DNA of 64,000 nucleotides. Source: Acidobacteriota bacterium (lineage in GTDB: Bacteria > Acidobacteriota > Vicinamibacteria > Vicinamibacterales > 2-12-FULL-66-21). The notes under the pieces were generated by a model. It saw nothing but the letters and a program-made list of their open reading frames with translations, did no database searches and had not been told where the DNA came from. This document shows, piece after piece, positions 1 to 64,000 of this stretch (the first letter of the stretch is position 1; each line of letters begins with the position of its first letter). Where the stretch lies: positions 69,287 to 133,286 of the forward strand of contig JACPDI010000007.1 of assembly GCA_016184105.1 (NCBI GenBank), given 5' to 3'. Both the position numbers and the translations under genes were made by a program.

Positions 1-2
1 CC

Positions 3-854
3 GAGTTCGCGCACGCGGCGCCGATGTACGCCACCGCCCGCGAGCTGCTGGAGACGCTCGCGGTCCCCGTTCCCAACGAGCACACCGAGCGGCTCGCGCG
101 AAAGGCGCGCGAGCACGGCATCTACATCCAGAGCGGGTCGATGCTCGAAACGGACGCGCGATGGCCCGGCGTCGTCTTCAACACGACGTGCCTGATCGGC
201 CCGGAAGGGATCCTGTACAAGTATCGAAAGGTCAATCCGTGGATTCCCTACGAGGTGCACGCGAGCCCGCACGACCTCCCGGGGTACGACGAGCCGCTCT
301 TCCCGGTCGCGGACACGCCGATCGGCCGGATCGGCTGCGCGATCTGCTACGACTGGCTGTTTCCCGAGGCGATCCGGCAGCTCGCCGCGAACGGCGCGGA
401 AGTGCTCGTGCGCGTGTCGGCGTACATGGATCCGTGGGGCGCAACCGAGCCGATGAACTGGTGGACGCTCGTGAACCGCTGCCGCGCGCTCGAGAACATC
501 GCGTTCGTCGTCGCCGCGAACCAGGGCGCGAGCCTGCGGCACTACCCGCCATACTCGTGGCCGGGCGGCAGCCAGGTCGTGGACTTCGACGGCCGGATTC
601 TCGCGGAGGCGTCACCGGGACCGGGCGAGCGGATCGTGGTGGCGCCGATAGACGTGGGCGCGTTGCGGCACGAGCGCGAGGTGCGCACCGGGCACCACAT
701 GCTGGCGCACCTGCGGACGGAGGCGTACCCGGTTTACTCGCGGCACGTGTATCCGCCGCTCGCGGCCGGGGCCGAAGGCCCAACGTTCTCTTACGAAGCG
801 AATCTCGAGCGGATCCAGGCGGCGAAGGGAACGTCGCGTCCCCCTCGATGTTAA
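3..854 (+). CDS. Carbon-nitrogen hydrolase (nitrilase/amidase superfamily), 5' end cut by window edge
   Basis: The frame stays open back to nt 3. It has the Lys motif YRKVNPW and the nucleophile-Cys motif GCAICYDWLFPE of the Glu-Lys-Cys triad family. The Glu segment would lie upstream of the window. Confidence 0.8.
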   Translation, partial: EFAHAAPMYATARELLETLAVPVPNEHTERLARKAREHGIYIQSGSMLETDARWPGVVFNTTCLIGPEGILYKYRKVNPWIPYEVHASPHDLPGYDEPLFPVADTPIGRIGCAICYDWLFPEAIRQLAANGAEVLVRVSAYMDPWGATEPMNWWTLVNRCRALENIAFVVAANQGASLRHYPPYSWPGGSQVVDFDGRILAEASPGPGERIVVAPIDVGALRHEREVRTGHHMLAHLRTEAYPVYSRHVYPPLAAGAEGPTFSYEANLERIQAAKGTSRPPRC

Positions 855-871
855 GGGGGACAGTCCCCCTT
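853..871. terminator. Short GC hairpin AAGGGGG-acagt-CCCCCTT between convergent genes
   Basis: A 7-bp perfect stem with a 5-nt loop sits in the 22-bp gap between the stop at 854 and the stop at 877. Its sequence equals the outer ends of the 60-bp palindromic element seen at 11.9, 19.4 and 24.9 kb. Confidence 0.45.
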
Positions 872-876
872 TTCCT

Positions 877-2883
877 TCAGCGAAATACCCCTTTGAGGGC
901 TCGGCCCAGCTCGGCAAGAAGCTCCTGCATCGCCCGTCGCGCACGCTGGCGCAGGCTGCCCTCGTGGAGCGGGCACAGCTTGGACGGCACCTCGTCTGCC
1001 TCCTTGAAGTACTCCGTGTAGAGCGGGCAGTCCTCGACGGGGCGCAGGTACGAGTCGCGGCAGAGCGGCTCCTCGGTGAGACCGGCCGGGCGGTCGAAGT
1101 CCTGCGGCGGATACTTCCGGGCGGCGCGACGCATGAAGTCCGACCAGATCGGCAGCGCGAAGCGCGCGCCGTACGCGCGGTCCGCGATCGTCGCGGGCTG
1201 GTCGAAGCCCACCCAGACGCCGGCGACAATTTCGCTGGAGAATCCGACGAACCAGGCGTCGCGGAAATCATCAGTCGTGCCGGTCTTGCCACCGGCCGGA
1301 AAATTCACGCCCCACTGCCGGGCCGGCGACCCGGTCCCGCGATCGATCACGTCGCGCAGCATGGACTGCATCTGGAACGCGACGTCCGGCTCCAGCACTC
1401 GCTCCTGGCGGACGTCGTTTCGCAGCGCCACGCCGCCATCGGCATCGAGCACCCGCTTGACCGCCCGCGGCCTGGCCCCAGTCCCCAGGTTGGCGAAGAC
1501 GCCGAAGGCTGCGGTCAGCTCGAGCGGCGTCACCTCGCCCGACCCGAGCGCCAGCGATGGCACGTCGGGCAGATCGCGCATGCCGAGCGCATCCGCCAGC
1601 CGCAACACGGGACGTGCGCCGATCTTCTGCTGCATGGCGGTCGCCGCGCGGTTGTCGCTCTCGACAATCGCGGCGCGGATCGTCAGTTCGTCCGCGTTGC
1701 TGTCGTCGCTGGCGTTTCGAGGCGACCACTCGTCCGGTCCTTGCGGTGGTATCGACGACAGGCCCTGCAGCACCGACACCGGCGAGTAACCGCGCGAGAG
1801 CGCGGCGGCATACACGAACGGCTTGAACGCCGACCCGGGCTGCCGCCGGCTGCGCACCGCGCGATTGAACTGGGACGTTGAGAAGTCGCGGCCGCCCACG
1901 AGCGCGAGGATGTCTCCCGTACGCGGATCGATCGCGACGAGCGCCGCCTGCAGGTCACGGCGCCGCGAGACGCGCGCGAGCCCCTGCTGCACGGCGCGCT
2001 CCGCCAGGTCCTGCAGCTCGGGATCGAACGTTGTCTCGATTTTCCAGTCTGGCGGATGGTCGCCGCCGAAGCGGTTGCGAAACTGCTGGCGCAGGTATTC
2101 CTTCGCGTAGCCGGCGCGCGCCTGCTGCGCCGCGGGATAGGGCCGGATGCGCACGCGCGCGCGCCTTGCCTGCGCCTCCTGCGCCGCGCTGATGAATCCC
2201 TGCTCGCGCATCCTCGCCAGCACGACGTGGCTGCGACGGACTGCGCCGTCCGGATTGCTCCAGGGGGAGAGCGCGCCGGGGGCGCGGATGAGCCCGGCGA
2301 CGAGCGCAGCCTCCGCGAGCGAGAGATCGCGCGAGGGCTTTCCAAACAGGTGCCGCGACATGGTCTCGACGCCGTAGTGCCCGGCGGAAATGTAAATGCG
2401 GTTGAGATACAGCTCGAGGATCTGGTCCTTCGTCAGCTCGCTCTCGAGCAGCAGCGCGATGCCGGCCTCGCGCGCCTTGCGTCCCCACGTGCGGCGGTTG
2501 CTCAGAAACAGCGTGCGCGCGAGCTGCTGGGTCAGCGTGCTGCCCCCTTCCACCACTTCCGCGTCCGCGACATTGCGGACAACCGCGCGGCCGAGCGCCA
2601 GCGGGTCGATGCCCGGATGGCGATAGAAGCGGTGGTCCTCCACCGCGATGACGGCATGCTGCAGGTGCCGCGAGATGCGCGCGAGCGGCACGTCCTGGCG
2701 CTGCTCGTCCATCCGGAACCAGGGGCGGCCGGCCCGGTCGTAGAACACGGTGTCGCCGACGCCGCGCGTCAGCTTGCGGATCGCCCAGCCGTAGCGCAAC
2801 ACCCAGCCGGCCGACAGCACGCCGATCGCGGCGACCACGACCAGGAGCACCGCGCCCGCGCGGCGTTGCGTGCGGGTCGTCAT
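877..2883 (-). CDS. Class A penicillin-binding protein (bifunctional transglycosylase/transpeptidase, PBP1A type)
   Basis: Glycosyltransferase motifs EDHRFYRHPGIDP and GGSTLTQQLAR are present, with transpeptidase motifs SAFKPFVYAAAL and KTGTTDD. I chose the start MTTRTQRR plus TM helix at 2883 (ATGA overlap with the upstream gene) rather than the ORF-track start at 3072. Confidence 0.9.
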   Translation of the reverse strand: MTTRTQRRAGAVLLVVVAAIGVLSAGWVLRYGWAIRKLTRGVGDTVFYDRAGRPWFRMDEQRQDVPLARISRHLQHAVIAVEDHRFYRHPGIDPLALGRAVVRNVADAEVVEGGSTLTQQLARTLFLSNRRTWGRKAREAGIALLLESELTKDQILELYLNRIYISAGHYGVETMSRHLFGKPSRDLSLAEAALVAGLIRAPGALSPWSNPDGAVRRSHVVLARMREQGFISAAQEAQARRARVRIRPYPAAQQARAGYAKEYLRQQFRNRFGGDHPPDWKIETTFDPELQDLAERAVQQGLARVSRRRDLQAALVAIDPRTGDILALVGGRDFSTSQFNRAVRSRRQPGSAFKPFVYAAALSRGYSPVSVLQGLSSIPPQGPDEWSPRNASDDSNADELTIRAAIVESDNRAATAMQQKIGARPVLRLADALGMRDLPDVPSLALGSGEVTPLELTAAFGVFANLGTGARPRAVKRVLDADGGVALRNDVRQERVLEPDVAFQMQSMLRDVIDRGTGSPARQWGVNFPAGGKTGTTDDFRDAWFVGFSSEIVAGVWVGFDQPATIADRAYGARFALPIWSDFMRRAARKYPPQDFDRPAGLTEEPLCRDSYLRPVEDCPLYTEYFKEADEVPSKLCPLHEGSLRQRARRAMQELLAELGRALKGVFR

Positions 2884-3692
2884 CAGGTTTCGCGGCGGGC
2901 TTCGCCGGCTTTCGTTCGCCGCCCCTGCAGCAGGAGGGAGAGCACAATGTAGTAGACGGGAAAGACGAGCGAGCCGATCACCAGCGCGCGGGGAGGCGCG
3001 GGCAGGGTCCAGACAACGACTATCATCGCAGCCGCCCATGCGGCGCCGAGCGCAAGGGTGGCAGCGCGCCACGTCGGCGTGCGGGACGGGTAGATATACC
3101 CGACGCGAACGAACACGAGCGCCGCCAGCAGCAGGAGCAGGGCCGCATTCAGCCCGGCGGTGGTGCCCAGCCCAATCATGTACAGCACGACGATGTTCCA
3201 GTACGAGGGAAACCCGGTAAAGAAGTGATCCTCTGTCTTCGCATCCTGCAGCGTGAAGCCAAAGGCGCTCGACAGCAGCATCGCTGCCACCACCGCGATG
3301 GCCAGGCCGTCGGGCACCATCCTCATCTGATAGACGATGAACGCGGGGATAAAGACGAACGTCAGGTAGTCGACGATGTCATCCATGCGGGCGCCATCGA
3401 GGGTCGCTGCGTACGTCTTCACGCGCGCCGCCCGCGCGAGCGCCCCATCAGTCCCGTCGATGAAGGTCGCGACAGCCAGCCAGGCGAAGGTCATCCGCGT
3501 GTCGCCGCGAATCGCGTCGAGCAGGGCCAGAAACGCCATGACGGCTCCCAAAGCCGTGTAGGCATGCACGAGCCAGGCGAACGCACCGCGATACGGCAGA
3601 GCTAAGGTTCGTTTTGTCAGAGGTTTACACCCATATTCGCGTCGTGTAAAATCAGTACACGCCTCGTTCCCCGGCGCGGCGCTTCCTAACAA
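2883..3692 (-). CDS. pcs: Phosphatidylcholine synthase (CDP-alcohol phosphatidyltransferase family)
   Basis: The DG(x2)AR(x8)G(x3)D(x3)D-type motif ([33 protein letters not shown]) is followed by [18 protein letters not shown], which closely resembles rhizobial Pcs as I recall it. The protein is multi-TM. The true start is uncertain and may lie downstream of 3692. Confidence 0.75.
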
Positions 3693-3716
3693 CTCATCAA
3701 CGTCCTCGCGGCTGCG

Positions 3717-5555
3717 GTGGACGTACGCCGCCGCGCTTCCCGGCGCGCGGCTGAAGGGGCCGTCTTGTTTTCCCGCATCTCACGGCATTTCCGCAAGCTG
3801 GCGCTGGCAGCCGGCATTTTCGCAATCCTGGTGCTCGGGACGGCCGTCTGGCGGCAGAACGCTGTGCCGGCGCTGACGGAGGTGCCCTTCTCGGAGTTCG
3901 TCCGGCAGGCCGAATCCGGCGCGGTGAAGCAGGTGACGATCGCCGGCACGGCCGTGGACATCGTGCTGAACGCCGGACCTACCGAACGTACCATCGCGCC
4001 GCCGTCGTTCTTCACGACCAACGGCGCGTTCCTCACCGACCTGGCGCGCAAAGGCGTGCGCGTGACGGTGGTGGCCGAACGGGAGTCGGCGATTGCCATC
4101 TTCACGCCGATCGTCGCGGGCGTGCTCGCGATTGCCCTCGTTGGCTTTGCAGTCTATCGCGTGACCGCGGGGCGGATCCCCTCGATGGAGCAGCGGGCGC
4201 GGGTCGCGGAGGGGGGAGATGCCGCCATCCTGTTCACGGACGTTGCCGGCGTGGACGAGGCGAAGGACGAGGTCAAAGAGATCGTTGGGTTCCTGCGCGA
4301 GCCCGGGAGATACGCGGCGCTCGGCGGGCGCATTCCCAAGGGTGTGCTCCTCGTGGGACCACCGGGAACCGGCAAGACGTTGCTGGCGCGCGCCATCGCC
4401 GGAGAGGCGGGCGTTCCGTTCCTGTTCGCGAGCGGCTCGGATTTCGTGGAGATGTATGCGGGCGTCGGCGCGTCGCGCGTCCGCAAGCTGTTCAAGGAGG
4501 CCCGCAAACACACGTCGTGCATCGTGTTCATCGACGAACTGGATGCGGTCGGCCGCAAACGCGGCGGCCACTCGCTGAGCCACGAAGAACGCGAGCAGAC
4601 GCTCAATCAACTGCTCGTCGAAATGGACGGGTTCGACGCGCGCCAGGGCATCGTCGTCATCGCGGCGACCAACCGGCAGGACATCCTCGATCCCGCGCTG
4701 CTGCGGCCGGGGCGCTTCGATCGCCAGGTGGTGGTCGGCAACCCGGATCTGAGAGGGCGCGACGAGATCCTGCGCGTGCACGCGCGGCGCGTGCGGATCG
4801 ATCCCGACGTGGACCTGCGCGCCATCGCGCGCGGGACGCCGGGCTTCTCGGGCGCGGATCTCGCGAACCTGGTGAACGAGGCGGCGCTGCTCGCGGCGCG
4901 CGAGGGACGTCCCAGCGTGTCGGCGCCCGACTTCGAGGCGGCGCGCGACAAGGTGATGATGGGCGCCGAGCGGCGGTCGATCGTGCTCAGCGAGGCGGAG
5001 CGCGTGAACTGCGCGTACCACGAGGCCGGGCACGCGGTGGTGGCGGCGCTCATGCCGGGCGCGGACCCGCTTCACAAGGTGACGATCATCCCGCGCGGCC
5101 GGGCCATGGGGCTCACGATGCAGCTGCCGGAAATGGACCGGCACGCCTACACGAAGGCCTATCTCGAGACATCCGTGGCCATCCTGATGGGGGGGCGCGT
5201 CGCCGAGGAGCTCTTCATGAACCACATGACGAGCGGCGCGTCGAACGACATCGAGCGCGCGACGGAGATCGCCGAGCGGATGGTGTGCGAGTTCGGGATG
5301 TCGCCGCTCGGCCCGCTGAAGTTCCCGCGCAAAGGGCCGCAGCAAGAGGGAGAGCGCCCGCACCAGTCGAGCGAGGCGACGGCCCAGCGCGTTGACGGCG
5401 AGGTGGAGCGCATCGTCATGGACGCCTACCAGGTTGCCCGCGCCCTGCTCGAGCGGCATCGTGATGCGGTGAAGGCGCTTGCCGAAGCGCTGCTGCAGAC
5501 CGAGACGCTCGACGCGGAGAACATCCGCGCCGTCCTCGCGCAGAACGGGATCTAG
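3717..5555 (+). CDS. ftsH: ATP-dependent zinc metalloprotease FtsH
   Basis: It has an N-terminal TM pair, Walker A GPPGTGKT, Walker B IVFIDELD, the SRH region, and the zinc motif HEAGHAV. Confidence 0.95.
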
Positions 5556-5584
5556 ACGCGCGGAGGTGCAGAGGTTCTGCACCG

Positions 5585-6325
5585 TCATCGCGGCACCGGG
5601 GTACAGAGATTCCCGAAGCTGAACCCCCGCGTGCGCAGCGCGGGGACCAGTCGATCGACGGCCGCGATCGCATACTGCCGATCGGCGCGCGGATCCCGGT
5701 GATGTCCATCGTGCAGGACGATGATGTCGCCGGGAGATGCGCGGCGCGTGATGCGCGCGACGATCGACTCGGCATCGCGCGCGCGATACCAGTTCCAGTC
5801 CCACAATCCCCAACCCCATCCCACGATTCGATAGCCGGCGCGCGCGGCGCCCGCGTACATCGATCCGCCGCGCCAGCCGGCGTGCGGGCGAAAGAGGCGG
5901 CACGGCGTCGCGCCGGCAAGCTGCTCGATGCGCTGCGCCGCCTGCTCGAGAAAACGCGCGAACTCGCCCGGCGTCTTCAGCATCAGCGCCCGCGTGTTCG
6001 CGTGAATGGCGACGGCGTGCCCTTCCTCCGCCATCCGGCGCACGATTGGCGCCGTGGATGCATTCAGGTGGTCGTCGATCAGGAAGAACGTGGCGGTGGC
6101 GCCGTGCCGGCGCAAGACGTCGAGCAGCTCAGGGGTGGCCGCCGGGTTCGGGCCATCGTCGAACGTCAGGTAGACGGTGGGCGTCGCGCCCGCGGGCATT
6201 CGCCACAGCGCCTGGGCCGGCGCGAACCGCTCCAGCAGAAACGGAAACGGCGCCGTGTGGGACAGCGCCTTGAGCACCGCGCCGATGACGAGGATCCACA
6301 GCATACGGCGGTATGATCGCCGCAA
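5585..6325 (-). CDS. Polysaccharide deacetylase (NodB homology domain) with signal/TM anchor
   Basis: It carries the TFDDGPNP motif and the downstream His motifs HANTRA and RPHAGWRGG, plus an N-terminal hydrophobic segment. Confidence 0.8.
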   Translation of the reverse strand: MRRSYRRMLWILVIGAVLKALSHTAPFPFLLERFAPAQALWRMPAGATPTVYLTFDDGPNPAATPELLDVLRRHGATATFFLIDDHLNASTAPIVRRMAEEGHAVAIHANTRALMLKTPGEFARFLEQAAQRIEQLAGATPCRLFRPHAGWRGGSMYAGAARAGYRIVGWGWGLWDWNWYRARDAESIVARITRRASPGDIIVLHDGHHRDPRADRQYAIAAVDRLVPALRTRGFSFGNLCTPVPR

Positions 6326-7065
6326 GGGGCCTGCTCGTGCGATACCTTCCGCTCCTGGTCGTTCTGCTCGGCTGCCCGCTCGCCCCTCAGCTCGACGTTT
6401 CCCGGCAGCCCGTCAGCGACCCGCCGCGCGCCGGCGCCCGCCGCGCGGAGCGCGACGGCATGGTGAGCGCGCAGATTGAGGCGCGCGGCGTCCGCGATCC
6501 CAGAGTCCTCGCCGCGATGCGCCGCGTGCCGCGCCACGAGTTCGTTCCGCCGGGACAGGCGCGCGACGCGTACTCCGATCGCCCGCTCGCGATCGGGCAC
6601 GGCCAGACGATCTCACAACCCTACATCGTGGCGTTCATGACCGAGCTGCTGCAGGTGACGCCGTCCGACGTGGTGCTGGAAATCGGCACCGGTTCGGGCT
6701 ACCAGGCTGCGGTGCTGGCAGAACTGGCCAGCGAAGTGCTGACGATCGAGCTGATTCCCGACCTCGCGGAGCGCGCGCGAGGCACGCTCGCGCGCCTCGG
6801 CTATCGAAACGTGCAGGTGCGTGCCGGTGACGGCTACGCCGGCTGGCCGGAGCGGGGGCCGTTTCCGCGGATCATCGTGACGGCCGCGCCGCCGGAGGTA
6901 CCGCGCGCGCTCGTCGATCAGCTGGCCGTCGGCGGAACGATGGTGGTCCCCGTGGGGAGCGCGTACCAGGAGCTGATTGCCATCCGCCGGACGCCGACGG
7001 GACTTGTTCGCGAGACGACGATCCCCGTCCGGTTCGTGCCGATGGTCAAACCGCCGCGGCGGTGA
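6313..7065 (+). CDS. pcm: Protein-L-isoaspartate O-methyltransferase
   Basis: It has GHGQTISQPYIVAFMTELL and the SAM motif VLEIGTGSGYQAAVLAEL. An N-terminal hydrophobic, lipoprotein-like leader makes the start uncertain. Confidence 0.9.
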   Translation: MIAARGLLVRYLPLLVVLLGCPLAPQLDVSRQPVSDPPRAGARRAERDGMVSAQIEARGVRDPRVLAAMRRVPRHEFVPPGQARDAYSDRPLAIGHGQTISQPYIVAFMTELLQVTPSDVVLEIGTGSGYQAAVLAELASEVLTIELIPDLAERARGTLARLGYRNVQVRAGDGYAGWPERGPFPRIIVTAAPPEVPRALVDQLAVGGTMVVPVGSAYQELIAIRRTPTGLVRETTIPVRFVPMVKPPRR

Positions 7066-7324
7066 GCGCGGCGAGGCGCTCGTCGATCTCCTTCAGCGCG
7101 AGCTCGACCTGCTGGCGGCGCACCGGGTGCGCGGCCGCTTCCGCCTGCTGCTGGAGTTGCGCGCGCGCGAGCCGCAGCGATTCAATTTCGCGGTGGCGCT
7201 CGGGATCGATCGTCACCGTGTTCAGCCGCCGCTCACGTTCAGCGGCCCGTTCGTCCATGCGTTCCTGGATACGTGCTTCAGCGTCGATAAGGCCTTCGCC
7301 GGAATCACCCATGACAATTTCCAC
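7046..7324 (-). CDS. Small coiled-coil hypothetical protein
   Basis: A 92-aa ORF rich in charged residues and heptads, with no recognisable motif. It overlaps the pcm 3' end convergently by 20 nt. An alternative start, MGDSGEG, lies at 7312. Confidence 0.45.
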   Translation of the reverse strand: MEIVMGDSGEGLIDAEARIQERMDERAAERERRLNTVTIDPERHREIESLRLARAQLQQQAEAAAHPVRRQQVELALKEIDERLAALTAAAV

Positions 7325-7343
7325 TATAACGTAAGATTCGGCT

Positions 7344-10300
7344 GTGGGACGACAGGGGAAGGCGATCGAGGCATTTCATCCCGCCGTGCGCGCGTGGTTC
7401 GAGGCGTCGTTCGAGGCGCCCACCTCGGCCCAGGCGCTCGGCTGGCCGGCGATCGCACGTGGCGAGTCCACGCTGATCCTCGCGCCGACCGGCGGCGGGA
7501 AGACGCTCGCCGCGTTTCTCTGGTGCATCAACCGCCTCATGTTCGAGGCACCGCCGTCCCCCGGGCGCCGCTGTCGCGTCCTCTACGTTTCTCCGCTGAA
7601 GGCGCTCGCGGTCGACGTGGAGCGGAACCTTCGCGCGCCGATCGCCGGGATCGCGCGCGTGGCCGGCGCGCGCGGCGACGCGCACCAGGTTCCCACGGTG
7701 GCGATCCGCACCGGCGACACGCCGCAGTCCGAGCGCGCGCGCTTTCGCCGGGAGCCCTCCGACATCCTGATCACCACCCCCGAGTCGCTGTACCTCATGC
7801 TCACGTCGGCCGCCCGCGACGCATTGCGCGGCGTGGACACGGCGATCGTCGACGAGATCCACGCGCTGGTGCCGACCAAGCGCGGCGCGCACCTGGCGGT
7901 CTCGCTCGAGCGCCTGGAGGAACTGACCGGCGGCACGTTGCAGCGCGTGGGACTGTCGGCCACACAGCGGCCGCTGGAGGAGGTCGCCAGGTTCCTGGGG
8001 GGAGTGGATGGTTCGAAAGGTTCGAAGGGTTCGAAAGGTTCGAGGGGTTCGAAGGGTTCGATTGGTTCGAAGGGTTCGGCCGCCGGTGTGCTGCACGACG
8101 AGTTCGCCGCGCGGCGCGCGGCGCCGGCGTTCAGGCCGGTCGCGATCGTGGACACCGGCGAGCGGAAGCGGCTGGAGTTGCGCATCGAGGTGCCCGTTGA
8201 GGACATGGCGCGGCTCGCAGCGCCGGACATCCCAGGCGGGCCCGCATCGCTGGGGCCGTCCGCACCGTCCATCTGGAGCGCCATTCACCCGCGGCTCCTG
8301 GAGCTTGTCCGCGCGCACCGGACCACGCTGATCTTCGTGAACAGCCGGCGCCTCGCCGAGCGGATGGCGGCGGCGCTCAACGAGCTGGCGGGTGACACGC
8401 TGGTCCGCTCGCACCACGGCTCGCTTGCGCGCGAGCAGCGGCTCGACGTCGAGGATCGGCTGAAGGCCGGCGCGCTTCGCGGCCTGGTCGCCACCTCGTC
8501 GCTGGAGCTCGGCATCGACATGGGCGCGGTGGATCTCGTCGTGCAGATCGAGGCGCCTCCATCGGTGGCGAGCGGCATGCAGCGGATTGGCCGCGCCGGC
8601 CACCAGATCGACGCGCCGAGCCGCGGAGTGATCTTCCCGAAGTACCGCGGCGACCTGGTCGCGTGCGCCGCCGTGACGCGCGCGATGCGCGAAGGGCGCG
8701 TCGAGGCGAGCCGGTACCCCCGTAACCCGCTCGACGTGCTCGCCCAACACATCGTGTCGATGACCTCCACGCGCGCGTGGGGCGTGGACGGCCTCTTCGC
8801 GCTCGTCCGGCAGGCCGCGCCGTACGCCGAACTCAGTCGCGCGGTGTTCGAGGGCGTGCTCGACATGCTTGCCGGCCGCTATCCGTCCGACGAGTTCGCG
8901 GAGCTGAAGCCACGCGTCACGTGGGATCGCGTGAAGGGCACGGTGGAGGCGCGCGAGGGAGCGGCGCGGGTTGCCGTTGCCAACGCCGGAACGATCCCGG
9001 ACCGCGGCCTGTACGGCGTGTTCCTGGCCGGCGCCGGCAAGGGCGCGGCGCGCGTGGGCGAGCTTGATGAAGAGATGGTCCACGAAAGCCGCGTGGGGGA
9101 GACGTTCCTGCTTGGCGCCTCGACGTGGCGCATCGAGGAGATCACGCACGACCGCGTGATGGTCTCCCCCGCTCCGGGCGAGCCCGGCAAGATGCCGTTC
9201 TGGAAGGGAGAGGGCGCGGGCAGACCACTGGAGCTCGGGCGGGAGATCGGCACCCTCGTGCGGACGCTCCGCCAGCTGCCCGCGCCGGCCGCGATCGATC
9301 GGCTGGTGCGAGACCACGATCTCGATCGCGGCGCCGCGGAGAATCTGGTGGCGTACCTGCGCGAGCAGGAGGCGTCCGGCGCCGTGCCGGACGAGCAGAC
9401 GCTCGTGATCGAGCGCGTGCGCGACGAGCTGGGCGACTGGCGCGTCTGCGTGCTGTCGCCGCTCGGCGGACGGGTGCACGCGCCGTGGTCGCTTGCCGTC
9501 ACCGAGCGCCTCCGCCGCGAGCGCGACCTCGTGGTCGAAACCATGTGGAGCGATGATGGGTTCGTGATCCGCTTCCCGGACAGCGACGCGCCGCCCGACA
9601 CCTCGCTCGTCCTCATCGACCCCGACGAGGTCGAGCCGCTCGTCGTCAGCCAGCTGGGAGCCTCGTCGCTGTTTGCCGCCAAGTTCCGCGAGTCGGCGGC
9701 GCGCGCGCTGCTGCTGCCGCGCCGCCGCGCCGCCGCGCGCACGCCGCTGTGGCAGCAGCGCAAGCGCGCGGCGGACCTGCTCGCGGTCGCGGCGCGGTAC
9801 GGATCGTTCCCGATCGTCCTCGAGGCGTATCGCGAATGCCTCCGTGACGTGTTCGACATGCCGGCGCTCGTGGAAACCATGAGGCTCGTGCGCGATCGCC
9901 GCATGCGGGCGATCACGCTCGATTCGGAGACGCCCTCGCCCTTCGCCGGGTCGCTGCTGTTCGGCTACGTCGCCAATTTCCTGTACGACGGCGACGCGCC
10001 GCTCGCGGAGCGCCGGGCGCAGGCGCTCGCCATCGATCAGTCACAACTCCGCGAGCTGCTGGGCGGTGCGGAGCTGCGCGAGCTGCTCGACGCCGACGCC
10101 ATCGACGAACTCGAGCGACAGCGCCAGCACCTCGAAGCGCGCGCGCGGGTCCGCTCGGCCGATGCGCTGCATGACGCCCTGCTGCGGCTGGGCGACCTCA
10201 ACGCGCCGGAGATCGCCGCGCGGTCGGCGGCCGGCTTCGACGCCGCGGACGCGACGGCGGCGCTTGCGGCGGCGCGCCGCCTGCTCCCGGTCCGCGTTGC

Positions 10301-11972
10301 CGGCGATCGGCGTTGGATTCCGGTGGAATACGCCGCGCGCTATCGCGACGCGCTGGGGGTGCCGCTGCCCGCCGGCGTGCCCGAGTCGCTGCTCGCGCCG
10401 GCGCCACACGCGCTCGCGGATCTCGCGCGGCGCTTCGCACGCACGCATGGTCCATTCACGGCGGCGCAGTTCGCCGGACGATACGGCCTCGGTGCCGCAA
10501 TCGCGCACGGCACGCTCGCCGGGCTGATGGCGGCCGGACAGCTCCTGGAGGGCGCATTCCGCCCCGGCGGCCGCGAGCGGGAATGGTGCGATCCGGAGAA
10601 CCTCGCGATCATCCGGCGCCGATCGCTGGCAAGACTGCGGAAGCAGGTCGAGCCGGTCGAGCCCCGTGCCCTCGGCCGTCTGCTCGCCTCGTGGCAAGGG
10701 GCCGCGCGCCCGCGGCGCGGGCTCGACGCGCTGCTCGATTCGATCGAGCTGCTCCAGGGCGCGCCGGTCGCCGCTTCCGTTCTCGAGCGCGAGATTCTGC
10801 CCGCACGCGTTGACGGCTACTCGCCCGCCGATCTCGACGCGCTCATGGCCGCCGGCGAGGTGGTCTGGACCGGCGTGGACCCACTGGGCGAGCGCGATGG
10901 ACGCGTCGCGCTGTTCCTGGCCGATTCCCTGCCTCGATTGTGGGCGCCTCGGGTGAATGCGGAAGACCTGGGGCCGCGCGAGCGCGCGATTCTCGAGCAC
11001 CTCGAGCGCGAAGGGGCGTCCTTCTTTCCGGCGCTGCACGAAGCGGCCGGGGGCGGATACCCCGCAGACACCGTCGGGGCCATCTGGACGCTCGTCTGGA
11101 GCGGGCTCGTCACCAACGACACGCCCCACGCGCTGCGCGCCTACCTAACCGCCGGCGGCAGCCGCGATCGCAAGGCGGCGCGCGCCGGCACGCGCTTCCG
11201 CAGTCGCCGGACGACGCCCGCGTCCGCGGAAGGACGGTGGTCGCTCGTCGAGGCGCGCGCGGGCCGCAGGGTGTCCCCCACCGAACGCGCGGCGGCGCTC
11301 GCGCAGCAGTTACTCGCGCGCTACGGCGTGCTCACGCGCGAGGCGGTCACCGCGGAAGGGATTCCGGGCGGGTTCTCGTCGATCTACGAGGTCCTCAAGA
11401 CGCTCGAGGACACGGGACGGGTCCGGCGCGGATATTTCATCGCCGGCCTCGCCGCCACGCAGTTTGCTGTGCCGCCGGCGCTCGACCTGCTGCGATCGCT
11501 GCGCGACGAGCCGCAGGAACCTGAGGCGATCGCGCTCGCAGCGACCGATCCAGCCAATCCGTACGGGGCGCTGCTGAAATGGCCCTTCGACTCGCCCGCC
11601 GGATCAACGAGCGGACTCGCTCAGGGCAAACCCACGCGCACCGTCGGCGCGAGCGTGCTCATCGTGAATGGCGCGCTCGCAGCTTTCATCGGGCGGGGCG
11701 GCCGGCAGATTCTCTCCTCCCTTCCCGGCGACGAGCCTGCGCGCAGCGTGGCCGCGCGCGCGCTGGCGGCGCGCCTGGCGGACATCGCGCGCGAGGGCAA
11801 GGGGCGAGGCGGAGGACTGCTCGTCACGGACATCGATGCCGTGCGCGCGGAAGATCATCCCCTCGGCCCGTACCTGCGCGATGCGGGCTTCGTCTCGTCC
11901 GCGATGGGCATGCTGCTCCCGCGCCCTCGGCGAGAAATAAGGGGGACAGTCACACTTATCATCCGATCGTGA
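7344..11972 (+). CDS. lhr: Lhr-family large ATP-dependent DEAH helicase
   Basis: It has Walker A APTGGGKT, the DEIH box, helicase-C motifs (TSSLELGID, QRIGRAGH), and the long Lhr-type C-terminal extension. The last 12 codons and the stop lie inside a palindromic repeat. Confidence 0.9.
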   Translation: MGRQGKAIEAFHPAVRAWFEASFEAPTSAQALGWPAIARGESTLILAPTGGGKTLAAFLWCINRLMFEAPPSPGRRCRVLYVSPLKALAVDVERNLRAPIAGIARVAGARGDAHQVPTVAIRTGDTPQSERARFRREPSDILITTPESLYLMLTSAARDALRGVDTAIVDEIHALVPTKRGAHLAVSLERLEELTGGTLQRVGLSATQRPLEEVARFLGGVDGSKGSKGSKGSRGSKGSIGSKGSAAGVLHDEFAARRAAPAFRPVAIVDTGERKRLELRIEVPVEDMARLAAPDIPGGPASLGPSAPSIWSAIHPRLLELVRAHRTTLIFVNSRRLAERMAAALNELAGDTLVRSHHGSLAREQRLDVEDRLKAGALRGLVATSSLELGIDMGAVDLVVQIEAPPSVASGMQRIGRAGHQIDAPSRGVIFPKYRGDLVACAAVTRAMREGRVEASRYPRNPLDVLAQHIVSMTSTRAWGVDGLFALVRQAAPYAELSRAVFEGVLDMLAGRYPSDEFAELKPRVTWDRVKGTVEAREGAARVAVANAGTIPDRGLYGVFLAGAGKGAARVGELDEEMVHESRVGETFLLGASTWRIEEITHDRVMVSPAPGEPGKMPFWKGEGAGRPLELGREIGTLVRTLRQLPAPAAIDRLVRDHDLDRGAAENLVAYLREQEASGAVPDEQTLVIERVRDELGDWRVCVLSPLGGRVHAPWSLAVTERLRRERDLVVETMWSDDGFVIRFPDSDAPPDTSLVLIDPDEVEPLVVSQLGASSLFAAKFRESAARALLLPRRRAAARTPLWQQRKRAADLLAVAARYGSFPIVLEAYRECLRDVFDMPALVETMRLVRDRRMRAITLDSETPSPFAGSLLFGYVANFLYDGDAPLAERRAQALAIDQSQLRELLGGAELRELLDADAIDELERQRQHLEARARVRSADALHDALLRLGDLNAPEIAARSAAGFDAADATAALAAARRLLPVRVAGDRRWIPVEYAARYRDALGVPLPAGVPESLLAPAPHALADLARRFARTHGPFTAAQFAGRYGLGAAIAHGTLAGLMAAGQLLEGAFRPGGREREWCDPENLAIIRRRSLARLRKQVEPVEPRALGRLLASWQGAARPRRGLDALLDSIELLQGAPVAASVLEREILPARVDGYSPADLDALMAAGEVVWTGVDPLGERDGRVALFLADSLPRLWAPRVNAEDLGPRERAILEHLEREGASFFPALHEAAGGGYPADTVGAIWTLVWSGLVTNDTPHALRAYLTAGGSRDRKAARAGTRFRSRRTTPASAEGRWSLVEARAGRRVSPTERAAALAQQLLARYGVLTREAVTAEGIPGGFSSIYEVLKTLEDTGRVRRGYFIAGLAATQFAVPPALDLLRSLRDEPQEPEAIALAATDPANPYGALLKWPFDSPAGSTSGLAQGKPTRTVGASVLIVNGALAAFIGRGGRQILSSLPGDEPARSVAARALAARLADIAREGKGRGGGLLVTDIDAVRAEDHPLGPYLRDAGFVSSAMGMLLPRPRREIRGTVTLIIRS
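8010..8081 (+). repeat. In-frame tandem repeat, 8 x 9 bp (GGTTCGARR), encoding (GSK)n
   Basis: Read directly as ggttcgaaa ggttcgaag ggttcgaaa ggttcgagg ggttcgaag ggttcgatt ggttcgaag ggttcggcc. It translates to GSKGSKGSKGSRGSKGSIGSKGS inside Lhr. Confidence 0.95.
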
Positions 11973-11999
11973 GATAAGTGTGACTGTCCCCCTTATTTC
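11934..11999. repeat. Palindromic repeat element copy A (27-bp perfect arms, 12-nt loop)
   Basis: The left arm is gaaataagggggacagtcacacttatc (11934-11960). The right arm, gataagtgtgactgtcccccttatttc (11973-11999), is its exact reverse complement. Confidence 0.95.
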
Positions 12000-13165
12000 C
12001 GCGCGGCCGTCAACGCGATCTCCACCAGCCCGTCCGGCGCCACGAGGGCGGTCTCGACCGTGGCCCGCGCCGGAAACGGCGGCGACATCGCCTCGCGAAA
12101 CGCCGCGTTCATCACCGCGAAGTGCTGCCGTTGACTGAGGTGCACAACGCTGTCCACCACGTCGGTCGTCTTGAAGCCGGCGCGCGCGATGAGGTCGTGC
12201 AGCCGGCGGAGCGCCTGCCGCGTCTGGGCACCTGCGTCGTTGCGCGTTTCCGGCGTCACCCCACGCGCCCCGGACAGATACAGCCTCGATCCCGCGACGA
12301 TCGCGGGGCTGCAATTCGAGTTCGGCGCACCATCGCCCGCAATGACCCGCTTCGGCGACCGGCTTGCCACGAAGGTCATCTCCACGAGGTACGCGGGCTG
12401 CATCAGCGCGGCACCGACGGTCGCCCGCGCCGGCGGATCCGCGGTGAAGTACGTGCGGTACACGGCGTTCATGGCGTGGACCTGCGCGCGGTCAGTGATG
12501 TACACGCGCGCGCTGACGACATGCTCGAAGCCGAGTCCGGCCTCGGCGAGGATCGCGCGCGCGTTCTCGAGGGCCGCCTTCGACTGCGCCGTCATGTCGC
12601 CGCCGGCAAACGAGTTGTCCGCCGCGTTGCGGGCGATGAGGCCGGAGAGAAACACGGTGTCGCCCGCCTCGACCGCGTAGCTGTAGGGGTTCGGCGAGCG
12701 CAGCCACGCCTTGGGATGCAGCACGCGGCGCGCGGTGCCGCGTGCCGCGGCCACGACCGAAATCTCGAGGAGTGCGTCCTCACGCATCATCTGTGCGACG
12801 ACGGTCGTGCGTGCCGGCGGCGCGTCGCCGACAAACGTACGGTACACCTCGTTCATCGCCGCGAAGTCTTCAGCGCGCTTGAGGTACACCGTGACCGAAG
12901 CCGCCTCGTGCAGCGAGATTCCCGATACGCCAAGCGCCGCGTTCACCCGCTCGAGCGTCGCGCGCGTCTGCGCCGTGATGTCGGCCGGAAGCGCCGCCGG
13001 TTCTTCCCCGGCGCGCATGCCGGATACATAGACGAGGCCGCCGGCGGTGACTGTTGGAGAGAGGGGGAGCGAACGTCTGTCAGGCTGCGAGAACGAAGAT
13101 GACGTCACGGCGAGGACTCCTGCGGCTGCGGCGGCAAGCGCGGCAGCCAGCGAGCCATTCAGCAT
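11993..13165 (-). CDS. Secreted protein made of three tandem RidA/YjgF/TdcF-type domains
   Basis: A signal peptide (MLNGSLAAALAAAAAGVLAV) is followed by three roughly 115-aa repeats. Each repeat has the RidA pattern (G..V.(V/L)SG ... Q(T/S)..(A/T)L.. ... V.(V/L)... ..M(N) .. Y..(F) .. PAR(T/A)TV ... (L)VE(I)). Confidence 0.8.
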   Translation of the reverse strand: MLNGSLAAALAAAAAGVLAVTSSSFSQPDRRSLPLSPTVTAGGLVYVSGMRAGEEPAALPADITAQTRATLERVNAALGVSGISLHEAASVTVYLKRAEDFAAMNEVYRTFVGDAPPARTTVVAQMMREDALLEISVVAAARGTARRVLHPKAWLRSPNPYSYAVEAGDTVFLSGLIARNAADNSFAGGDMTAQSKAALENARAILAEAGLGFEHVVSARVYITDRAQVHAMNAVYRTYFTADPPARATVGAALMQPAYLVEMTFVASRSPKRVIAGDGAPNSNCSPAIVAGSRLYLSGARGVTPETRNDAGAQTRQALRRLHDLIARAGFKTTDVVDSVVHLSQRQHFAVMNAAFREAMSPPFPARATVETALVAPDGLVEIALTAARK

Positions 13166-13338
13166 CGCGCAGAAGTCTATCGCATCGCGGCGTCACCTCC
13201 GTCAATCCCTCCACCAGCCGCAGGACCAGCGTCTCGCGATAAGCCTCCGGCAACTCGCCAGGCCGCGACGAACACGTCCTGGACCAGGTCATCGACCTGG
13301 GCGCGCGGCCCGGTCCGTCGCGACGTCTGGCAGCTCAT
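13166..13338 (-). pseudogene. Remnant of an ECF sigma-70 factor (region 2 and region 4 pieces, internally deleted and frameshifted)
   Basis: One frame reads AQVDDLVQDVFVAAWR, which is region-2-like. The adjacent frame reads ELPEAYRETLVLRLVEGL, which is region-4-like. The two are only a few nt apart, and there is no intact ORF of sigma-factor length. Confidence 0.4.
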
Positions 13339-13417
13339 TCATGAAGACGACCCCGCGCGCCCGGCGTCAACGCCCTGGTATACACTGCTCCAGTTCCCCA
13401 CATCGGAGGTTCGGCTC

Positions 13418-14401
13418 ATGAGAACACGTGCACTTACAGTGGCCCTGCTGGCGGTGGCGATTGGCACCGTGTCAGCCGTCCCGCTCGGTGGCGACGTCAA
13501 GACGCAGGAAAAGGGCCACGTCAAGTTCGAAGGGATGCTCGGCCGCATGGTGAACCTGTTCGGCGGCAAGGCAGCCAAAGAAGGGGTTGTGTCCGATGTC
13601 GCCGTGAAGGGCGACCGCAAGGCGACGCTGAACGAGAACACGGGGCAGATCATCGACCTGGCCGAGGAGCAGATCTACGACCTCGACGTGAGGAAGAAGA
13701 CCTACACGGTGACGACCTTCGAGGAAATCCGCCGGCGGATCCGCGAGGCGCGCGAGAAGGCGGACAAGGACGCGAAGGAAGAGGGGGGCGGGCAGCCGGC
13801 GGAGAAAGGCAAGGAGTACGAGATCGATTTCGACGTGAAGGAAACCGGCCAGACGAAGGCGATCGCCGGCTACAGCACGCGCGAGGTCATCGTGACCATC
13901 ACGATCCGCGAGAAAGGCAAGACGCTCGAACAGGGCGGCGGAATGGTGATCACGCAGGACAGCTGGCTCGCGCCGCGCATTCCGGCGATGAAAGAGATCG
14001 CCGACTTCGAGGTCCGGTATGCGAAGAAGCTGGATGCCTCCGGCGCGGCTGGGGTCTCGATGGAGCAGCTTGCGGCAGCGCTCGCGATGTACCCCGGGCT
14101 GCAGAACGGACTCGCGCGGATGCAGGCGGAGGGCTCGAAGCTGGACGGAACGCCGCTCGAGAGCGTCATGGTCGTCAAGGGCGTCAAGAGCCCCGAACAG
14201 CTGTCTCAGGCGAACGAGGAAGAATCAGGCGGCGGCGGGCTGGGAGGCATGCTCGCGCGGCGCATGATGAAGAAGAAGCAGGATCAGGCCGCCGGCGCGG
14301 AATCCACGGTCATGACCCTCACGCACCAGGTGCTCAGCGTCGGGACCAGCGTGACGCCAAACGACGTGCAGGTGCCCGCCGGCTTCAAGCAGAAGTCCTG
14401 A
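13418..14401 (+). CDS. Secreted hypothetical protein (Lys/Glu-rich)
   Basis: It has a GGAGG RBS at about 13404 and the signal peptide MRTRALTVALLAVAIGTVSA. I saw no diagnostic motif. Confidence 0.6.
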   Translation: MRTRALTVALLAVAIGTVSAVPLGGDVKTQEKGHVKFEGMLGRMVNLFGGKAAKEGVVSDVAVKGDRKATLNENTGQIIDLAEEQIYDLDVRKKTYTVTTFEEIRRRIREAREKADKDAKEEGGGQPAEKGKEYEIDFDVKETGQTKAIAGYSTREVIVTITIREKGKTLEQGGGMVITQDSWLAPRIPAMKEIADFEVRYAKKLDASGAAGVSMEQLAAALAMYPGLQNGLARMQAEGSKLDGTPLESVMVVKGVKSPEQLSQANEEESGGGGLGGMLARRMMKKKQDQAAGAESTVMTLTHQVLSVGTSVTPNDVQVPAGFKQKS

Positions 14402-15953
14402 GCGCTTCGTTCACGATCTTGACGAGGGCGTGTGTGCTGAACGGCTTCTGGACGAACGGAATGCCGCCCGCGGCCGCGGCCTGCCGCACGCCCTCGTTCG
14501 TATAGCCAGACATGTAGACGACCTTGATGCCGGGACGCTGGCGCCGCAGCTGCTGCGCCAGCTCGTGCCCGCTGCCGCCCGGCATGATGATGTCGGTCAG
14601 CAGCAGGTCGATGCGGTGATGGTTCTCCGCCACCTGCAGCGCCGTCGCGGCGTTCGGCGCCTCGAGGACCGTCAGGCCCTGGCGGCGCAGCACTCCCGCC
14701 GCAAGCGCCCGCACGGCGGCTTCATCCTCCACCAGCAGCACGACAGCATCCGCGGGTGCCTCCCCGGTCGCACGGGCGGCGGCCGCATCCGGCTCCGCCG
14801 CACGCGGGAAATAAATGGTGAACGTCGCTCCCTGCTGCTCGACTGAGTCCACGAAGATGAAGCCGTCGCTCTGCTTGACGATGCCGTAGACGGTCGCCAG
14901 GCCGAGGCCGGTGCCCCTGCCTTGCGGCTTCGTGGTGAAGAACGGCTCGAAGATGTGCGGCGCCACGTGGCGCGGGATGCCATGACCCGTGTCGGCGACC
15001 TCGAGCGCCACGTACGCGCCGGGGGTCAGCGGCACCAGCCGGTGCGCATCGGCGGGCGTCATCGTGACGTTGCGCGTGCGGATGGTGAGACGCCCCCCTT
15101 CCGGCATCGCATCGCGGGCATTGACCGCCAGGTTGATCAGCACCTGCTCGATCTGCCCCGGGTCGGCGACCACTTTGCCCAGATCCGGCGATTGCTCGAA
15201 GGCGAACACGATCTCATCGCTGACGAGCCGGCGCACGAGCTTGTCGACCCCGCCAACGATCGCGTTGAGATCCAGCAGCACCGGTTGGAGCACCTGCTTG
15301 CGCGAGAATGCGAGCAGCTGGCGCGTCAGCCCGGCGGCGCGCTCCGCCGCCTTCTTGATCTCCGTCAGGTCCCGGCGATGCTGGTCGTCTTCGTCGGGGA
15401 AATCGTCGAGCAGGAGATCGGTGTAACCCATGATCGCCGTGAGCACGTTGTTGAAGTCGTGTGCCACTCCCCCGGCAAGCCGCCCGATCGCTTCGATCTT
15501 CTGTGCCTGCCGCAGCTGTTCCTCGCGATCCCGGAGCGCCGCGAGCGCTTCTTCGGTCTTCCGCCGCTCGGTGATGTCGCGGACGATCGCGAGATAGCGG
15601 CCGTCCTGCATCCGCCTGGTCTTCGTTTCGGCGGGAACGATGGACCCGTCTTTCCGGACGAAACGGCGCTCCACGATGCGAACGAGCCCGGCCCTGAGCG
15701 TGTCCCAGCCGATCGGCTCCCGCTCGAGGTCGGCCGGATCGATGATGTCGGGGGCGCGCATCGCGAGAATCTCGTCGCGCGTGTATCCGAGCATCGCGCA
15801 CAGGGAGGGATTCGCCTCGACGTACCGGCCGTCGTCGTCGAACACCACGATGCCGTCCGACGCTTCTTCGAGCAGCGTGCGGTAGCGGACTTCCGTGTCA
15901 CAGTGCGAAGGCGACGGGCAGGGGTCCTCGGGCGACGCGTGCATCGGCTGCAT
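14385..15953 (-). CDS. Hybrid sensor histidine kinase (PAS - HisKA - HATPase_c - receiver)
   Basis: It has a PAS-like N-terminus, the H-box [13 protein letters not shown] boxes ([22 protein letters not shown]), and a C-terminal REC (VVLLVEDE ... [11 protein letters not shown] ... KPF). Confidence 0.9.
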
Positions 15954-16006
15954 GGAATTGAAGCTGGGAATCGGCCTATTGTACCCGGATCGGATAAAGT
16001 GAGGGC

Positions 16007-16528
16007 ATGACTCCAGGGCTCTACGCGCATTTCGACACGACCGAAGGCCGGTTCACCGTCCGTTTCTTCGAGAAGGAAGCCCCCAAGACGGTGGCGAATT
16101 TCGTCGGGCTGGCGGAGGGAACGAAAGAGTTCCGCGACCCGAAGACCGGCGCCGCCGCCAAGCGGCCGTACTACGACGGGATCGTCTTCCACCGCGTGAT
16201 TGACGGGTTCATGATCCAGGGGGGCGATCCGCTGGGACAGGGCTACGGCGGCCCGGGGTACAACTTCGCCGATGAGTTCCACCCGTCGCTGCGGCACGAG
16301 CGCGCCGGACTGCTGTCGATGGCGAATGCGGGACCGAACACGAACGGCAGCCAGTTCTTCGTCACGCTCGCGCCCACGCCGCACCTCGACAACCGCCACT
16401 CGATCTTCGGCGAGGTGGTGGAGGGGCTCGACGTCGTGAAGAAGATTGGCAAGGTCCCCACCGACCGCAACGATCGACCGGTGAAGCCGGTCGTGATGAA
16501 CACAGTCACCATCGAACGCGTGAAGTAG
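16007..16528 (+). CDS. Cyclophilin-type peptidyl-prolyl cis-trans isomerase
   Basis: It carries [30 protein letters not shown] and [12 protein letters not shown]. Confidence 0.93.
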
Positions 16529-17052
16529 TGGACGATCGCGATCGCGGCGCGCTCGACGAGATGCTGCCCGCCGTGTACGCGGAACTCCGGCGGGTGGCCG
16601 CGGCGTATCTCCGGCGCGAACGCCCGGGCCAGACGCTGCAGCCGACGGCGCTGGTCAACGAGGCCTACGTCCGGCTGGCCGGGCAGCACCCCCGCTTTCA
16701 CAACCGCGCGCACTTCTGCGCGATTGCCGCCAACGCGATGCGGCAGATCCTGGTCGAGCGGGCGCGCGCCCGCCACGCGCAGAAGCGCGGGGGCGGCGCG
16801 CCGCGCGTGACGCTGGTCGAGGGGCTCGCGGCGAGCCCTGAATCGCCCGTGGACCTCGATGCGCTGGACGAGGCGCTCACCCGCCTCGCGGCGCTCGACG
16901 CGCAGCAGGCGCGGATCGTCGAGCTGCGGTTCTTCGGGGGGTTGAGCGTGGAGGAAACCGCCGAAGCCCTCGGCGTGTCGGCGGCTACGGTCAAGCGGCA
17001 CTGGGCGGTCGCGCGCGCGTGGCTCGCGCGCGAGCTGGCGCGCCCCGTATGA
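16528..17052 (+). CDS. ECF-type sigma-70 factor (kinase-associated subgroup)
   Basis: It uses a GTG start overlapping the ppiase stop. The N-terminal LPAVYAELRRVAAAYLRRERPGQTLQPTALVNEAYVRL signature is the one I recall for kinase-linked ECF sigmas. Region 4 reads VELRFFGGLSVEETAEALGVSAATVKRHW. Confidence 0.85.
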   Translation: MDDRDRGALDEMLPAVYAELRRVAAAYLRRERPGQTLQPTALVNEAYVRLAGQHPRFHNRAHFCAIAANAMRQILVERARARHAQKRGGGAPRVTLVEGLAASPESPVDLDALDEALTRLAALDAQQARIVELRFFGGLSVEETAEALGVSAATVKRHWAVARAWLARELARPV

Positions 17053-18476
17053 GCGATGCCGATCGGGCGCGATGGCGCCGGGTGAGCGATCTCCTCGCCC
17101 AGGCGCTCGACCGCGCGTCCGGGGAGCGCGAGCGCTGGCTGTCCGAGCTCGCGCGCGCCGAGCCCGACGTCGCCGCCGAACTCCGCACGCTGCTCGCGGC
17201 GCACAAGCGCGCGTCGAGCGGGGGTTTCCTGGAACGGCCTGCCGCCGCGCTCGATCCCAACCTGGGCGTTCCCGTCGGACGCCGGGTGGGACCGTACGTC
17301 ATCCGCTCGCAAATCGCCCGCGGCGGCATGGGCGTCGTCTTCTGCGCGGAGGATACGCGCCTCGGCCGTACCGTCGCGCTGAAGGCGGTCGCTCCCGAAC
17401 TGGCGCGCGACGATCGGATGCGGGAGCGGCTCCGGCGCGAGGCGCGCGCGGCCGCTTCCCTGTCGCACCCCGCCATCGCCACCGTGTACGCGCTCGAGGA
17501 GAGCGACGGCGAGCTGTTCATTGCAAGCGAGTACGTCCCCGGCCATACGCTTCGTGAGGAGCTCACGGCGGGCCCCCTGCCGTCGGGGCGCCTGATGGAC
17601 ACGGCGCGCGCGATCGCGGGCGCGCTCGCGGCCGCCCACTCGCAGGGCATCGTCCACCGCGATCTGAAGCCGGAGAACATCGTGCGGCGGGAGGATGGGC
17701 AGATCAAGGTGCTCGACTTCGGCCTCGCCCGGATGATCGGGCTCGAATCGGCACCCACGCTGACGCGTCTCACCGTTTCGGGTGGACTGCTCGGCACGCC
17801 AGGGTACATGGCGCCCGAGCAGCTCCGCGGCGAGCCGGCCGATCGCCGCGCCGACATCTGGGCATTCGGCGTCGTGCTGCACGAGCTGGCCACCGGCGAG
17901 CGCCCCGGCGATGCGGCGCCGTCGCGCCCCATGGCCCCGCAGCTGGACGCCGTCATCCGGCGCTGCCTGCGCCCGAACCCCGACGAGCGGTTCGATTCGG
18001 GACTCGATCTGCTGGCCGCGCTCGCGGCAGGCCGCGAGAGCCTTCCGGCCGGCGCGGCTCGGTCAATCCGCCTCTGGTGGTGGCAGTTTCACCAGCTCGC
18101 CGTATCGGTCTTTCATTCTTCGATGCTGGTCGCGCTGTGGTTCGCACGCGGCTGGTTCCCACCGCCGTGGGGGAACGTCGTGTTCTACACGGCGCTCGCC
18201 GTCGAGACCGCGGCGGTGACGATGCGGCTGCACCTGTGGTTTACGTCGCGGTACGATCACGAGGGACTGGCCGTGCATCGCGCCCGCGTGCGGCGGCCGT
18301 TGCTCGTGCTCGATTTCGTGTACGCCGCGCTGCTTCTCCTCACGGCGCTGTCGGCCGCGAACGCCGACCTTGGGGCCGCGCCCCTCTTTATCGTCGCGGC
18401 CGTCGCGTCGTTCCTGGCGCTGCTCCTCATCGAGCCGGCGACGGCACGCGCCGCTTTCGGTCCCGGCGCCGCTTAG
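17049..18476 (+). CDS. Ser/Thr protein kinase with C-terminal multi-TM domain
   Basis: The ATGA overlap with the sigma-factor stop sets the start at MSDADRARW. It has the VALK lysine, the HRDLKPEN catalytic loop, DFG, and APE, followed by about 4 hydrophobic helices. Confidence 0.9.
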   Translation: MSDADRARWRRVSDLLAQALDRASGERERWLSELARAEPDVAAELRTLLAAHKRASSGGFLERPAAALDPNLGVPVGRRVGPYVIRSQIARGGMGVVFCAEDTRLGRTVALKAVAPELARDDRMRERLRREARAAASLSHPAIATVYALEESDGELFIASEYVPGHTLREELTAGPLPSGRLMDTARAIAGALAAAHSQGIVHRDLKPENIVRREDGQIKVLDFGLARMIGLESAPTLTRLTVSGGLLGTPGYMAPEQLRGEPADRRADIWAFGVVLHELATGERPGDAAPSRPMAPQLDAVIRRCLRPNPDERFDSGLDLLAALAAGRESLPAGAARSIRLWWWQFHQLAVSVFHSSMLVALWFARGWFPPPWGNVVFYTALAVETAAVTMRLHLWFTSRYDHEGLAVHRARVRRPLLVLDFVYAALLLLTALSAANADLGAAPLFIVAAVASFLALLLIEPATARAAFGPGAA

Positions 18477-18494
18477 ACGACGCGGGCGCCCTAT

Positions 18495-18578
18495 TCATTC
18501 GGCGCGCAGCGCGTCTGTGGGCGCGATGCGCGTCGCGCGCGCGGCGGGCACGAGGCACGCGACGAGGCCGACCGTCAT
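18495..18578 (-). pseudogene. Isolated 3' fragment of an FtsX/MacB-type ABC permease
   Basis: It translates to MTVGLVACLVPAARATRIAPTDALRAE*, the stereotyped C-terminus of FtsX-family permeases. There is no upstream permease body because the DUF4342 gene occupies that space. Confidence 0.4.
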
Positions 18579-18826
18579 TCCCGGCCCTCGCGTTCCACCT
18601 CGATCGTGCAGTCGTTCACAATGGCGACGAGCGCGCCGATTGCCGCCAGCACCGGCGCGAACACCGCGCCCACGACACCTGCCGTGAGCGGGAATTCCGC
18701 GATCGTGCGGGCGCCCTGTTTCACGACGACGCGGCGGACGTTGCCTTCGTGGATGATTCTCCTGAGCTCCTCGACGAGCTCGTTGCCCTGCGCGTTGACC
18801 TTCTCCCACCACGTGCGCTCGGTCAT
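18575..18826 (-). CDS. Small DUF4342-like protein
   Basis: The 83-aa sequence MTERTWWEKVNAQGNELVEELRRIIHEGNVRRVVVKQG...IEVEREGRE matches the family as I recall it. It shares an ATGA overlap with the msrA stop. It is the only credible part of the 788-aa track ORF 18575-20941. Confidence 0.7.
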   Translation of the reverse strand: MTERTWWEKVNAQGNELVEELRRIIHEGNVRRVVVKQGARTIAEFPLTAGVVGAVFAPVLAAIGALVAIVNDCTIEVEREGRE

Positions 18827-19425
18827 CCATGTCCTCTCTTCAGGCGATCCGGCAGTCGCGCGCGCAGCTTTTCGACCTTGGGCGCCGCGACGTACGCGAC
18901 GTACGGCTGCGAGGGATGACGCGCCGCGTAGTTCTGGTGGTACGGCTCGGCCTCGTAGAACTCCGTGAGCGGCTCGAGCGTCGTCACGATCGGCGCGGGA
19001 AAGACCCGCGCCGCGTCGAGCTGGCGGATATAGGCCGCGGCGGCATCTTTCTGCTGCGCGTCCTCGTAGAAGATCGCGGACCGGTACTGTGTCCCGCGAT
19101 CCGCCCCCTGCGCGTTGAGCTGCGTGGGATCGTGCGCGATGTAGAAGAACACCTTCAGGATCTGGCCGTACGTGATCCGTGAAGGATCGTAGCGAATCCG
19201 CACGGCCTCGGCGTGTCCCGTGGTGCCGCTGCACACCGCTTCGTAGTTGGCGGTCTCGCGGGTGCCCCCGGCGTAGCCGGAGACCACCGACGCGACACCG
19301 TCGAGCTGCAGGTACACCGCCTCCACACACCAGAAACAGCCGCCGGCGAGCACGGCGGCCGCCTCGCTTCCGCTCGCGGCCGCGAGGGGGATATCGGCGA
19401 TCGGATCGGGAAAACTCTCGCGCAT
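18823..19425 (-). CDS. msrA: Peptide-methionine (S)-S-oxide reductase
   Basis: It has the active-site motif GGCFWCVEAV and HDPTQLNAQGADRGTQYRS. A GGAGAG RBS lies upstream. Confidence 0.93.
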   Translation of the reverse strand: MRESFPDPIADIPLAAASGSEAAAVLAGGCFWCVEAVYLQLDGVASVVSGYAGGTRETANYEAVCSGTTGHAEAVRIRYDPSRITYGQILKVFFYIAHDPTQLNAQGADRGTQYRSAIFYEDAQQKDAAAAYIRQLDAARVFPAPIVTTLEPLTEFYEAEPYHQNYAARHPSQPYVAYVAAPKVEKLRARLPDRLKRGHG

Positions 19426-19445
19426 TCGCTCTCCAGCCGGGGGGG

Positions 19446-19507
19446 ATAAGGGGGACAGTCACACTTTCCGAAGTCGCGGCCCAGGAAAGTGTGACTGTCC
19501 CCCTTAT
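19446..19507. repeat. Palindromic repeat element copy B (24-bp perfect arms, 14-nt loop)
   Basis: The left arm is ataagggggacagtcacactttcc (19446-19469) and the right arm is ggaaagtgtgactgtcccccttat (19484-19507). It fills most of the divergent msrA/19526 intergenic region. Confidence 0.95.
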
Positions 19508-19525
19508 TCCACCTAGAATACCCCG

Positions 19526-20131
19526 ATGCTGCTCACCACCGCGCTGGTCGTCGCCATGCTCCACGTTGCGTCCTCGCTCCCGTCGCAGACGGAGGCGTCG
19601 GTCTGCATTGCCATGCCACGGGTGCAGATCGTCCAGGGCGATGCGGCAACCGCCGCGGCGGGCCTGCGCGACATGTTCGCGAGCTACCTGACGGGACCGA
19701 CGCTCAAGTCCGTGGCGCTCGAGGCGCGCCTCGCGTCGCAGGCGATGGAGGAAGCGCGCGTGAAGAACTGCGAGCGCGTGCTCCTCGCCTCGCTCACGCA
19801 GAAGCGCAAGGGCCCGAGCCGGCTGGGCAAGGTCGTCGGAGAAGCCGCCGAGGGGGCGCTCTGGCACGTGCCGGGCGGTTACTCCGCCGGCAGCGCCGCC
19901 GCCCGCTCGGCGGCGGTCGCGGGGGCGCGCGCGATCTCCACCGTCTCCTCCACCACACGCGCGCGAGACGAGTTCCGTCTCGAGTACCGTCTCGACACCG
20001 CCGATGGACGGCCCATCCTGCGACCGAAGACGGAACAGATGAAGGCGCGGACCGACGGCGAGGATCTGCTGACGCCGCTCGTCGAAAAGGCGTCGGAAGC
20101 CGTGGCTGCCGCGATGACGGCAAAGCAGTAA
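19526..20131 (+). CDS. Hypothetical protein with N-terminal signal-like segment
   Basis: A 201-aa ORF with the hydrophobic N-terminus MLLTTALVVAMLHVASS and no recognisable motif. Confidence 0.5.
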   Translation: MLLTTALVVAMLHVASSLPSQTEASVCIAMPRVQIVQGDAATAAAGLRDMFASYLTGPTLKSVALEARLASQAMEEARVKNCERVLLASLTQKRKGPSRLGKVVGEAAEGALWHVPGGYSAGSAAARSAAVAGARAISTVSSTTRARDEFRLEYRLDTADGRPILRPKTEQMKARTDGEDLLTPLVEKASEAVAAAMTAKQ

Positions 20132-20134
20132 CGC

Positions 20135-20947
20135 GTGCCCCGCGCGTCGATTCACCCGGGCCGCCCCGACGCCGTGAGCCTTTATTACGAGCTCCACGGC
20201 CCGGGCGACGCTCCTGCTCTCGTCCTGAACAACGGCATCCTGATGACCACGGCGAGCTGGCCGCTGCAGGTGCCGGTGCTCTCCCGCGAGTTTCGCCTCA
20301 TCCTGTACGACTGCCGCGGGCAGGGACAGTCGGACCATCCCGAGAGCCCCTACACCATGGCGCTGCACGCCGACGATCTGGCAGCGCTGCTCGATCATCT
20401 CCGGATCCCTCGCGCGCACATCGCCGGCATCTCGTACGGCGGCGAGGTGGCGCAGGCGTTTGCGCTCGCTCACCCGGATCGCGTCAGGAGCCTGGTCCTT
20501 GCGGATACCGTGAGCGAGGTCACGCCCGATCTCCAGGAGATCATCGGCGAGTGGCTCGAGGTCGCGCGCACCGCGGACGCAGAGCGGTTCTTCGACGTGA
20601 CGGTCGGCTGGAACTTCTCGCGGGCGTTCATCGACACGCACGCGGACCTGCTCGCGGACGCGCGGCGCCGCTACGATGCGCTCGATTTCCCTGCTGTCGC
20701 ACGGCTGTGCGAGTCCTTCCTGACATCGGTGGATTTCACCGGCCGGCTGCGCGAGGTGACCGCGCCGACGTGCGTTCTCGTCGGCGACCAGGATCGGTTG
20801 AAGGGGCCCGATCACGCCGCGCGCATCCATCGCGCGATTCCCGGCTCGGAATTCCGCGTCATAGCCGGCGCCGGTCACGCGTCCTGCTGGGAACGGCCGG
20901 AGGAGTTCAACCGGGTCGTCTTGTCCTTTCTGTCGGCGCACCCATAA
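20135..20947 (+). CDS. Alpha/beta-fold hydrolase
   Basis: It has the nucleophile elbow GISYGG, the oxyanion region LVLNNGI, and a C-terminal GAGHASCWERPEEF. Confidence 0.85.
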   Translation: MPRASIHPGRPDAVSLYYELHGPGDAPALVLNNGILMTTASWPLQVPVLSREFRLILYDCRGQGQSDHPESPYTMALHADDLAALLDHLRIPRAHIAGISYGGEVAQAFALAHPDRVRSLVLADTVSEVTPDLQEIIGEWLEVARTADAERFFDVTVGWNFSRAFIDTHADLLADARRRYDALDFPAVARLCESFLTSVDFTGRLREVTAPTCVLVGDQDRLKGPDHAARIHRAIPGSEFRVIAGAGHASCWERPEEFNRVVLSFLSAHP

Positions 20948-20998
20948 CGTACGATCGCTGGTAGTAGATCGAATCCCGTCCGTAGACTCAAGTCCTTC

Positions 20999-23212
20999 AT
21001 GCGTCAGTCGCGGCCGGCGGGCATCTTGTTCCCTGTTCTCATCCTGATCATCCTTCTTGGTCCGTCACCCGTGTCGGCGCAGGACGCCGCGGGATTCCAC
21101 GGGCGAGTCGTCGACGAGCGGACCAGCGTGCCGGTGGCCGGAGCCTCGGTCTCGATCGTCGGTCTCACCGGCTCGGTGCGGACCGCGGAAGACGGCCGCT
21201 TCACGTGGCTGCCACGCCCCGCGGTCCCGTTCCAGGTGATCGTGATCCTTCCCGGCGGACAGGTGGCGCGCCCCGTGCTCGTGGAATCGCTGGCCGACGA
21301 AATCACGATCCCGGTCAACCCGCTCGCGGACGAATCCGTCACGGTGCTCGGCGCCGCGCCGAGCGTTGATACGACACCGGCTTCGGGCACGACGATCCTC
21401 TCCAGTTCTCAGATCGCGCAGCGGACGCCCGAGCACCTGATGCAGGCGCTCGAAACGGTTCCCGGCGTCAACCAGGTGTCCGAGGGACACGCCGCGGTGC
21501 CAGCGCTGCGCGGCCTGGCGCGCGGGCGCACGTTGCTGCTCGTCGATGGCGCGCGCGTCACCGCCGAACGCCGCGTCGGGCCGAGCGCAACCTTTCTCGA
21601 TCCATCCGTCGTCGAGGGCATCGACGTCGCCCGCGGCCCGGGATCGGTCGCCTACGGATCCGATGCGCTCGGCGGCGTGATCTCGGTACGCACGCGCCGC
21701 GCCGAGCCGGGCAGCCCGCTGCGCGCGCGCCTCAGCGGCACGTATGCGGCCGGCAGCCCCGAACAGCGCGGCTCGCTGGAACTGTCAAAAGGGATCGCCC
21801 GCGGCGGCGTGCTCATGCACGCGCACGTGCGGAACGCCGAGGATTACGACACCCCTGCCGGAACGGTCTTCAACTCCGGGTGGGAAGATCGCGGTTTCCT
21901 GCTGCACGTCAACCACGAGCTGGCCGGCGGATTGTTCTCGGCGGGCTGGCAGAGCGACTACGGCCGCGATGTCGAGCGGCCCCGGAACAACTCGCGCCAG
22001 GTGCGCGTCTCTTACCCGTTCGAGAACTCGCACCGCCTCACCGCCTCCTATGAAGTTGCGGACGTGGCAGGGCTCAAGCAGATCTCGCTGACGGGCTTCT
22101 TCGGCACCTCCGATCAGCGCACGGACCAGGAGCAATTCGCCACCGCGACGAAGGGGCGGACCCTCGAGCGCGCTGACGTGACCGCGAATGATTTCCACGT
22201 GAAGGGCAGCGCGGAGAAGCTGGCCGGACAGTCAAGGCTGGAGTTTGGCGTGGATGTGAACGGGCGCTTCGGTCTCGAAGCGACCGACATGGTCGAGGTC
22301 TACGACCTCTCGGGCGCCCTGGTCGAAGACGCCGTCAACGTGTCGGTCGATAACGCCCGTCGCGTCGATGCAGGCGCATACCTCCAGGCGGAGTCAGCGT
22401 TCAGTTGGACGCGGCTCTCAGGGGGCGCCCGCGTCGATCGTGTCGCGACGAGGAGCGAAGGGGGCCACTTCGGCGACCACTCGACGACCCATGCTGCGGT
22501 ATCGGGCTTTGGCGCCGTGACTGTCGGCCCCTTCGAGGGGGCGAGCTTCAGCGCGCAGATCTCCCGCGGCTTCCGCGACCCGGTCCTGTCGGACCGCTAC
22601 TTCCGCGGGCCGTCGGGGCGCGGTTTCATCACCGGGAATCCGGACCTCGATCCGGAAACGAGCCTCCAGCTCGACGTCGCGGCACGCTACACCCGCGGGC
22701 GGGGGCAGGTCGCGGTCTACGCGTACCAATACCGGATCAATGATTTGGTGGAGCGGTATCAGGCGGAAACTGACTTCTTCTTTTTCCGCAATCGAGGGCG
22801 CGCGCGCCTGCGCGGCGTCGAGGTGGAAGCTCGCACCGAGATGGGCAGGGGTTACTCGCTCGAACTTGCGGCCCATACGGCACGCGGAATCGCGCTCGAT
22901 GACCGTGCTCATCTCGACGACGTGTCGCCGGCGAGCGTGTCCGTGGTGGGACGCAAATCGTTTGGCGAGCGGGCGTATGCGCAGGCCCGGTTCGCCGTCT
23001 ACGCTGAAGACGACCGGCCGGGGCCGAGCGAAGTGGTCTCGCCCGGCGCGGCGCTGTTCGATCTCGGCGGCGGCTGGCGCGCCAGCCGCTACCTCGAGTT
23101 CCGCGCCGTGGCGCGGAACCTGTTCGACGAGAAGTACTACGCCAGCCCGGACCCGCGCTGGGTGTACGCGCCGGGCCGATCGGCGTCGATCACCGCATCT
23201 CTGCAGTTCTGA
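20999..23212 (+). CDS. TonB-dependent outer-membrane receptor with N-terminal carboxypeptidase-regulatory-like domain
   Basis: It has a signal peptide, the motif GRVVDERTSVPVAGASVSIVG, and a plug region (ETVPGVNQV ... LLVDGARV). The long barrel ends in a terminal aromatic residue (...ASLQF). Confidence 0.88.
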   Translation: MRQSRPAGILFPVLILIILLGPSPVSAQDAAGFHGRVVDERTSVPVAGASVSIVGLTGSVRTAEDGRFTWLPRPAVPFQVIVILPGGQVARPVLVESLADEITIPVNPLADESVTVLGAAPSVDTTPASGTTILSSSQIAQRTPEHLMQALETVPGVNQVSEGHAAVPALRGLARGRTLLLVDGARVTAERRVGPSATFLDPSVVEGIDVARGPGSVAYGSDALGGVISVRTRRAEPGSPLRARLSGTYAAGSPEQRGSLELSKGIARGGVLMHAHVRNAEDYDTPAGTVFNSGWEDRGFLLHVNHELAGGLFSAGWQSDYGRDVERPRNNSRQVRVSYPFENSHRLTASYEVADVAGLKQISLTGFFGTSDQRTDQEQFATATKGRTLERADVTANDFHVKGSAEKLAGQSRLEFGVDVNGRFGLEATDMVEVYDLSGALVEDAVNVSVDNARRVDAGAYLQAESAFSWTRLSGGARVDRVATRSEGGHFGDHSTTHAAVSGFGAVTVGPFEGASFSAQISRGFRDPVLSDRYFRGPSGRGFITGNPDLDPETSLQLDVAARYTRGRGQVAVYAYQYRINDLVERYQAETDFFFFRNRGRARLRGVEVEARTEMGRGYSLELAAHTARGIALDDRAHLDDVSPASVSVVGRKSFGERAYAQARFAVYAEDDRPGPSEVVSPGAALFDLGGGWRASRYLEFRAVARNLFDEKYYASPDPRWVYAPGRSASITASLQF

Positions 23213-23860
23213 TCAGGCACGCAGCCGCGCCCGCACCGCTTCAATCTCGTCGCCGTTCACCGTGTGCCCCATGCCGGGGTAAATCCGTTCGTCCACCGCG
23301 GCGCCCAGGCGGCGAAAGACGCCGCCGGCTTCGTCCACGCGCCCGGCGGGGATATGCGGGTCCCGGTCGCTGCACCCGAGGAACACCGGCGTGCCCTCCA
23401 TCGTGCCGCCATAGCCGCGGTCCGTTCCATCCGGCCCGATGAGCCCGCCGCTCAGCCCGAACACGCCGCCGTAGCGCCGCGCGTGGCGCGCGGCGAACTC
23501 CAGCGCCAGACAGGCGCCCTGAGAAAAGCCGAGCAGGATGACGCGGTCGGCGCCGACGCGTTGCTGCGCGAGCGATTCCAGCAGCCTCTCGATTGCCCCG
23601 AGCCCGGAACTGATCCCCGGCTCGTTTTGCGCGATCGGCGAGAGAAAAGAGTACGGATACCACGTGCCGCCGGCCGCCTGCGGGGCCAGGTACGCAACAT
23701 CGGGCTCGGAGAACTCCTGCGCGAGCGCCATCATGTCGCCTGCCGACGCGCCGCGCCCGTGCACGAGGATCATCGCGAGCCGCGCGTCCGCAGCGCGCGC
23801 GCCGGCGTGCAACACGGGCTGGCCCGCGTGTGGATCGAGTGTGGCGACCTCCCCGATCAT
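23213..23860 (-). CDS. Phospholipase/carboxylesterase-family serine hydrolase (MhqD-like)
   Basis: It carries GFSQGA (GxSxG), a CSDRDPHIP Asp region, and a GMGHTV His region. Confidence 0.8.
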   Translation of the reverse strand: MIGEVATLDPHAGQPVLHAGARAADARLAMILVHGRGASAGDMMALAQEFSEPDVAYLAPQAAGGTWYPYSFLSPIAQNEPGISSGLGAIERLLESLAQQRVGADRVILLGFSQGACLALEFAARHARRYGGVFGLSGGLIGPDGTDRGYGGTMEGTPVFLGCSDRDPHIPAGRVDEAGGVFRRLGAAVDERIYPGMGHTVNGDEIEAVRARLRA

Positions 23861-23864
23861 CGCG

Positions 23865-24833
23865 TCACTTCGCCGGCACGGCGGCCGGCAGTGACACCGG
23901 GGGCAGCGCCTGCTCGATTCGCGCGCGCGCCGGTTCGAGCCACGGCGGCAGGATCAGCGCTTCGCCGAGATGCGCGGGATCCTCGTCCACGGAGAATCCA
24001 GGACCGTCGGTGGCCAGCTCGAACAGCACGCCGCCAGGCTCCTTGAAGTACACGGATTTGAACCAGAACCGATCGATCACCGGAGTGGCGTGCGCCCCCT
24101 CGTGTTCGACCGAGCCGCGTACCTGCAGCTGGTGCTCCTCGTCCGCCACGCGCCACGCGAGGTGGTGCACGCTGCCGACGCCCCATGCGCCGCGACGGGC
24201 CTCCGGGGCTTCGCGGATGTCGAGGACGCCGGCCGCATCGGCAATGCCAAACCGCGTCCATCCGTTGTGGGCGCCCAGGCGCTGAAACCCCAAGGACGAG
24301 GTCAGAAAGCGGGCGGTCGTCTCCGCGTCCCGTTCCCACAGCTGAGCCCCGTAGAGACCGCGGATCTGCCGCTCGGGTGCGACCGTGCTGTGCTCCCACG
24401 GTGTGAACTCGCGCGGCGGCGCGGGCGAGGGTTCCACCAGCGCCACGCGAAGGCCGTGCGGATCGACGAGCGCCAGCGCCCGGTCGGCGAACCGATTCTC
24501 GATCTCGCCGAGCGGGACGCGGTATCCCGAGAGCCGGCCTCCCCAGAATTCGAGGCTGCCGGCCGGGACCTCCAGGCCCACTTCGACGGCGAGCCCATGG
24601 CCAAGCCGCGGCGGGGCAAGCTGCACCCACGGAAAGAACGTCAGGTCCGCGCCCGGATGACCTTCGGCGTCCGCGTAAAACAGGTGGTACGTGCCCGGGT
24701 CGTCCTGGTTGACGGATTTCTTGACGAGCCGCATCCCCAGCACGCCGGCGTAGAAGTCGATGTTTTCCTGCGCGGGCCCGGAGATCGCGGTGATGTGGTG
24801 GATTCCGTTGACCCCGGAATTGACGCGAGACAT
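23865..24833 (-). CDS. Ring-cleaving dioxygenase of the glyoxalase/VOC superfamily (MhqO/MhqE-like)
   Basis: It has GIHHITAISGPAQENIDFYAGVLGMRLVKKSVNQDDPGTYHLFYAD and a second VOC repeat ending in HHLAWRV. It is paired with the esterase, as in the B. subtilis mhqED arrangement. Confidence 0.8.
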   Translation of the reverse strand: MSRVNSGVNGIHHITAISGPAQENIDFYAGVLGMRLVKKSVNQDDPGTYHLFYADAEGHPGADLTFFPWVQLAPPRLGHGLAVEVGLEVPAGSLEFWGGRLSGYRVPLGEIENRFADRALALVDPHGLRVALVEPSPAPPREFTPWEHSTVAPERQIRGLYGAQLWERDAETTARFLTSSLGFQRLGAHNGWTRFGIADAAGVLDIREAPEARRGAWGVGSVHHLAWRVADEEHQLQVRGSVEHEGAHATPVIDRFWFKSVYFKEPGGVLFELATDGPGFSVDEDPAHLGEALILPPWLEPARARIEQALPPVSLPAAVPAK

Positions 24834-24882
24834 AACACCTCGTCCTGTAATGACGCCTCGAGAGGTGCGGAGGGTCCATAAT

Positions 24883-24937
24883 AAGTGGGACAGTCACAGT
24901 TTCCGAGGCGGCCCAAGAAAGTGTGACTGTCCCACTT
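24883..24937. repeat. Palindromic repeat element copy C (21-bp arms, 1 mismatch, 13-nt loop)
   Basis: The left arm is aagtgggacagtcacagtttc (24883-24903) and the right arm is gaaagtgtgactgtcccactt (24917-24937). The loop shares GCGGCCCA with copy B. Confidence 0.9.
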
Positions 24938-24941
24938 CGTT

Positions 24942-26497
24942 TCAGAGCACGTACTGCTTCGCCAGCGATGTGAACGCCGCGACCTCGCGGCGCTGCCACC
25001 CTTCGTCACGCTTCAGCTCCCGTGCCATCAGCCGTGCCACTTCCGGCGCCATGCGCGTGGCGGCAGCGGCGTCGAGAAACAGCGCGCGGCACCGGCGCGC
25101 CAGCACGTCCTCCACGGTTCGCGCCATCTCGACGCGCGTGCTCCACACGACCTCCGCGCCCGTGTGTGGCAGCGCCGCATCCAGCGGCTCGGCCAACTCC
25201 GGATCGATCCGCATCAAATCCTGGATCGCCAGCGCGTCAGACCCGTAGACGCTGAGGGGGCCGAAACGTTCGGCGTGGGGGTGAAAGCCGTGGATGTTCA
25301 GCGTCCTGGTCACGCACGGCTTCTCGGGCAGGCGCGCCAGCTCGATCGCCTGGTTCACCGTGTCCTCCGCCATGTGCCGGTACGTCGTCCACTTGCCGCC
25401 GGTCGTGGTAAGGAGTCCGGACCGATCGATGTGGATCGTGTGATCGCGCGAGAGCGCCGCCGTGATCCGCGGATCGCCGCTCCGCACGAGCGGCCGGATT
25501 CCGACAAACACGCTCAACACATCGTCGCGCGTGGGCGCTTTGTGCAGATACCGCCCGGCGGTCTCCAGCACGAACTCGATCTCCGCCTCGCGCGCCACGG
25601 GCTCCAACGTGGGCTCGTCGATCGGCGTGTCCGTCGTGCCGACCAGCGTGTGGCCGTGCCAGGGAATGGCGAACATCACGCGGCCGTCGCGCGTGTGGGG
25701 CACCATGATGGCGCTGCGGCCCGGAAGGAACGACCGATCGAACACCAGGTGGATACCCTGGCTCGGCGCGATGAGCGCGGGAGCGCCTGGATCCGAGAGC
25801 TTCCGAACGGCGTCCGAGAACGGGCCGGCCGCGTTGATGACCACCTTGGCCCGAACGCGCAGCTCGCCACCCGACTCCAGGTCCCTCGCCACGACGCCGT
25901 CGAGCAGGCCGTCGCTCCCCCGCGTGACCGCGACGACCTGCGCGTAATTGATCAACGTTGCGCCTTGCTCGGCGGCGGTCTGCGCGAGGCTCACCAGCAG
26001 GCGCGAATCGTCGAACTGGCCGTCGTAATAGACGACGCCGCCGCGCAGGCCGTCCGTCTTGATCGTCGGCAGCCGCTCGAGCGTCTGCTCGCGCGTGAGG
26101 ATCTCCGAATTGCCGAACCCGTACTTGCCGGCGAGCAGGTTGTAGACCTTGAGGCCGACCCCGAAGAAGGGCGCCTCCCACCAGTCGTAATTCGGCACGA
26201 CGAACGGCAGGTTGCTCACCAGGTGCGGCGCGTTCTGCCGGAGAACGCCGCGCTCTTTGAGCGCTTCCATGACGAGCGAGATGTTTCCCTGCTCGAGATA
26301 GCGGACGCCGCCGTGCACCAGCTTCGTGCTCCGGCTCGAAGTGCCCTTTCCAAAGTCGTGCTGCTCGAGGAGCAGCACGTCGCAGCCGCGCGATGCTGCG
26401 TCCACGGCAATGCCCACGCCCGTCGCTCCGCCGCCGACGATGACGAAGTCCCATTCGGGTTTCTGCTGCCGGAGCCGCCCGAGCATCTCGTCGCGGT

Positions 26498-26501
<4 letters not shown>
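24942..26501 (-). CDS. glpD: FAD-dependent glycerol-3-phosphate dehydrogenase
   Basis: The start MNRDEM shares an ATGA overlap with the glpK stop. It has the dinucleotide fold [13 protein letters not shown] and the C-terminal GlpD-type helical domain. Confidence 0.9.
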
Positions 26502-28033
<1,532 letters not shown>

Positions 28034-28046
28034 CCCGGAGCGTTGA

Positions 28047-28868
28047 ATGGCGCAGCAGCCGCAGAGCATCGTCCGAGAGGTCCTCGCCGAATTTCTGGGT
28101 ACGTGCGTGCTGATTCTCTTCGGCGCGGGGGTCGTCGCGCAGTTTCTCCTGAGCGCCACGACCGCCGGAAGTTACCTGTCCATCAACATCGCCTGGGGGC
28201 TCGGGGTCACCATGGGCTGCTACGTCGCCGGCGGCGTGTCTGGTGCCCATCTCAACCCCGCGGTCACGCTGGCGCTCGCCGTCCACCGCGGCTTTCCGTG
28301 GCGCAAGGTCCTGCCTTACACCGCGGCGCAGACAGCCGGCGCGTTTGTCGCGTCGATCGTGGTCTTTGTGACGTATCACGAGGCGTTCGCGGCGTTCGAT
28401 GGCGGCGTGCGCCAGGTGCTCGGCGCGCAGGGGACGGCGGGAATCTTCGCCACCTACCCGCGTCCTTTTCTGAGCACGTTTCCCGGGGGATTCATCGACC
28501 AGGTGGTGGGCACGGCGATCCTGATGGGCGTCATCTTCGCCATCTCCGACGCTCGCAACGTGCCGCCGCCCGCAGGGCTCGCGCCGCTGATGGTGGGTTT
28601 GCTGGTCGTCGGGATCGGTGCTTCGTTCGGCTTCAACTCTGGTTACGCGATCAACCCGGCGCGCGACTTCGGTCCGCGGCTGTTCACGGCCGTCGCCGGC
28701 TGGGGAATGGAAGTCTTCCGCGCAGGCAACTCCTGGTGGTGGGTGCCGATCGTCGGTCCCTGCATCGGCGCGGTCGCCGGAGGCTGGGTGTACGACGCGC
28801 TCGTCGGTGGCCGTCTCCCGGCGGTCAACGCCGCGGGCGTCGAGGAAACTGGTCGGGATTATCCGTAA
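28047..28868 (+). CDS. glpF: Aquaglyceroporin / glycerol uptake facilitator (MIP family)
   Basis: It has two NPA boxes (HLNPAVT, INPARD) and six hydrophobic helices. It is divergent from glpK. Confidence 0.92.
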
Positions 28869-29742
28869 ACACGGCGTCGACTCCATAGTCGTACAGAAAC
28901 TTTTCCATTTCCGCGCGAACGTCCGGGAACGATCCCGTGTTCGACGAGCGGAAGGTCCATGGCGTGACGGTGAGGCCCGCGGCGTGCGCCCACGAGACCA
29001 CGTCCGGCCGCGCGGAGACGATCGTCTTGTTCGGCCCGAGGCCGGTGGCCCACGTGGCAATCTCCTTCATCTTCCCGGGCGAGTCCACGCGGTGCGTCGC
29101 ACCCGGATCGACGAGAAACACGCGCGGGATCGCCGGAAGGTCCCTGGCAAGGTGCTTGAGCGTCGTATCGTCGAACGACTGGATGATGATCGGTGTCTTC
29201 GCGTCGGGAAGGGCGTTCTTCTTCAGGATCTCCGCCAGCAGCGTCTCCGGGCTCACGCCCCGCCGGCGGTAGAACTCCGGATCCTTGAGTTCCGGGTAAA
29301 GGCCGGCCTTTCCCTTCACCAGATCGATCGCTTCCTGGAATGTCGGGATGCGTGCCCCGGTGTACTTCTTGTCGAACCAGGCACCGGCGTCCAGCGTCTT
29401 GAGCTCGGCGAGCGTGAAGTCGCCAACAAGCCAGCGCCTCACCGCCGCCCCGCTCCCCTTCTGCTCGACGAACCGATTCGGAAACACGTCTTCGACGTTG
29501 GTGGTCCGCTCGAGCGTCAGGTCGTGGATACAGACCAGCACGCCGTCCTTCGTGACCGCGAGGTCCTGCTCGACGAAATCGGCCCCCTGCGAAAGAGCGA
29601 GCGTGTAGGCGTCGATCGTGTGCTCGGGCGCATACGCGGACGCGCCGCGATGGGCCACGAGCTGCTTCGTCGCCCCGGGCTGCCGGCCGCTGACCGCCAC
29701 AACTGCAAGCATAAGCGCGCACACCGTCAGAGCCGTTCGCAT
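28825..29742 (-). CDS. glpQ: Secreted glycerophosphodiester phosphodiesterase
   Basis: I chose the start MRTALTVCALMLAVVAV (signal peptide). It has HRGASAYAPEHT and FVEQDL GDPD motifs. It overlaps the glpF 3' end convergently by 44 nt. Confidence 0.85.
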   Translation of the reverse strand: MRTALTVCALMLAVVAVSGRQPGATKQLVAHRGASAYAPEHTIDAYTLALSQGADFVEQDLAVTKDGVLVCIHDLTLERTTNVEDVFPNRFVEQKGSGAAVRRWLVGDFTLAELKTLDAGAWFDKKYTGARIPTFQEAIDLVKGKAGLYPELKDPEFYRRRGVSPETLLAEILKKNALPDAKTPIIIQSFDDTTLKHLARDLPAIPRVFLVDPGATHRVDSPGKMKEIATWATGLGPNKTIVSARPDVVSWAHAAGLTVTPWTFRSSNTGSFPDVRAEMEKFLYDYGVDAVFTDNPDQFPRRPRR

Positions 29743-30029
29743 GGATATGTGGACGCGAAAAAGAGGAAGCGCATTTCTGCGCCTCCCCTTGCGCCTCGTG
29801 CGGGGAATAGCGCCACGCCCGCCGCGACCGCCAGCGCGATGGCGAGCCAGATGCCCGGAGGCACCAGCAGCCACGCCGGATCGGGGCACGGTCATGGCGA
29901 GCCCGTTGATCCAGGTGGCGGGCACGTCCACCGCGCGCTCGCCTGCGAGCCGCGTATGAGTCAGGGGGGATTATAGACACGGGGAGAAGGAAAAAGGGAA
30001 AACGCAAAAGGCAAAAGCAGGGCCTGTCG

Positions 30030-30197
30030 TTACCCGCGCGAGGTTTCCTGCGCGGCGCGCCGGGCGTCAATCTCCCGCTGCCCGCGGAGAATCGAGCACC
30101 ACGGCTTATGGTCGTGCACGGGCATGCCGCATTCGACGCAGACGTGAATCCGCTTGGGCGGCTCCCCCCTGCCAATCAGGCGTTTCCAGAATGTCAT
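30030..30197 (-). CDS. 55-aa Cys/His-rich small protein (possible zinc-ribbon); not in the ORF track
   Basis: My translation is MTFWKRLIGRGEPPKRIHVCVECGMPVHDHKPWCSILRGQREIDARRAAQETSRG*. A GGAGAGGG RBS lies 6-8 nt upstream of the ATG at 30197. It sits 88 nt downstream of the small cytochrome-like gene on the same strand. Confidence 0.45.
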   Translation of the reverse strand: MTFWKRLIGRGEPPKRIHVCVECGMPVHDHKPWCSILRGQREIDARRAAQETSRG

Positions 30198-30285
30198 CGG
30201 TCCCTCTCCAGTCCCTCGCCCCGGCCACCGGGCCAGGTGCCCTGTGTTCGAATACGAGGGACGGAGAGGGAGGGTTCCACGGCAG

Positions 30286-30708
30286 CTACTGGCGGCTCGC
30301 CGCCAGCTTGTACTCGTAGAGTTCCTTCTTGCGGATCTTGGAGTCGTAGACCGCGAACTCGTAGATCTCCATGGCGTCGGCCGGGCTGATCATGGCGCGC
30401 CCCGCCCGGCGCATCATGCGCTTGATGTAGCGCTCCCAGTCGTCCTCGAGCACGAAGTCGCAGTTGACCGCGCGCGCCAGCGGGTGGCACTTGCCGCCGC
30501 ACCGGTCGGCGAAGATCTTGTACTTGCGCTTCATCTCGGGCGTGTATTTCGACACGTCAATCTTGTCCGGCCCGGCGTCCCACGAGATCACCTTCTTGTC
30601 GAGCGGGCGGTCGTCGTAGATCTGCGAGCCGATCACCCGGACCGACACGGCGGCCGTCAGGACCATCGAGACGAACACCATTGCCACCAGTACCTGCTTC
30701 ACGGTCAT
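30286..30708 (-). CDS. Small membrane-anchored protein with CX3CH motif (putative variant monohaem cytochrome), paralogue 1
   Basis: It has a GGAGGA RBS, the N-terminal TM segment MTVKQVLVAMVFVSMVLTAAV, and the motif CGGKCH followed by PLARAVNCDFVLEDDWERYIKRMMRR. Confidence 0.7.
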   Translation of the reverse strand: MTVKQVLVAMVFVSMVLTAAVSVRVIGSQIYDDRPLDKKVISWDAGPDKIDVSKYTPEMKRKYKIFADRCGGKCHPLARAVNCDFVLEDDWERYIKRMMRRAGRAMISPADAMEIYEFAVYDSKIRKKELYEYKLAASRQ

Positions 30709-30742
30709 CCTCCGAACGTGAATGTGTTGACGGGGTCGTGCG

Positions 30743-31156
30743 CTACTCCGATCCCTGTTCCTTCAGCCGGCGCTCGTACAGCTCGCGCTTGCGGACCTTC
30801 GCATCAAAGACCGCGAACTCGTAGGACTCGAGCGCCTGCGCCGGCGTGATGAGCGAGCGGCCGCGGCGCATCATCCGCTTGATGTACCGCTCCCAGTCGG
30901 CTTCGAGGACGAAGTCGCAGTTGACGGCGCGCGCCAGCGGGTGGCACCGCGCGCAGAGGTCTTCGAAGGTCTTGTACTTCTTCCTGATGTCCGGCGGGTA
31001 CTTCGACACGTCGATCTTTCCCGGGCCGCTGTCCCACTGCACGATCAGCGGATCGATCTGTCGTGCCGCGCCGGACTGTTGTGCCTGTGCGAGCAGCAGC
31101 CGCGCGGGCATCGCGAGGGCCATTATCAATACGGCTGCAGACAGAATCCGGGGCAT
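30743..31156 (-). CDS. Small secreted protein with CXXCH motif (putative monohaem cytochrome), paralogue 2
   Basis: It has a GAGGAG RBS and a signal peptide ending in LLLAQA. The motif CARCH is followed by PLARAVNCDFVLEADWERYIKRMMRR, and the core aligns residue-for-residue with paralogue 1. Confidence 0.7.
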   Translation of the reverse strand: MPRILSAAVLIMALAMPARLLLAQAQQSGAARQIDPLIVQWDSGPGKIDVSKYPPDIRKKYKTFEDLCARCHPLARAVNCDFVLEADWERYIKRMMRRGRSLITPAQALESYEFAVFDAKVRKRELYERRLKEQGSE

Positions 31157-31173
31157 GTGCGTCTTCTCCTCAC

Positions 31174-31193
31174 GGGTGGCCGTCCGGCCACCC
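31174..31193 (-). other. Intercistronic stem-loop (8-bp GC stem, 4-nt loop) between the barrel gene and the small cytochrome-like gene
   Basis: On the + strand gggtggcc gtcc ggccaccc is a perfect inverted repeat. The RBS and ATG of the next gene follow directly. Confidence 0.5.
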
Positions 31194-31201
31194 TCAACTC
31201 C

Positions 31202-33376
31202 TTACCACGTCCAGATGAACCGCACGGCGGCGGACTTCGCGGTGTACGGCCGCAGGACGTAGCCCAGCAGGAGGCTGCCCGGCAGGTCGATCCGGTTCAG
31301 CGTCTCTGGGCTCATGGCAAAATCGTCCACGTCGTACCTGTCGTACCAGCCGAGCAGCCCGATCGCGACCCGGCGCGACAGGTGGAACCGCAGATCGCCG
31401 GTCGCAGACGTCAGGTCGTGAGTGATCGCCGGCAGCTGTACCGGCGCCACCAGCGTGCTGTCGGCCGGCAGCCGATACACGTACGTCGCGCGCGAGCGCG
31501 AGTCGTCGAACGACATGCTGACGTCGACCCTCGGCAACAGCCTGAGGAGATCCAGGGAGAAGCCGATCGTCTCGGTGCGGTCGGCGCTGTCGGTCGCCCA
31601 GTCGCGCCGGTGATCGACGATGAGCGCGGTGCCCGGCACCAGGGTGGAGTGCGAGTTCTGCAGCGCCGCAAAGCGCTCGTTCGTGTACGACACGCTCGCC
31701 GCGACACGCGACCCCGGCGTGATGTCGGCGGTCACGGTGTACGACTTGTTCTCGTTGTTCCTCAGCCCCAGGGCGCTGTTCAGGTAGTCGTCCTTCCCGT
31801 ACGACGCGGACGCCGTCAGGCCGAAGGCGTCCACCGGCGCCAGCTGGATCAACGCCGTCACGCGGTCGCGGTCGCGATCGGCGACGTCGAAGTGGCGGAG
31901 CCCGAGCTGTTCGGTCGCCGAGAGCAGCAGATGCTCGTCGAAGCCGGATCCCCGCCGCTGCGAGCGCTCGAGGATCGCGCGGACGGTCACGAAGCCGGCC
32001 GACGAGTCGACCGACGCGCGCACGAGGTCCTCAGTCGTCTTCTGGAAGATGCGGAAGGTGCGATCGTCGGTGTTGCGCGAGTACCCGATCCGCATCGCGG
32101 TGAGCGGCACGGGCGTGAACGACGCGTCGGCGTCGAAGTTGTAGCGCGTGAAGCTCAGGGGTTCGGTCTCGGCACCCTCGTGCACGGTCTGGTCGAACAC
32201 GACGTCGATCGGGGTGTGGAACACGGGCGTGCGATTGTCGAAGTCGTAGGATCGGAACCGTGCGCTGAGGAAGACATACCGCGTCGGCTGCGAGGTGAAC
32301 CCGACGTTGGTCGCCACCGTCCGCGCGTCCCCTTCAAGCGTCTCGCGGGGCAGCGGCGCCGCGGGCACCGCGGTGTTGATCGTCACCGGCAACAACTGCG
32401 CGTCCTGGGTCCACGCGCCGAACGTCATGCTGGCCGTCACGCGGCTGTTGGCCGGCAGCTTCGCCGTGCCGGACGCGGTGATCCCCTGCATGCGGCTGTC
32501 GGGCGGCATCGCCATGCGCCCGCGCGATCCGCCGAGCCCGTTCGAGTAGTTGTTGGAGGCGGTCGAGTCGGTGAGCTTCAGCGGGTTGTCCCACACCAGC
32601 GTGGGCACGTTGTTCTCGAACGCCGATCCCTGGTAGCCCACGCGCACCATGCCGCGCGCGTTGGCCCACTCCACGCCGCCGCTCACGTCGGTCGTGCGCG
32701 TGTCGAGCGGCGCCATGACCTCGACGACGTCCGCGAAGCCGAATGACGCGGTCTGCGGGTACGTCCCGTCGCGCCGTGTGTGCTTCACGCCGAGGCTCAC
32801 GGTGAGCTCGCGTGTCGGGCTGTACGCCAGGTCGACCCTGGCGATATCACGCCGGGAGGTGGCAGCCATCGGCGACGCCGCGCCCGCCGACTGCGACAGG
32901 GTCGCGCGTCCCGCCTGGATCGCCGCGCGCATCGCATCGTCCAGGCGCAGCACGCCTGGCGACTCGCTCGTGTAGAGCGTGCGCGTGTCGCCGCTGATCC
33001 AGAGCGGGATCTGGTCCCACTCGACGGACACGCGGACCTTCGATCCGTTGCGGAAGGTGGCGGACAGCCGCCGGTCTTCCGCGCTCAGATGGTCGCCGCT
33101 GGCATTGAACGTCCAGCCGGTCCCCTGGCGATCGAGCGTGAAGTGCTCGACCACGAGGCCGTCACTGAAGTCGCGGTACCGCTGGAAGCGGTACTTGTCG
33201 CCCGTGACATCGGTGAAGCGGCTGCCGGCGTCGAACGACGCGGCGAAGCCCTGCGGCGCGGCGAGCTGCGCGGCGGAGGGAACGAAGATCTGCTGGCCGG
33301 GGTCGTTCTGCTGCGCCGAGGCCGCCGCGCCCGTGAGAAGAAGTCCGGCTGCGACAAACGTCAGTGGGGTGCGCAT
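31202..33376 (-). CDS. MtrB/PioB-family outer-membrane beta-barrel (decahaem-associated porin)
   Basis: The start MRTPLTFVAAGLLLTGAAASAQ (signal peptide) lies 17 nt after the cytochrome stop. The roughly 724-aa product has alternating beta-strand character and a C-terminal aromatic end (...RFIWTW). The track ORF extension to 34189 overlaps the cytochrome gene in another frame and is rejected. Confidence 0.75.
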   Translation of the reverse strand: MRTPLTFVAAGLLLTGAAASAQQNDPGQQIFVPSAAQLAAPQGFAASFDAGSRFTDVTGDKYRFQRYRDFSDGLVVEHFTLDRQGTGWTFNASGDHLSAEDRRLSATFRNGSKVRVSVEWDQIPLWISGDTRTLYTSESPGVLRLDDAMRAAIQAGRATLSQSAGAASPMAATSRRDIARVDLAYSPTRELTVSLGVKHTRRDGTYPQTASFGFADVVEVMAPLDTRTTDVSGGVEWANARGMVRVGYQGSAFENNVPTLVWDNPLKLTDSTASNNYSNGLGGSRGRMAMPPDSRMQGITASGTAKLPANSRVTASMTFGAWTQDAQLLPVTINTAVPAAPLPRETLEGDARTVATNVGFTSQPTRYVFLSARFRSYDFDNRTPVFHTPIDVVFDQTVHEGAETEPLSFTRYNFDADASFTPVPLTAMRIGYSRNTDDRTFRIFQKTTEDLVRASVDSSAGFVTVRAILERSQRRGSGFDEHLLLSATEQLGLRHFDVADRDRDRVTALIQLAPVDAFGLTASASYGKDDYLNSALGLRNNENKSYTVTADITPGSRVAASVSYTNERFAALQNSHSTLVPGTALIVDHRRDWATDSADRTETIGFSLDLLRLLPRVDVSMSFDDSRSRATYVYRLPADSTLVAPVQLPAITHDLTSATGDLRFHLSRRVAIGLLGWYDRYDVDDFAMSPETLNRIDLPGSLLLGYVLRPYTAKSAAVRFIWTW

Positions 33377-33393
33377 GCTGTCCTCTCTTCGCC

Positions 33394-34572
33394 TCACCGC
33401 TCGAGGTACTGGCCAGACGGGTGGTTCGACCCGTGGAGATTCGGGTGGCAATTGACGCAGGCGCGTCCGACCAGCCGGTTGTTGCGGTTGGCGAGCGCCA
33501 CGCGGTCGTAGATCGTCGCCGGGTGTCGCGACACGATGTGGCAGCGCTGGCAGAGCATCGGGGCCTTGGCCACGAGCATCCGGTCGTTCGAAGAGCCGTG
33601 CGCGTCGTGGCAGGTCGCGCAGCTCTCCCGCACGGGCGCGTGCTCCCACATGAACGGGCCGCGCTTCTCGGCGTGGCAGCTCAGGCAGGATTCGTTGATC
33701 GTGTTGCCCGCCTTCAGCAGGCGCACGTTCGTCGTGCCGTGCGGGCCGTGGCAGGAGGTGCAGTCCATCTTGCCCTCGCGCACCGGCATGTGCGCCGAGC
33801 GCTGGAGCTTCGCGGCCTTCTCGCGGTGGCATCGCGCGCAGGTGGCGACAATCGTCGCCCCGCGCAGGTGGCCGTCCGTGGATTTCGGATCGTGGATGCT
33901 GTGGCAGCCGGCGCACGGCACGTTGCGCGAGGCATGCACGCTGCCCTGCCACTGCGCGTGCTCGCCGCGGTTGTGGCACGAGAGGCAGAACTCGCTGGCC
34001 TCGCGCGGCGACATCTTGACGAACGGGCGCAGCAGGAGCCCTTTCTCCGCCGGCTCGTCGTCGTGCGCCTGGCCCGGGCCGTGGCAGGTCTCGCAGCCGA
34101 GCGACGCGGCCGGCGTCCGCTCGTCCCACTCGCGGCCGTGCGGCCCTTCGCGGTACGCCTTCAACTGCTTCATGTGGCACCGCGCGCACTTCGCCGTGCC
34201 CGTGTAGGTGAACCTGCGCGTCCGGGGCGCGTCCGGCTCCTCGTCATCGGCCTCGAAAGGATTCGTCGGCTTGGCCGCCTTCTGTCCCGGCGCCGCGCCC
34301 TCTTCTTCCTCTTCTTCCTCCTCGTCCGGATCGAGAAATGGATTGCGTTTCGGCTCCGGCGCGGGCGCCGGTTCCGGTGCGGACGGCGCGGGCTTCGGCG
34401 CCGCCTGGCCCGATGGCGGCGGCTGCGGCGGTGGCGTCTGCGGGGCGGAGAACGCCAGGCTCACCATCGCGGCAAAAGTCCAGCAGATGACCCCCGCGAC
34501 GATCGCGACAGCCGGACGGCTCGGCACCCGCCGAAGCAGGTGCGCCCTCGCGGGCGTGTTGGATGGCGTCAT
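33394..34572 (-). CDS. Periplasmic decahaem c-type cytochrome, MtrA/DmsE/PioA family
   Basis: I counted ten CXXCH motifs: CARCH, CETCH, CLSCH, CAGCH, CARCH, CTSCH, CLSCH, CATCH, CQRCH and CVNCH. It has the family-typical C-terminus HGSNHPSG. I chose the start MTPSNT (GAGGAG RBS, signal peptide). Confidence 0.9.
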   Translation of the reverse strand: MTPSNTPARAHLLRRVPSRPAVAIVAGVICWTFAAMVSLAFSAPQTPPPQPPPSGQAAPKPAPSAPEPAPAPEPKRNPFLDPDEEEEEEEEGAAPGQKAAKPTNPFEADDEEPDAPRTRRFTYTGTAKCARCHMKQLKAYREGPHGREWDERTPAASLGCETCHGPGQAHDDEPAEKGLLLRPFVKMSPREASEFCLSCHNRGEHAQWQGSVHASRNVPCAGCHSIHDPKSTDGHLRGATIVATCARCHREKAAKLQRSAHMPVREGKMDCTSCHGPHGTTNVRLLKAGNTINESCLSCHAEKRGPFMWEHAPVRESCATCHDAHGSSNDRMLVAKAPMLCQRCHIVSRHPATIYDRVALANRNNRLVGRACVNCHPNLHGSNHPSGQYLER

Positions 34573-34620
34573 GATGTGCTCCTCGCGCCGCAGGCCGATG
34601 CGAGCGCGGAAGGATGGAGG

Positions 34621-34636
34621 GCAACTGCCGTGCCTC
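34621..34636 (-). promoter_or_regulatory. Sigma-54 (-24/-12) promoter upstream of the decahaem cytochrome gene
   Basis: The minus strand reads GAGGCACGGCAGTTGC, that is GGCACG-N4-TTGC with exact GG-N10-GC spacing. The GC element is 49 nt upstream of the ATG at 34572. Confidence 0.65.
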
Positions 34637-34774
34637 CCTGTTTGCGGTGGCATCGACTCAGACAACCTGTTTGCCCGTCAGCAGTTGCGAGCGGCAAGTG
34701 GCCGCGGCGCGGTGCGTGCGCTGGCACGGCACGTCCGTGGTTCGGATTCGCGTCCAGATCCGGGACGAGCGGGT

Positions 34775-36175
34775 TCACGCCGCTGCCAGCCTTTCGGCCC
34801 TCGTGGCCACGTCCCGGAACTGGGGACCGACCTCCGCGAGCAATTCGCGATAGACACCGAGTGCCTGCGACTCCTGGCCGATCGCCTCGAGCGTCAGGGC
34901 GAGCTGATAGGCAAGCTCGTGCCCGCCTTCCTCCGTGGCTGGCGGCACCTGCGCGACCCACTCGAGGCACGCAAGCGCGTCCATCGGGGCGCCGCGATCG
35001 CGGTACACGCCCGCGAGGCGCGAGCCGGCGCTCGCGCGCAGGTGCGGCGCGCACATGGCTTCCTCGAGCGATGCGACTGCCGCGTCGAACTGCTGCGACT
35101 CGATCAGGCGCTCCGCCTCCGTGAGCCGCTCCTCCGCGGCAGCCGCCGCCTCTTCGATGAGCGCCGTGCGAATCTCCTCGAAGGCCGAGTCCACGTCGCT
35201 CGCCGGTGCCGGCTTGGGCGGGACGTCCGGCACCGCTTCGCTGACGTCTCGTGCCCGGCTGACCCGCGCCAGCAGCCCGCGATGCGCGGCGGCGTCGGGC
35301 TCGCGCTCGGTCAGATCGACCGCGATGTTGTAGGCCTGTTCCGTGCGCCCGCAGTCGTAGCACGCGCCCGCGAGGCGCGCCTGCGCCGAGATGAGCGCGC
35401 GGTCGAGCCGCCCCTCGACGCCGACGTCGATGAGCTTCTCGAGCGCCTCGATGTGCTGCGGCTGCGAGGCGAGGAACTGCTCGATCGCCGACACGGCGCC
35501 GGTGAAATTGCGACGCGCCACTTCGCCGTCGGCCGCGAGGATCACCTGGCGGAAATCGTACAGGTCGTCATCGACTGCCACCGCCGGTGACGGGTCCGGC
35601 GCCGGCACGACACCGGACTCGACCGCCTCCTGATCAGGCGCCAGGACCGCCGCCCACTCGTCCGCCCACTCGCTGGAACTCGCGGGCATCGCCGCCGCCG
35701 CCGGAACGTCGCGCGGCGGCGGCGGCGCGGGCAGCCGTGTCTCCTCGACGCGCATCGGCTCCGGCGGAGCGTCCGGCTCCACGACCGCGCTCTCGCGTGC
35801 GGCCCTCGCGGTCTCGAGTACCCGTTTGAGGAACGGGCTGACCTGGGCCGATTCGTTGCGCTCGAGTTCGTCCACGCGGCGGCGGGCGGTCTCGTTGTCA
35901 GGCTGGATGCGAAGAATCTTCCGATAGAGGGCGCGCGACTTCGCCGCGAACCCGTCGGCCGCCAGGTGCTCGGCAAGCGACGTGAAGTGCGCGATGGCGG
36001 CGTCCGCCTTGCCGGTGCGAATGTACAAATCCCCCAGCGTGTTGCCGATGCTCCAGTCCTTCGAATCGTTCTGAAACAACTTTTCGTACAGTGTGACCGC
36101 GCCGTCCAGGTCGCCGCGCGTGACGAGGCGGGCCGCCTTGTCGACGAGATCGGAGCGATCCAGGGCGCGAGCCAT
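34775..36175 (-). CDS. TPR-repeat protein
   Basis: The start MARALDRSDL lies 2 nt after the upstream stop. It has repeated TPR-like helical pairs at both ends (GDLDGAVTLYEKL..., ALACLEWVAQ...) and a Pro/Ala-rich middle. Confidence 0.7.
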   Translation of the reverse strand: MARALDRSDLVDKAARLVTRGDLDGAVTLYEKLFQNDSKDWSIGNTLGDLYIRTGKADAAIAHFTSLAEHLAADGFAAKSRALYRKILRIQPDNETARRRVDELERNESAQVSPFLKRVLETARAARESAVVEPDAPPEPMRVEETRLPAPPPPRDVPAAAAMPASSSEWADEWAAVLAPDQEAVESGVVPAPDPSPAVAVDDDLYDFRQVILAADGEVARRNFTGAVSAIEQFLASQPQHIEALEKLIDVGVEGRLDRALISAQARLAGACYDCGRTEQAYNIAVDLTEREPDAAAHRGLLARVSRARDVSEAVPDVPPKPAPASDVDSAFEEIRTALIEEAAAAAEERLTEAERLIESQQFDAAVASLEEAMCAPHLRASAGSRLAGVYRDRGAPMDALACLEWVAQVPPATEEGGHELAYQLALTLEAIGQESQALGVYRELLAEVGPQFRDVATRAERLAAA

Positions 36176-36177
36176 GT

Positions 36178-37161
36178 TCACACTGCCGCGGCCACCCGGC
36201 CGTCCGCGTCCTGCGGCACGGCGCCGGGACCCGCGATGATGGCGTCGACATCCAGCAAGGCGACCGCGTCGCCCGCGACCGAGAAGATTCCGCGCGTGAA
36301 CCACTCGCGGCGCTCGACCTCAGCGTGCCGCCGATCGGCCGCGGTCGCACGATGGAGCGCGACGTCCGCCCCGACGCGGAACGCGAAGAAGCCGCCGCGG
36401 CCGCGACCTCCGGATCGCGCCACCAGGAACCGTTCCGAGCCGTTGACGTCCGCGCCGTGTTCCCCGTTGAACCGCAGGATCGGCACGGCGTGGTCCCGCC
36501 ACCATCCGACCGCATGGATGTGCGGCGCCGCACCCGGCAGCGGGATCCAGGGCAGCGACTGGACGATGCCTCCCACGCGATCCGCGGCCAGGGCGTACCT
36601 CGCTGCGTGCACGCTCGGCAACGCGGCGCTCGTGAACGTCAGCGCCATGCCGGAGGCGACCGCACCCGTCCTCCCGCCCGCTGGCTGCGCGATCGGCGGC
36701 GTGGCGCGGCGCGGCGCGGCGGGCGCCAGCGGATCGATGCCCCGTGGCGAGAGAACGAGGCAGAACACGACGTCCCCCATCCGCAACAGCCCGTCGAACC
36801 ACGCCGAGGGCGTCGCGCCGGCCGCCGCGGGGAGCGGCAGCAGCGCGGGCGATCCGGCAGGAGTGCGCACGATGCGATCGACGAGCAGGCCGAACGACTC
36901 GCCGTCGCCTCGCGTCACGATGACGTAGCGGTCGGCGACCGACGACTCGGGCGCGCGTCCGAACAGTCCCGACAGGCCGTAGACCGGCAGCGTTTCGGCG
37001 CCGTACCGCAACGTGCCGACGCGGTTCGCAGGCCCCGCCCCTTTCTTCACGTATTCCGCGCGGGCGACGACGCGGATGTCGGCGCCGGCGAGCGCGTACT
37101 GTTCCATTCCCACGACGCAGCAGATGAAGCCACCAAGTCCGGATTTCCGTTCACCTGTCAT
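36178..37161 (-). CDS. CheW-like coupling protein with two CheW-type domains (ChpC position)
   Basis: It shares an ATGA overlap with the cheB stop. It has two segments resembling the CheW fold (...YALAGADIRVV...LVDRIV... and ...YALAADRVGGIV...). Only the last 327 codons of track ORF 36178-38154 are used. Confidence 0.65.
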   Translation of the reverse strand: MTGERKSGLGGFICCVVGMEQYALAGADIRVVARAEYVKKGAGPANRVGTLRYGAETLPVYGLSGLFGRAPESSVADRYVIVTRGDGESFGLLVDRIVRTPAGSPALLPLPAAAGATPSAWFDGLLRMGDVVFCLVLSPRGIDPLAPAAPRRATPPIAQPAGGRTGAVASGMALTFTSAALPSVHAARYALAADRVGGIVQSLPWIPLPGAAPHIHAVGWWRDHAVPILRFNGEHGADVNGSERFLVARSGGRGRGGFFAFRVGADVALHRATAADRRHAEVERREWFTRGIFSVAGDAVALLDVDAIIAGPGAVPQDADGRVAAAV

Positions 37162-38219
37162 GACGACTGCCCCCGCATGGCGAGCATCGAGCCGATGACA
37201 TCGGGCGTGCCGACGAAGTCGGCGCCCGCGCGTTCGAGCGCCTGCGTCGGCATGCTGTCGATCACGCAGCTCGAGGGCTCCTGCACGTACGCGTCGCCGC
37301 CGCGCTGCCGCACGCGCTTCAGCCCCTCGGCCCCGTCGCGCCCCATGCCTGACAGCACGACGCCCACGCTCGATGCGCCGTAGCTTTCCGCCGCCGAAAC
37401 CATCGCGAAGTCGATGGAGGGCCGGTACAGTTCCTCTTCTGCCGTCGGCCGCAATTCCAGCCGGCCTCCGGGGCGCACCAGCAGGTGGCGCGAGCCGGGC
37501 GTGACGATGATCGATCCGCGGGCGAGCCCGACCCCCGCGTCCGCCTCTCGGACCGGCAAGCGGGCATAGCGCCCAAGTTCCGCGGCGAAGGCGGTCGTAA
37601 ACGTCGCGGGGAGGTGCTGGACCACCACGCAGGGGATCCGGAAATCGGACGGCAGCTGCGCGAGGAGCTCGCGGAGCGCCGCCGGACCGCCCGTCGAGGC
37701 CCCGATCACGATGATCCCTTCGTGACCTGGCGCGGTCCTCGGGCCGTGCAGGCGCCCGCGCGGGTCGGGGTGACGGACGGGCGGACGCGCGACGGCCCGT
37801 TCCGGTTTCCGCGCATGGCGCGGCCGGACGGTGGCGGCCGTCATGACCTTGCTCACGATCTCCCTGCGCAGCGTCGCGGGGCTGACGGGCGCGCCCGGCG
37901 TGTACTTCAGGACGAAGTCCACCGCTCCCACCTCCAGCGCCCGCAGCGTCGTCGCGGCCGCGCGGCGCGACACGCCGCTCACGACCACGACGGCGGCGGA
38001 GGTTTCGGCCACGATTTGCCGCAGCAGCCCGAGGCCTTCGGCTCCAGGCATCTCGAGGTCCAGCGTGAGCACGTCGGGCGACGTGCGGCGGACGAGATCC
38101 ATCGTCGACGCCGCGTTGTGCGCGGTGCCGACCACCTCGCAGTCGCCGGCGCACTCGAGGTACGAGGCCAGCAGGCGGCAGGTGAATGCCGAGTCGTCGG
38201 CGACGGCCACTCGGATCAC
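37158..38219 (-). CDS. cheB: Protein-glutamate methylesterase CheB (REC + methylesterase)
   Basis: It has the REC motifs IRVAVADDS and DVLTLDLEMPG, and the esterase motifs IGASTGGP, HLP..FT and GMGRDG. Confidence 0.9.
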   Translation of the reverse strand: MIRVAVADDSAFTCRLLASYLECAGDCEVVGTAHNAASTMDLVRRTSPDVLTLDLEMPGAEGLGLLRQIVAETSAAVVVVSGVSRRAAATTLRALEVGAVDFVLKYTPGAPVSPATLRREIVSKVMTAATVRPRHARKPERAVARPPVRHPDPRGRLHGPRTAPGHEGIIVIGASTGGPAALRELLAQLPSDFRIPCVVVQHLPATFTTAFAAELGRYARLPVREADAGVGLARGSIIVTPGSRHLLVRPGGRLELRPTAEEELYRPSIDFAMVSAAESYGASSVGVVLSGMGRDGAEGLKRVRQRGGDAYVQEPSSCVIDSMPTQALERAGADFVGTPDVIGSMLAMRGQSS

Positions 38220-41137
38220 GATGCCTTCCTCTGTGCCGCGCGCGAGGCTTTGATCAGGTCGCCCGCCTGCTGGATCAACGCCTCCTCCTGGAACGGCTTC
38301 ACGATGTAGCCGGTGGCGCCGAGCCCCATGGCTTTCTCGCGATGCTTGTCGCCGCCGCGCGAGGTCAGCATCACGATCGGCACCGAGCGGTACTGGCTCT
38401 GCGCGCGTATCGTCGCCAGGAATTCGTAGCCGTCCATGCGGGGCATCTCGATGTCGAGCAGGATCAGGTCGGGCGGATCCGACGCGCGGTGGATCAGCTC
38501 GAGCGCCTCGACGCCGTCGCGTGCCTGCACCGGGTTCCAGCCGGCCTTCTTGAGCGCGTTCGACAGCACGTGACGCATGCTCAACGAGTCGTCCACCACC
38601 ATCACCGTGTACGACTGCAGCTCGATGGCGGCGGCGCGCGGCGCCGCGGGGCGCACGCGCGGTTGGTCGGCGGTGCCGGCCAGGTCGGTTGGATTGAGGA
38701 TCAGGATGACGGTGCCGTCGCCCAGCAGCGTGGCGCCCCAGACGCCCGTCACGCGCCGGAGATGCGTCCCGAGCGTCTTCACGACCGCATCGCGGCTCTG
38801 CACGATCTCGTCGACGACGAGCGCCATGCGCCGGCCGCCCAGGTTCGCGATGAGCACGGGGCGATTGACGGACGTCTCGGCCGCACGCGGCAGATCGAGC
38901 AGCGACGACAGGTCGCGGAGCGGGTATGTGCGCCCGTCGACCTCCACGACGCGCTCGGTGCCGACCGAGGTGATGGCCGGCGCGTCAGGCCGCGCGATCT
39001 GGAGGACCGCGCCGAGCGGCAGGCCGACGGTCTGCCCGCCCGTGCGCACGAGCAGGATGCGGGTGATCGCCAGCGTCATCGGGACGCGGACGGTCAGCGT
39101 CGCGCCTGCGTTCGGGCGGGAGGCGATGCTCAGCCGGCCGCCGAGCCGCGTGACCTTCGCCTTCACGATGTCGAGGCCCACACCGCGCCCCGAGACCTCG
39201 CTCAGCCGGCGCGCGGTGCTGAAGCCGGGCTCGAACACGAGCGCGATGAGCTCTTCTTCCGAGAGCGTCCCGGCGTCCGCCTCCGACGCGTACCCGCGCT
39301 CGACGGCCGTGCGGCGGATGCGCTCGAGATCCAGGCCGGCGCCGTCGTCTTGAACTTCGATGAGGACGTCGGTGCCCTCGTGAGACGCGCGCACGGCAAT
39401 GCGCCCGCGCGCCGGCTTGCCGGCGGCGAGGCGCTCGGCCGGCGTCTCGATCCCGTGATCGACCGCGTTGCGAAGCAGGTGCAGCAGCGGGTCGCTCATC
39501 TCTTCGAGCAGCGTCTTGTCGAGCGCGACGTTCTCCCCCTCGAGCACGAGATCGGCCGCCTTGCCGCACTCCTCGGCGGTGACGCGCACCGCGCGCTCGA
39601 GCCGTGCCGCCAGCGTGACGAGCGGCACCATGCGGAACTCCATGACCTTGTCCTGGACTTCGCGCGTGAGCCGGCCGAGGCGCGTGAGATCGCCGTCGAA
39701 GTTGCCGATCGTCTCGGAGAGGCGGGTGCTGATCGTGCCGATGTCGCTCGCCGTTTCGGTCATCTCCCGCGACAGCAGGTGAAAGTCGGTGTACCGATCG
39801 AACTCCAGTTCGTCGAAGCCATGGCCCCCCGGCCCGGCCGAGGCCGCGACGTTGCCCGCCAGCGCGCGCACTTCGTAATCGGTCTCGAGCTTGAGCGCGA
39901 GGCGGCGCAGGCGCGCGGTGCTCAGCTTCAACTCGTCCACCTGCTCGACGAGGCCGGCGTAGTGCTGGTCGAACGAGGACCGGTTGATGACGAGCTCGCT
40001 GACCGACCGCACGAGTTCGCCGAGGCGTTCGAACGGCACGCGTACCACCTGCGAGCCGCCCCGACGCCGGTCCTCCGCGTTGCGGCGGCGATCCGGCCGT
40101 GTACGGCGCTCGGGCTCGCGGGGTTCCGCAGCGACAGCGGGTGCTGCCGGCGCGGCGCTGCCAGCGATCGCGCCGGGCGCCTGGCCGGCGGTTGTCGCGA
40201 CGGCCGGCGCCGTGCCCGTCCAGCCGACGGTGCGGTCGTACTCGGCGAGGAGGCGAACGAGGATCTCGCGAAGCGTCGCGGGATCGTCGGGAGGCGAGGC
40301 AATGAGATCGTCCAGCGCGTCGGAGGAACTGGTGATGAGCCGCATCGCCTCTGGAGTGGCGGCGGCGGTGCCGTCGTACAGGCGATCGAGCAGGTCCTCC
40401 ATCCGGTGGGCCAGCCGCGAGGCGGCCTTGTAGCCCACGATGCCCGCCGCCCCTTTGATGGTATGAACCGCGCGACGCAGTTCCTGCAGCGCGTCCCGAT
40501 CGTCGGGCGTCGAGCAGATGTGCGCCGTCAGGCGCGCGATGGCCTGCAGATTCTCCTGGGCCTCCTGCGCGAATACCTCGGCGAGCTCCTGTGGGACGGG
40601 TTCGGCGGGAACCAGGTCCAGGTCCAGGTCGTCATCGCCCCTGGGAGGCGGCGCCGGCGCCGCGGCGGGCGCGTGCTGCTCGAGCCCGCGGCGATCCAGC
40701 TCGATGAGATCGAGCAGCATCGCGTCCGGCTCCTCCGGATTGCAGCCGGCGAAATCCCTGTACGCCTTCGACAGCTCGAGCGCGACGTCGCTGGCGCACT
40801 CGCCGCGGCACGCGGCCTCGACGTACGCGGGACACTTCGGCACCGTCACTCGCAGCAGCGCCAGGACGGGCTCCGGCACGGCGCGCCCTTCGTTGACCGG
40901 CACGTCGAGCATCTCCTCCGCCTGGTTCAGCACGTGGCCGAGGGCGGCCAGTCCGACCATCGATGCCGCGCCCTTGAGCGCGTGGATCAGGCGGAACGCC
41001 TCGTGCGCCGCGGGACTCGGCGCGCCTTCCCGTTCCGCCACGTCGAGCGCCGCGAGCACGCGCGGCACGCTCGAGCGCACTTCCTCGGAGAATGCCGCGA
41101 CCGCGATGATGTCGAGCGGTCTGGTGATCGCCGTCAT
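38216..41137 (-). CDS. Hybrid CheA-type histidine kinase (2 x Hpt - dimerisation - HATPase - CheW - REC), ChpA-like
   Basis: It has Hpt motifs HALKGAASMVG and HTIKGAAGIVG, the kinase motifs DPLLHLLRNAVDHGIE and GRGVGLDIV, a CheW-like region, and a C-terminal REC (VMVVDDS...DLILLDIEMPRMDG...KPF). I chose the start MTAITRPL, which overlaps the cheR stop. Confidence 0.9.
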   Translation of the reverse strand: MTAITRPLDIIAVAAFSEEVRSSVPRVLAALDVAEREGAPSPAAHEAFRLIHALKGAASMVGLAALGHVLNQAEEMLDVPVNEGRAVPEPVLALLRVTVPKCPAYVEAACRGECASDVALELSKAYRDFAGCNPEEPDAMLLDLIELDRRGLEQHAPAAAPAPPPRGDDDLDLDLVPAEPVPQELAEVFAQEAQENLQAIARLTAHICSTPDDRDALQELRRAVHTIKGAAGIVGYKAASRLAHRMEDLLDRLYDGTAAATPEAMRLITSSSDALDDLIASPPDDPATLREILVRLLAEYDRTVGWTGTAPAVATTAGQAPGAIAGSAAPAAPAVAAEPREPERRTRPDRRRNAEDRRRGGSQVVRVPFERLGELVRSVSELVINRSSFDQHYAGLVEQVDELKLSTARLRRLALKLETDYEVRALAGNVAASAGPGGHGFDELEFDRYTDFHLLSREMTETASDIGTISTRLSETIGNFDGDLTRLGRLTREVQDKVMEFRMVPLVTLAARLERAVRVTAEECGKAADLVLEGENVALDKTLLEEMSDPLLHLLRNAVDHGIETPAERLAAGKPARGRIAVRASHEGTDVLIEVQDDGAGLDLERIRRTAVERGYASEADAGTLSEEELIALVFEPGFSTARRLSEVSGRGVGLDIVKAKVTRLGGRLSIASRPNAGATLTVRVPMTLAITRILLVRTGGQTVGLPLGAVLQIARPDAPAITSVGTERVVEVDGRTYPLRDLSSLLDLPRAAETSVNRPVLIANLGGRRMALVVDEIVQSRDAVVKTLGTHLRRVTGVWGATLLGDGTVILILNPTDLAGTADQPRVRPAAPRAAAIELQSYTVMVVDDSLSMRHVLSNALKKAGWNPVQARDGVEALELIHRASDPPDLILLDIEMPRMDGYEFLATIRAQSQYRSVPIVMLTSRGGDKHREKAMGLGATGYIVKPFQEEALIQQAGDLIKASRAAQRKAS

Positions 41138-41997
41138 GGCCGTACCTCTCTGCTCACTCGGCCGACGCGCCGGAACGCCCGGACGCCGGGCAGCGCGACC
41201 GGTTCCAACCCCGCCGGGCACTCGAACGGCGCTTCACCGGGGCCGAGGAGGAGATACCCTCCCGGCGTGAGCCGTGACCCCAGCATCGCGACGAACGGTG
41301 TGACCGCCGGCGGCGCGAAATAGATCAGGACGTTCTGACAGAAGATGACGTCGTGGTTGAGAAAGATGTCGCACGCCGAATAGAGATTGATCGCGAGAAA
41401 CCGCACACGGCGGCACAGCTCCGGATCGATGCCCCATGCCCCGCCGCCCCCGGCGGCTCGAACGAACTTCCGGCGGTACTCGGCCGGGATCGCCGACACG
41501 GCCTTCTCGCTGTACCGCCCGATCCGCGCCGCTTCCACGGTGCGGCGGCTGATGTCGGCCCCCCACACCAGGAACTCTCCGCCGAATGCCGGATCCGACA
41601 TCGCCGTCATCGCGAGCGAGTACGCCTCCTCGCCCGTGGAGCATCCCGCGCTCCACAAACTGAGGAGGTTCCGCCCGATGTCCGGCCGCCGCCGCAGCTC
41701 CGGCAGGATGTGCGTGCGCAGCGCCTCGAATGACGGCGGGTGGCGGAAGAACGAGGTTTCGTGGCTGATCAGCTGATCGATCAGCTCCGTCCACTCGCTC
41801 CCCCCCTTGCTCTCCTCCTCGAGCAGCTCGTAGTACTCGTCGCAGCTGGCCAGCCCGCGCGCGCGCATCCGCGCGGGCACGAGGCCGGCGAGCGCCGAGA
41901 GCTGCGGCTCCCGCAGCGCGAGCCCGCAGTGCCGCAGGAGCAGGTCGCCCCACGGCCCGCAGGACTCCGTGTCGGCCGGCGTCGGGAAGCCGATCAT
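41134..41997 (-). CDS. cheR: Chemotaxis protein methyltransferase CheR (PilK position)
   Basis: It has [12 protein letters not shown], the SAM-binding motif [17 protein letters not shown], and [11 protein letters not shown]. Confidence 0.9.
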
Positions 41998-43886
41998 CGC
42001 GCCGCCGATTCGGCCTGCCTGGCCGCGTCAGCCATCGGCACGACGTAGCCGCTTCCGTTGCCGTTGCCGTTGGTCGGCAGCTTGAACCGCGCGACCGACT
42101 TGTTGAGGCCGTCGGCCAGCGCCGAGAGCGATCCGATCGCGACGGCCGTCTCCTTCGTGCTCGTCGCCGTCGTGCGCGTGACCGAGGACATCTCGTTCAT
42201 CGACCGCGCGATCTGCTGCGACCCGCGCGCCTGCTGCTGCGCGGCGTCGGAGATCGCCTGGATCAGCTCGGCGAGGCGGTTCGACACGCCCTGGATTTCG
42301 GTGAGCGCGACGCCCGCCTCGTTCGCGATGGCCGACCGGTTCACGACCTCCCGCGTCGTGTCTTCCATCGCCGACATGACTTCCGCCGTCTCGCTCTGCG
42401 TCGTCTTGACGAGCATCGCGGCCTTCTTGGTCGCCTCGGTCGCGCGGTCCGCGAGCCGTTCGACTTCTTCGGCGACCACGCCGAACCCGCGGCCCGCCTC
42501 GCCGGCCATCGCCGCCTGGATCGACGCGTTCAGCGCGAGGATGCTCGTGCGGTCCGCGATGTCGCCGATGAGCTCGACGATCTCGCCGATCTCCTGCGAG
42601 CTCTCGCCGAGCCGCTTGATCCGCTTCGCGGTCTCCTGCACCTGGTCGCGGACGGCTTTCATCCCCTCGATCGTGCGGGCGACGGCGCGGGCGCCCTGCT
42701 CCGCGTTCGCGCGCGCCTGCTCGGCGACCGCCGCCGACGAGGACGCGTTTTCAGACACCTGGTTGATCGACGTCGCCATCTCCTCGATCGCGGCCGACGC
42801 CTCGATCGCCTGCGACGCCTGCGCCTCCGTGCCGGAGGCGAGCGACGAGGTGAACGACCGCAGCTCGACGAGCGAGCGGGAGACGTCGTGCGTCGCCCCC
42901 TGCACGTGGCCGATGATGCCCCGCAGCTCGGCGATCATGAAGTTGAAGGAGTCGGCGAGCGCGCCGGTCATGTCCGCGGTGACCTCCGCCTGCGCCGTGA
43001 GGTCGCCGTCCGCCACGCCGCTCACCTCGTCGAGCAGCTTCATGATGGCGGCCTGCATCGCGTCGCGCTCCTGGCGCGACTGCACGAGGGCGACCGTGTT
43101 GTCGAGCATCGTGTTGAGCGACCGGCCCACCATGCCCAGCTCGCTCTTCCCGGGATTCTCGACGCGGCTCGTGAAGTCGCCGACCGTGATGGCGTCGCAC
43201 ACCTTCACGAGCGAGTTCGCTTCATTCAGGATCGGGCCCTGGACGAAGTACTTCATGAACGGCAGGAGGACGACGAACGCCAGCAGCAGCGCGAGGATCA
43301 CGCCCACGTACGCGCGGCCGATCCCCTGCTCCACCTGGCGGCCGCCGGCCGCCATCCGGTCGCGGTACCGGACGAAGAACGCGCTCGACAGCGACTGCAG
43401 CTGGTCGACCGTGGCGCGCATCGCCTTCGCTTCCGGCCCGGTCGGGTCCGCCGCCATGAAGCTGCCGCTCTGCGCGGCCTCGCGCGCGCCCTCGAACTCC
43501 TGCTGGTACGTGGCGAGCGCGGCGCGAATGGCCTTCGCGGTCGCCTGCTCGTCCGGTTCGGTGGCCAGCGAGTCGATTTCCTTCAGGCGCTCGACCGCGT
43601 GTCCGTGCGCCGTTCTCCAGTTCTGCAGCTGGGCCATCGCCTCGCGCGACCGCGGCGCGTCGTCCAGGAAGAACGTGCGCTCGAATCGGACCAGCTCGGC
43701 GACGTGCAGCGCGAACTGCGCGGCGGCGCCCGCCATCTGCGCGTCCTTGTGCACGAGCTGTCTCGCCTGCTGGTCGACGGTCCGGATGCTCCACAGCCCC
43801 GCCGCCGTGCCGCCCGCCAGCATGACGGCCAGCACGGCGACCGTCAGGAGCAGCCGGCTTCTGATTTTCAGGTTCTTGCTTCGCAT
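41994..43886 (-). CDS. Methyl-accepting chemotaxis protein, PilJ-like
   Basis: The start is [14 protein letters not shown] followed by a TM segment. It has a four-helix-bundle-like periplasmic domain, a second TM and a HAMP domain. The segment [35 protein letters not shown] is followed by the conserved signalling hairpin ([34 protein letters not shown]). Confidence 0.9.
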
Positions 43887-44575
43887 GATGCTTCCTCTCT
43901 CCGATCTTCGAACTGCCGGATGTCCGCCGAACGCAGCAGTCGCTCGAGGTCGAGCACGGCGACGAGCCGCTCGCCCACCTGCGACACGCCCGTGAGATAG
44001 GGCGCCAGCGCTCCCTCGATGGGCCCGGACGGGGGCTTCACCGAGTCGAGCGCCACGCCGACGATCTGCTCGACCGAGTCCACGAGCAGGCCCGCCGTGA
44101 ATTCCTCGTCGGCCAGCCGGACGACGAGCAGGCGTCCGGTATAGGGGGAGACCGCCTCGAGCCCGAGGAGCGCTCTCAGGTCGATCACCGACACGACATC
44201 GCCGCGCAGGTTCACCACGCCCCGCACCCAGGCGGGCACGTGGGGCACCGCCGTGATGCCGGGCACGCGCGCGACCTCGGAGACCAGCGCCTGCGAGACG
44301 CCGTACATCGACCCCGCCACGCCAAACAGGATCAGCCGCGTGCGCGGGCTCGCGGCCTCCGCCGGCGCGGCGTCTGCCGCGAGCGGCGCGGCCGCGTCGG
44401 ACGACAGCGCGTCGAGCAACGAACGATCGCCGTCGCCACCGGCAAGCGGCGGCGCTTCCGCCGATTCGCCGGGCGCCGGCGCCGGAGGCGGCATCGCGTC
44501 GCCGGGCGACGCCAGCCAGTCCTCCAGCAGCGACGACGGATCGATCTCCGGCTCGTGATGACGTCGGTCGTCCAT
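43868..44575 (-). CDS. cheW: CheW-like coupling protein (PilI position)
   Basis: The start MDDRRHH shares a TGATG overlap with the cheY stop. The CheW domain reads [25 protein letters not shown]...[19 protein letters not shown]. Confidence 0.85.
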
Positions 44576-44937
44576 CACGACTGTCTCGCCACCGCGGCGA
44601 GCAGATCGGCATCCTGGTAGGGTTTGGCGATGTACTCGTCCGCCCCCTGCTTCATGCCCCAGAACCGATCGCTCTCCTGGTTTTTGCTGCTGACGAGGAT
44701 GATCTTGATGTCGCTCGTTCCCGCCGTCGTCTTGAGCTGCCGGCACACCTGGAAGCCGTTCTTCTTCGGCAGGATGATGTCGAGCACCACGATCGGCGGG
44801 TGGGTCGCCGATGCCTTGTCGATCGCTTCCTCGCCATCGACCGCGGTCGTCACCTCGTACCCGTGCTTCTTGAGCAGCGAGACGAGCATCTGCAGATCCG
44901 TCGGACTGTCATCCACGACGAGCACTTTCTTGGACAT
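44575..44937 (-). CDS. Single-domain response regulator, PilH-like CheY
   Basis: An AAGGAGAGG RBS precedes [14 protein letters not shown]. Further motifs are [12 protein letters not shown] and [23 protein letters not shown], which by recall is close to P. aeruginosa PilH. Confidence 0.88.
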
Positions 44938-44964
44938 TGGCCTCTCCTTGAGCATTCGCGCGGT

Positions 44965-46329
44965 CTAGCCATGCGCCACCTCCGGGCCGCCCGGGCAGTG
45001 CGTCGCGATCACCGCGAGCACGGCGGGCGCCTGGAACGGCTTGGTCAGGTACTCGGTCGCGCCCACCATGCGTCCCTTGACCTTGTCGAAGAACCCGTCC
45101 TTGCCCGAGAGCATCACGACGGGCACGTGCGCCGTGCGCGGGTCCTTCCTGATCCGCTTGCAGACCTCGTAGCCGTCGAGTTTCGGCATCGTGATGTCGA
45201 GCAGGATCAGGTCGGGCACGAACTGCGCGAGCCGCTCGACGGCGCGCTCGCCGTCCGGCTCCGCCACGACGGCGTAGCCCGCGCGCTCGAGCGTCATGCC
45301 GAGAATCTTGCGGATCGTCGCGCTGTCGTCGACGACCATGACGGTGCGCCGCTCCGCCGCGGCGGTGGCACGCGCGGCCGGCCCCTTTCGGCGCGCAGCG
45401 GACGCGGGTGCGGCGGGCGCCGGCGCCGGCGCTGCCGTCGCACGCGCCTGGAGCCGCGCGAGCCACGCGGCGGCGCGCTTGTGCGCGGGGTCGATGCGGC
45501 ACGCGGTCTCGACCGCGTTGCGGATCTCGGCCTCGTCGGCCGACGTGGACGCGATGCCGAGCCAGGCGTCCGGGTCGCGCTCGTCGAGCGACAGCGCTTC
45601 GCGCCAGCGCTCGTGCGCCTCGCCCTGCTGCCCCGCGGCGCCAAGCGCGGTGGCGTCGGCGACGAGCGCCTTCTTCAGCGCGGCGCCGCCGCCGGGATGC
45701 GCGGGGGCCACCCGCAGCAGCTCGCGGCACGCGCTCACCGCGTCGGCGGGACGCTCCGCCAGCCGCGCGAGCGCCTGCCAGACGCGCGGGTCCTCCGGGT
45801 TGATCGTCGCCGCCTCGCGGAACAGCGCGCGCGCCTCGGCGATCTTCGCGGTCTTGGCGCACAACACCGCCTGGTGCAGCACCGCCTCGTGCAGTCTGGT
45901 GCGGAATTCCTGGCGGTGCGGCGCCACCGCGGCCGCGTGGCGGAGCGCGTCCAGCCGCTGCGCGGGGTCGTCACTGAAGTGCGCCAGGGCCGCCCACGCG
46001 GTCTCGAGTTGCGGCGCCAGCTCCACGGCCTGCGCGAGCAGCGCGCGCGCGCCCGCCCGATCCTGCTCCGCGGCTGCAAGCGCCTGCGCGACGAGCAGCT
46101 TGCCGAACGCTTCGCGCGCGGGCCCGTGCGCGGGATCCACCTCGAGGACCTTCCGCAGGCACGTCACGGCGGTCGCCGCCTCCGGCGACGCGATCGCCAG
46201 CCAGAACCAGACGGCGGGGCTGTCCGGCGCCATCTCCGCGGCGTGCTCGAGCAGCGTGCGGGCGCGGTCGAACTCGCGCGCGTACGCGGCCGAGATGCCG
46301 TCGCGCAGGGATTCAGCCGCGCCGCGCAT
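44965..46329 (-). CDS. TPR-domain protein fused to a PilG-like receiver domain
   Basis: The C-terminal REC reads VMVVDDSATIRKIL...LLDITMPKLDGYEVC...VVMLSGKDGFFDKVKGRMVGATEYLTKPF, which by recall matches PilG's MLSSKDGLFDKAKGRIVGSDQYLTKPF. The N-terminal roughly 320 aa are TPR-like repeats. Confidence 0.85.
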   Translation of the reverse strand: MRGAAESLRDGISAAYAREFDRARTLLEHAAEMAPDSPAVWFWLAIASPEAATAVTCLRKVLEVDPAHGPAREAFGKLLVAQALAAAEQDRAGARALLAQAVELAPQLETAWAALAHFSDDPAQRLDALRHAAAVAPHRQEFRTRLHEAVLHQAVLCAKTAKIAEARALFREAATINPEDPRVWQALARLAERPADAVSACRELLRVAPAHPGGGAALKKALVADATALGAAGQQGEAHERWREALSLDERDPDAWLGIASTSADEAEIRNAVETACRIDPAHKRAAAWLARLQARATAAPAPAPAAPASAARRKGPAARATAAAERRTVMVVDDSATIRKILGMTLERAGYAVVAEPDGERAVERLAQFVPDLILLDITMPKLDGYEVCKRIRKDPRTAHVPVVMLSGKDGFFDKVKGRMVGATEYLTKPFQAPAVLAVIATHCPGGPEVAHG

Positions 46330-46735
46330 GCCCGTTCACCACCCGTTCGATGTGCCGCATGAGCCGCGGCAGCTCCACCGGCTTCGTCTGGTAGATGTCC
46401 ACGCCGCGCCGGACCGCCTCCTCCTGCGTCGCCTCAGACCCGTACGCCGTCAGCATCACGACGCACGCGACCGGGCTCCGCAGGCGCGCGTGCTCCGCGA
46501 TGCGCAGCCCCTCGCCGATGCGCCCCGGCGACAGATGGAGATCGGTGATGACGGCGTCGTACTGATGGAGGTCGAGCAGCTGCAATCCCTCTTCGGACCG
46601 CAGCGCGCAATCGACGTCGTAATCGGCGAGCGTGAAGAACGACCGGAGCGCGAGCACCGTCCCGAGCTCGTCGTCGACGATGAGAAGGCGGCTGCGTTGG
46701 ACGACAGGGTGGAGGGCGTCCGAGGCGGTTCCCAT
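46313..46735 (-). CDS. Stand-alone receiver-domain response regulator
   Basis: It has LLIVDDE, AVITDLHLSPG and TKP. I chose the start MGTASD, but no obvious SD precedes it, so the start is uncertain. Confidence 0.75.
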   Translation of the reverse strand: MGTASDALHPVVQRSRLLIVDDELGTVLALRSFFTLADYDVDCALRSEEGLQLLDLHQYDAVITDLHLSPGRIGEGLRIAEHARLRSPVACVVMLTAYGSEATQEEAVRRGVDIYQTKPVELPRLMRHIERVVNGHARRG

Positions 46736-46742
46736 GACGGCC

Positions 46743-46772
46743 CTGCCGGGGCAACCATCATGCCCCCGGCAG
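46743..46772. other. Stem-loop (9-bp perfect stem CTGCCGGGG/CCCCGGCAG, 12-nt loop) in the NtrC-REC intergenic region
   Basis: Read directly. On the minus strand it ends 8 nt before the ATG at 46735. Confidence 0.5.
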
Positions 46773-46872
46773 TTGTCAGGGCGCGCGAACCGCAAGTGCC
46801 GCGCGCGCGGTCAGTTGCCGCGTTCCGGGGGCGCTTTGCCGGGATGCGCGGCGCCGCGCCGGAGTCTGGCGT

Positions 46873-48243
46873 TCACACTTCAGTCCAGATTCTGGACGAC
46901 TTCAGCTTCTGGTACATCGTGCTGCGCGGAATCCCGAGCCGGCGCGCCGTGCGCGGCACGTTGCCCTGCTCTTCTTCCAGCACGCGCTTGATGTGCTGCC
47001 ACTCCAGTTCTTTCAGCGTGCTCGCGTTGGTCGCCGGCATCCCCTTGGCCGGCGGGCAGAACAACCGCAGGTCCGCGCGGCGCAGCACCGGCGACGAGGC
47101 CAGGAGCACGGCGCGCTCGAGCACGTTGCGCAGCTCGCGGACGTTGCCCGGCCACGTGTGGGCGACGAGCGCCTGCTCCGCATCGGGGCCGAGCTGCGGC
47201 ACGGGACGCCGGATGTCGCGCGCCAGCAGCGCGAGCAGGTGCTCGGCGATGGCCGGCACGTCCTCGACGCGGTCGCGGAGCGGCGGCAGCCGCAGCACCA
47301 CCGTGTTAATCCGGTAGTAGAGATCCTCGCGGAAACGTCCTCCAGCAACGAGCCGCGACAGATCGTGGTTGGTCGCCGCGATGAACCGGAGATCGACGCG
47401 TCGCTCGGCGACGTCGCCGAGCCTCCGGAAGCGCTTCTCCTCGACCACCTTCAGCAGCTTCGGCTGCAGCGACATGTCCATGTCGCCGATCTCGTCGAGG
47501 AACATCGTTCCCCGGTGCGCCGCCTCGAGCAGCCCGGGCTTCATGCCGGTCGCCCCGGTGAAGGCGCCCCGCTCGTGCCCGAACAGTTCAGACTCGAGCA
47601 GCTCGCGGGGCAGCCCCGCGCAGTTCAGCTCCACGAGCGACTCGCGCGAGCGGCTGCTCGACTGGTGGATCCACCGGGCCAGCACCCCCTTGCCGGTGCC
47701 CGTCTCCCCTTCGATGAGCACCGGGACCTCGCTCGACGCGACCGACCGCGCGTCGCGCGCCAGCGCCCGCATCGCGGCACTGCGGCACGCGAACAACACG
47801 TCCACCGGCGTCTCGACCCCGCGCGAGCGCGTGGCGTACAGGCGCCGGGAGTTCTGCTGGTGCTCGATGAGGCGCTCGATCAGCACCACGAGCGATCCCA
47901 GCTCCACCGGCTTGGTCAGAAACTGCTCGGCTCCTTCCTTGATGGCGGTGACGGCAAGCTCGATCGACCCGTGTCCCGTCAGCACCAGGACCGGCACGTC
48001 GACGGCATCCGCTTTCAGCCGCTTGAGGAGGTCAACGGCGTTGCCATCGGGGAGCGCGTAGTCGAGCAGCACGACGTCGGGAACGTCCACGTCCAGGCGC
48101 GCGCGCGCGGCTGCGCACGTGTCCGCCTCCTCGACCTCGTAGCCGGTGGCCTCCAGGTACGAGCGCACGCCCAGGCGCACGCTCGCATCGTCATCGACCA
48201 GCAGGATACGGCTCTTCAACACGGGTGACTCCTTGAGCGACAC
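46873..48243 (-). CDS. Sigma-54-dependent response regulator (NtrC family: REC - AAA+ - Fis-type HTH)
   Basis: It has ILLVDDD and VLLDYALPDG, Walker A GETGTGKG, the GAFTGA loop (ERGAFTGA), ESELFGHE, RFREDLYYRIN, and the C-terminal HTH RTARRLGIPRSTMYQKLK. Confidence 0.93.
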   Translation of the reverse strand: MSLKESPVLKSRILLVDDDASVRLGVRSYLEATGYEVEEADTCAAARARLDVDVPDVVLLDYALPDGNAVDLLKRLKADAVDVPVLVLTGHGSIELAVTAIKEGAEQFLTKPVELGSLVVLIERLIEHQQNSRRLYATRSRGVETPVDVLFACRSAAMRALARDARSVASSEVPVLIEGETGTGKGVLARWIHQSSSRSRESLVELNCAGLPRELLESELFGHERGAFTGATGMKPGLLEAAHRGTMFLDEIGDMDMSLQPKLLKVVEEKRFRRLGDVAERRVDLRFIAATNHDLSRLVAGGRFREDLYYRINTVVLRLPPLRDRVEDVPAIAEHLLALLARDIRRPVPQLGPDAEQALVAHTWPGNVRELRNVLERAVLLASSPVLRRADLRLFCPPAKGMPATNASTLKELEWQHIKRVLEEEQGNVPRTARRLGIPRSTMYQKLKSSRIWTEV

Positions 48244-50314
48244 GGACCTGGCGTTCGGGCGGCGTGAGCGGCAGCGAGACGGTCACGATCGCGCCACCCT
48301 CCGGATGGTTCGCCGCGGCGGCGGTGCCGCGGTGCTCCGCGACGATCCGCTCGCTGATCGCGAGCCCGAGGCCGAAGCCTCCCGCCCGGCGGCTGAAGAA
48401 CGGCGCGAACACGCGGGGCAGATCCTCGGCCGCGAACCCACGCCCCCGATCGCGCACCGTGATGTCGACCAGCCTCGGGCGGGCGGGGGGACGCAGCGCG
48501 ACCGCCACGCTGACCGCCGCTCCGGCCGGCGAATGCTGAATGGCGTTCTGAATGAGGTTGATGAAGACGCGGACCAGCCGCCGGGAATCCATCCACACCT
48601 GGAGATCCGGAGCCGGCCCGGCGGCAACCCGCACGCCGTGCTGCTCCGCTTCGGGCGAGCAGGCGCGCACCGCCTCCTGGATGACCGTCGCCAGCGGCGA
48701 GGGCTGCAGCACGACCTTCGTCGGCCGCCCGTACTCGAGCAGTTCGGTCATCAGCGTGTTGACGCGCCCCACCTCGTGCCTCAGCGCGTCGAGGAACTGC
48801 GAGGGATCGCGGTTGGTCTGCACGGACCACGCGTCAACCAGCGACGACATGGCGAACAGCGGGTTCCGCACCTCGTGCGCCACGCCGACGACCACCGAGC
48901 CCAGCGCCGCCATCGTCTCCGAGCGGCGCAGCGACCGCTGCAGTTCGACGAGCGACGTGGTGTCGCGCGCCACGACGACGACCGACCCGCTCCCGTGCGG
49001 CGACCGGCACCAGAGATCCCACGTGCGGCCGGTCTCGGCGTGGTGTACGCGCGCCGCGGAAGCCTCCTGCGTTTCGACCGCCTCGCGCGCCAGCGCCAGC
49101 GCCGAGTCCCACGGCGGGTAGAACGCGAGCTCCTCGCTCGGCAGCCCCAGCCACGAGAACGGCTCGCCGGGCAGTGTGTCGGAGGCGACGCGGTTCATGC
49201 GCGCGATCTTCCCGAACGGATCGAGGACCATCAGCGCGGCGTCGATCGTGTCCACCGTGGTGCGCCATTCGACGGCCGCACTTTCGAGCCGCGCGTTGAG
49301 CGCCGTCAGCTCCGCGTGGCTGCGTTCGAGATGCTCGCGGCGCGCGGCTTCCGCCTCCGCCTGGATCCGGCGCCGCCGCTGCGCCCACGTCACCTGCATG
49401 ACCAGGCCAAGGGCGAGCAGCGTCGCGGCCATCAGGGCGGCAAGCTGCCGGAACTCGGCGCCGAGCACGCGCACCACGCTGTCGGCGGGCGCCATCAGCG
49501 CGGCGACCCAGCGCTCCCCCTCGAAGTCGAACGGCGCCACGGCGCCGAGGTGCTGTGCGCCGCGCAGCGAGTACCGGATCGCCCCGCGCGGCATCTCGAA
49601 CATGCGCTCGACGTGGTCGAACGACTGGTGACACGTGCGGCACAGCGGCGTGCGCCGCTTGATGTTGCGGAGGCGCATCTCCGGGTGCGCCGTTCGAAAG
49701 ACGACATTGCCGCGGCCGTCCAGGATCAGCCCGGCGACGGACGGATCGTCGAGCGTGGCCCCGGACCCGGACAGCAACGAATCCAGCTCCGACTCCGCCG
49801 CAAGGACACCGCCCGGGCCGCCGTGCGGGCCGGCCGCCGGCTCGCGGACCGGCGTGGCGAAGACCAGCGAGGGCGTGACGGCAGAGGACACCGCCGTTTG
49901 CATCCGGCCGGCGTTCGCCGGATCGCCGGCCCACCGCGCCTGCGCGTCAATCTCGGGGGAAGACAGGCCCGGCGACCGGCCGGCGGCGTAAGCCAGGCGG
50001 CCGTCCGCGCCGTAGAACGCGATCCCCACAAAGCACGGCGGTTCCGTGCAGCGGACCTGCTCGTCCAGCATCGCGCGGACCGACGCCACGTCGGGCTGGC
50101 GCGCGATGGCGCCCGACAGCGCGCGCAGCGTCCGGGCGGCGCCCGTCAGCTCGGCGCGCAGCGTGGCCGCCACCACGTCGGCCGTGTGGAGCTGGTGTTC
50201 CTGGAAATCCTCGATCGCGCGCGACTTGTTGTACGTGTGGAGACGCCAGCCGACGGCGACCGCCGACACCAGCACGCACGCAATGACACCGGACATGAAC
50301 CGGGACGTAAGCAT
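48191..50314 (-). CDS. Sensor histidine kinase with periplasmic domain carrying a CXXCH motif
   Basis: A GGAGGGGAG RBS precedes it. TM1 spans about aa 8-24 and TM2 about aa 285-310. CRTCH lies at aa 225-229 (nt 49628-49642), between the two TMs. A cytoplasmic PAS-like region follows, then the H-box AHEVRNPL and the HATPase motifs (NLIQNAIQHS, DRGRGF, GFGLGL). Confidence 0.88.
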   Translation of the reverse strand: MLTSRFMSGVIACVLVSAVAVGWRLHTYNKSRAIEDFQEHQLHTADVVAATLRAELTGAARTLRALSGAIARQPDVASVRAMLDEQVRCTEPPCFVGIAFYGADGRLAYAAGRSPGLSSPEIDAQARWAGDPANAGRMQTAVSSAVTPSLVFATPVREPAAGPHGGPGGVLAAESELDSLLSGSGATLDDPSVAGLILDGRGNVVFRTAHPEMRLRNIKRRTPLCRTCHQSFDHVERMFEMPRGAIRYSLRGAQHLGAVAPFDFEGERWVAALMAPADSVVRVLGAEFRQLAALMAATLLALGLVMQVTWAQRRRRIQAEAEAARREHLERSHAELTALNARLESAAVEWRTTVDTIDAALMVLDPFGKIARMNRVASDTLPGEPFSWLGLPSEELAFYPPWDSALALAREAVETQEASAARVHHAETGRTWDLWCRSPHGSGSVVVVARDTTSLVELQRSLRRSETMAALGSVVVGVAHEVRNPLFAMSSLVDAWSVQTNRDPSQFLDALRHEVGRVNTLMTELLEYGRPTKVVLQPSPLATVIQEAVRACSPEAEQHGVRVAAGPAPDLQVWMDSRRLVRVFINLIQNAIQHSPAGAAVSVAVALRPPARPRLVDITVRDRGRGFAAEDLPRVFAPFFSRRAGGFGLGLAISERIVAEHRGTAAAANHPEGGAIVTVSLPLTPPERQVRVAQGVTRVEEPYPAGR

Positions 50315-50658
50315 CCGCGACTCCCCTCCAAGTCACAGGGCCTGACGTGGCGTGGAGCCGGGCGACGTCAGCGAGCTGCGGGCGCGACCGGATGGTGAAC
50401 TTTCTACGTGAGTAGAAAAGCGTAATCGGTCACGAACGAAGTCTGGATTCTGCACAAGCAATGAGTGGACCGGATGGGCTTGGCGCCGGAGAATGGAGGG
50501 AACGGAATTCCGGCAACGCGCGCGAAATGCCACGGCCGCAAGGGGACGGAGACACGCGTCGTGCGCTCGCGAACGGTGCGGCAGACATCACTGCCGAAAC
50601 TCCGTCAGCGTCGCGCGAGCATTCCAAGTCCTGAATCTGGACAGCGATTGCAGTTGCG

Positions 50659-51441
50659 TCAGCGCCTGCCGGCGCCGTCCGGATCAGGCGTCATGGTGAA
50701 CACGCGCGTCACGATGGCGCCGTCGCGTCCGAGCACGCCGGCGTCGCGGCCGTCAATCGTCACCGCCACGGCCCCCGCATCGCCGGCGCGGATGGCGACC
50801 GCACGCTGGGCGCGCAGCGGGATCCGCTCCCCGGCCGGGACCTCGCGCTCGAACGCCCTTCGGCCGTCGATCGTGACCCTCATCCACACGGCGCGCCGCG
50901 TCAACAGCTCGAGGTTCACGCCTGCCGGCGGCGCTGGAGCGGCGGGTGTGCGCGGCTCGACAGGCGGCACGGGCGGAGGCGCCGATGGCTGCGGACGGAT
51001 GCCGGCGGCCGCCGGTGTGTCAGAGGGTTGCGCGGGTTGCGATGCGAGGTCGGGACGCGTGCGCCACGCGCGCACCGCGAGCACGGCGGCGAGCGCGGCC
51101 ACCACGATCAGCAGTGCAACGGCGACGCGCGCGGCGCGACGCGTGGCCGGCGCCGCAGCGGGAGATGAATCCTCGTGCGCGGTCGCGTGGACAGGCCCGG
51201 GAGCCCGCACCGACCGCTCGCCCTTCGTCCCGACCTCGGCCTCGACTTCCTGCTCGCGGAACCCGCGCACGAACTTGTCGAACTCCGCCTCAGCGCGGTC
51301 GCGTTGCACGCGCGCCCGCTGGATCTCGCGATGAAGCTTCTCGAGGTCGGCGAGCGCGCGCTGCTCGTCGAAGGCCGGCACCGGGTGCGCAGCGCGATCG
51401 TTCACGCCGTTAGTTGACGCCCGCGGGAATGGATCCGTCAA
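50659..51441 (-). CDS. Membrane protein with C-terminal DUF4115/RodZ-C-like domain
   Basis: It has a coiled N-terminus, one TM (VAVALLIVVAALAAVLAV) and a Pro-rich linker. The C-terminus reads LELLTRRAVWMRVTIDGRRAFEREVPAGERIPL...AGDAGAVAVTIDGRDAG. It uses a TTG start, which is uncertain. Confidence 0.6.
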   Translation of the reverse strand: MTDPFPRASTNGVNDRAAHPVPAFDEQRALADLEKLHREIQRARVQRDRAEAEFDKFVRGFREQEVEAEVGTKGERSVRAPGPVHATAHEDSSPAAAPATRRAARVAVALLIVVAALAAVLAVRAWRTRPDLASQPAQPSDTPAAAGIRPQPSAPPPVPPVEPRTPAAPAPPAGVNLELLTRRAVWMRVTIDGRRAFEREVPAGERIPLRAQRAVAIRAGDAGAVAVTIDGRDAGVLGRDGAIVTRVFTMTPDPDGAGRR

Positions 51442-51519
51442 CCTGAGCCGCGCCGGATTCGATCCGGCGACAACGTCGGCAGAAGCGGCTTCACAACGTC
51501 AAGACGTGGCTCGCCTCGT

Positions 51520-51707
51520 CTGGCGGCGTGAACGGCGTGTTCCGATCCGGCGCGTGGGTCCCGACGGTGTCGCACGTCGATCACACCGAGCACGGCGTGC
51601 AGGTGCTCGTGACCGAGCAGGGGCTGGCGGACCTGCGCGGCCTGCTCGCCGAGGCGCACGCGTGGCACCTGAACTACCTGCGGACGGGACGGATGGTGGC
51701 GAGGTGA
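51520..51707 (+). pseudogene. Fragment of an acetyl-CoA hydrolase/CoA-transferase C-terminal domain
   Basis: My translation of the frame ending at TGA 51705-51707 gives [32 protein letters not shown]. This matches the conserved (I)VP(M)[11 protein letters not shown]...VTEQG(L/V)ADLRGL block of the family. There is no upstream body, and the tail diverges. Confidence 0.5.
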
Positions 51708-51717
51708 GCGGTGGCCA

Positions 51718-52563
51718 CTAGACGATGACCGAGCGGGCTTTGAGGAGCGGCCGCGCAAGCTCCGCCCGCCCCTCGATCTGAACGGCGCCGGCGGCATCGC
51801 GCTCCGGAAGCGCGTTGAACAGCAGCTTCCACGCTGTCTCGTCGGAGAGCCGGACCCGCGTGGCCGCGGCCGACGCCTCGCCCGCGTGAATCGTCCATCG
51901 CTCCGGCTCGCGCAGAAGCGACCACGTCCCCCCTGCCGGTCCGCTCACGTCCAGGACGAGCGCCGCTCCGGTTCCCGCCTCCGCGTCCCGGAACGCGTGC
52001 GGCAGGCCGCGAACGGCGATCGCGATGACCGCGCGCAGGTATCTCGCGTCGCCGAGCGATGGCGCGCCGACGGCCATGCGGATCTGCTCCTGGTGATGCC
52101 ACAACTCGGTGAACTCCCGGCCGACGTCGAACCAGCCCTCTGACGTCTGTTCGCCGGCCCAGGAGACGCCGAACAGCGCGGGGGCGTCGAGCGGCAGCCG
52201 CTCGAACCATTCGGCCAGGCCGGCGCTTGCCATCTCGAAGAGATCGGTGAGCACCTCGGGGCTGAGTCGCTTCGCGGCGTCCACCCATGCGGCGTTCAGC
52301 GCGTTGATGAAGCGCACGAAATCGCGCTCGGAGGCGATCGGATGCGGCGGAGGCGGCGGCGTCATCCGATCGCGATGGAACGACAGCCGGCGGAACGTCA
52401 GGTCGATCAGATGCGCGACGACGTCCCTGACCGCCCAGCTGCCCGCGATCGTCGGCCGCTCCCAGTCCGCCGCCGGCAGAGTGCGCAGCAGCGTGACAAG
52501 CGCCGAAGAGACCGGTCGAAAGAAGGCGCGGGTATCGGTCGGCGGCAGGGGCGAAAGAGCCAT
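51718..52563 (-). CDS. DinB/MDMPI-like (maleylpyruvate isomerase N-terminal domain family) protein
   Basis: It has WAVRDVVAHLIDL, a His-containing four-helix-bundle signature, and a C-terminal SCP2-like tail. The assignment is from recall and is moderately secure. Confidence 0.65.
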   Translation of the reverse strand: MALSPLPPTDTRAFFRPVSSALVTLLRTLPAADWERPTIAGSWAVRDVVAHLIDLTFRRLSFHRDRMTPPPPPHPIASERDFVRFINALNAAWVDAAKRLSPEVLTDLFEMASAGLAEWFERLPLDAPALFGVSWAGEQTSEGWFDVGREFTELWHHQEQIRMAVGAPSLGDARYLRAVIAIAVRGLPHAFRDAEAGTGAALVLDVSGPAGGTWSLLREPERWTIHAGEASAAATRVRLSDETAWKLLFNALPERDAAGAVQIEGRAELARPLLKARSVIV

Positions 52564-52742
52564 CGGAGGCCTATGTTACCGGCGAAGGCTCCACGGCGAT
52601 CGCCGTGTTCGAGGCGGGAGCCGCGTCTCAGGCGCCCTTGACAAAGTTCGCGTCGCTCGTCGAGTCGCGGGCTGTTCGACTGTCCAGGACGGTTTGAGAC
52701 GGACTCGTGCGCGCCATCGCTCGGCAGGCGGCACCCCGGCGT

Positions 52743-53237
52743 TCACTGACCATGGCCGTATTCTTTCAGCTTTCTGAACAGCGTTGCGGGCCCGATGCCA
52801 AGGACCGTCGCAGCCTTCGTGCGATTGCCGTCCACCGAATCGAGCACGTTCAGGATGTAATCACGTTCGACGTCGGCCAGCCGTCGCTGCCGGCCGGGTG
52901 AACCGATCGCCGGCATCGCGAGGCGCACTTCCTCGGGCAGATCGTCCACGTCCACGCGGTTACCGCGGGCCAGCACCATGGCTCGTTCCACTACGTTCTG
53001 CAGCTCTCGCACGTTGCCGGGCCAGCCCCACTGAAGCAGCTGGTCCGCCGCACGAGGCCTAAACCCGGTCACGGGCAGATTCAAGCGGGCAGCCGTGTCA
53101 GCCAGGAATTGGCGCGCAAGCGGCAGCACGTCGTCCCGGCGCTCGCGGAGCGGAGAAATACGGATCTCGATCACGCGCAACCGGTAGTACAGATCCTGTC
53201 GGAATCGGCCAGCCGCGACTTCTCCGGCGAAGAGGCC
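52743..53237 (-). pseudogene. 5'-truncated sigma-54-dependent activator (only distal AAA+ and HTH retained)
   Basis: Homology starts abruptly at ...GRFRQDLYYRLRVIEIRISPLRERRDDV. It then runs through WPGNVRELQNVVERA to the Fis-type HTH KAATVLGIGPATLFRKLK. Walker A/B, GAFTGA and any N-terminal domain are absent. Confidence 0.75.
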
Positions 53238-53567
53238 CTGCGACTGTTCACGGTCGGCAGCGCATGGTTCAGCGGAGACGAACAGATCAAGGGTCGTATC
53301 GCGCCCGGCCAACTCGCGGATTTTGCGGTGCTCACCGCTGACTATCTCGCCGTTCCCGAGGAGCAGATCAAGAACATCGAATCAGCGCTCACCGTGCTCG
53401 GCGGTGATGTCGTCTATGCCGCCGCGCCGTTCGACCGGCTTGCGCCGCCCCGTCTGCCAGCCGTGCTGCCGGCGTGGTCTCCGGTGGCTCACTTTGGGGG
53501 GGTTCAGGCTGCGCAGCGAGGCACCGCTCTCGCGATCAGAAGCGGTACGTTGCCCAGACGGCGGTGA
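53220..53567 (+). pseudogene. 5'-truncated amidohydrolase (Amidohydro_3-type C-terminus only)
   Basis: It reads EEALRLFTVGSAWFSGDEQIKGRIAPGQLADFAVLTADYLAVPEEQIKNIESALTVLGGDVVY, the typical last roughly 70 aa of metal-dependent amidohydrolases. The upstream part is occupied by the oppositely oriented activator fragment. Confidence 0.7.
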
Positions 53568-54534
53568 AGCCGATGGTGCGGGCAGGCCCGGATTCCTGGA
53601 TGAACGGCCCGGCGGTGAAGAGCGACGCGTTGCCAGTCATGGACAGGTGCTCGGTCACTTGCCACTCGACCTCGACCCCTGGTGAGGGCCCGACAAGTCG
53701 CGAACGTGTGCCCTGTCCGGAACGAACGAGATTCCCCGGTATCCCATAGATGCCGTCGTCGACCTGCCGCCGCCAGAAGAACAGCCAGCTCGCCGTCATC
53801 ACGAGTCCGTCGCGGGGATTCACGGTTACTTGGGGGTCCAGGTCCATGTGGTTCGATGGCCCCGCGGAGGCAATCAGCCCGAAGTACGCGCCTTTGGGAA
53901 ACAGCGGATTGAACGTCCCGAGCCGATCGTCGTTGCGATCGCGATCACCGCTCGTGATGTCGGCGCGCAGGCCGAACCTCGGTCGTCCTGCCGCTCCAAT
54001 CGGGTAACCGGTGTCTGACGCGATCGTCCAGGCACGGATGTCGGTGTTTGCGAAGTGTCCCGTCTGGACGACGGCTTCCACGTTGTAGTCAAGGGCACCC
54101 GACGCCTTCCAGAAGCGGGCGCCCCACGAGTGCCGGAGTTCCCGGCCTTGACCCTGATCGAACGTCGCCTCCTTCCGCCGATACCCGAGGTAGTAGAGAT
54201 CCGCCCCCTTGGTCCGGCCTTGATCGAGCCAGCGAACGGCGTGCCCGCCGGCCCGCCCGATCTCGATGCCGCTCTTCAGCTCTCCGTACAACCGCACTCG
54301 CCGCGAGAGCCGCGCGTCGAGCTGAAACATGTAGCGCTCGAGCCAGTAGCCATCGGCGTCTGGCACCTCGGCGCCCCACTCCTCGTTCGCGAACCGTTCG
54401 TATTGCTGCCGAACCTGGCCGCCCGTCGAGACGAACGACCCCGCACGGCTGTCGTCGGCGCCCCGAACCGCGACCTGTGCGTTCACGCCGGCCACGAGGA
54501 CCAACAGTCCGACTAATACGCCCGGCACGCGCAC
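53536..54534 (-). CDS. Alginate-export-family / porin-like outer-membrane beta-barrel
   Basis: I chose a GTG start giving the signal peptide RVPGVLVGLLVLVAGVNA. Motifs include RQQYERFANEEWG and GDRDRNDDRLGTFNPLFPKGAYFG, with a terminal ...WATYRF. The track ORF extension to 55122 is rejected. Confidence 0.7.
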   Translation of the reverse strand: MRVPGVLVGLLVLVAGVNAQVAVRGADDSRAGSFVSTGGQVRQQYERFANEEWGAEVPDADGYWLERYMFQLDARLSRRVRLYGELKSGIEIGRAGGHAVRWLDQGRTKGADLYYLGYRRKEATFDQGQGRELRHSWGARFWKASGALDYNVEAVVQTGHFANTDIRAWTIASDTGYPIGAAGRPRFGLRADITSGDRDRNDDRLGTFNPLFPKGAYFGLIASAGPSNHMDLDPQVTVNPRDGLVMTASWLFFWRRQVDDGIYGIPGNLVRSGQGTRSRLVGPSPGVEVEWQVTEHLSMTGNASLFTAGPFIQESGPARTIGFTAVWATYRF

Positions 54535-54694
54535 CCGAGCGGTCCCCACAGCGATGCCAGTGCGGGTCGTCTGGTCGCGGTTGCCGCATAACCCTCGCAG
54601 CGGACGTGGGTGGCGCGGGAGGCGGGAGCGGTGAGAGCTGGGCGGCTTCGCGCAGTCCAGACCGAACCGGAAGAGTTGCCGGGAATTTCGACGC

Positions 54695-55100
54695 TCACTG
54701 ATGACGCCCGCCGCGTCTGAGCTGCCCTCCCGACCAAGGCTCAGTGAATTCGAACGGTACGAACTGATGTATGCGCTCGAAATCGCGCCGATTGTCAGTG
54801 ACGAGCACGCATCCCGCCTCGCGACATGACAAAGCCAGGAGAACATCGTTGGCGAATGCTTTCGAAACACGGGCGATTTCCAAGCCCTCTCTCCGGGCCA
54901 TCTCCGCGAGGAGATCGCCGGATCGGTGCCAGGCGCCGGCCGATGGGATAGTAGTCCGATTTGCTCGCCTCGAAGACCCTCAGAACGTTCTTTTCCAGCG
55001 CCTTTCGACCCCGCGGACGTTGAATGCCAGCTCGCAGCTCCTGGGCAACGATGACGCTGAAGTACTCGGATGTGGCAGCACGAGGATGTCCTCGAACCAC
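54695..55100 (-). pseudogene. Degraded PIN-domain (VapC-like) toxin gene: 5'-truncated and frameshifted, no antitoxin
   Basis: The N-part frame reads ...SVIVAQELRAG...LRVFEASKS. The C-part, in another frame, reads ...AGAWHRSGDLLAEMARREGLEIARVSKAFANDVLLALSCREAGCVLVTDNRRDFERI. The frame switch lies near 54950-54965. The first acidic PIN motif and a vapB partner are missing. Confidence 0.6.
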
Positions 55101-55134
55101 GCGATTCCGCGATCACGCGCACGCGATGACCGCT

Positions 55135-55164
55135 ATTATCTTATTTGTATGATAATATGATAAT
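55135..55164. promoter_or_regulatory. AT-rich operator/promoter region with Fur-box-like GATAAT hexamers
   Basis: It contains ATTATC (55135-40), GATAAT (55151-56) and GATAAT (55159-64), including the tandem ATGATAAT-ATGATAAT. It lies 55-85 nt upstream of the molybdoenzyme ATG and is the only strongly AT-rich tract for kilobases. Confidence 0.4.
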
Positions 55165-55218
55165 TTGTCGGCTTTGCCACGTGAACGGCGCCCGGCGTTC
55201 GTTCCTGGAGGGTGAGAC

Positions 55219-58176
55219 ATGAAACTCTCGATCCTGCTGTGGGGCATTCCGCAGGCGATGCGAGTGGCTGCGCGCGTGTACCCCGAGTACGCCTCCCGCT
55301 TGAAGGAGAGGAATCTCGTCGCGCAGTTCAGACTGCGGGACAGGCCAGAGGGTCGCTGGATCGGGCTCGATAACGGCAGGATCAGCTCAGGACGCGGCAT
55401 CCACGAGCATCCCGACATCACCATCGAGTTCAAGAACAAGGCGATCGCGGAGAGCTTCCTCACGCCGCCGGTCGACTTGCTGGAGCGCATCGACGCCGCG
55501 AAAAACTACAAGGTCCGCCTGATCGGCCCTGATGACCTCGCGACCTGGTTCCTGGGCATCCTGACCCGGTTGGAGTCGGTCACCTGGAAGGCCGGGACCC
55601 GTATGGGCAACGGCGTCGTGCGCTACACGAGCGGCACCAACGGCGGCCCGATCTTCGTCTACGTCAAGGACGGCAGGATCATCCGCACCACGCCGATCGA
55701 CTTCGACGACAAGGACGCGCCGTCCTGGTCCATCACCGCGCGCGGCAGGACGTTCACCCCGTCGCGGCGGACGACGCTGGCCGCGCACGGTATGTGCCAG
55801 AAGTCGATGGTGTACTCGAGCGGCCGCCTGCTCTATCCGATGAAGCGGGTCGACTTCGACCCGAACGGCGCGCGCAACCCCCAGAACCGGGGCAAGTCCG
55901 CGTTCGAGCGCATCACCTGGGACGAAGCGCTGGACATCGTCGCCAGCGAGATCAAGCGCGCCAAGGCCGCAGGTCCGGGCGCCATCGCGGTCGACCACGG
56001 CTCGCACCACCAGTGGGGCAACCTCGGACACTACCTGAGCGCCTTCAACCGCTTCTGGAACCTGATCGGCGTCACCAAGCTCGTGCACAGCCCCGACAGT
56101 TGGGAAGGCTGGTTCTGGGGCGCGATGCACCACTGGGGCAACAGTTTGCGCCTCGGGTGCCCCGAGTTCTACGGCACCGTGGAGGACTGCCTCAAGGAGG
56201 CGGAGATGATCGTGTTCTGGTCCAGCGACCCGGACACGACCTACGGGTTCGAGGGGGCGCAGCGGCGCGAGTGGGCCAAAGAACTCGGCATCAAGATGGT
56301 CCACATCGATCCTTACCTGAACCACACCGCGGCGCACCTGGGCGGCAAGTGGATCGCGCCCAGGCCGGGGACCGACCCCGCGCTTGCGCAGGCGATCTGC
56401 CACGTCTGGATCGCCGAGGGGCTCTACGACAAGGAGTTCGTCGCGAACAGGACCACGGGGTTCGACGAATGGAAGGCCTACGTTCTGGGTGAGAGCGACG
56501 GCGTGCCGAAGTCGCCCGAGTGGCAGGAGGCCGAGACCGGTGTGCCGGCGCGCGACGTCCGCGCACTGGCGCGCGAGTGGGGAACCAAGAAGACCTACCT
56601 CGGCGCGGGAAGCTGGGGTTCCGGCGTCGGCGGCGCCGGCCGCGGCCCGACGGGCATGCAGTGGGCCCGGATGATGACCATCCTCGCCGCGATGCAGGGT
56701 TGGGGCCGCCCGGGCTGCAACTTCGGCAACCTGCAGTTCGGCGCGCCGGTCGACTTCAACTTCTATTTCCCGGGCTACGGCGAGGGCAGCTTCTCCGGCG
56801 ACCTGGCCTTCAGCGCCAATTCGGCCAACAACTACCAGCGCATGCCGCACATCGTGACGATGAACACGGTGCGGCAGGCCGTCCCCAGGATCTGGTTCCC
56901 CGAGGCGATCACGCAGGGGAAGGCCATGGCGTACATCAACGACGTCTCGTCGGTGCAGGGGCAGTTCTTCCCGGTCTTTTACCCCTCGCCGGGCCACGTG
57001 CCCGTGCAGATGCTCTACAAGTACGGCAGCCAGTTGTTCGGCACGATGGTGGCCGGCAACCGCTGGGCCCGCGCGTACCAGCACGAAAGCCTGAAGTTCA
57101 TCGTCAACCAGTCGGTCTGGAAGGAGGGGGAGACACCGTTCTCGGACATCATCCTGCCCGCGTGCACGGTCTTCGAGAAGTGGGACATCGGCGAGTGGTA
57201 CAACGTTGGCGCCGGGTACGTGCACCACATGTACTCGATGAACAACCACCGCGTGATCTCGCTGCAGCACAAGTGCATCGAGCCGCTGGGCGAGTCGAAG
57301 TCCGACTACAACATCTTCCTCGCCGTCTCGGAGAGACTGGGCCTCGGAGCCGTGTACTCGGAAGGCGGCACCTCAGAGCTGGACTGGTGCAAGCGCGTGT
57401 TCGAGTCCTCCGACCTGGCCGGGCACATCTCCTGGCGGCAGTTTCTCAAGAAAGGCTACTTCGTCGTGCCCGCCGATCCGGAACCGGCGCGTGCGCCGGT
57501 CGCGAACCGCTGGTACTACGAAGGCCGGAAGAAGGACACGCCCGAACCCTATCCGCTGCCGTCGGACTACGTGGGCGGATACCTCGAGGGCCTGCAGACG
57601 CGTTCGGGTAAGTACGAGTTCGTGGCCCAGTCGCTCGAGAGCATCGACGATCCGGACCGCCCGCCGCTCAACCGGTACATGCCGACCTACGAAGATCCGA
57701 AGCGCAACCCGGATCTCGCCGACTTTCCGCTGAAGCTGCAGACGGCGCACACCCGCTACCCGTACCACGTCATGGGCGACGCCGAGGGCAGCACGCTCAA
57801 CGACATCCGGGAACATCGCGTGTTCAACAACGGACGCTACTACCTCGTGGCCCGGATGAGCAGGGAGGATGCCGAGGCGAGAGGGATCAAGGACGACGAT
57901 CTGATCCGGCTGTGGAACCACCGCGCCTCGATCGTCTGTGCGGCCCAGGTCACGGAACGGCTCCGGCCGGGCACCGTCAGCGCCTATTCGGGATCGGCCA
58001 AGTACGACCCGGTGGGAGAACCCGGCAGGTCCACAGACCTCGGTGGCTGCGTGAACATGCTGAATCCCAAGGAGTCGATCACGAAGAAGGGGCATGGGAT
58101 CAAGCCCAACTGCGTGCTGATCCAGGTTGAGAAGTGGGCCGGCGTCGACACCTGGCAGCCGACGGAGACCGCGTGA
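55219..58176 (+). CDS. Molybdopterin oxidoreductase large subunit, pyrogallol-phloroglucinol transhydroxylase (AthL)-like, with extra N-terminal domain
   Basis: A GGAGGGTGAG RBS precedes it. From about aa 125 it reads YTSGTNGGPIFVYVKDGRIIRTTPIDFDDKDAPSWSITARGRTFTPSRRT...FWSSDPDTTYG...ILPACTVFEKWDI, which closely parallels the Pelobacter transhydroxylase alpha subunit as I recall it. It has no N-terminal Fe-S Cys cluster and no Tat signal. Confidence 0.8.
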   Translation: MKLSILLWGIPQAMRVAARVYPEYASRLKERNLVAQFRLRDRPEGRWIGLDNGRISSGRGIHEHPDITIEFKNKAIAESFLTPPVDLLERIDAAKNYKVRLIGPDDLATWFLGILTRLESVTWKAGTRMGNGVVRYTSGTNGGPIFVYVKDGRIIRTTPIDFDDKDAPSWSITARGRTFTPSRRTTLAAHGMCQKSMVYSSGRLLYPMKRVDFDPNGARNPQNRGKSAFERITWDEALDIVASEIKRAKAAGPGAIAVDHGSHHQWGNLGHYLSAFNRFWNLIGVTKLVHSPDSWEGWFWGAMHHWGNSLRLGCPEFYGTVEDCLKEAEMIVFWSSDPDTTYGFEGAQRREWAKELGIKMVHIDPYLNHTAAHLGGKWIAPRPGTDPALAQAICHVWIAEGLYDKEFVANRTTGFDEWKAYVLGESDGVPKSPEWQEAETGVPARDVRALAREWGTKKTYLGAGSWGSGVGGAGRGPTGMQWARMMTILAAMQGWGRPGCNFGNLQFGAPVDFNFYFPGYGEGSFSGDLAFSANSANNYQRMPHIVTMNTVRQAVPRIWFPEAITQGKAMAYINDVSSVQGQFFPVFYPSPGHVPVQMLYKYGSQLFGTMVAGNRWARAYQHESLKFIVNQSVWKEGETPFSDIILPACTVFEKWDIGEWYNVGAGYVHHMYSMNNHRVISLQHKCIEPLGESKSDYNIFLAVSERLGLGAVYSEGGTSELDWCKRVFESSDLAGHISWRQFLKKGYFVVPADPEPARAPVANRWYYEGRKKDTPEPYPLPSDYVGGYLEGLQTRSGKYEFVAQSLESIDDPDRPPLNRYMPTYEDPKRNPDLADFPLKLQTAHTRYPYHVMGDAEGSTLNDIREHRVFNNGRYYLVARMSREDAEARGIKDDDLIRLWNHRASIVCAAQVTERLRPGTVSAYSGSAKYDPVGEPGRSTDLGGCVNMLNPKESITKKGHGIKPNCVLIQVEKWAGVDTWQPTETA

Positions 58177-59027
58177 TGGCCAAGATGTGGAACCTGATCG
58201 TCGACGTGGCGCGCTGCGACAACTGCCGACTCTGCTTCCTTGCGGTCAAGGACGAGTACGTGGGCAACGATTTCGCCGGCTACTCGGCCGCACAGCCCGT
58301 CCAGGGACATCACTGGCTCGACATCCGGCGCAAGGAGCGCGGCACCTACCCGTTCGTCCAGGCGCGCTTCATGCCGGTGATGTGCAACCACTGCGACCAT
58401 GCACCCTGCATCAAGGCGGCACGTGACGGCGCCGTGCGCAAGCGCCCGGACGGCATCGTGATCATCGATCCCGAGAAGTCGAAGGGCCAGAAGCAGATCG
58501 TGAACGCCTGCCCCTACGGCGCGGTCGCCTGGAACGAGGAGAAGCAGATCCCGCAGGCGTGGACGTTCGACGCGCATCTACTGGACGAGGGCTGGACCCG
58601 GACGCGGGCCGAGCAGGCCTGCCCGATGAACGTCTACCGCACGATCAAGGTCGAGGACGAGGAGATGCAGCGGATCCAGGCCGAGGAGCACCTCGAGGTC
58701 CTCGAGCCCAGGCTGGCGACGAAGCCGCGCGTCTACTACAGGAACCTCCACGTGATCACGAAGTGCTTCGTCGGCGGGACCGTCGTCCAGCGGATGGACG
58801 GCGTCGAGGATTGCGCCGCCGGCGTCGAAGTCGTTCTCGAGAAGGATGGCCGTGAGGCCGGGCGGGCGACGACGGATGCCTTCGGTGAGTTCATGATCGA
58901 CGGGCTCGAGCCGAACAGCAGCCGCTATCACCTGAAAGCCGCCGGCCCGTCGGGACGGTTCTCGACGCAGTTCGACCTTGCCGACGAGAGCCGCTATCTC
59001 GGCGTGCTCACACTGGCCGCGGGCTAG
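58176..59027 (+). CDS. Iron-sulfur (4Fe-4S ferredoxin-type) small subunit of the molybdoenzyme with C-terminal beta-sandwich domain
   Basis: A TGATG overlap with the large subunit sets the start at MAKMWNLIVDVARCDNCRLC. Further Cys clusters are CNHCDHAPC and CPYGA...CP. The C-terminal GGTVVQRMDG...VEVVLEKDGRE... is carboxypeptidase-regulatory-like. Confidence 0.85.
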   Translation: MAKMWNLIVDVARCDNCRLCFLAVKDEYVGNDFAGYSAAQPVQGHHWLDIRRKERGTYPFVQARFMPVMCNHCDHAPCIKAARDGAVRKRPDGIVIIDPEKSKGQKQIVNACPYGAVAWNEEKQIPQAWTFDAHLLDEGWTRTRAEQACPMNVYRTIKVEDEEMQRIQAEEHLEVLEPRLATKPRVYYRNLHVITKCFVGGTVVQRMDGVEDCAAGVEVVLEKDGREAGRATTDAFGEFMIDGLEPNSSRYHLKAAGPSGRFSTQFDLADESRYLGVLTLAAG

Positions 59028-59065
59028 CAGCAGCACCACCGTCACCGTCACCACCAACACCATGA

Positions 59066-60487
59066 TCACCGCTCAGACGCCTGCAACGCGTCACGTGCCG
59101 CGCGGGCCCAGATCTCCTGCCATGCCGTGAACTCCGCTGGCCTGATCGGATAGCGCGCGAAGTTGCCCTCGTGGAGACCCAACAACTCGGTCTCGGCGAC
59201 CTCGCGAAACGCCGCCCGGTCGCTCTCTTCGAGATGCGCCGTCGCCCATGACGCGATGTGGGCAGCAGCCGTCTTTCGGTCCATGCGGCCCCGCACAACC
59301 TCCGCGACCACAGCGCGGAGCGCGTCTCGATGATGCAGCCGGAAGGGATCGGGCTCGCCGAGTGACTGCCGCACGGCGGCATAGCGCTCGGCAGAACGCT
59401 CATACGACCAGATGAACACATCCCGGAGAAGTTCGATCCGGTTGAGCTCGTAGACTCCGAGAGCGGCGTGCGCGTACAGGCCGCGCGGCAGATCCGTGAA
59501 TGAAAGGGGCGAGAGATTGGCTCTGATGAACGGAATGTTCGCCGCCATTCGGGACACGCGCTTGTTCACATCATCAAACGGCTGCAGGTACGGCAGCTGC
59601 ACCATCACGAAGAAGGACTGCTCGAATGGATCTGTAATCGCCGCAGCGGTCGCGAGCAGCTGGTCAAAGCACTCCTCGACAAGCTGCGGGGTCTCAGGCG
59701 GGTGGTAGACCGATCCGTCGATGCCAACCCCGATGTGACGCAGTCGTCCGGCAGCCCTCTCGTCGGCCAAGAGGTTGTTCGCAAGGATGGCATGCAGGTT
59801 CAAAATCGTGTACCGGTTGAAGCCGATCTCCGCCGCGTTGCCGACGAGAAACTCCACTGCATCCTTGTGATTGAGAATCATCTGGGCTTCGAGCCGGTCT
59901 CGACCTTCCGCCTCCTGGCCGAACTCAATCAGCCGCTTCGTGTCGAGCAGTGAGTACGTGTTCCCCTCGAGACGACTCGAATTCCATGACAGGTCGATCA
60001 GAAGTCGGTTCAGGATTTGCCGCGCGTACGTTCCCGCCGGCTCCTGCCCGCTCACCGGTCTCGCCCCTATCTCGGCTAGGCGCGCGCGCGCGCGCTCCGG
60101 AAGGTAGAACGTTTCTCCCGGGCGGTAGGTATTCAGGAATTCCCGGTTGTAGCCGACCGGCTTGCGCGCGACGAGCGGCTGGCGTAGATACACCCTGATC
60201 TCCTGGCTCTCAGGGGACAGGGGTACCGCGGCTTCATCTGCCGCGGCTTCTGGCTGCGCCGGGGCACGCGCGGCGCCGGGCGCACTGTAACGCGCCCAGC
60301 GCCCTTCGCCCTCGCGAAGAACGCGGCCGCCATCCACGAGACGCTTCAACCGGAACTGCAGCGTGCGCCGCGGCACTTGTTCACTGAGGACATCCCCGAT
60401 CTCGGCCGAAGTGATCCCTGGGTGGGCGCGCACGGCGTTCTCGATCTCATCCAGCTCGTCAGCGGGGATCGGTCTAGGCACGGTCAA
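59066..60487 (-). CDS. Fic/DOC-family protein with N-terminal winged-helix domain and degenerate active-site motif
   Basis: The N-terminal wHTH reads RRTLQFRLKRLVDGGRVLREGEGRWARY. The Fic-fold core is present, but the catalytic motif position reads QPFDDVNKRVSR rather than HPFx(D/E)GN(G/K)R. Confidence 0.75.
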   Translation of the reverse strand: MTVPRPIPADELDEIENAVRAHPGITSAEIGDVLSEQVPRRTLQFRLKRLVDGGRVLREGEGRWARYSAPGAARAPAQPEAAADEAAVPLSPESQEIRVYLRQPLVARKPVGYNREFLNTYRPGETFYLPERARARLAEIGARPVSGQEPAGTYARQILNRLLIDLSWNSSRLEGNTYSLLDTKRLIEFGQEAEGRDRLEAQMILNHKDAVEFLVGNAAEIGFNRYTILNLHAILANNLLADERAAGRLRHIGVGIDGSVYHPPETPQLVEECFDQLLATAAAITDPFEQSFFVMVQLPYLQPFDDVNKRVSRMAANIPFIRANLSPLSFTDLPRGLYAHAALGVYELNRIELLRDVFIWSYERSAERYAAVRQSLGEPDPFRLHHRDALRAVVAEVVRGRMDRKTAAAHIASWATAHLEESDRAAFREVAETELLGLHEGNFARYPIRPAEFTAWQEIWARAARDALQASER

Positions 60488-60514
60488 AGGCCTCGAAGTT
60501 GCGCGGACAGCTCA

Positions 60515-60643
60515 TACGCGCAATTAAACCACTTGTATGCGCAATAATCAAGTGTACGAGCAATTATTGTTGCGCCTATGGTCAAATGGCCGTATACGCG
60601 CAACAACGACAGGCCTACGCGCAACGAACTGCCCTGCGCGCAA
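60515..60643 (+). promoter_or_regulatory. Phased array of six direct 9-mers TA(C/T)G(C/A)GCAA (plus one inverted copy) upstream of the Fic gene
   Basis: Copies start at 60515, 60536, 60555, 60595, 60616 and 60635, giving spacings of 21, 19, 40, 21 and 19 bp. An inverted TTGCGCC sits at about 60571, in the gap. Most copies are followed by AT-rich tails. Confidence 0.7.
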
Positions 60644-60838
60644 GCAGCAATTGGGCCTTCAGGGCCGCTGCACGAGTGCGCTCGTCGCACGAAAAGCCGA
60701 GCTCGTTCTTTGGCTCGTCTTGCCAGGCGGACTCTTGAAGAAATTTGCAGCCGCATTCTCCAAGCAGTCTCTGTTCAATGGCCTACAAGCAGGTGTGATG
60801 CCCGACTGGTACGCAAAATGCTCCTCTCGACAGTGCCT

Positions 60839-61558
60839 ATGAGCGCGGAAGCTCTGTTCGAACTGAGCGAGCCGCACCGCATGAGTTCGCAAGACGTGAA
60901 GACGTGGATTCGCGATCGTGGGCTGACGCTGCTGTTGATGTCGATGTTCGCGCTGTTCGTCGTCGGACAGGTCGCGACCGGGCATGCGGAGTACAACGCG
61001 GAGCAGCAGGAACATGGAAAGCCCCGCGTCACGCTGACGACCTACCTCGGCACCGGCCATCCGTGGGAGGCGCTATTCGAGAACTGGGAGAGCGAGTTCC
61101 TGCAGATGGCTGTCTTCGTACTCCTGACCACCTTTCTGATTCAGAAAGGCTCGCCGGAATCGAGACGACCGGGCGTCAAGGAACTCGTCGATACCGACCC
61201 CCGCGACTTCGCCGACGATCCCGAGGCACCGTGGCCGGTCCGACGCGGTGGCTGGATCCTGCGACTCTACGAGCATTCGCTCGGGCTCGCCTTCATTGGG
61301 CTGTTCATCGGGTCATGGGTCGGTCATGCGGTGGGCGGATTCGCGGAATATGCCGCCGACGAAGTCCTGCATGCGCAACCGCAGCCCACATTCGTCGATT
61401 ACATCGCATCATCCCGGTTCTGGTTCGAATCGTTTCAAAACTGGCAGAGCGAGTTCCTGGCGATCGCGTCGATGGTGTGGCTCGCGGTCTACCTGCGACA
61501 ACGCTGGTCCCCGGAGTCGAAACCCGTGCACGCGCCGCACTCGGAAACGGGACGCTGA
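60839..61558 (+). CDS. DUF6766-like integral membrane protein
   Basis: It has a duplicated motif, ENWESEFLQMAVFVLLT and QNWQSEFLAIASMVWLAVYLRQRWSPESKP, and four TM helices. The start is ambiguous (60818, 60839 or 60881), and the track start at 60578 is rejected. Confidence 0.7.
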   Translation: MSAEALFELSEPHRMSSQDVKTWIRDRGLTLLLMSMFALFVVGQVATGHAEYNAEQQEHGKPRVTLTTYLGTGHPWEALFENWESEFLQMAVFVLLTTFLIQKGSPESRRPGVKELVDTDPRDFADDPEAPWPVRRGGWILRLYEHSLGLAFIGLFIGSWVGHAVGGFAEYAADEVLHAQPQPTFVDYIASSRFWFESFQNWQSEFLAIASMVWLAVYLRQRWSPESKPVHAPHSETGR

Positions 61559-61572
61559 GAGGACGAATCACG

Positions 61573-63099
61573 ATGCCCACGAAGAGCACCAGCACGACAC
61601 CCTACTGGGCCACGTCGGCCACGTTCCCGCAGTTCGCGAAGCTCACCCAGGATGTCGTGACTGACGTCGTCGTCGTGGGCGGGGGCGTGACAGGCCTGAC
61701 CGCGGCCTGCCTGTTGGCAAAGGGCGGCAAGCGCGTCGTGGTGCTCGAGCGCGACCGCTGCGCGATGACCGACACCGGCCACACGAGCGCGCACCTCACG
61801 ATGGTAACCGACGCGCGCCTGACCGAGCTTGTAAATCGGCTCGGGCGCGATCACGCGCAAGCCGTCTGGGACGCGGGTTTGGCGGCGATCGCGACGATCG
61901 ACGAGATCATTCGCGAGCATGCGATTGACGCTGGCTTCGAGTGGGTCGATGGATACCTGCACGCGCCGCTGAAGGAGGGCACCCTTGAAGAGTCGGCGCG
62001 TCTGCGGGAAGACACCACGCTGGCCCGCGAGATGGGATTCGACGCCGAGTACATCGAGACCGTACCACTGGCCAATCAACCGGGCGTCCGCTTCGCCGAT
62101 CAGGCGCGCATTCACCCACGGAGCTATTTGGCCGGCGTCGCGAAGGCCTTTATCGCCCGCGGTGGCCGCATTTTCGAGCACTCGGCAGCCGACGAGTTCT
62201 GTGACGACCCGCGAGCGGTGAAGGTGAGTGGCCAGACGGTTCGGTGTGAGGACCTTGTCATCGCGACGCACAATCCGGTGGTCGGCTTGGCCGGTCTGGC
62301 GGGCGCAACCCTCTTTCAGACGAAGCTGGCGCTGTACACCAGCTACGTCGTTGCCGGCCGCGTACCGAAGGGCCAGGTGCCTGACGCGCTGTGGTGGGAC
62401 ACGAGCGATCCGTACTACTACCTGCGCGTCGAGCCGCACCGGGACTTTGACGTCGTCATCCTCGGCGGCGAGGACCACAAAACCGGCCAGCAGGACGACA
62501 CCGTCGCGTGCTACGAGCGCCTCGAAACGCGTCTCATTGCGCTCATTCCTCAGGTGGACGTGACGCATCGCTGGTCCGGCCAGGTCATCGAGACGCCCGA
62601 TGGGCTGCCCTACATCGGGCAAATCACTGACCATCAATACGCAGCCACCGGATATGCCGGCAACGGCCTGACGTTCGGCACGTTGGCGGGCATGATGATG
62701 TCCGATGCCATCCTCGGACGAACGAACCCGTGGAGTGAGCTGTTCGACCCAGGCCGGAAGGCGCTCACGCGCGGCGCCTGGGACTACCTCAAGGAGAACG
62801 TCGACTACCCGTACTACGTGATTCGCGACCGCTCTGCAGGGACCGACGCTCGATCGCTTTGGGCCGTGAAACGAGGGCAGGGTCGTATCATCGAACGCGA
62901 CGGTGCAAAGGTTGCCGCGTATCGCGACCCGTCGGGAGCGGTCACGCTCCGCTCCGCGACCTGCACCCATATGGGATGCGTCGTGGCGTGGAACACCGCC
63001 GAGCGGACATGGGATTGCCCCTGCCATGGATCGCGGTTCAAGCCAACCGGAGACGTGATCTCCGGGCCCGCCGAAGCGCCGCTGCCCAAGGTGGAGTGA
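61573..63099 (+). CDS. FAD-dependent oxidoreductase (DAO family) fused to a C-terminal Rieske [2Fe-2S] domain
   Basis: It has a GAGAGGA RBS and the start MPTKSTS. The dinucleotide fold reads DVVVVGGGVTGLTAACLLAKGG. The Rieske motifs are CTHMGC...CPCHGS. Only the last 508 codons of track ORF 60904-63099 are used. Confidence 0.88.
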   Translation: MPTKSTSTTPYWATSATFPQFAKLTQDVVTDVVVVGGGVTGLTAACLLAKGGKRVVVLERDRCAMTDTGHTSAHLTMVTDARLTELVNRLGRDHAQAVWDAGLAAIATIDEIIREHAIDAGFEWVDGYLHAPLKEGTLEESARLREDTTLAREMGFDAEYIETVPLANQPGVRFADQARIHPRSYLAGVAKAFIARGGRIFEHSAADEFCDDPRAVKVSGQTVRCEDLVIATHNPVVGLAGLAGATLFQTKLALYTSYVVAGRVPKGQVPDALWWDTSDPYYYLRVEPHRDFDVVILGGEDHKTGQQDDTVACYERLETRLIALIPQVDVTHRWSGQVIETPDGLPYIGQITDHQYAATGYAGNGLTFGTLAGMMMSDAILGRTNPWSELFDPGRKALTRGAWDYLKENVDYPYYVIRDRSAGTDARSLWAVKRGQGRIIERDGAKVAAYRDPSGAVTLRSATCTHMGCVVAWNTAERTWDCPCHGSRFKPTGDVISGPAEAPLPKVE

Positions 63100-63139
63100 C
63101 GGATGGTACGACCGATGGCGGGGAGGCTCCGATCGACTG

Positions 63140-63454
63140 GTGCGACCGCGTCAGAGGCGTGCGGCGGTCTTCGCGGAGGCGACCAGTGAGTTGCGCGCGC
63201 ATTTCGAGAAGTCGATCCCAGTCTTGGCGCACGTAGAGACGCCGGTGGCGTGGGAGGGGCTGTTCGCGATGACCCCAGACAGCCTGCCGTATATCGGGCC
63301 ACATCGGCGCTATCCCCGCCACTGGTTCGCGTTGGGCTATGGAGGAAATGGCATGACGTTCGGCGCCCTGGCGGCGCGGCTGCTCGTCGAGCGATGGCAG
63401 GGGGCGACCTCTGACGACCATGCGCTCTTCGAGTTCGGCCGAATGCGGCAATGA
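63140..63454 (+). pseudogene. C-terminal fragment of a second DAO-family FAD oxidoreductase
   Basis: It reads WEGLFAMTPDSLPYIGPHRRYPRHWFALGYGGNGMTFGALAARLL. This parallels WSGQVIETPDGLPYIGQ...ATGYAGNGLTFGTLAGMM of the upstream gene. It has no FAD-binding N-terminus. Confidence 0.55.
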
Positions 63455-63512
63455 ACAGAGACCCTTGACGCTCGCTCACGGAGCGTCTCTGAATGTGGCG
63501 AAGGAGATTGTG

Positions 63513-64000
63513 ATGTCACCAGCTAAGCCCGTACGCTACGCGGTGGTCGGACTCGGCCACATTGCCCAGGTTGCTGTCCTTCCGGCGTTTGCGCATGCTC
63601 GACGCAACTCCAAGCTCGTCGCCGTCGTGAGCAACGATCGAACGAAACGGCGGGAACTCGCCAAGCGCTACCGGCTCGAGCACGCCTTCTCATACGACCA
63701 ATTCGAGGACTGCCTGAACGAGGTCGACGCGGTGTACATCGCACTGCCGAACTCGATGCACGCCGAATACACGGTGCGAGCGGCCAAGGCGGGCGTGCAC
63801 GTCTTGTGCGAGAAGCCGATGGCCGTCACCGTGCGGGAGTGCCGGCACATGATCGCCGCCTGCCGACAGGCACGCGTCAAGCTCATGATCGCGTACCGGC
63901 TGCACTTCGAGACCGTCAATCTCTCGGCCATGGACCTGGCGCGTCGTGGCGACCTGGGCGACTTGAAGTTCTTTACGTCCTCGTTCTCCCTGACGGTGCG
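63513..64000 (+). CDS. Gfo/Idh/MocA-family NAD(P)-dependent oxidoreductase, 3' end beyond window (absent from ORF track)
   Basis: An AAGGAG RBS at 63501 precedes ATG 63513. My translation is MSPAKPVRYAVVGLGHIAQVAVLPAF...VYIALPNSMHAEYTVRAAKAGVHVLCEKPMA..., showing the Rossmann and EKP motifs. The frame is open to the window end. Confidence 0.85.
   Translation, partial: MSPAKPVRYAVVGLGHIAQVAVLPAFAHARRNSKLVAVVSNDRTKRRELAKRYRLEHAFSYDQFEDCLNEVDAVYIALPNSMHAEYTVRAAKAGVHVLCEKPMAVTVRECRHMIAACRQARVKLMIAYRLHFETVNLSAMDLARRGDLGDLKFFTSSFSLTV

Follow-up and report, generated by a model that had tools for sequence, protein, structure and literature searches.

In Pseudomonas, the Pil-Chp chemosensory system has, beyond its pilus connection, a further transcriptional output via cAMP. 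A different wiring has been described for M. xanthus, in which Che3 cooperatively regulates CrdS/CrdA and has CrdA, an NtrC homologue, as its output; that account gives Che3 no CheY (PMC3147164). On the pilus side, TPRs 1-8 of SgmX constitute a pilus-activating domain (PMC9811614), and PATAN-domain receivers are reported in a preprint to interact with the pilus motor (bioRxiv 2021.06.11.447907).

Here we examine a locus in which a che array of this kind adjoins an electron conduit. It lies in a 64-kb stretch of DNA, referred to as the window, from an uncultured soil clade of Acidobacteria (Vicinamibacterales). Seventeen co-directional minus-strand genes at 30030-50314, with domains assigned by Pfam profiles and translations, split into three modules: a kinase/NtrC pair, a che operon in Pil-Chp/Pix order, and mtrA-mtrB followed by two small CXXCH-type genes. 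The preliminary description had counted 18 genes; its gene identities, domains, order, strand and coordinates agree with Pfam and the translations, and it had correctly recognised the modules. The close packing that it reported is seen in the start positions, mostly overlaps of 1-19 nt or gaps of at most 45 nt, with an overlap of up to 53 nt between the kinase and ntrC reading frames. Two larger gaps are where it had placed them (137 nt at 46736-46872 and 202 nt at 34573-34774), and another of 88 nt precedes the 55-aa ORF. Past this ORF, the next gene encodes a GlpQ-like phosphodiesterase (28825 to about 29740) and is a member of a glp cluster. The arrangement of a che array, MtrAB and a kinase/NtrC pair had been called undescribed, and no published description was found in the literature searched.

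Could such an arrangement be a coincidence? The neighbourhood search suggested earlier was run, and the che-MtrAB adjacency recurs in seven lineages with rearranged flanks: the window, L001/L002, L003, L005, L087, L088 and L093, all represented by metagenome-assembled genomes or metagenomes only. Among them CheA identity is as low as 60% and that of MtrB as low as 46%, and the flanking genes outside the cluster vary. Recurrence across distinct lineages despite rearrangement of the flanks led us to reject chance juxtaposition. Repeated independent assembly was likewise rejected, since the CheA tree and the MtrB tree each place the linked loci in a single clade; the two topologies are also similar, which points to co-inheritance of the whole unit. 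The linkage thus arose once, its recurrence reflecting retention of one evolutionary event within one clade, so that the seven examples are not independent confirmations. The parts also occur separately. Five free che arrays (L089, L170-L173) have neither an upstream kinase/NtrC pair nor MtrAB, and about 70 loci have MtrAB without che genes. Where both ends of a locus are visible, the upstream kinase/NtrC pair and downstream MtrAB are either both present (three loci) or both absent (five).

Table. Genes and putative control elements of the cluster, listed along the minus strand
Feature	Position	Strand	Remarks
Palindrome GTCCAGATTCAGGAC, third copy	50628..50642	.	17 nt after RodZ_C stop; ~310 nt before kinase start
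Sensor histidine kinase	48191..50314	-	TM1, periplasmic dCache-like domain, TM2, PAS_4, HisKA, HATPase
NtrC-type sigma-54 enhancer-binding protein	46873..48243	-	REC, AAA+ with GAFTGA, HTH_8; Sigma54_activat E 1e-64
Palindrome GTCCAGAATCTGGAC, putative che upstream activating site	46883..46897	.	133 nt upstream of che core
Sigma-54 -24/-12 core GGCATGATGGTTGC, putative che-operon promoter	46751..46764	-	~15 nt before REC1 ATG
REC1, stand-alone receiver, first che-operon gene	46313..46735	-	Pfam; also in free arrays L089, L170, L173
TPR-REC protein, PilG/PixG position	44965..46329	-	canonical C-terminal receiver
REC2, CheY/PilH-like single-domain receiver	44575..44955	-	Pfam and identity
CheW, PilI position	43868..44575	-	E 2e-31
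Transmembrane MCP, PilJ position	41994..43886	-	periplasmic 4HB/TarH domain, HAMP, signalling domain
CheR methyltransferase, PilK position	41134..41997	-	Pfam
Hybrid CheA (ChpA/PixL type)	38216..41137	-	two Hpt domains, dimerisation, HATPase, CheW, REC
CheB methylesterase, ChpB position	37158..38219	-	Pfam
Divergent double-CheW protein, ChpC position	36178..37161	-	in all linked and free arrays
TPR protein, last che-operon gene	34775..36175	-	SgmX-like N-terminus
Palindrome GTCCCGGATCTGGAC, putative mtrAB upstream activating site	34752..34766	.	9 nt after TPR stop
Sigma-54 -24/-12 core GGCACGGCAGTTGC, putative mtrA promoter	34621..34634	-	~50 nt before mtrA ATG
Decahaem cytochrome, periplasmic, MtrA/DmsE family	33394..34572	-	exactly 10 CXXCH; TIGR03508
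MtrB/PioB-family outer-membrane beta-barrel	31202..33376	-	PF11854 E 2e-85; TIGR03509
sm1, small secreted CXXCH protein	30743..31156	-	family with 112 homologues
sm2, sm1 paralogue	30286..30708	-	haem motif CGGKCH (CX3CH)
55-aa Cys/His ORF	30030..30197	-	without signal peptide

Comparisons of the che proteins point to an array of the pilus class. REC2 is 35-43% identical to the two receivers that lie ahead of pilI/pilJ in the loci of Pseudomonas, Xanthomonas and Acinetobacter, and the MCP signalling domain shares 48-53% identity over 327-380 aligned columns with PilJ-position MCPs. The CheA, whose homologues are named ChpA by JGI, is 30-37% identical to ChpA of the proteobacterial Pil-Chp loci examined. 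Residues 6-94 of the terminal TPR protein resemble the N-terminal part of SgmX, a pilus activator of M. xanthus (NF052243 positions 2-90, E 8e-15), a match of only about 90 residues that scores 54 bits against a family cutoff of 1800; it recurs co-linearly in L001, L003, L005, L087 and the MtrAB-less L172. The TPR-REC protein is kept in every linked and free array. Arrays of relatives carry a PatA_N gene, full-length in L088 and as a fragment in L087; the window has none. As the preliminary description had also noted, no pilus genes were found among the other genes scanned in the 64 kb, an absence that is ordinary for che arrays of this class. The most likely output of the array would be pili encoded elsewhere, because sister lineages keep the array without kinase/NtrC and MtrAB, but with pilus-linked components.

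The conduit operon is recognised by family models. The MtrA-like protein, the only multihaem product among the ORFs of the 64 kb, scores 254.5 bits against TIGR03508 (cutoff 192.2) and carries an N-terminal extension of about 90 aa rich in Pro, Ala and Glu; the barrel scores 241.4 bits against TIGR03509 (cutoff 240.05). For the family of sm1 and sm2 no Pfam or NCBIfam entry was matched. Its sm1 members have C68, C71, H72 and WERYIK.MMR as invariants, fold comparison links sm1 weakly to class I cytochrome c domains, and the protein probably partners MtrAB as a monohaem c-type cytochrome. The haem motif of sm2 contains a one-residue insertion that it shares only with L001/L002. The preliminary description had let the cluster end with these two paralogues and the 55-aa ORF. 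The paralogues do belong to it; the ORF is probably a real small gene of doubtful membership, and probably lies outside the cluster because its 69% match in L003 sits about 1.6 kb past the final small-cytochrome gene, on the far side of MarR and YceI genes.

At the other end, the kinase holds a periplasmic domain of about 265 aa between its two TM segments, with a single CXXCH at aa 225. This motif and its flanks are invariant in L087 and L088, and HPEM..RN....C..CH.SF is kept in 30 of the 30 homologues fetched (164 representative clusters); the kinase homologues score above the cutoff of the dCache_1 profile. We infer a sensor of the haem type, and with it the nature of its signal. NtrC orthologues immediately follow the kinase in L087 and L088, and the pairing of the two proteins is assumed from adjacency. 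In che-less MtrAB loci, NtrC-type genes are found directly upstream of mtrA; in one case (L102) another kinase, bearing two CXXCH motifs in its periplasmic part, lies ahead of the NtrC gene.

Which signals might join the three modules? The sigma-54 core GGCAY-N5-TTGC has only two matches in 64 kb, one before REC1 and one before mtrA; the second is a sigma-54-like site in the 202-nt gap, where such a promoter had been proposed. The che core leaves almost no leader before the annotated REC1 ATG, and this ATG may not be the true start. L087, L088 and the free array L089 likewise have an equivalent core ahead of REC1. Upstream of mtrA, 24 of 55 loci have sigma-54-like sites, where about 3% would be expected, and the MtrAB of this clade is in general tied to sigma-54.

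Upstream of both cores lies a 15-bp palindrome, GTCC-N7-GGAC. The window has three copies versus 0.68 expected strand-hits, a count equalled in none of 100 shuffles, and both cores are found 132-133 nt downstream of a copy. On the mtrA side each of the seven linked lineages keeps a copy, 131-134 nt upstream of the core, in a spacer that is otherwise divergent. On the che side, one-mismatch versions stand 132 and 134 nt upstream of the core in L087 and L088. With at most one mismatch, the element is present 131-134 nt upstream of the core in ten of ten promoter regions (7 mtrA, 3 che), whose intervening DNA otherwise diverges. The che-side copy falls within the last ntrC codons, and its conservation could stem partly from coding constraint. 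The third copy, the least certain among the three, may be an autoregulation site; no canonical sigma-54 partner was found for it, the nearest GGCAT...TTGC being wrongly spaced. At the che promoter of L089, the sole free array examined, the palindrome was not found. A core without a palindrome in this array indicates that the che operon already depended on sigma-54 before the linkage arose. The shared upstream architecture is direct sequence evidence that argues for coordinated expression of che and mtrAB.

Gene content, the conserved linkage and the cis-element architecture common to the two operons are direct observations. They would best fit a single sigma-54 regulon in which kinase and NtrC co-activate a pilus-type che system and the conduit, a reading to which we give about an even chance. 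For the palindrome-binding protein, the signal of the kinase, the output through pili and the physiology, we infer the following. The periplasmic double-Cache domain of the kinase would carry a covalent haem c at its CXXCH and sense either the redox state of the periplasm or a ligand of the haem, for instance NO or O2; the kinase would phosphorylate the neighbouring NtrC-type protein. This activator would bind GTCC-N7-GGAC some 132 nt ahead of two sigma-54 promoters, the first serving the 12-gene che operon and the second mtrA-mtrB with the two small cytochrome genes; sharing activator and promoter architecture, both operons would be induced together. The che receivers and the terminal SgmX-like TPR protein would most probably have as their target type IV pili whose genes lie elsewhere in the genome, and MtrAB and the small monohaem cytochromes would carry electrons through the outer membrane. 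The preliminary description had envisaged a sensing system that coordinates the conduit. Non-random adjacency and the shared palindrome/sigma-54 architecture uphold this in part; the direction is not supported, as the evidence points to kinase/NtrC controlling che and mtrAB rather than to che acting on the conduit.

Of the other readings, an unlikely but still tenable one follows the Che3/CrdA system: CheA or a receiver might modulate NtrC phosphorylation alongside the kinase and tune mtrAB instead of, or besides, pili. This is the reading closest to the preliminary idea. As in M. xanthus, a kinase and an NtrC-type activator adjoin the che cluster, but five sister loci have the same array without that adjacent pair, and three canonical receivers plus the CheA-REC set the array apart from Che3. 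Decay or loss of PatA_N in the linked clade would fit a rewired output, and the cAMP route of Pil-Chp in Pseudomonas also speaks for it. However, the che operon, downstream of a palindrome and sigma-54 promoter, looks like a target of the activator, even if a feedback loop is possible.

We find it rather improbable that the adjacency is purely historical, the che array having been inserted once between kinase/NtrC and their mtrAB target and remaining unseparated and uncoupled since. Retention of the unit down to 46% MtrB identity despite flank turnover argues against this, although a single origin speaks for it and each of the two modules functions by itself in other lineages. Che-less relatives with NtrC, and in L102 also a kinase, directly upstream of mtrA fit an insertion; yet the che promoter has its own palindrome, with the 132-134 nt spacing of mtrA's, in three lineages, and L089, the only free array examined, lacks it, a pattern not expected from passive insertion. 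That the array and its TPR scaffolds position or assemble the conduit, for example as polar or contact-site MtrAB with pili uninvolved, is very improbable: the operon has two TPR proteins, the terminal one directly preceding mtrA, and the window lost its PatA_N gene, but that terminal protein also occurs in L172 without MtrAB, a pilus activator is the one protein that it specifically resembles, and no export signals are predicted for the TPR proteins, whereas MtrAB is periplasmic and outer-membrane.

If the single-regulon reading is true, pilus-based surface motility or attachment would be coupled to deploying an extracellular electron conduit, and the shared signals suggest joint activation of surface behaviour and extracellular electron transfer. 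Judged in silico, the cluster appears to be a new combination of known parts: a chemosensory operon whose gene order is that of Pil-Chp, and a conduit in the style of PioAB/MtoAB, without MtrC.

The cluster had been described as eighteen consecutive co-directional genes between 50314 and 30030. Its genes and their order were confirmed, the count came to 17, and the membership of the last of them, a 55-aa ORF, proved doubtful. Since the window has a G+C content of about 70%, third-position GC served to call the genes, and Pfam to check them. The junctions are mostly overlaps of 1–19 nt or gaps of at most 45 nt; the reading frames of the kinase and of ntrC overlap by up to 53 nt, and larger gaps of 137, 202 and 88 nt precede the first receiver gene, mtrA and the 55-aa ORF, respectively. 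The GAFTGA motif of the NtrC-type activator is visible in the translation.

Genes of the cluster, copies of the palindrome discussed in the text, and positions of the PatA_N gene in two relatives (L087 and L088) and its equivalent in the window
Feature	Position	Strand	Remark
Histidine kinase	48191-50314	-	single CXXCH between two membrane segments
NtrC-type activator	46873-48243	-	REC, AAA+ sigma-54 interaction domain, HTH
Receiver, first gene of che operon	46313-46735	-	
TPR-receiver	44965-46329	-	
Second receiver	44575-44955	-	
CheW	43868-44575	-	
MCP	41994-43886	-	
CheR	41134-41997	-	
Hybrid CheA	38216-41137	-	two Hpt domains and C-terminal receiver
CheB	37158-38219	-	
Double-CheW protein	36178-37161	-	
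TPR protein, terminal in che operon	34775-36175	-	466 aa
MtrA-type cytochrome	33394-34572	-	exactly ten CXXCH
MtrB/PioB barrel	31202-33376	-	
Small paralogue sm1	30743-31156	-	CXXCH
Small paralogue sm2	30286-30708	-	CX3CH
55-aa ORF	30030-30197	-	
Palindrome copy	34752-34766		after TPR stop codon
Palindrome copy	46883-46897		inside last codons of ntrC
Palindrome copy	50628-50642		upstream of kinase gene
PatA_N gene, L088	5548-6414		
PatA_N gene, L087	5630-6148		
PatA_N equivalent, window	44955-44965		

The 55-aa ORF was rejected both as a haem protein and as a cluster member, as it has no signal peptide and does not adjoin the cluster in the related locus L003. It belongs to a conserved cytoplasmic Cys/His mini-protein of 55–57 aa (CVECG...H.HK.WC; 14694–14867 in L003) that resembles a small zinc-ribbon protein and is not consistently found beside Mtr genes. 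The next gene encodes a GlpQ-like phosphodiesterase within a glp cluster. The absence of pilus genes from the 64 kb held up: there are none among the other window genes scanned. Rfam gave zero matches anywhere in the window; a riboswitch or structured RNA in the 202-nt gap was rejected on this result and on a fold z-score of -0.97. A scan of the cluster for sigma-70 promoters and terminators returned nothing informative.

Three further observations concern the surroundings. Of a sigma-54 activator, a 189-aa ORF at 52743–53312 (minus strand) has AAA_lid_14 and HTH_8 alone; since the space upstream is too small for the AAA+ core, it looks like the truncated remnant of an enhancer-binding protein. 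At 53536–59027, an Alginate_exp-type outer-membrane porin on the minus strand is divergent from a molybdopterin oxidoreductase (985 aa, AhtL-like first domain) and its 4Fe-4S subunit, which carries a CarboxypepD_reg domain; in the relative L004 an Alginate_exp porin and a molybdo-enzyme/NrfD set likewise stand beside MtrAB. On the plus strand, at 16528–18476, the gene for an ECF sigma factor (Sigma70_ECF type) overlaps that for a Ser/Thr protein kinase.

Does the linkage of chemosensory array and electron conduit recur in related genomes? This had been left as a question by the preliminary description, and the answer is yes: the array and MtrAB stand together in seven linked lineages (the window, L001/L002, L003, L005, L087, L088 and L093) with differing flanks. 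Among named homologues, those closest to MtrB and CheA belong to MAGs of Vicinamibacterales/Acidobacteria. Three loci anchored on MtrB show the order MCP-CheR-CheA-CheB-double CheW-TPR, a gap of about 200 bp, MtrA-MtrB and small ORFs, at MtrB identities to the window of 75–76% (L001/L002), 64–65% (L003) and 50–51% (L005). Look-ups anchored on CheA cover the whole 20 kb and revealed the complete arrangement from kinase to small ORFs in L087 and L088 (CheA identity to the window 72% and 60–61%). A metagenome scan with an alignment of the double-CheW protein recovered no true relatives; the MtrB alignment taken in its place yielded one further linked locus, L093, among 80 loci. Upstream, the arrangement is flanked by a RodZ_C or a peptidase M16 gene, and downstream by glp genes, MarR/YceI, aconitase or porin/MFS genes, depending on the lineage.

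The components also occur apart from each other. Five free arrays (L089, L170, L171, L172 and L173) have neither the kinase/NtrC pair upstream nor MtrAB, and follow the order receiver, TPR-receiver, PatA_N protein, receiver, CheW, MCP, CheR, CheA, CheB, double CheW; their CheA is 57–60% identical to that of the window, with L171 at 69% over the 63% of the query aligned. In their first 3 kb, these arrays always lie back-to-back with a second, divergently transcribed che cluster comprising CheB, a CheA without receiver, and CheW or MCP. MtrAB in turn is found without che genes beside different redox modules in L004 and L006. In all loci viewed in full, the kinase/NtrC pair never occurs without MtrAB, nor MtrAB without the pair, which is consistent with the pair being the regulator of the conduit and the che array lying between the regulator and its target.

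In neighbour-joining trees of CheA and of MtrB, which are similar in topology, the seven linked lineages form one clade. Its sister group is the free che arrays in the CheA tree, and a set of che-less MtrAB loci sharing the small cytochrome in the MtrB tree. That the lineages are one clade in both trees argues that the linkage arose once; it has been co-inherited from this single origin through considerable divergence (MtrB identity down to 46% and kinase identity of about 50%) while its surroundings changed.

A shared regulatory design connects the two operons. The sigma-54 site proposed for the 202-nt gap is present as GGCACGGCAGTTGC, about 50 nt before the mtrA ATG. Its core, GGCAY-N5-TTGC, has only one other occurrence in the 64 kb, GGCATGATGGTTGC, which sits in the 137-nt gap immediately ahead of the first gene, a receiver gene, of the che operon. 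A loose 16-mer sigma-54 pattern with two mismatches is not enriched in the window (14 matches vs 19 expected); only the strict core is informative. When the spacers between the TPR gene and mtrA of the linked loci are aligned, two conserved islands stand out from otherwise divergent sequence: the sigma-54 core and, just past the TPR stop codon, a GTCC-N7-GGAC palindrome. In the form GTCCNGRWTCNGGAC, three copies of this palindrome are present in the window against 0.68 strand-hits expected, a count reached by none of 100 shuffles. Each of the two sigma-54 cores of the window follows a palindrome, at distances of 132 and 133 nt, and in the relatives a palindrome with at most one mismatch precedes the core by 131–134 nt in 10 of 10 regions (seven mtrA and three che). 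A conserved CAGACG box follows about 20 nt downstream of the palindrome. This combination, -24 GG and -12 GC elements with an activating site some 100–150 bp upstream, is the classical layout of an enhancer-binding-protein site with its sigma-54 promoter, predicted here to be common to both operons.

The third palindrome might belong to a sigma-54 promoter of the kinase operon, but the two halves of the neighbouring GGCAT...TTGC are separated by 5 nt more than the core allows; since no correctly spaced core is nearby, autoregulation through this copy is only a possibility. In the free array L089, a sigma-54 core precedes the first receiver gene without a palindrome, suggesting that the che operon was probably sigma-54-dependent before the fusion and that the upstream palindrome was acquired in the linked clade. 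The spacer that this array shares with the divergent second che cluster contains sigma-54 cores in both directions.

Similar signs of control extend to other MtrAB loci. A sigma-54-like site is found within 700 nt upstream of mtrA in 24 of the 55 informative loci, compared to about 3% predicted from background. An NtrC-type gene is situated directly upstream of mtrA in five che-less loci (L102, L130, L137, L140 and L168) and further away in two more (L158 and L159); in L102 a different kinase, whose periplasmic part has two CXXCH motifs, comes before it. Thus, the combination of haem kinase, NtrC-type activator and sigma-54 seems to be a recurrent mode of MtrAB control in this part of the phylum.

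The conduit itself is well defined by family models. MtrA scores 254.5 bits against the DmsE decahaem family TIGR03508 (NCBIfam cutoff 192.2), and MtrB matches PF11854 with an E-value of 2e-85 and TIGR03509 with 241.4 bits (cutoff 240.05); mtrB starts 17 nt after mtrA. As MtrA is the only ORF with at least two CXXCH motifs in the 64 kb, there is neither an MtrC nor a CymA-type partner in this stretch. By gene content MtrAB is a porin-cytochrome conduit of the PioAB/MtoAB type, with electron transfer across the outer membrane as its predicted function. Between the signal peptide and the first haem, at about aa 70–150, MtrA carries a Pro/Ala/Glu-rich extension of about 90 aa with a run of eight or nine Glu. 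MtrA measures 366–437 aa in the linked loci vs 308–318 aa in the che-less L004, L006 and L102. PioA also has a long N-terminal extension, reminiscent of that on the MtrA of the window. A separate case is the metagenome contig Ga0326597_10001082 (L168, 1–17215), in which two NtrC-type genes are followed by four tandem MtrA-MtrB pairs.

The two small paralogues behind mtrB, sm1 and sm2, fall into a family of some 112 sequences that share a signal peptide, an invariant C..CH (bar the CX3CH of sm2) and an invariant WERYIK.MMR. Whether linked or che-less, members of the closer MtrB clade carry genes of this family behind mtrB. In sm2 (12683–13105 in L001) a one-residue insertion converts CXXCH to CX3CH, reading CGGKCH or CGGRCH; this variant is restricted to the window and L001/L002, and all other family members keep CXXCH. 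The AlphaFold model is all-helical with a pLDDT of 74.5, and the best Foldseek matches are weak ones to class I cytochrome c domains (E 0.8–3.6). Placement in a known cytochrome family was rejected, as no Pfam or NCBIfam model and no PDB sequence matches; the fold suggests such membership without establishing it. The small proteins are probably monohaem periplasmic partners of MtrAB, placed like mtoD beside some proteobacterial mtr clusters.

The sensor of the kinase, for which redox state, NO and O2 are candidate signals, is a periplasmic domain (aa 26–290) whose CXXCH and surrounding motif are kept in orthologues. An exhaustive search collected homologues of this domain in 164 representative clusters; in all 30 of these that were read, the motif HPEM..RN....C..CH.SF stands at the same place. 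Double-Cache sensors with the invariant CXXCH are widespread (P0354–P0502, homologues of window 49445–50239), and their outputs include histidine kinases, hybrid kinases, NarL-type kinases, a GGDEF-EAL protein and an HD-GYP protein. The match to dCache_1 spans the whole domain; it is weak for the copy in the window and above the cutoff for three of five homologues scanned, and this generic model was the only Pfam match, with no dedicated model for a CXXCH double-Cache domain. Membership in sCache_heme/DUF3365 was rejected, there being no DUF3365 match even at E up to 5. The sensor is therefore analogous to, and distinct from, the single-Cache haem domains. In the sCache_heme family (DUF3365/Tll0287; GSU0582, GSU0935), members fused to signalling modules are reported as NO sensors and stand-alone ones as redox proteins (PMC12889525). 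Both domains are extracytoplasmic Cache-type sensors with a strictly conserved CXXCH and fused outputs; unlike sCache_heme, the domain described here has the size of a double Cache and carries its CXXCH in the membrane-proximal half. By analogy, it would function like that family without being a member of it.

The array between regulator and conduit has the Pil-Chp order: receiver, receiver, CheW, MCP, CheR, hybrid multi-Hpt CheA-REC, CheB and an extra CheW. A scan of the genome collection with the CheA alignment produced many loci from Pil-Chp-carrying taxa among the matches listed, of which five were checked (L080, L058, L033, L020 and L083); they display the receiver, receiver, (CheW), MCP, ChpA portion of this order, and the retrieved Pseudomonas, Xanthomonas, Stenotrophomonas and Acinetobacter loci agree up to ChpA. 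The CheR, CheB and double-CheW genes stand in the PilK, ChpB and ChpC positions, respectively. Among the matches listed, CheA is 30–37% identical to ChpA of the Pil-Chp loci checked, and the MCP signalling domain is 48–53% identical to MCPs in the PilJ position; JGI names the CheA homologues ChpA. With generic patterns, the matches listed by the CheA scan were all at most 42% identical, with no Vicinamibacterales among them, and the scan speaks only to the resemblance to ChpA.

Two features hint at the output of the array. In relatives (L088, L089 and L170–L173) a PatA_N protein is encoded between the first and the second receiver. In the linked clade the gene decays stepwise, from the full 288 aa in L088 through a 172-aa C-terminal fragment in L087 to its absence from the window, where a 9-nt gap takes its place and tblastn finds no remnant. 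PATAN-domain receivers interact with the cyanobacterial pilus motor, according to the available part of one report (bioRxiv 2021.06.11.447907). Furthermore, the first ~90 residues of the terminal TPR protein match the N-terminus of SgmX (NF052243 positions 2–90, E 8e-15) at 54 bits vs a cutoff of 1800, with no full-length match above the curated cutoff; the co-linear match is repeated in five orthologues, one of them from a free array. In SgmX, TPRs 1–8 form the pilus-activating domain and the other TPRs dock onto a CheY-like receiver (PMC9811614). The PatA_N protein of the relatives and the SgmX-like N-terminus can be taken as leads toward a pilus output, not as proof.

What could such an arrangement achieve? 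The best-supported model is that one enhancer-binding protein induces the che operon and mtrAB together, because the palindrome and sigma-54 architecture is shared. The adjacent NtrC-type protein would be the obvious candidate activator of both operons, with the haem kinase next to it as its likely partner. The array itself would most likely still govern type IV pili, so that surface motility or attachment would be coupled to deployment of the electron conduit. The array could also feed into NtrC, as Che3 feeds into CrdA in M. xanthus, an analogy that could coexist with co-induction. That array and conduit are neighbors by a retained accident is disfavoured, because the che promoter carries its own copy of the palindrome at the same spacing.

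Beyond co-induction, one may speculate that a chemosensory pathway of the pilus class was captured, in this clade of Vicinamibacterales, by the haem-sensor/NtrC/sigma-54 regulon of a conduit, and that this pathway, with its PATAN component decaying, may be turning into a dedicated behavioural arm of extracellular electron transfer, either through movement or attachment that is driven by pili and steered by the redox state of minerals, or through direct control of conduit expression or deployment. We consider this full scenario rather unlikely. If true, it would constitute a genetically hard-wired link between chemosensory behavior and extracellular electron transfer, of a kind for which we found no report.

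The evidence comes from the sequences of uncultured lineages, and the linkage counts as a single evolutionary origin. What is new, on this basis, is the conserved fusion together with the apparently shared promoter design; each part is already known. Literature on Mtr/Mto in Vicinamibacterales and on chemosensory systems in extracellular electron transfer was not found to describe the arrangement. A 2022 survey of Mtr systems lists as acidobacterial hosts only Bryobacterales and unclassified Acidobacteriia, with MtrC, and does not mention chemotaxis, sigma-54 or Vicinamibacterales (PMC8805035). The cluster touches on the open question of how bacteria find, and stay on, insoluble electron donors and acceptors. 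In the model organisms checked, namely for Geobacter Esn in the available part of its description, sensing and conduit genes are unlinked; here a chemosensory operon and a conduit stand with a sensor, an activator and two promoters bearing a 15-bp site in one compact, conserved arrangement. It also marks Vicinamibacterales, represented here mostly by metagenomes from soil and rhizosphere, as a group that may take part in extracellular electron transfer, suggests sigma-54 control as a general feature of MtrAB in this part of Acidobacteriota, and brings up two families with no entry of their own in Pfam or NCBIfam: a double-Cache sensor domain predicted to bind haem c and a small MtrAB-associated CXXCH protein.

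How does the cluster compare to known systems? With PioAB of Rhodopseudomonas and MtoAB-MtoD of Sideroxydans it shares a decahaem MtrA/DmsE cytochrome followed by an MtrB/PioB barrel, without MtrC. Putative small periplasmic cytochrome genes follow mtrB, much as mtoD adjoins some mtr clusters (PMC8805035). Unlike in these systems, the small proteins have no listed family and no sequence counterpart among solved structures, there is no CymA-type quinol dehydrogenase in the 64 kb, and regulation is predicted to proceed through sigma-54 and an enhancer-binding protein. The difference from MtrCAB of Shewanella lies in the missing outer-surface decahaem cytochrome of the MtrC/OmcA type in the 64 kb.

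The chemosensory array resembles Pil-Chp of P. aeruginosa and Tax1/Pix of Synechocystis in gene order, in CheA and MCP identity and in the PatA_N protein of its relatives; PATAN-domain receivers are part of cyanobacterial phototaxis systems in the accounts available in part. Unlike in Pil-Chp and Pix, the first receiver of the Pil-Chp-type order has a TPR extension of 320 aa, a double-CheW protein takes the place of the extra CheW, and the operon ends in an SgmX-like TPR protein and has a predicted sigma-54 promoter with an upstream palindrome. The array is moreover flanked by the haem kinase/NtrC pair and MtrAB, with no pilus gene nearby, and, unlike cyanobacterial Pix/Tax, the window has no PATAN (PatA_N) domain on or beside the first receiver. 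With SgmX, a type IV pilus activator of M. xanthus, the terminal TPR protein shares a co-linear start inside the pilus-activating domain; it is 466 aa long as opposed to the 1065 positions of the SgmX profile, and no MglA- or FrzS-binding region can be assigned.

Che3-CrdS/CrdA of M. xanthus likewise combines a che cluster with a histidine kinase and an NtrC-type sigma-54 activator; in the available part of its description, the che cluster has no CheY and the NtrC homologue CrdA is its output (PMC3147164). Compared with that part, our cluster differs in having three canonical receivers plus a CheA-REC, an array that is probably of the pilus class, and a che operon that itself appears to be a target of the activator. 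The nearest functional precedent, as far as the accessible portion of its description goes, is the Esn network of Geobacter sulfurreducens (Esn/ExtABCD), in which a class-40H MCP/CheW/CheA set is needed for electrode colonisation and chemosensory signalling is functionally tied to extracellular electron transfer (PMC5585712). According to the same portion, the Esn genes differ in being scattered, with esnA outside the esnBC cluster, their output is the diguanylate cyclase EsnD, and a promoter architecture in common with the conduit operon is not reported there.

What the first reader, a model, noticed from the sequence alone, without database searches (positions are those of the whole stretch)
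30286..31156. Tandem small paralogues downstream of the barrel: one has CXXCH, the other a CX3CH variant
The two adjacent genes (140 and 137 aa) are roughly two-thirds identical by eye across the core ...KIDVSKY.P....KYK.F.D.C...CHPLARAVNCDFVLE.DWERYIKRMMRR....I.PA.A.E.YEFAV.D.K.RK.ELYE..L. One has a cleavable-looking signal peptide and CARCH. The other has an uncleaved-looking TM anchor and CGGKCH, with one extra residue between the cysteines. I do not recognise the fold as a class I cytochrome c. If haem-binding, they could be the periplasmic or inner-membrane-side partners of the MtrAB-like conduit, the role played by MtoD or PioC elsewhere. Alternatively, the Cys-Cys-His-Cys set could bind a different metal.
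Basis: partly seen in the sequence, partly recalled or inferred. Interest (0 to 1): 0.65.

Follow-up and report, generated by a model that had tools for sequence, protein, structure and literature searches.

The report
Small periplasmic cytochromes partnering outer-membrane electron conduits
The two small tandem genes belong to a widespread family of one-haem cytochromes with no Pfam or NCBIfam model, which almost always sits next to outer-membrane iron-redox "wires" (Cyc2 or MtrAB), so they are most likely the periplasmic electron carriers of this system, and the copy with the odd CX3CH haem motif is a conserved, selected variant, not a decayed gene.

Summary
Two minus-strand genes (30743-31156, 137 aa, CARCH; 30286-30708, 140 aa, CGGKCH) are paralogues: 57% identical overall and 67% over the 90-aa core.

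- **Family.** No Pfam or NCBIfam model claims them. They belong to a large family: 782 clusters at 50% identity, in Acidobacteriota, Opitutaceae, Poribacteria, Latescibacterota and others.
- **Fold and ligands.** Y61, C68, C71 and H72 are invariant and Met95 is nearly invariant. The model is all-alpha. Weak but consistent matches point to class I cytochromes c.
- **Third cysteine.** It is clade-specific (Ser, Ala or Thr elsewhere), which rejects a Cys-Cys-His-Cys metal site.
- **Context.** In 54 of 71 informative genomic loci the gene lies directly downstream of a Cyc2-type fused cytochrome-porin. It lies upstream of Rieske/cytochrome b or ACIII genes. In the window's clade and a few others, MtrAB replaces Cyc2. 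The family therefore fills the Cyc1/MtoD/PioC position.
- **CX3CH copy.** It defines a supported subclade, always paired with a CXXCH copy after MtrAB and triplicated in one contig. It is under purifying selection (dN/dS 0.17-0.28). The motif arose a second time independently.
- **Maturation.** The genome has CcmE and no ResB, so System I is the expected haem-attachment route.

Haem binding, redox potential and a membrane anchor for copy B remain untested.

The parts
30743..31156 (-). Paralogue A: 137-aa secreted monohaem c-type cytochrome. Signal peptide about residues 1-25 (…LLLAQA|QQ). CARCH at residues 68-72 (30941-30955). Candidate distal ligand Met95, followed by Met96.
   Evidence: ORF and sequence. 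Family invariants. AF2 model pLDDT 84, all-alpha. RBS GAGGAG 8 nt upstream of the ATG (read).
30286..30708 (-). Paralogue B: 140 aa from the ATG, probably 138 aa from the GTG at 30702. CGGKCH (CX3CH) at residues 70-75 (30484-30501). Long hydrophobic N-terminus without an A-x-A site. Keeps every family-invariant residue.
   Evidence: CX3CH subclade with 99% support. dN/dS 0.17-0.28 against orthologues.
31202..33376 (-). MtrB/PioB-family outer-membrane beta-barrel, 724 aa, 45 nt upstream of paralogue A.
   Evidence: PF11854 8.1e-86; TIGR03509 2e-71.
33394..34572 (-). MtrA/DmsE-family decahaem cytochrome (ten CXXCH motifs).
   Evidence: TIGR03508 1.1e-75; motif count.
34775..36181 (-). TPR protein that always precedes MtrA in this clade. 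It links the conduit genes to a CheA/CheB/CheW-type cluster.
   Evidence: Pfam TPR hits; the same order in L001, L002, L004, L100, L101 and L102.
30030..30197 (-). Conserved 55-aa Cys/His (zinc-ribbon-like) ORF, 88 nt downstream of paralogue B.
   Evidence: 79% identical ORF after the small cytochromes in L100, and 62-67% identical ORFs in L001, L002 and L003.

Best explanation
Both genes encode Sec-exported monohaem c-type cytochromes of a divergent class I-like family that has no Pfam or NCBIfam model. Haem would be attached by the genome's Ccm (System I) machinery to the two cysteines. His72 would be the proximal ligand and the near-invariant Met95 the distal ligand (inferred). They are made from the same operon as MtrA and MtrB. 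They would carry electrons across the periplasm between the periplasmic end of the outer-membrane conduit and inner-membrane quinone-linked complexes or oxidases. That is the job done by Cyc1, MtoD or PioC in known iron-oxidising systems.

Copy A is the soluble carrier. Copy B is a conserved, selected sister form with a one-residue insertion in the haem motif (C-G-x-[KRQ]-C-H). It is possibly tethered to the inner membrane by an uncleaved N-terminal helix, giving a soluble plus tethered pair.

Shown here: paralogy, family conservation, synteny, purifying selection, and presence of CcmE. Inferred: haem attachment, His/Met ligation, direction of electron flow, and the anchoring of copy B.
For: **Family conservation.**
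- The family has 112 to 470 clusters at 90% identity and 782 representatives at 50% identity.
- Y61, C68, C71 and H72 are invariant. D42, G44, Y53, F64, R76, N79, W88, M95 and F114 are at least 90% conserved across 99 diverse members.

**Cytochrome c signal.**
- Pfam sub-threshold hits recur: Cytochrome_CBB3 in 77 of 99 members (best 1.3e-5), PscC cytochrome c-551 PF10643 in 52 (best 3.6e-10), and Cytochrom_C in 26 (best 8.9e-6).
- A PDB profile search returns only c-type cytochromes, aligned on the N-terminal helix plus CXXCH.
- The AF2 model (pLDDT 84) has as its best fold match the SorB cytochrome c, 2blf_B (probability 0.89, TM 0.63).

**Synteny.**
- 54 of 71 informative loci have a Cyc2-type gene directly upstream on the same strand. 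The gap in the 12 loci checked is -6 to +42 nt.
- The Cyc2 identity of that neighbour is supported three ways: the AXPXFAR[Q/K][T/Y] motif before CXXCH plus PXL after it; length of at least 365 aa in nearly all (criteria from PMC8406198); and an AF2 model with 16 long strands.
- Downstream, 56-61 of 80 loci carry FeS-flavoprotein, Rieske, cytochrome b and hexahaem genes, and 11 of 80 carry ACIII.
- In the window's clade the order CheA-CheB-CheW-TPR-MtrA-MtrB followed by 2-4 small cytochromes recurs in independent MAGs and contigs.
- Intergenic gaps in the window are 45 and 34 nt, with no promoter-like or terminator-like site between the genes.

**Copy B.**
- The CX3CH clade has 99% support and is nested among CXXCH sequences. 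A second, independent CX3CH member exists (P0145).
- There are three tandem CX3CH copies in L100, and dN/dS is 0.17-0.28, the same as for copy A.

**Maturation.** CcmE is present and ResB is absent in this genome. CX3CH and CX4CH are counted as haem-binding motifs in current iron-oxidiser genomics (PMC10734462).
Against: - There is no experimental haem evidence, and I found no transcription evidence for this organism. The only RNA run holds short fragments from relatives.
- All matches to known cytochrome c families are below curated thresholds. The Foldseek E-value is only 0.77.
- Most MtrAB loci lack this family. Only 1 of the 5 MtrAB pairs in this genome has it. In the phylum sample, only 7 of 112 MtrB-positive genomes have it. 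It is therefore not an obligate MtrAB partner.
- In the window no inner-membrane complex is adjacent, so the electron acceptor or donor is unknown.
- Engineered changes in Cys spacing give aberrant haem attachment by E. coli Ccm (Sawyer et al. 2010, as cited in PMC3601427). Clean maturation of CX3CH here is therefore assumed, not shown.
- Five Poribacteria loci show no redox context.
Confidence: 0.7

Rival explanations
1. They are accessory or docking subunits of the outer-membrane conduit rather than freely diffusing shuttles. In this reading the conserved N-terminal D-x-G-P-x-x-I-D-V-S-x-Y-P segment binds the periplasmic face of MtrA/MtrB or Cyc2, and the haem extends the wire by one step.
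For: The gene lies immediately after the conduit gene, often with overlapping or nearly abutting coding regions. A family-specific N-terminal segment that ordinary class I cytochromes lack is conserved (D42, G44, Y53). The partnership holds for two unrelated conduit types, Cyc2 and MtrAB.
Against: Opitutaceae loci place the gene at the far end of the cluster from cyc2, next to the flavoprotein and Rieske genes. Most MtrAB systems work without it. Multi-domain relatives with 5-9 repeats look like carriers or wires rather than docking subunits.
Confidence: 0.15
2. Copy B is a degenerating or haem-free paralogue. The extra residue between the cysteines blocks haem attachment, and the protein is non-functional or has a non-redox role.
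For: CX3CH is rare in the family: 9 of 151 close clusters and 0 of 149 family domains among the distant representatives. Engineered changes in Cys spacing give aberrant products with E. coli Ccm (cited in PMC3601427).
Against: dN/dS is 0.17-0.28, equal to copy A. All family-invariant residues are kept, including Cys, Cys, His and Met. The gene is tandemly triplicated in L100. The same C-G-x-K-C-H solution arose independently in P0145. In every locus with DNA or gene calls, the B-type gene sits in the same place after an A-type gene.
Confidence: 0.1
3. The Cys-Cys-His-Cys set binds a non-haem metal or forms a thiol-redox site.
For: Three cysteines and one histidine are conserved within the close clade (C80 in 138 of 147 domains).
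Against: Across the wider family, position 80 is Ser, Ala or Thr in 110 of 121 domains and Cys in only 8. It is Ser even in one copy of a tandem array (L001_8920). Only C68, C71 and H72 are invariant. Every database signal points to c-type cytochromes.
Confidence: 0.03

Closest known systems
MtoD of Sideroxydans lithotrophicus (mtoA-mtoB-mtoD-cymA cluster)
   Same: A small secreted monohaem class I-type cytochrome c encoded directly after an MtrAB-type decahaem and barrel pair. It is proposed to shuttle electrons from the conduit to the inner membrane (PMC13741234).
   Different: No sequence or fold match to MtoD appeared in the PDB profile search or the Foldseek search. From my own knowledge, MtoD is bis-His ligated, whereas this family conserves a Met. 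This family also has an extra conserved N-terminal D-G-P…IDVS-YP segment and occurs in tandem copies.
Cyc1 / Cyc1PV-1 (cyc2-cyc1 gene order in Acidithiobacillus rus operons; Cyc2PV-1 to Cyc1PV-1 model in Mariprofundus)
   Same: It is the gene immediately after cyc2, and is proposed to be the periplasmic c-type carrier between Cyc2 and bc1, ACIII or the oxidase (PMC13741234, PMC10654088). In 54 of 71 loci this family occupies exactly that position.
   Different: Acidithiobacillus Cyc1 is a dihaem cytochrome c4, whereas this family is monohaem and about 135 aa. I could not test homology to Cyc1PV-1 here. The downstream partners are a Rieske/cytochrome b complex with an FeS flavoprotein and a hexahaem cytochrome, not cox genes.
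PioC of Rhodopseudomonas palustris (pioABC)
   Same: It is the third gene after a PioA/PioB conduit and acts as a periplasmic one-electron carrier.
   Different: PioC is a HiPIP iron-sulfur protein, not a cytochrome, so only the role and gene position are shared.
Class I cytochromes c (Pfam clan members Cytochrome_CBB3, Cytochrom_C, PscC c-551; SorB, PDB 2blf_B)
   Same: N-terminal helix followed by CXXCH, an all-alpha fold and a downstream Met. Recurrent weak profile hits and a best fold match support the link.
   Different: All hits are below the curated cut-offs. The Met lies only 23 residues after the His and is predicted to sit at the end of a helix. There is an extra conserved N-terminal segment. 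One subclade uses CX3CH.

Membership tests
c-type cytochrome (covalent haem) | CXXCH (or an accepted variant) haem-attachment motif that is conserved across homologues | tested here: met
   C68, C71 and H72 are invariant in 95 close and 99 diverse members. 140 of 151 close clusters have CXXCH and 9 have CX3CH.
c-type cytochrome (covalent haem) | Export to the periplasm and a haem-attachment machinery in the genome | tested here: met
   N-terminal signal-like sequences occur throughout the family. CcmE is found in the genome at 4.2e-21, above the cut-off, and ResB is absent. Signal-peptide cleavage was judged by eye only.
c-type cytochrome (covalent haem) | Haem actually bound covalently | not testable with these tools
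   This needs haem stain, pyridine haemochrome or mass spectrometry of expressed protein.
Class I cytochrome c (Pfam clan of PF00034 / PF13442) | Significant match to a class I profile | tested here: inconclusive
   The window proteins score only E 0.14 to PF13442. Across the family, 77 of 99 members hit PF13442 at E up to 1 (best 1.3e-5), PF10643 reaches 3.6e-10 and PF00034 reaches 8.9e-6. All were listed below or without reference to the gathering score. PDB profile hits have E of at least 0.03.
Class I cytochrome c (Pfam clan of PF00034 / PF13442) | Class I fold: N-terminal helix to CXXCH, Met sixth ligand, C-terminal helix | tested here: inconclusive
   The AF2 model is all-alpha, with helix 55-68 ending at CXXCH. 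Met95 is at least 90% conserved. The best Foldseek hit is SorB cytochrome c (probability 0.89, TMt 0.63), but the E-value is 0.77.
MtoD family | Detectable homology to MtoD (solved structure) | tested here: not met
   MtoD is not among the 39 PDB profile hits (E up to 10) or the top 50 Foldseek hits. Only the gene position and proposed role are shared.
Cyc2 fused cytochrome-porin (the usual upstream neighbour, not the finding itself) | AXPXFAR[Q/K][T/Y] motif about 5 aa before CXXCH, PXL after it, at least 365 aa, and a 16-strand barrel (PMC8406198) | tested here: met
   Examples of the motif: AIPAFARKY…C..CH…PRL in L012 and L014, and AIPAFARQL in L009. 54 loci were found by motif or phmmer. 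The AF2 model of the L027 protein has a signal peptide, a short haem region and 16 long strands, with pTM 0.78. No Pfam or NCBIfam model exists for it.
MtrAB/PioAB/MtoAB porin-cytochrome conduit (the window's upstream neighbours) | Decahaem DmsE/MtrA-family cytochrome followed by an MtrB/PioB barrel | tested here: met
   TIGR03508 at 1.1e-75 with ten CXXCH motifs; PF11854 at 8.1e-86 and TIGR03509 above its cut-off.

The most novel reading that the evidence does not exclude
This may be a previously unrecognised, phylum-spanning adaptor cytochrome that couples either type of outer-membrane iron conduit (Cyc2 or MtrAB) to an unusual inner-membrane module. That module comprises an NAD(P)-type FeS flavoprotein, Rieske protein, cytochrome b and a hexahaem cytochrome, or else ACIII. 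The conserved cluster cyc2, small cytochrome, flavoprotein, Rieske, cytochrome b, hexahaem in peat and soil Acidobacteriota (Terracidiphilus, Granulicella, Bryobacteraceae), Opitutaceae and others would then mark a widespread, unrecognised capacity for Fe(II) oxidation, with direct reverse or bifurcating electron flow to NAD(P)+. The CX3CH paralogue would be a naturally selected monohaem cytochrome with non-canonical Cys spacing, tuned to a different potential or tethered to the membrane.
Probability: 0.3. Interest if true: 0.8.

Novelty: new variant of a known kind. Interest (0 to 1): 0.6.

Why it matters
**Marker gene.** Periplasmic carriers are the least defined step of neutrophilic iron oxidation and extracellular electron transfer. 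A family that tracks Cyc2 in 54 of 71 loci, and also MtrAB, across several phyla gives a usable second marker gene for these pathways in soil, peat, groundwater and sponge-symbiont genomes. It also points to abundant Acidobacteriota and Opitutaceae as candidate iron-cycling organisms.

**CX3CH biochemistry.** The conserved CX3CH monohaem subclade arose twice and is under purifying selection. It is a natural test case for how Ccm System I handles non-canonical Cys spacing and how that spacing tunes a haem site.

**Annotation.** The family has no Pfam or NCBIfam model, so it is currently invisible to annotation pipelines.

Tried and rejected
- **Curated families.** Pfam and NCBIfam on the two proteins gave nothing significant.
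- **Cys-Cys-His-Cys metal site.** Rejected by family-wide variation at position 80.
- **Obligate MtrAB partner.** Rejected. Genome-level overlap with MtrB in 401 genomes of the phylum is 7, against about 6.7 expected by chance. Only one of five MtrAB pairs in this genome has the family.
- **Pseudogene reading of copy B.** Rejected by dN/dS and conservation.
- **Broad genome scan.** The search for related loci with the very diverse alignment A2 failed because no conserved stretch was found. I repeated it with A3.
- **Transcription evidence.** The runs that hold this stretch are DNA metagenomes from groundwater, sediment and soil. The one RNA run (rice paddy) holds only short fragments, mostly 85-95% identical, from relatives.
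- **Promoters and terminators.** The scan found none around the two genes.
- **Haem-site geometry.** I could not measure it for A against B, because model coordinates are not returned.
- **Signal peptide versus anchor for copy B.** I could not decide this, because no SignalP or TMHMM is available.
Full report
**1. Observation**

The window holds two adjacent minus-strand ORFs. One is 30743-31156 (137 aa) and the other is 30286-30708 (140 aa). BLASTP gives 57% identity over 124 aa, E 7e-54.

Copy A carries CARCH, encoded at 30941-30955, and a classical signal peptide (…RLLLAQA|QQ). Copy B carries CGGKCH, encoded at 30484-30501, and an 18-residue hydrophobic N-terminus without an A-x-A site.

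Copy B most likely starts at the GTG at 30702. GGAGG lies 6 nt before that GTG but directly abuts the ATG, and the orthologues start with VKQ/VKK.

The intergenic gaps are 45 nt (MtrB to A) and 34 nt (A to B). No promoter-like or terminator-like site lies between them. Upstream on the same strand are:
- an MtrB/PioB barrel (PF11854, 8e-86);
- a DmsE/MtrA-family decahaem cytochrome (TIGR03508, 1e-75, ten CXXCH motifs);
- a TPR protein.

**2. What the proteins are**

Neither protein matches a curated family. The best hit is Cytochrome_CBB3 at E 0.14. They are not orphans, though. Homology searches returned 112 and 470 clusters at 90% identity. A profile search of 1.84 billion representatives returned 782 proteins at E up to 1e-3 and 401 at E up to 1e-10.

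Conservation is as follows:
- In 95 close members the invariant residues include D42, G44, Y53, C68, C71, H72, R76, N79, F82, W88-E-R-Y, K93, M95, M96 and F114.
- In 99 diverse members Y61, C68, C71 and H72 stay invariant. D42, G44, Y53, F64, R76, N79, W88, M95 and F114 stay at 90% or more.
- This is the pattern of a monohaem c-type cytochrome with His and Met axial ligands.

The AlphaFold2 model of copy A (pLDDT 84, pTM 0.70) is all-alpha, with helix 55-68 running into the CXXCH. Its best PDB fold match is the SorB cytochrome c subunit of sulfite dehydrogenase, 2blf_B (probability 0.89, target TM 0.63, but E 0.77).

A profile search of PDB sequences returns only c-type cytochromes (c1, mitochondrial c, c549/c550, CcoP). 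All are aligned on the helix plus CXXCH, at E of 0.03 or weaker.

Scanning 99 members against Pfam gives recurrent sub-threshold hits:

| Pfam family | Members hit (of 99) | Best E-value |
|---|---|---|
| Cytochrome_CBB3 | 77 | 1.3e-5 |
| Dehyd-heme_bind | 56 | 1.3e-6 |
| PscC cytochrome c-551 (PF10643) | 52 | 3.6e-10 |
| Cytochrom_C | 26 | 8.9e-6 |

I conclude that this is a divergent class I-like cytochrome c family without a model of its own.

It fails because the third Cys (C80) is conserved only in the close clade (138 of 147 domains). Among representative domains it is Ser, Ala or Thr in 110 of 121 and Cys in only 8. It is Ser even in one copy of a tandem array.

**3. Genomic context is the main functional evidence**

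*Close relatives.* Independent MAGs and metagenome contigs (all named ones Vicinamibacterales) repeat the same order. That order is CheA-CheB-CheW-TPR-MtrA-MtrB followed by two, three or four small paralogues (L001, L002, L004, L100, L101, L102 and a JGI contig).

*At phylum scale the picture changes.* The family occurs in 24 of 401 sampled genomes and MtrB in 112 of 401. The overlap is 7, which is about what chance would give. Reading the neighbourhoods showed why. In more distant members the gene directly follows a 400-490-aa protein whose N-terminus reads …AIPAFAR[KQ][YL]…C..CH…P.L.

*That neighbour is Cyc2.* Keffer et al. 2021 (PMC8406198) define the Cyc2 fused cytochrome-porin by four features:
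- AXPXFAR[Q/K][T/Y] about 5 residues before CXXCH;
- PXL after the CXXCH;
- a length of at least 365 aa;
- a 16-strand barrel.

The neighbour meets the sequence criteria. An AF2 model built from 38 of these proteins shows a signal peptide, a short haem region and 16 long beta-strands (pLDDT 75, pTM 0.78). Pfam and NCBIfam have no model for it.

*Wider genome scan.* A scan of 185,579 species genomes with the pattern CHT[LI]ARPIN found 273 loci. The best 80 come from:
- Acidobacteriota (Vicinamibacteria, Thermoanaerobaculia, and Terriglobia including Terracidiphilus, Granulicella and Bryobacteraceae);
- Opitutaceae, Poribacteria, Latescibacterota and Gemmatimonas;
- Nitrospinota, Elusimicrobia, Eisenbacteria, Omnitrophota and Armatimonadota.

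Among 71 informative loci, 54 have a Cyc2-type gene immediately upstream on the same strand. In the 12 loci checked the gap was -6 to +42 nt.

Downstream partners:
- 56-61 of 80 loci carry a GltD-like FeS flavoprotein, a Rieske protein, cytochrome b and a hexahaem cytochrome c.
- 11 of 80 carry ACIII (pentahaem ActA, ActB1, ActB2, ActC).
- Four loci (L021, L024, L028, L038; Acidobacteriota, Latescibacterota, Gemmatimonas) place the small cytochrome next to or near MtrA/MtrB-like genes and ACIII genes.
- Opitutaceae keep the same gene set in another order.
- Five Poribacteria loci show no such context.

The family therefore sits, in most lineages, between an outer-membrane electron conduit and an inner-membrane quinone-linked complex. 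That is the position of cyc1 after cyc2 in rus operons, of Cyc1PV-1 in the Mariprofundus model, of MtoD after MtoAB and of PioC after PioAB (PMC13741234, PMC10654088).

**4. The two paralogues and the CX3CH motif**

A maximum-likelihood tree of 109 family members shows the following.
- Both window proteins fall in one clade with 99% support (27 rows). Every member of known context in that clade is MtrAB-linked.
- Inside it, A-type genes (first after MtrB) and B-type genes (second) form separate groups. The duplication therefore predates the divergence of these genomes.
- The eight CX3CH sequences form a clade with 99% support, nested among CXXCH sequences. Its sisters L004_8001, P0081 and P0088 have CARCH or CSRCH.
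- P0145, outside the 27-row clade, has CGVKCH with an ordinary signal peptide. The one-residue insertion therefore arose at least twice, both times as C-G-x-K-C-H.

In L100, one CXXCH copy is followed by three tandem CX3CH copies. Pairwise dN/dS among CX3CH genes is 0.17-0.28, the same as for A-type orthologues (0.17-0.24). All family-invariant residues are retained. Copy B is therefore a functional, selected protein.

The genome encodes CcmE and no ResB, so System I is the maturation route. CX3CH and CX4CH are routinely counted as haem-binding motifs (PMC10734462). Engineered changes of spacing can nevertheless give aberrant products in E. coli (Sawyer et al. 2010, as cited in PMC3601427). 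Clean maturation here still has to be shown.

The N-terminus of the B clade (…MMFVSMVLTAAVSVRVVGSQIYDDRPLD) is strongly conserved and lacks the AQA-type site of copy A. A cleavage after V-x-G cannot be excluded. I rate a signal-anchor (tethered) form at about 0.4.

**5. Mechanism proposed**

- *Shown:* two co-oriented, tightly spaced paralogous genes after mtrAB; a conserved CXXCH plus Met family with class I-like features; synteny with outer-membrane conduits and with bc or ACIII complexes; purifying selection on both copies; a Ccm system in the genome.
- *Inferred:* both proteins are exported and receive one covalent haem. They would carry single electrons between the periplasmic haem of MtrA and inner-membrane acceptors or donors. 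Copy A would be a soluble carrier. Copy B would be a variant with an altered haem pocket and perhaps a membrane tether, as in known soluble plus tethered cytochrome c pairs.
- *Direction of flow:* the family's dominant association with Cyc2 and the likely His/Met ligation suggest Fe(II) oxidation or electron uptake rather than Fe(III) reduction. This is not established.

**6. Caveats**

- This genome has five MtrAB pairs (contigs C68, C36 twice, C25, C3) and only the window's pair carries these genes.
- The C3 pair lies next to ACIII with a different cytochrome c between them.
- A Cyc2-like gene plus a Rieske/cytochrome b cluster on C69 has no copy of the family.
- The family is therefore an optional partner.
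- No RNA data exist for this organism.
- Every similarity to known cytochrome families is below the curated thresholds.

**7. Novelty**

The kind of component is known: a small periplasmic c-type cytochrome serving an outer-membrane conduit. The following are not described in the curated libraries or in the papers I could search:
- the family itself;
- its breadth across phyla;
- its near-fixed position after cyc2;
- its link to a flavoprotein, Rieske, cytochrome b and hexahaem module;
- a selected monohaem CX3CH subclade.

An earlier agent's note on the neighbouring MtrAB finding also called these "two small cytochromes of an undescribed family". I list that as agreement, not as support.

Noticed in passing
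window 30030-30197 (-): A 55-aa Cys/His (C-x2-C … H-x-H … C) ORF just downstream of paralogue B is a real conserved gene. A 79% identical ORF follows the small cytochromes in L100, and 62-67% identical ORFs lie a few kb downstream in L001, L002 and L003. There is a weak NCBIfam hit to YacG (E 0.004).
   Followed up: partly
L040-L099 (e.g. L040:6562-13477); also G000 contig C56:108377-113387: A highly conserved cluster recurs in peat and soil Acidobacteriota and other phyla: cyc2, small cytochrome, GltD-like NAD(P)-type FeS flavoprotein, Rieske protein, cytochrome b, hexahaem cytochrome c. Its make-up resembles Rieske/cytochrome b complexes with an NAD(P) oxidoreductase subunit (known from anammox bacteria, from my own knowledge). 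It suggests Fe(II)-driven NAD(P)+ reduction.
   Followed up: partly
window 34775-38219 and beyond; L001, L002, L004, L101, L102: The CheA(hybrid)-CheB-CheW-TPR genes always directly precede MtrA-MtrB and the small cytochromes in this clade. This suggests a functional link between a chemosensory (Pil-Chp-like) system and the electron conduit.
   Followed up: no
P0190, P0286, P0294, P0274: Multi-domain relatives carry 3 to 8 tandem repeats of the same cytochrome domain (303-533 aa, one CXXCH per repeat). They look like poly-cytochromes built from this family.
   Followed up: no
G000 contigs C36 (91370-94264 and 130096-133322), C25 (44540-47661), C3 (18026-27303), C69 (33395-39935): The genome has five MtrA/MtrB pairs. 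The C3 pair directly follows an ACIII operon and a multi-domain cytochrome c. C69 carries a Cyc2-like gene next to Rieske, cytochrome b and multihaem genes, without a small cytochrome of this family.
   Followed up: partly
L008 (G198:C40:5000-24000): In a genome of the same order, the single family member is flanked by a QrcA/ActA-like pentahaem cytochrome and an ordinary class I cytochrome c. A two-component regulator and a divergently oriented MtrA/MtrB pair lie about 3 kb away.
   Followed up: partly
L068, L081, L086, L087, L096 (Poribacteria): Sponge-symbiont Poribacteria carry a 119-120-aa member of the family. No Cyc2, MtrAB, Rieske or ACIII gene lies within 8 kb.
   Followed up: no

Follow-up and report, generated by a model that had tools for sequence, protein, structure and literature searches.

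A predicted four-gene operon combining an MtrAB-type electron conduit with two small monohaem cytochromes in a Vicinamibacterales-like acidobacterium

The window, i.e. the whole 64-kb stretch of DNA analysed here, contains four co-directional genes for a decahaem cytochrome, an outer-membrane barrel protein and two small monohaem cytochromes (Table 1). The gaps between these genes measure only 17, 45 and 34 nt, and an SD-like sequence stands ahead of each of them (GAGGAG for the mtrA-like gene). A strong stem-loop begins 15 nt past the stop codon of the last cytochrome gene. RNA folding gave −52.6 kcal/mol with z = −3.78, and none of 200 shuffled sequences was equally stable. The structure is missing from a consensus terminator scan because it lacks a T-tract, and it probably marks the end of the operon. 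The four genes, which are predicted to be co-transcribed, form a continuous operon with a putative sigma-54-type promoter at its head and a hairpin at its close.

Table 1: Features of the conduit operon and of the putative regulatory elements and genes in the window.
Feature	Position	Strand	Basis
Decahaem MtrA/MtoA/DmsE-family cytochrome, 392 aa	33394..34572	−	ten CXXCH and TIGR03508; NCBI MBI2219951.1
MtrB/PioB-family outer-membrane barrel, 724 aa	31202..33376	−	PF11854, TIGR03509, AlphaFold/Foldseek; NCBI MBI2219950.1
Small monohaem cytochrome 1, 137 aa	30743..31156	−	CARCH site, homologue alignment
Small monohaem cytochrome 2, 140 aa	30286..30708	−	alignment to cytochrome 1; CX3CH
Strong stem-loop	30201..30271	−	RNA fold versus shuffles
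Sigma-54-type −24/−12 element GGCACGGCAGTTGCC (putative)	34620..34634	−	conserved block, strict pattern
Palindrome CGTCCCGGATCTGGAC, candidate bEBP site	34752..34767	−	exact pattern, conserved in relatives
Second sigma-54-type element GGCATGATGGTTGCC (putative)	46750..46764	−	strict pattern
Second palindrome copy CGTCCAGAATCTGGAC	46883..46898	−	exact pattern
NtrC-family sigma-54 activator (REC, AAA+, Fis-type HTH)	46873..48282	−	Pfam
Sensor histidine kinase, 707 aa	48191..50314	−	sequence, dCache_1

The preliminary description of this DNA had counted ten CXXCH motifs in the first protein by eye and had noted its HGSNHPSG tail. A regular-expression count and the translation confirmed exactly ten motifs and the C-terminal end ...HGSNHPSGQYLER. 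Ten CXXCH motifs were also present in 116 of the 120 best homologues. The protein matched the DmsE-family model TIGR03508 over profile positions 1–258 of 258 with 254.5 bits (E = 1.1e-75), compared to a curated cutoff of 192.2 bits, and the NCBI pipeline likewise labels it as DmsE family. A phmmer comparison with the Shewanella MtrA chain 6r2q_A aligned residues 121–392, including the HGSNHPSG end, with E = 2e-61. Among the 8000 scored candidates of the homologue search (those sharing most words), 6559 reached E <= 1e-10. Residues 1–43 are signal-like, being composed of a basic and a hydrophobic stretch plus AFS/A as read from the sequence. They are followed by an acidic, proline-rich extension of ~85 aa (residues 44–128) and by the ten-haem core from residue 129. 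This N-terminal tether has a net charge of −9, contains KRNPF and NPF motifs and lacks a second hydrophobic stretch; its motifs include the pattern K[KR][NS][PR]F. Ccm genes were not found within the 64-kb window. The protein is presumably exported to the periplasm and loaded covalently with haem.

The barrel gene opens 17 nt past the stop codon of the cytochrome gene on the same strand. As had been described, the 724-aa protein possesses a signal-like N-terminus (MRTPLTFVAAGLLLTGAAASA/QQ) and an aromatic end (...FIWTW). It scored 289.4 bits with PF11854 (MtrB_PioB; cutoff 23, E = 8.1e-86) and 241.4 bits with TIGR03509 (E = 2e-71), where the margin over the cutoff of 240.05 is merely 1.35 bits. 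A sequence search against Shewanella MtrB gave E = 1.7e-17. An AlphaFold single-chain model (pLDDT 86.6) exhibited 26 long strands, the number reported for the MtrB barrel (PMC7198977). Foldseek superimposed this model on MtrB (6r2q_B) with E = 6e-37, TMq 0.80, TMt 0.88 and an rmsd of 3.3 Å. MtrB was the sole close structural neighbour, followed by TonB-dependent receptors with TM <= 0.42. The model thus shows a 26-strand barrel fold. No cysteine is present in the 724 residues.

Both main proteins are members of their respective families, and the barrel gene adjoins the decahaem cytochrome gene in every related locus examined. The conduit identity of the MtrAB/PioAB/MtoAB type, which had been proposed before, holds with TIGR03508, TIGR03509 and PF11854 all passed, with the MtrA match and with the MtrB-like fold. 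There is little doubt that the pair constitutes an MtrAB-type conduit, in which the decahaem cytochrome would reside inside the barrel. The pair itself is not new, as NCBI already names both proteins, and it brings no novelty to the MtrAB/MtoAB/PioAB family. Acidobacterial mtrAB homologues have also been published before (PMC5900883, PMC8805035, PMC10654088).

The first small cytochrome begins with a signal-like sequence and contains a CARCH site as well as an invariant WERYIKRMMRR block. The second is its paralogue with 56% identity in the alignment. It carries an atypical CGGKCH (CX3CH) site, a variant kept in its orthologues P0096 and P0098, and its hydrophobic N-terminus has no obvious cleavage site. 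Both mature proteins are basic with a pI of 9.1–9.2 (~9.2 for cytochrome 1). Neither Pfam nor NCBIfam gave a match for this family, which comprises 785 sequence clusters; the 112 homologues are all ~130–145 aa long. Cys68, Cys71, His72, Met95 and Met96 are invariant (106 sequences for CXXCH and Met95/Met96), and the alignment contains no second invariant His. This pattern points to cytochromes that are probably His/Met-ligated. The predicted structure is all-helical (pLDDT 79). Its closest fold matches are class I cytochromes, all of them weak with E of at least 0.49, among them SorB (2blf_B; E = 0.49, probability 0.95, TMt 0.63) as the best match and cytochrome cz (3a9f_B). A search of the family profile against all PDB sequences yielded nothing below E = 0.1, and the fold search nothing below E = 0.49. 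Since no PDB chain was retrieved by these searches, MtoD was not retrieved either.

The genomic neighbourhoods of the small-cytochrome genes were compared. A small cytochrome directly follows mtrB in the window and in L001–L004, L006, L008–L013, L020, L089 and L090. This adjacency persists where the barrels share just 45–76% identity, while the downstream flank varies between genomes. The neighbourhood of the mtrAB-type pair and the small cytochromes is conserved. In the sister lineages L020, L089 and L090 the order is cytochrome c, MtrA, MtrB, small cytochrome, pentahaem cytochrome, Mo-like, FeS, NrfD and tetrahaem cytochrome c. There the small cytochrome is flanked by the conduit on one side and by an ACIII-like quinone module on the other, the latter with the pentahaem, Mo-like, FeS and NrfD genes of ACIII/Qrc-type modules. 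Such a module is absent at the window locus and in its closest relatives, and the link is drawn from gene context. The family is also widespread without mtrAB, including Poribacteria, Opitutaceae and Elusimicrobia. An ACIII-like module without mtrAB adjoins it in 12 of the loci retrieved, and mtrA-like genes lie upstream in only ~15 of 80 representative-genome loci. Because the family adjoins ACIII-like or cytochrome b genes in other phyla in this way, it may be regarded as a periplasmic carrier. Because it lies between mtrB and the ACIII-like module in relatives, it is a probable periplasmic partner of the conduit. The basic small cytochromes and the acidic tether of the decahaem protein were counted as further support, and we consider a partnership of the two small cytochromes with the conduit fairly probable.

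A six-frame scan of the 64 kb for haem motifs detected no further ORF of at least 50 codons with at least two such motifs. Therefore, the window encodes no MtrC/OmcA-type and no CymA/NapC-type protein, as the preliminary description had stated; none was found in the loci of close relatives either. An inner-membrane partner is likewise absent within 64 kb. The earlier view that the partners on both sides of the conduit are undefined probably does not hold for the periplasm, where the two small cytochromes are the likely partners.

The sigma-54-type element upstream of the operon is located 48 nt ahead of the mtrA-like ATG. Within the TPR–mtrA intergenic region of five loci, no other block is as well conserved, and an element of this type occupies the equivalent place in L001, L002, L006 and L008. 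The strict pattern matched twice in the window compared to 0.07 matches expected. Compared with the textbook TGGCAC-N5-TTGCW, the putative element has two deviating positions, and a loose search with two mismatches revealed no enrichment in the window (14 matches versus 19 expected). The second element lies 17 nt ahead of a response-regulator gene that heads a Che-like cluster. There are exactly two matches to the palindrome pattern CGTCCNGRATCTGGAC in the window, versus 0.00 expected. The copy ahead of mtrA has its center ~126 nt before the −24 element, and the second copy likewise lies ~126 nt upstream of its own sigma-54 element. Place and spacing of the copy ahead of mtrA are the same in L001 and L008, and in L002 and L006 it is conserved apart from a single change. 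The second copy falls at the 3' end of the gene for the enhancer-binding protein (bEBP). The product of this gene was recognized by Pfam as Sigma54_activat (217.7 bits) together with Response_reg and HTH_8. The neighbouring sensor kinase is composed of a TM segment, a ~265-aa periplasmic dCache-like domain with a CRTCH haem motif, a second TM segment and the kinase core. Its dCache_1 match (E = 0.0037) is under the gathering cutoff; the CRTCH motif is kept in L092, the one full-length relative found.

The palindrome may be the bEBP site, and the conduit operon may be under sigma-54 control. The operon and the adjacent Che-like cluster seem to have a sigma-54 switch in common. The activator is tentatively assigned to the conduit operon because the same sites precede both clusters, which makes it a candidate regulator of both promoters. 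The preliminary description had passed over the sigma-54 element and the palindrome, as well as the small cytochromes, the acidic tether and the CX3CH site.

The closest architectural counterpart is MtoAB-MtoD(-CymA/MtoC) of Sideroxydans lithotrophicus ES-1 and Gallionella, which serves Fe(II) and mineral oxidation (PMC4412085, PMC5566968, PMC12016527). Both systems pair a decahaem cytochrome with an MtrB-family barrel, lack a surface cytochrome and encode in the same cluster one or more small periplasmic monohaem cytochromes as proposed shuttle; the likeness holds in architecture only. For such a shuttle, MtoD of Sideroxydans sets a precedent, as does a Gallionellaceae genome in which mto is followed by two small cytochromes c (PMC4412085, PMC5566968). 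In contrast to MtoD, the small cytochromes of the window belong to another family, are present as two paralogues and are probably His/Met- rather than bis-His-ligated. Moreover, the operon lacks CymA/MtoC, no tetrahaem or nonahaem gene was found, the decahaem protein bears the acidic N-terminal extension, and the host belongs to the Acidobacteriota. PioABC of Rhodopseudomonas palustris TIE-1 resembles the window operon in lacking an extracellular cytochrome, in an extended decahaem N-terminus and in a small carrier encoded downstream (PMC6831781). In PioA, however, the extension reaches ~200 aa and an internal hydrophobic region upstream of haem 1 is cleaved, and PioC is a HiPIP (PMC6831781). 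The extension found here is ~85 aa long, acidic and proline-rich, and the carriers are CXXCH and CX3CH c-type cytochromes; the downstream genes gave no match to HiPIP families in Pfam and NCBIfam.

With Shewanella MtrCAB (6R2Q) the system has in common the homologous ten-haem core including the HGSNHPSG end, the 26-strand fold and the short helix between strands 1 and 2 (PMC7198977). It differs in having neither MtrC/OmcA nor CymA and in its cysteine-free barrel, which shares 17% identity with MtrB in the structural alignment. The MtrCAB clusters of Group 5 Acidobacteriia encode MtrC together with a tetrahaem cytochrome of the periplasm (Baker et al. 2022, PMC8805035). Like the window operon, they belong to acidobacterial hosts, have no adjacent inner-membrane quinol oxidase and encode a lineage-specific accessory cytochrome immediately after mtrB. 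The window differs by the absence of MtrC, by monohaem cytochromes of an unnamed family and by its Vicinamibacterales-like rather than Bryobacterales affiliation.

Taken together, we favour a two-component conduit of the Mto/Pio style with its own periplasmic shuttles, encoded in a four-gene operon, with a probability of about 0.6. The MtrA homologue would be exported and would thread through the 26-strand barrel of the MtrB homologue, and its haem chain would bridge the outer membrane. Since no MtrC/OmcA-type surface cytochrome is encoded, its outermost haem would face the substrate outside the cell, which is also the arrangement of MtoAB and PioAB. On the periplasmic side, the two basic monohaem cytochromes, one soluble-looking and one possibly membrane-tethered, would fill the role of MtoD or PioC. 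As presumed shuttles, they would exchange electrons with the wire on one side and, on the other, with inner-membrane complexes (ACIII-like, bc-type or an oxidase) whose genes lie elsewhere in the genome. The wire itself is reversible. Inward flow is favoured at about even odds; Fe(II), reduced minerals or reduced humics would then be oxidized and their electrons delivered to a high-potential chain.

The same conduit could also run outward as a CymA-independent Mtr-type respiration at scarce oxygen. The MtrA homologue would receive electrons from quinol by way of an ACIII-like or bc-type complex and the small cytochromes, and would pass them on to Fe(III), Mn(IV) or humics outside. ACIII normally oxidizes quinol, which would agree equally well with an outward flow; the mtrAB genes of relatives adjoin ACIII and Rieske/cytochrome b modules, which are normally quinol oxidases. 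The absence of an MtrC/OmcA-type surface cytochrome and of CymA from the window speaks against this direction. So does the cysteine-free barrel; MtrB of metal-reducing Gammaproteobacteria carries an N-terminal CXXC. The potentials of His/Met monohaem cytochromes, too, would usually be too high for an efficient reduction of a bis-His decahaem protein. The homologous Shewanella MtrAB runs outward (6r2q; PMC7198977), and acidobacterial mtrA and mtrB appear as iron-reduction candidates in published surveys (PMC5900883), but the known MtrC-less pairs MtoAB and PioAB run inward (PMC6831781, PMC12016527). We therefore regard outward respiration as possible, at odds clearly below even.

Alternatively, the conduit may be real and the small cytochromes unrelated neighbours that connect ACIII or bc complexes with terminal oxidases as ordinary carriers, while the genuine periplasmic partner is encoded elsewhere. 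The frequent occurrence of the family without mtrAB and the small share of loci with mtrA-like genes upstream agree with this. Yet the lineage of the window lost the ACIII-like module locally and keeps two to three small-cytochrome copies with mtrAB, with short gaps, a single putative promoter ahead and a single terminal hairpin behind them, which renders a chance neighbourhood unlikely. A DmsEF-like conduit serving a dedicated extracellular terminal reductase, e.g. a molybdoenzyme, instead of minerals is suggested by the DmsE name of the top NCBIfam model and by a DMSO-reductase-family molybdoenzyme with an FeS subunit at 55219–59027 of the window. This molybdoenzyme, however, is encoded 20 kb from the mtrAB pair on the opposite strand, lacks a twin-arginine signal at its N-terminus and scores far under every curated cutoff; among the related loci examined, none has a reductase gene next to mtrAB. 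The DmsEF-like reading is disfavoured and appears highly improbable.

What the favoured Mto/Pio-style reading adds is an operon whose two small cytochromes represent an undescribed and yet-unnamed family of candidate periplasmic partners, and an apparent sigma-54 switch in common with a chemosensory cluster. The recurring order of conduit, small cytochrome and ACIII-like module would explain MtrAB-type function without CymA, and the defined promoter and palindrome pair predicts a regulator. A more far-reaching proposal, which we consider improbable, joins the conduit operon and the Pil-Chp/Frz-like chemosensory cluster of this lineage in one sigma-54 regulon driven by the sensor kinase, whose periplasmic dCache-like domain would carry a c-type haem. 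If true, the periplasmic or extracellular redox state would turn on the conduit together with a surface-motility or taxis system, so that behaviour would be directed by minerals or redox. In several soil phyla, the undescribed monohaem family would then link MtrAB-type conduits with ACIII-like complexes independently of CymA.

Soil and groundwater metagenomes commonly contain Vicinamibacterales-like Acidobacteriota, which are usually regarded as aerobic heterotrophs. The homologues found here also stem from soil and groundwater metagenome samples. A complete conduit with its own shuttles suggests that these bacteria are able to trade electrons with iron minerals or humics. Such an electron exchange would bear on iron and carbon cycling in soil.

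The porin-cytochrome pair put forward in the preliminary description, a decahaem cytochrome of the MtrA/DmsE type followed by an MtrB/PioB-like barrel, was recovered from the window as described. The open reading frame of the cytochrome contains the ten haem motifs that had been counted and ends in ...HGSNHPSGQYLER, and the barrel, of the length and position described, possesses a signal-like N-terminus (…AAASA/QQ) and the aromatic C-terminus FIWTW. The cytochrome scored 254.5 bits with the DmsE-family decahaem model TIGR03508 (cutoff 192.2) and was aligned over its whole ten-haem domain with MtrA from Shewanella baltica (6r2q_A, E=2e-61). The barrel barely passed the MtrB/PioB model TIGR03509 (241.4 bits, cutoff 240.05), scored 289 bits with Pfam PF11854 and matched MtrB (6r2q_B) by sequence with E=1.7e-17. 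Its structure was predicted from an alignment of 60 homologues. The resulting model (pLDDT 86.6) exhibited 26 long β-strands, the first two separated by a short helix, as reported for the solved MtrB (PMC7198977). A Foldseek search with this model placed MtrB alone close to the barrel (E=6e-37, TMq 0.80, TMt 0.88); the next matches were TonB-dependent receptors with TM values of at most 0.42. A match of the barrel to an unrelated porin family, named beforehand as a refuting result, was not obtained. The porin-cytochrome interpretation stands: the two proteins have the sequence and fold of the MtrA and MtrB families and are encoded as a tight pair. The decahaem cytochrome would be exported, loaded with haem and inserted into the barrel. 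A six-frame scan of the 64 kb detected no further open reading frame with at least two haem motifs, in agreement with the earlier statement that the window holds no MtrC/OmcA-like and no CymA/NapC-like gene.

By itself the pair is not new. NCBI already lists both proteins with identical sequences on a 139-kb contig of an Acidobacteriota MAG: MBI2219951.1 is named DmsE family decaheme c-type cytochrome, and MBI2219950.1 is named MtrB/PioB family…. Close relatives carry the Vicinamibacterales label. A search with the decahaem cytochrome yielded at least 6559 homologues at E<=1e-10 (6559 of the 8000 scored candidates, which were those sharing most words). Acidobacterial mtrA and mtrB homologues have been reported, including those of Luteitalea pratensis (PMC5900883), itself a member of the Vicinamibacterales, and MtrCAB of Acidobacteriia (PMC8805035) and PioA/MtoA homologues of Acidobacteria (PMC10654088) have been described. 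Within its large family the pair is ordinary and had been annotated before, and the complete operon varies the Mto/Pio theme.

Features of the window and of related loci (coordinates of the respective stretch)
Feature	Coordinates	Strand	Remarks
Small cytochrome 2	30286-30708	minus	140 aa, 34-nt gap after small cytochrome 1
Small cytochrome 1	30743-31156	minus	137 aa, 45-nt gap after mtrB homologue
MtrB/PioB barrel	31202-33376	minus	724 aa, begins 17 nt after cytochrome stop
Decahaem cytochrome	33394-34572	minus	392 aa, exactly ten CXXCH motifs
Acidic, proline-rich extension of decahaem cytochrome	34192-34443	minus	residues 44-128, ~85 residues after signal-like segment
Sigma-54-type -24/-12 element before mtrA	34620-34634	minus	GGCACGGCAGTTGCC, 48 nt before ATG
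Palindrome before mtrA	34752-34767	minus	CGTCCCGGATCTGGAC, second conserved block
Co-directional cluster	34775-50332	minus	kinase, NtrC-type activator, REC, TPR-REC, CheY-like, MCP, CheR, CheA, CheB, CheW, TPR
Second -24/-12 element	46750-46764	minus	17 nt before response-regulator gene heading Che-like cluster
Second palindrome copy	46883-46898	minus	pattern CGTCCnGRATCTGGAC
NtrC-family sigma-54 activator	46873-48282	minus	directly 5' of Che-like cluster
Sensor histidine kinase	48191-50314	minus	directly 5' of Che-like cluster
AlgE-like (Alginate_exp) outer-membrane porin gene	53536-55122	minus	divergent from molybdoenzyme
Molybdoenzyme and following 297-aa 4Fe-4S subunit	55219-59027	plus	no membrane subunit
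Ten-gene supercluster, related Acidobacteriota	L020 6358-16301; L089 3146-13207; L090 7870-17919		

The operon does not finish with the barrel gene, where the preliminary description had ended; two paralogous genes for small monohaem cytochromes following it had been overlooked. Each is preceded by a Shine-Dalgarno-like sequence, and a strong hairpin (-52.6 kcal/mol, z=-3.8) comes after the final stop codon. Spacing, promoter and hairpin indicate that the pair and the two cytochrome genes form one transcription unit. Just past the hairpin an open reading frame of about 55 aa (30030-30195, minus strand; MTFWKRLIGRGEPPKRIHVCVECGMPVHDHKPWCSILRG…) shows a zinc-ribbon-like CxxC…HxxxC pattern. Neither small cytochrome matched any family in Pfam or NCBIfam. 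Their own family comprises proteins of about 130-145 aa, with 112 close homologues. It occurs at 163 loci of species-representative genomes, and grouping at 50% identity gave 785 clusters (E<=1e-3). A CXXCH site, a WERYxK block and a Met-Met pair are invariant throughout the family, and its alignment contains no second invariant His. Because of this combination, the conserved residues point to monohaem c-type cytochromes with probable His/Met ligation. The AlphaFold model is all-helical (pLDDT 79), and its best fold matches, all non-significant, were the class I cytochromes SorB (2blf_B, probability 0.95, E 0.49) and cytochrome cz. A sequence comparison of the family with the PDB gave nothing significant. 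Since neither sequence nor fold searches produced a significant match, a relationship to MtoD or to any solved cytochrome was rejected. The haem site of small cytochrome 2 is not CXXCH but CGGKCH (CX3CH), and it is kept as CGGKCH or CGGQCH in the orthologues P0096 and P0098. The N-terminus of this protein resembles an uncleaved membrane anchor. Tandem fusions of two to eight domain repeats, which yield multihaem proteins, also occur in the family (P0358, P0396, P0492, P0499).

The gene neighbourhoods of related loci were compared. In the close relatives L001, L002, L004, L006 and L008 two or three tandem copies of the small cytochrome gene lie directly 3' of mtrB, and the gene was found at the same place in more distant Acidobacteriota and in one Latescibacterota genome. 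Three loci with barrels 45-52% identical to that of the window (L020, L089, L090) share the order class I cytochrome c, MtrA, MtrB, small cytochrome, ActA-like pentahaem cytochrome, molybdopterin-like protein, FeS protein, NrfD and tetrahaem cytochrome c, sometimes with an OmpR-type response regulator and kinase 5' of it. This supercluster reads as a conduit fused to a quinone module resembling alternative complex III (ACIII); no description of it was found in the literature searched. The mtrAB pair of L088 (9059-15385; contig of 5.35 Mb) has genes for a Rieske protein, cytochrome b and a nonahaem cytochrome on its 3' side, an alternative link between conduit and quinone pool, and in L091 genes for FeS, NrfD and cytochrome c precede mtrAB. 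Small cytochrome genes also occur without mtrAB in Opitutaceae, Poribacteria, Elusimicrobia and others, often beside genes for ACIII-like complexes or cytochrome b. In the simplest interpretation, the family consists of periplasmic electron carriers that dock with quinone-linked complexes and, where they belong to conduit operons, bridge such complexes to the MtrA homologue, with which they would exchange electrons. The same shuttle role has been proposed for MtoD (PMC4412085) and for two small cytochromes encoded 3' of mto in a Gallionellaceae genome (PMC5566968); the proteins of the window are unrelated to these. In the lineage of the window the quinone module no longer adjoins the conduit and the small cytochrome is duplicated. 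A glycerol/glycerophosphodiester set (GlpD-like, GlpK-like, GlpF-like and GlpQ (GDPD); 24942-29931) lies directly 3' of the operon, and this flank is different in every related genome.

The decahaem cytochrome carries an N-terminal extension with a net charge of about -9, and its first haem motif begins at residue 129. The extension holds KRNPF…EEEEEEEE and NPF…DDEE; its short K[KR][NS][PR]F motifs each precede Glu/Asp runs. At least 90 residues before haem 1 were found in 33 of the 120 best homologues, and 21 of these 33 contain one to three such motifs; the ACIII-linked MtrA of L020 has no extension. PioA possesses an extension of about 200 aa with an internal hydrophobic region, which is cleaved (PMC6831781). 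A PioA-type domain was rejected for the window's protein, the extension of which is too short and free of an internal hydrophobic region. The small cytochromes are basic in their mature form (pI 9.1-9.2), and we speculate that the acidic extension could be an electrostatic tether for them.

Every relevant gene of the conduit operon and the Che-like cluster is located on the minus strand, and the GC content of the window is high (about 0.63-0.73). A comparison of five loci showed poor conservation of the 200-nt gap between the TPR gene and mtrA apart from two blocks. One is GGCACGGCAGTTGCC, with the GG-N10-GC geometry of sigma-54 promoters. The extended motif GGCAYGnnnnTTGCC occurs twice in the window versus 0.07 expected, whereas a loose sigma-54 consensus was not enriched. 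The extended motif recurs at the equivalent position in L001, L002, L006 and L008 and also 5' of the gene that opens the L089 cluster. Scans of 29700-36400 for consensus sigma-70 promoters and intrinsic terminators gave nothing. The other block is a palindrome, the pattern of which has two copies in the window (0.00 expected by chance). It lies about 126 nt upstream of the sigma-54 element at both mtrA and the Che-like cluster, and the spacing is likewise 126 nt in L001 and L008. A third, degenerate copy (50627-50642, 5' of the kinase gene) is not followed by a canonical -24/-12 element. In a metagenome scan relatives with NtrC-family activators of 55-71% identity had no exact copy, and wide conservation of the palindrome was rejected on this basis. 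From these elements we infer that the conduit operon probably has its own promoter, under sigma-54 control, and that the NtrC-family activator may co-regulate it with the chemosensory cluster.

This cluster encodes a CheA with two Hpt domains and a C-terminal REC domain and a TPR protein with an SgmX-resembling N-terminus, and it resembles Pil-Chp/Frz-type systems of surface motility control rather than flagellar chemotaxis. The order CheA, CheB, CheW, TPR, mtrA, mtrB, cytochromes is constant in the window's sub-lineage. Shared control by the activator would explain why this order is kept while the downstream flank changes. The linkage was rejected as a general trait of conduits: it was found only in L001, L002, L006, L008 and one JGI contig, and L020 and L088-L091 have OmpR-type two-component genes or respiratory modules instead. 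The periplasmic domain of the kinase (about 265 aa) is dCache-like (E=0.0037, below cutoff) and contains a CRTCH (CXXCH) motif. The motif is kept as CLACH in L092, the single full-length relative recovered by the metagenome scan; most relatives have no sensor domain, and wide conservation of the domain with its haem motif was rejected. A role as haem-c redox sensor is attractive but weakly supported. A further open reading frame (52743-53312, minus strand) encodes, of a sigma-54 activator, only the AAA-lid and the Fis-type HTH; the ATPase core is missing, and the space 5' of the frame is too small to hold it. The product is either what truncation has left or a DNA-binding protein that stands alone.

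The absence of a surface cytochrome and of CymA, together with shuttles that are probably high-potential His/Met proteins, favours inward electron flow, i.e., Mto/Pio-like oxidation of Fe(II), minerals or humics, to which we assign a probability of about 0.5. The same conduit may tentatively be read as carrying electrons outward. ACIII and Rieske/cytochrome b modules, which neighbour the conduit in relatives, normally oxidise quinol and speak for this direction, against which stand the features that favour inward flow. Other readings share the remaining probability. Among them a DmsEF-type role, with the conduit serving a reductase, is unlikely and was rejected: the sole molybdoenzyme of the window (55219-58176) is 20 kb away, lacks a Tat signal and falls far short of the curated family cutoffs. 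The first domain of this 985-aa protein of the DMSO-reductase family is AhtL-like, and the N-terminal 140 aa are unmatched.

Beyond the pair itself, the analysis adds an undescribed family of probable shuttles, an unusual N-terminal extension that may serve as a tether, and probable sigma-54 control linking the conduit to a chemosensory cluster. These three additions are modestly interesting and directly testable.
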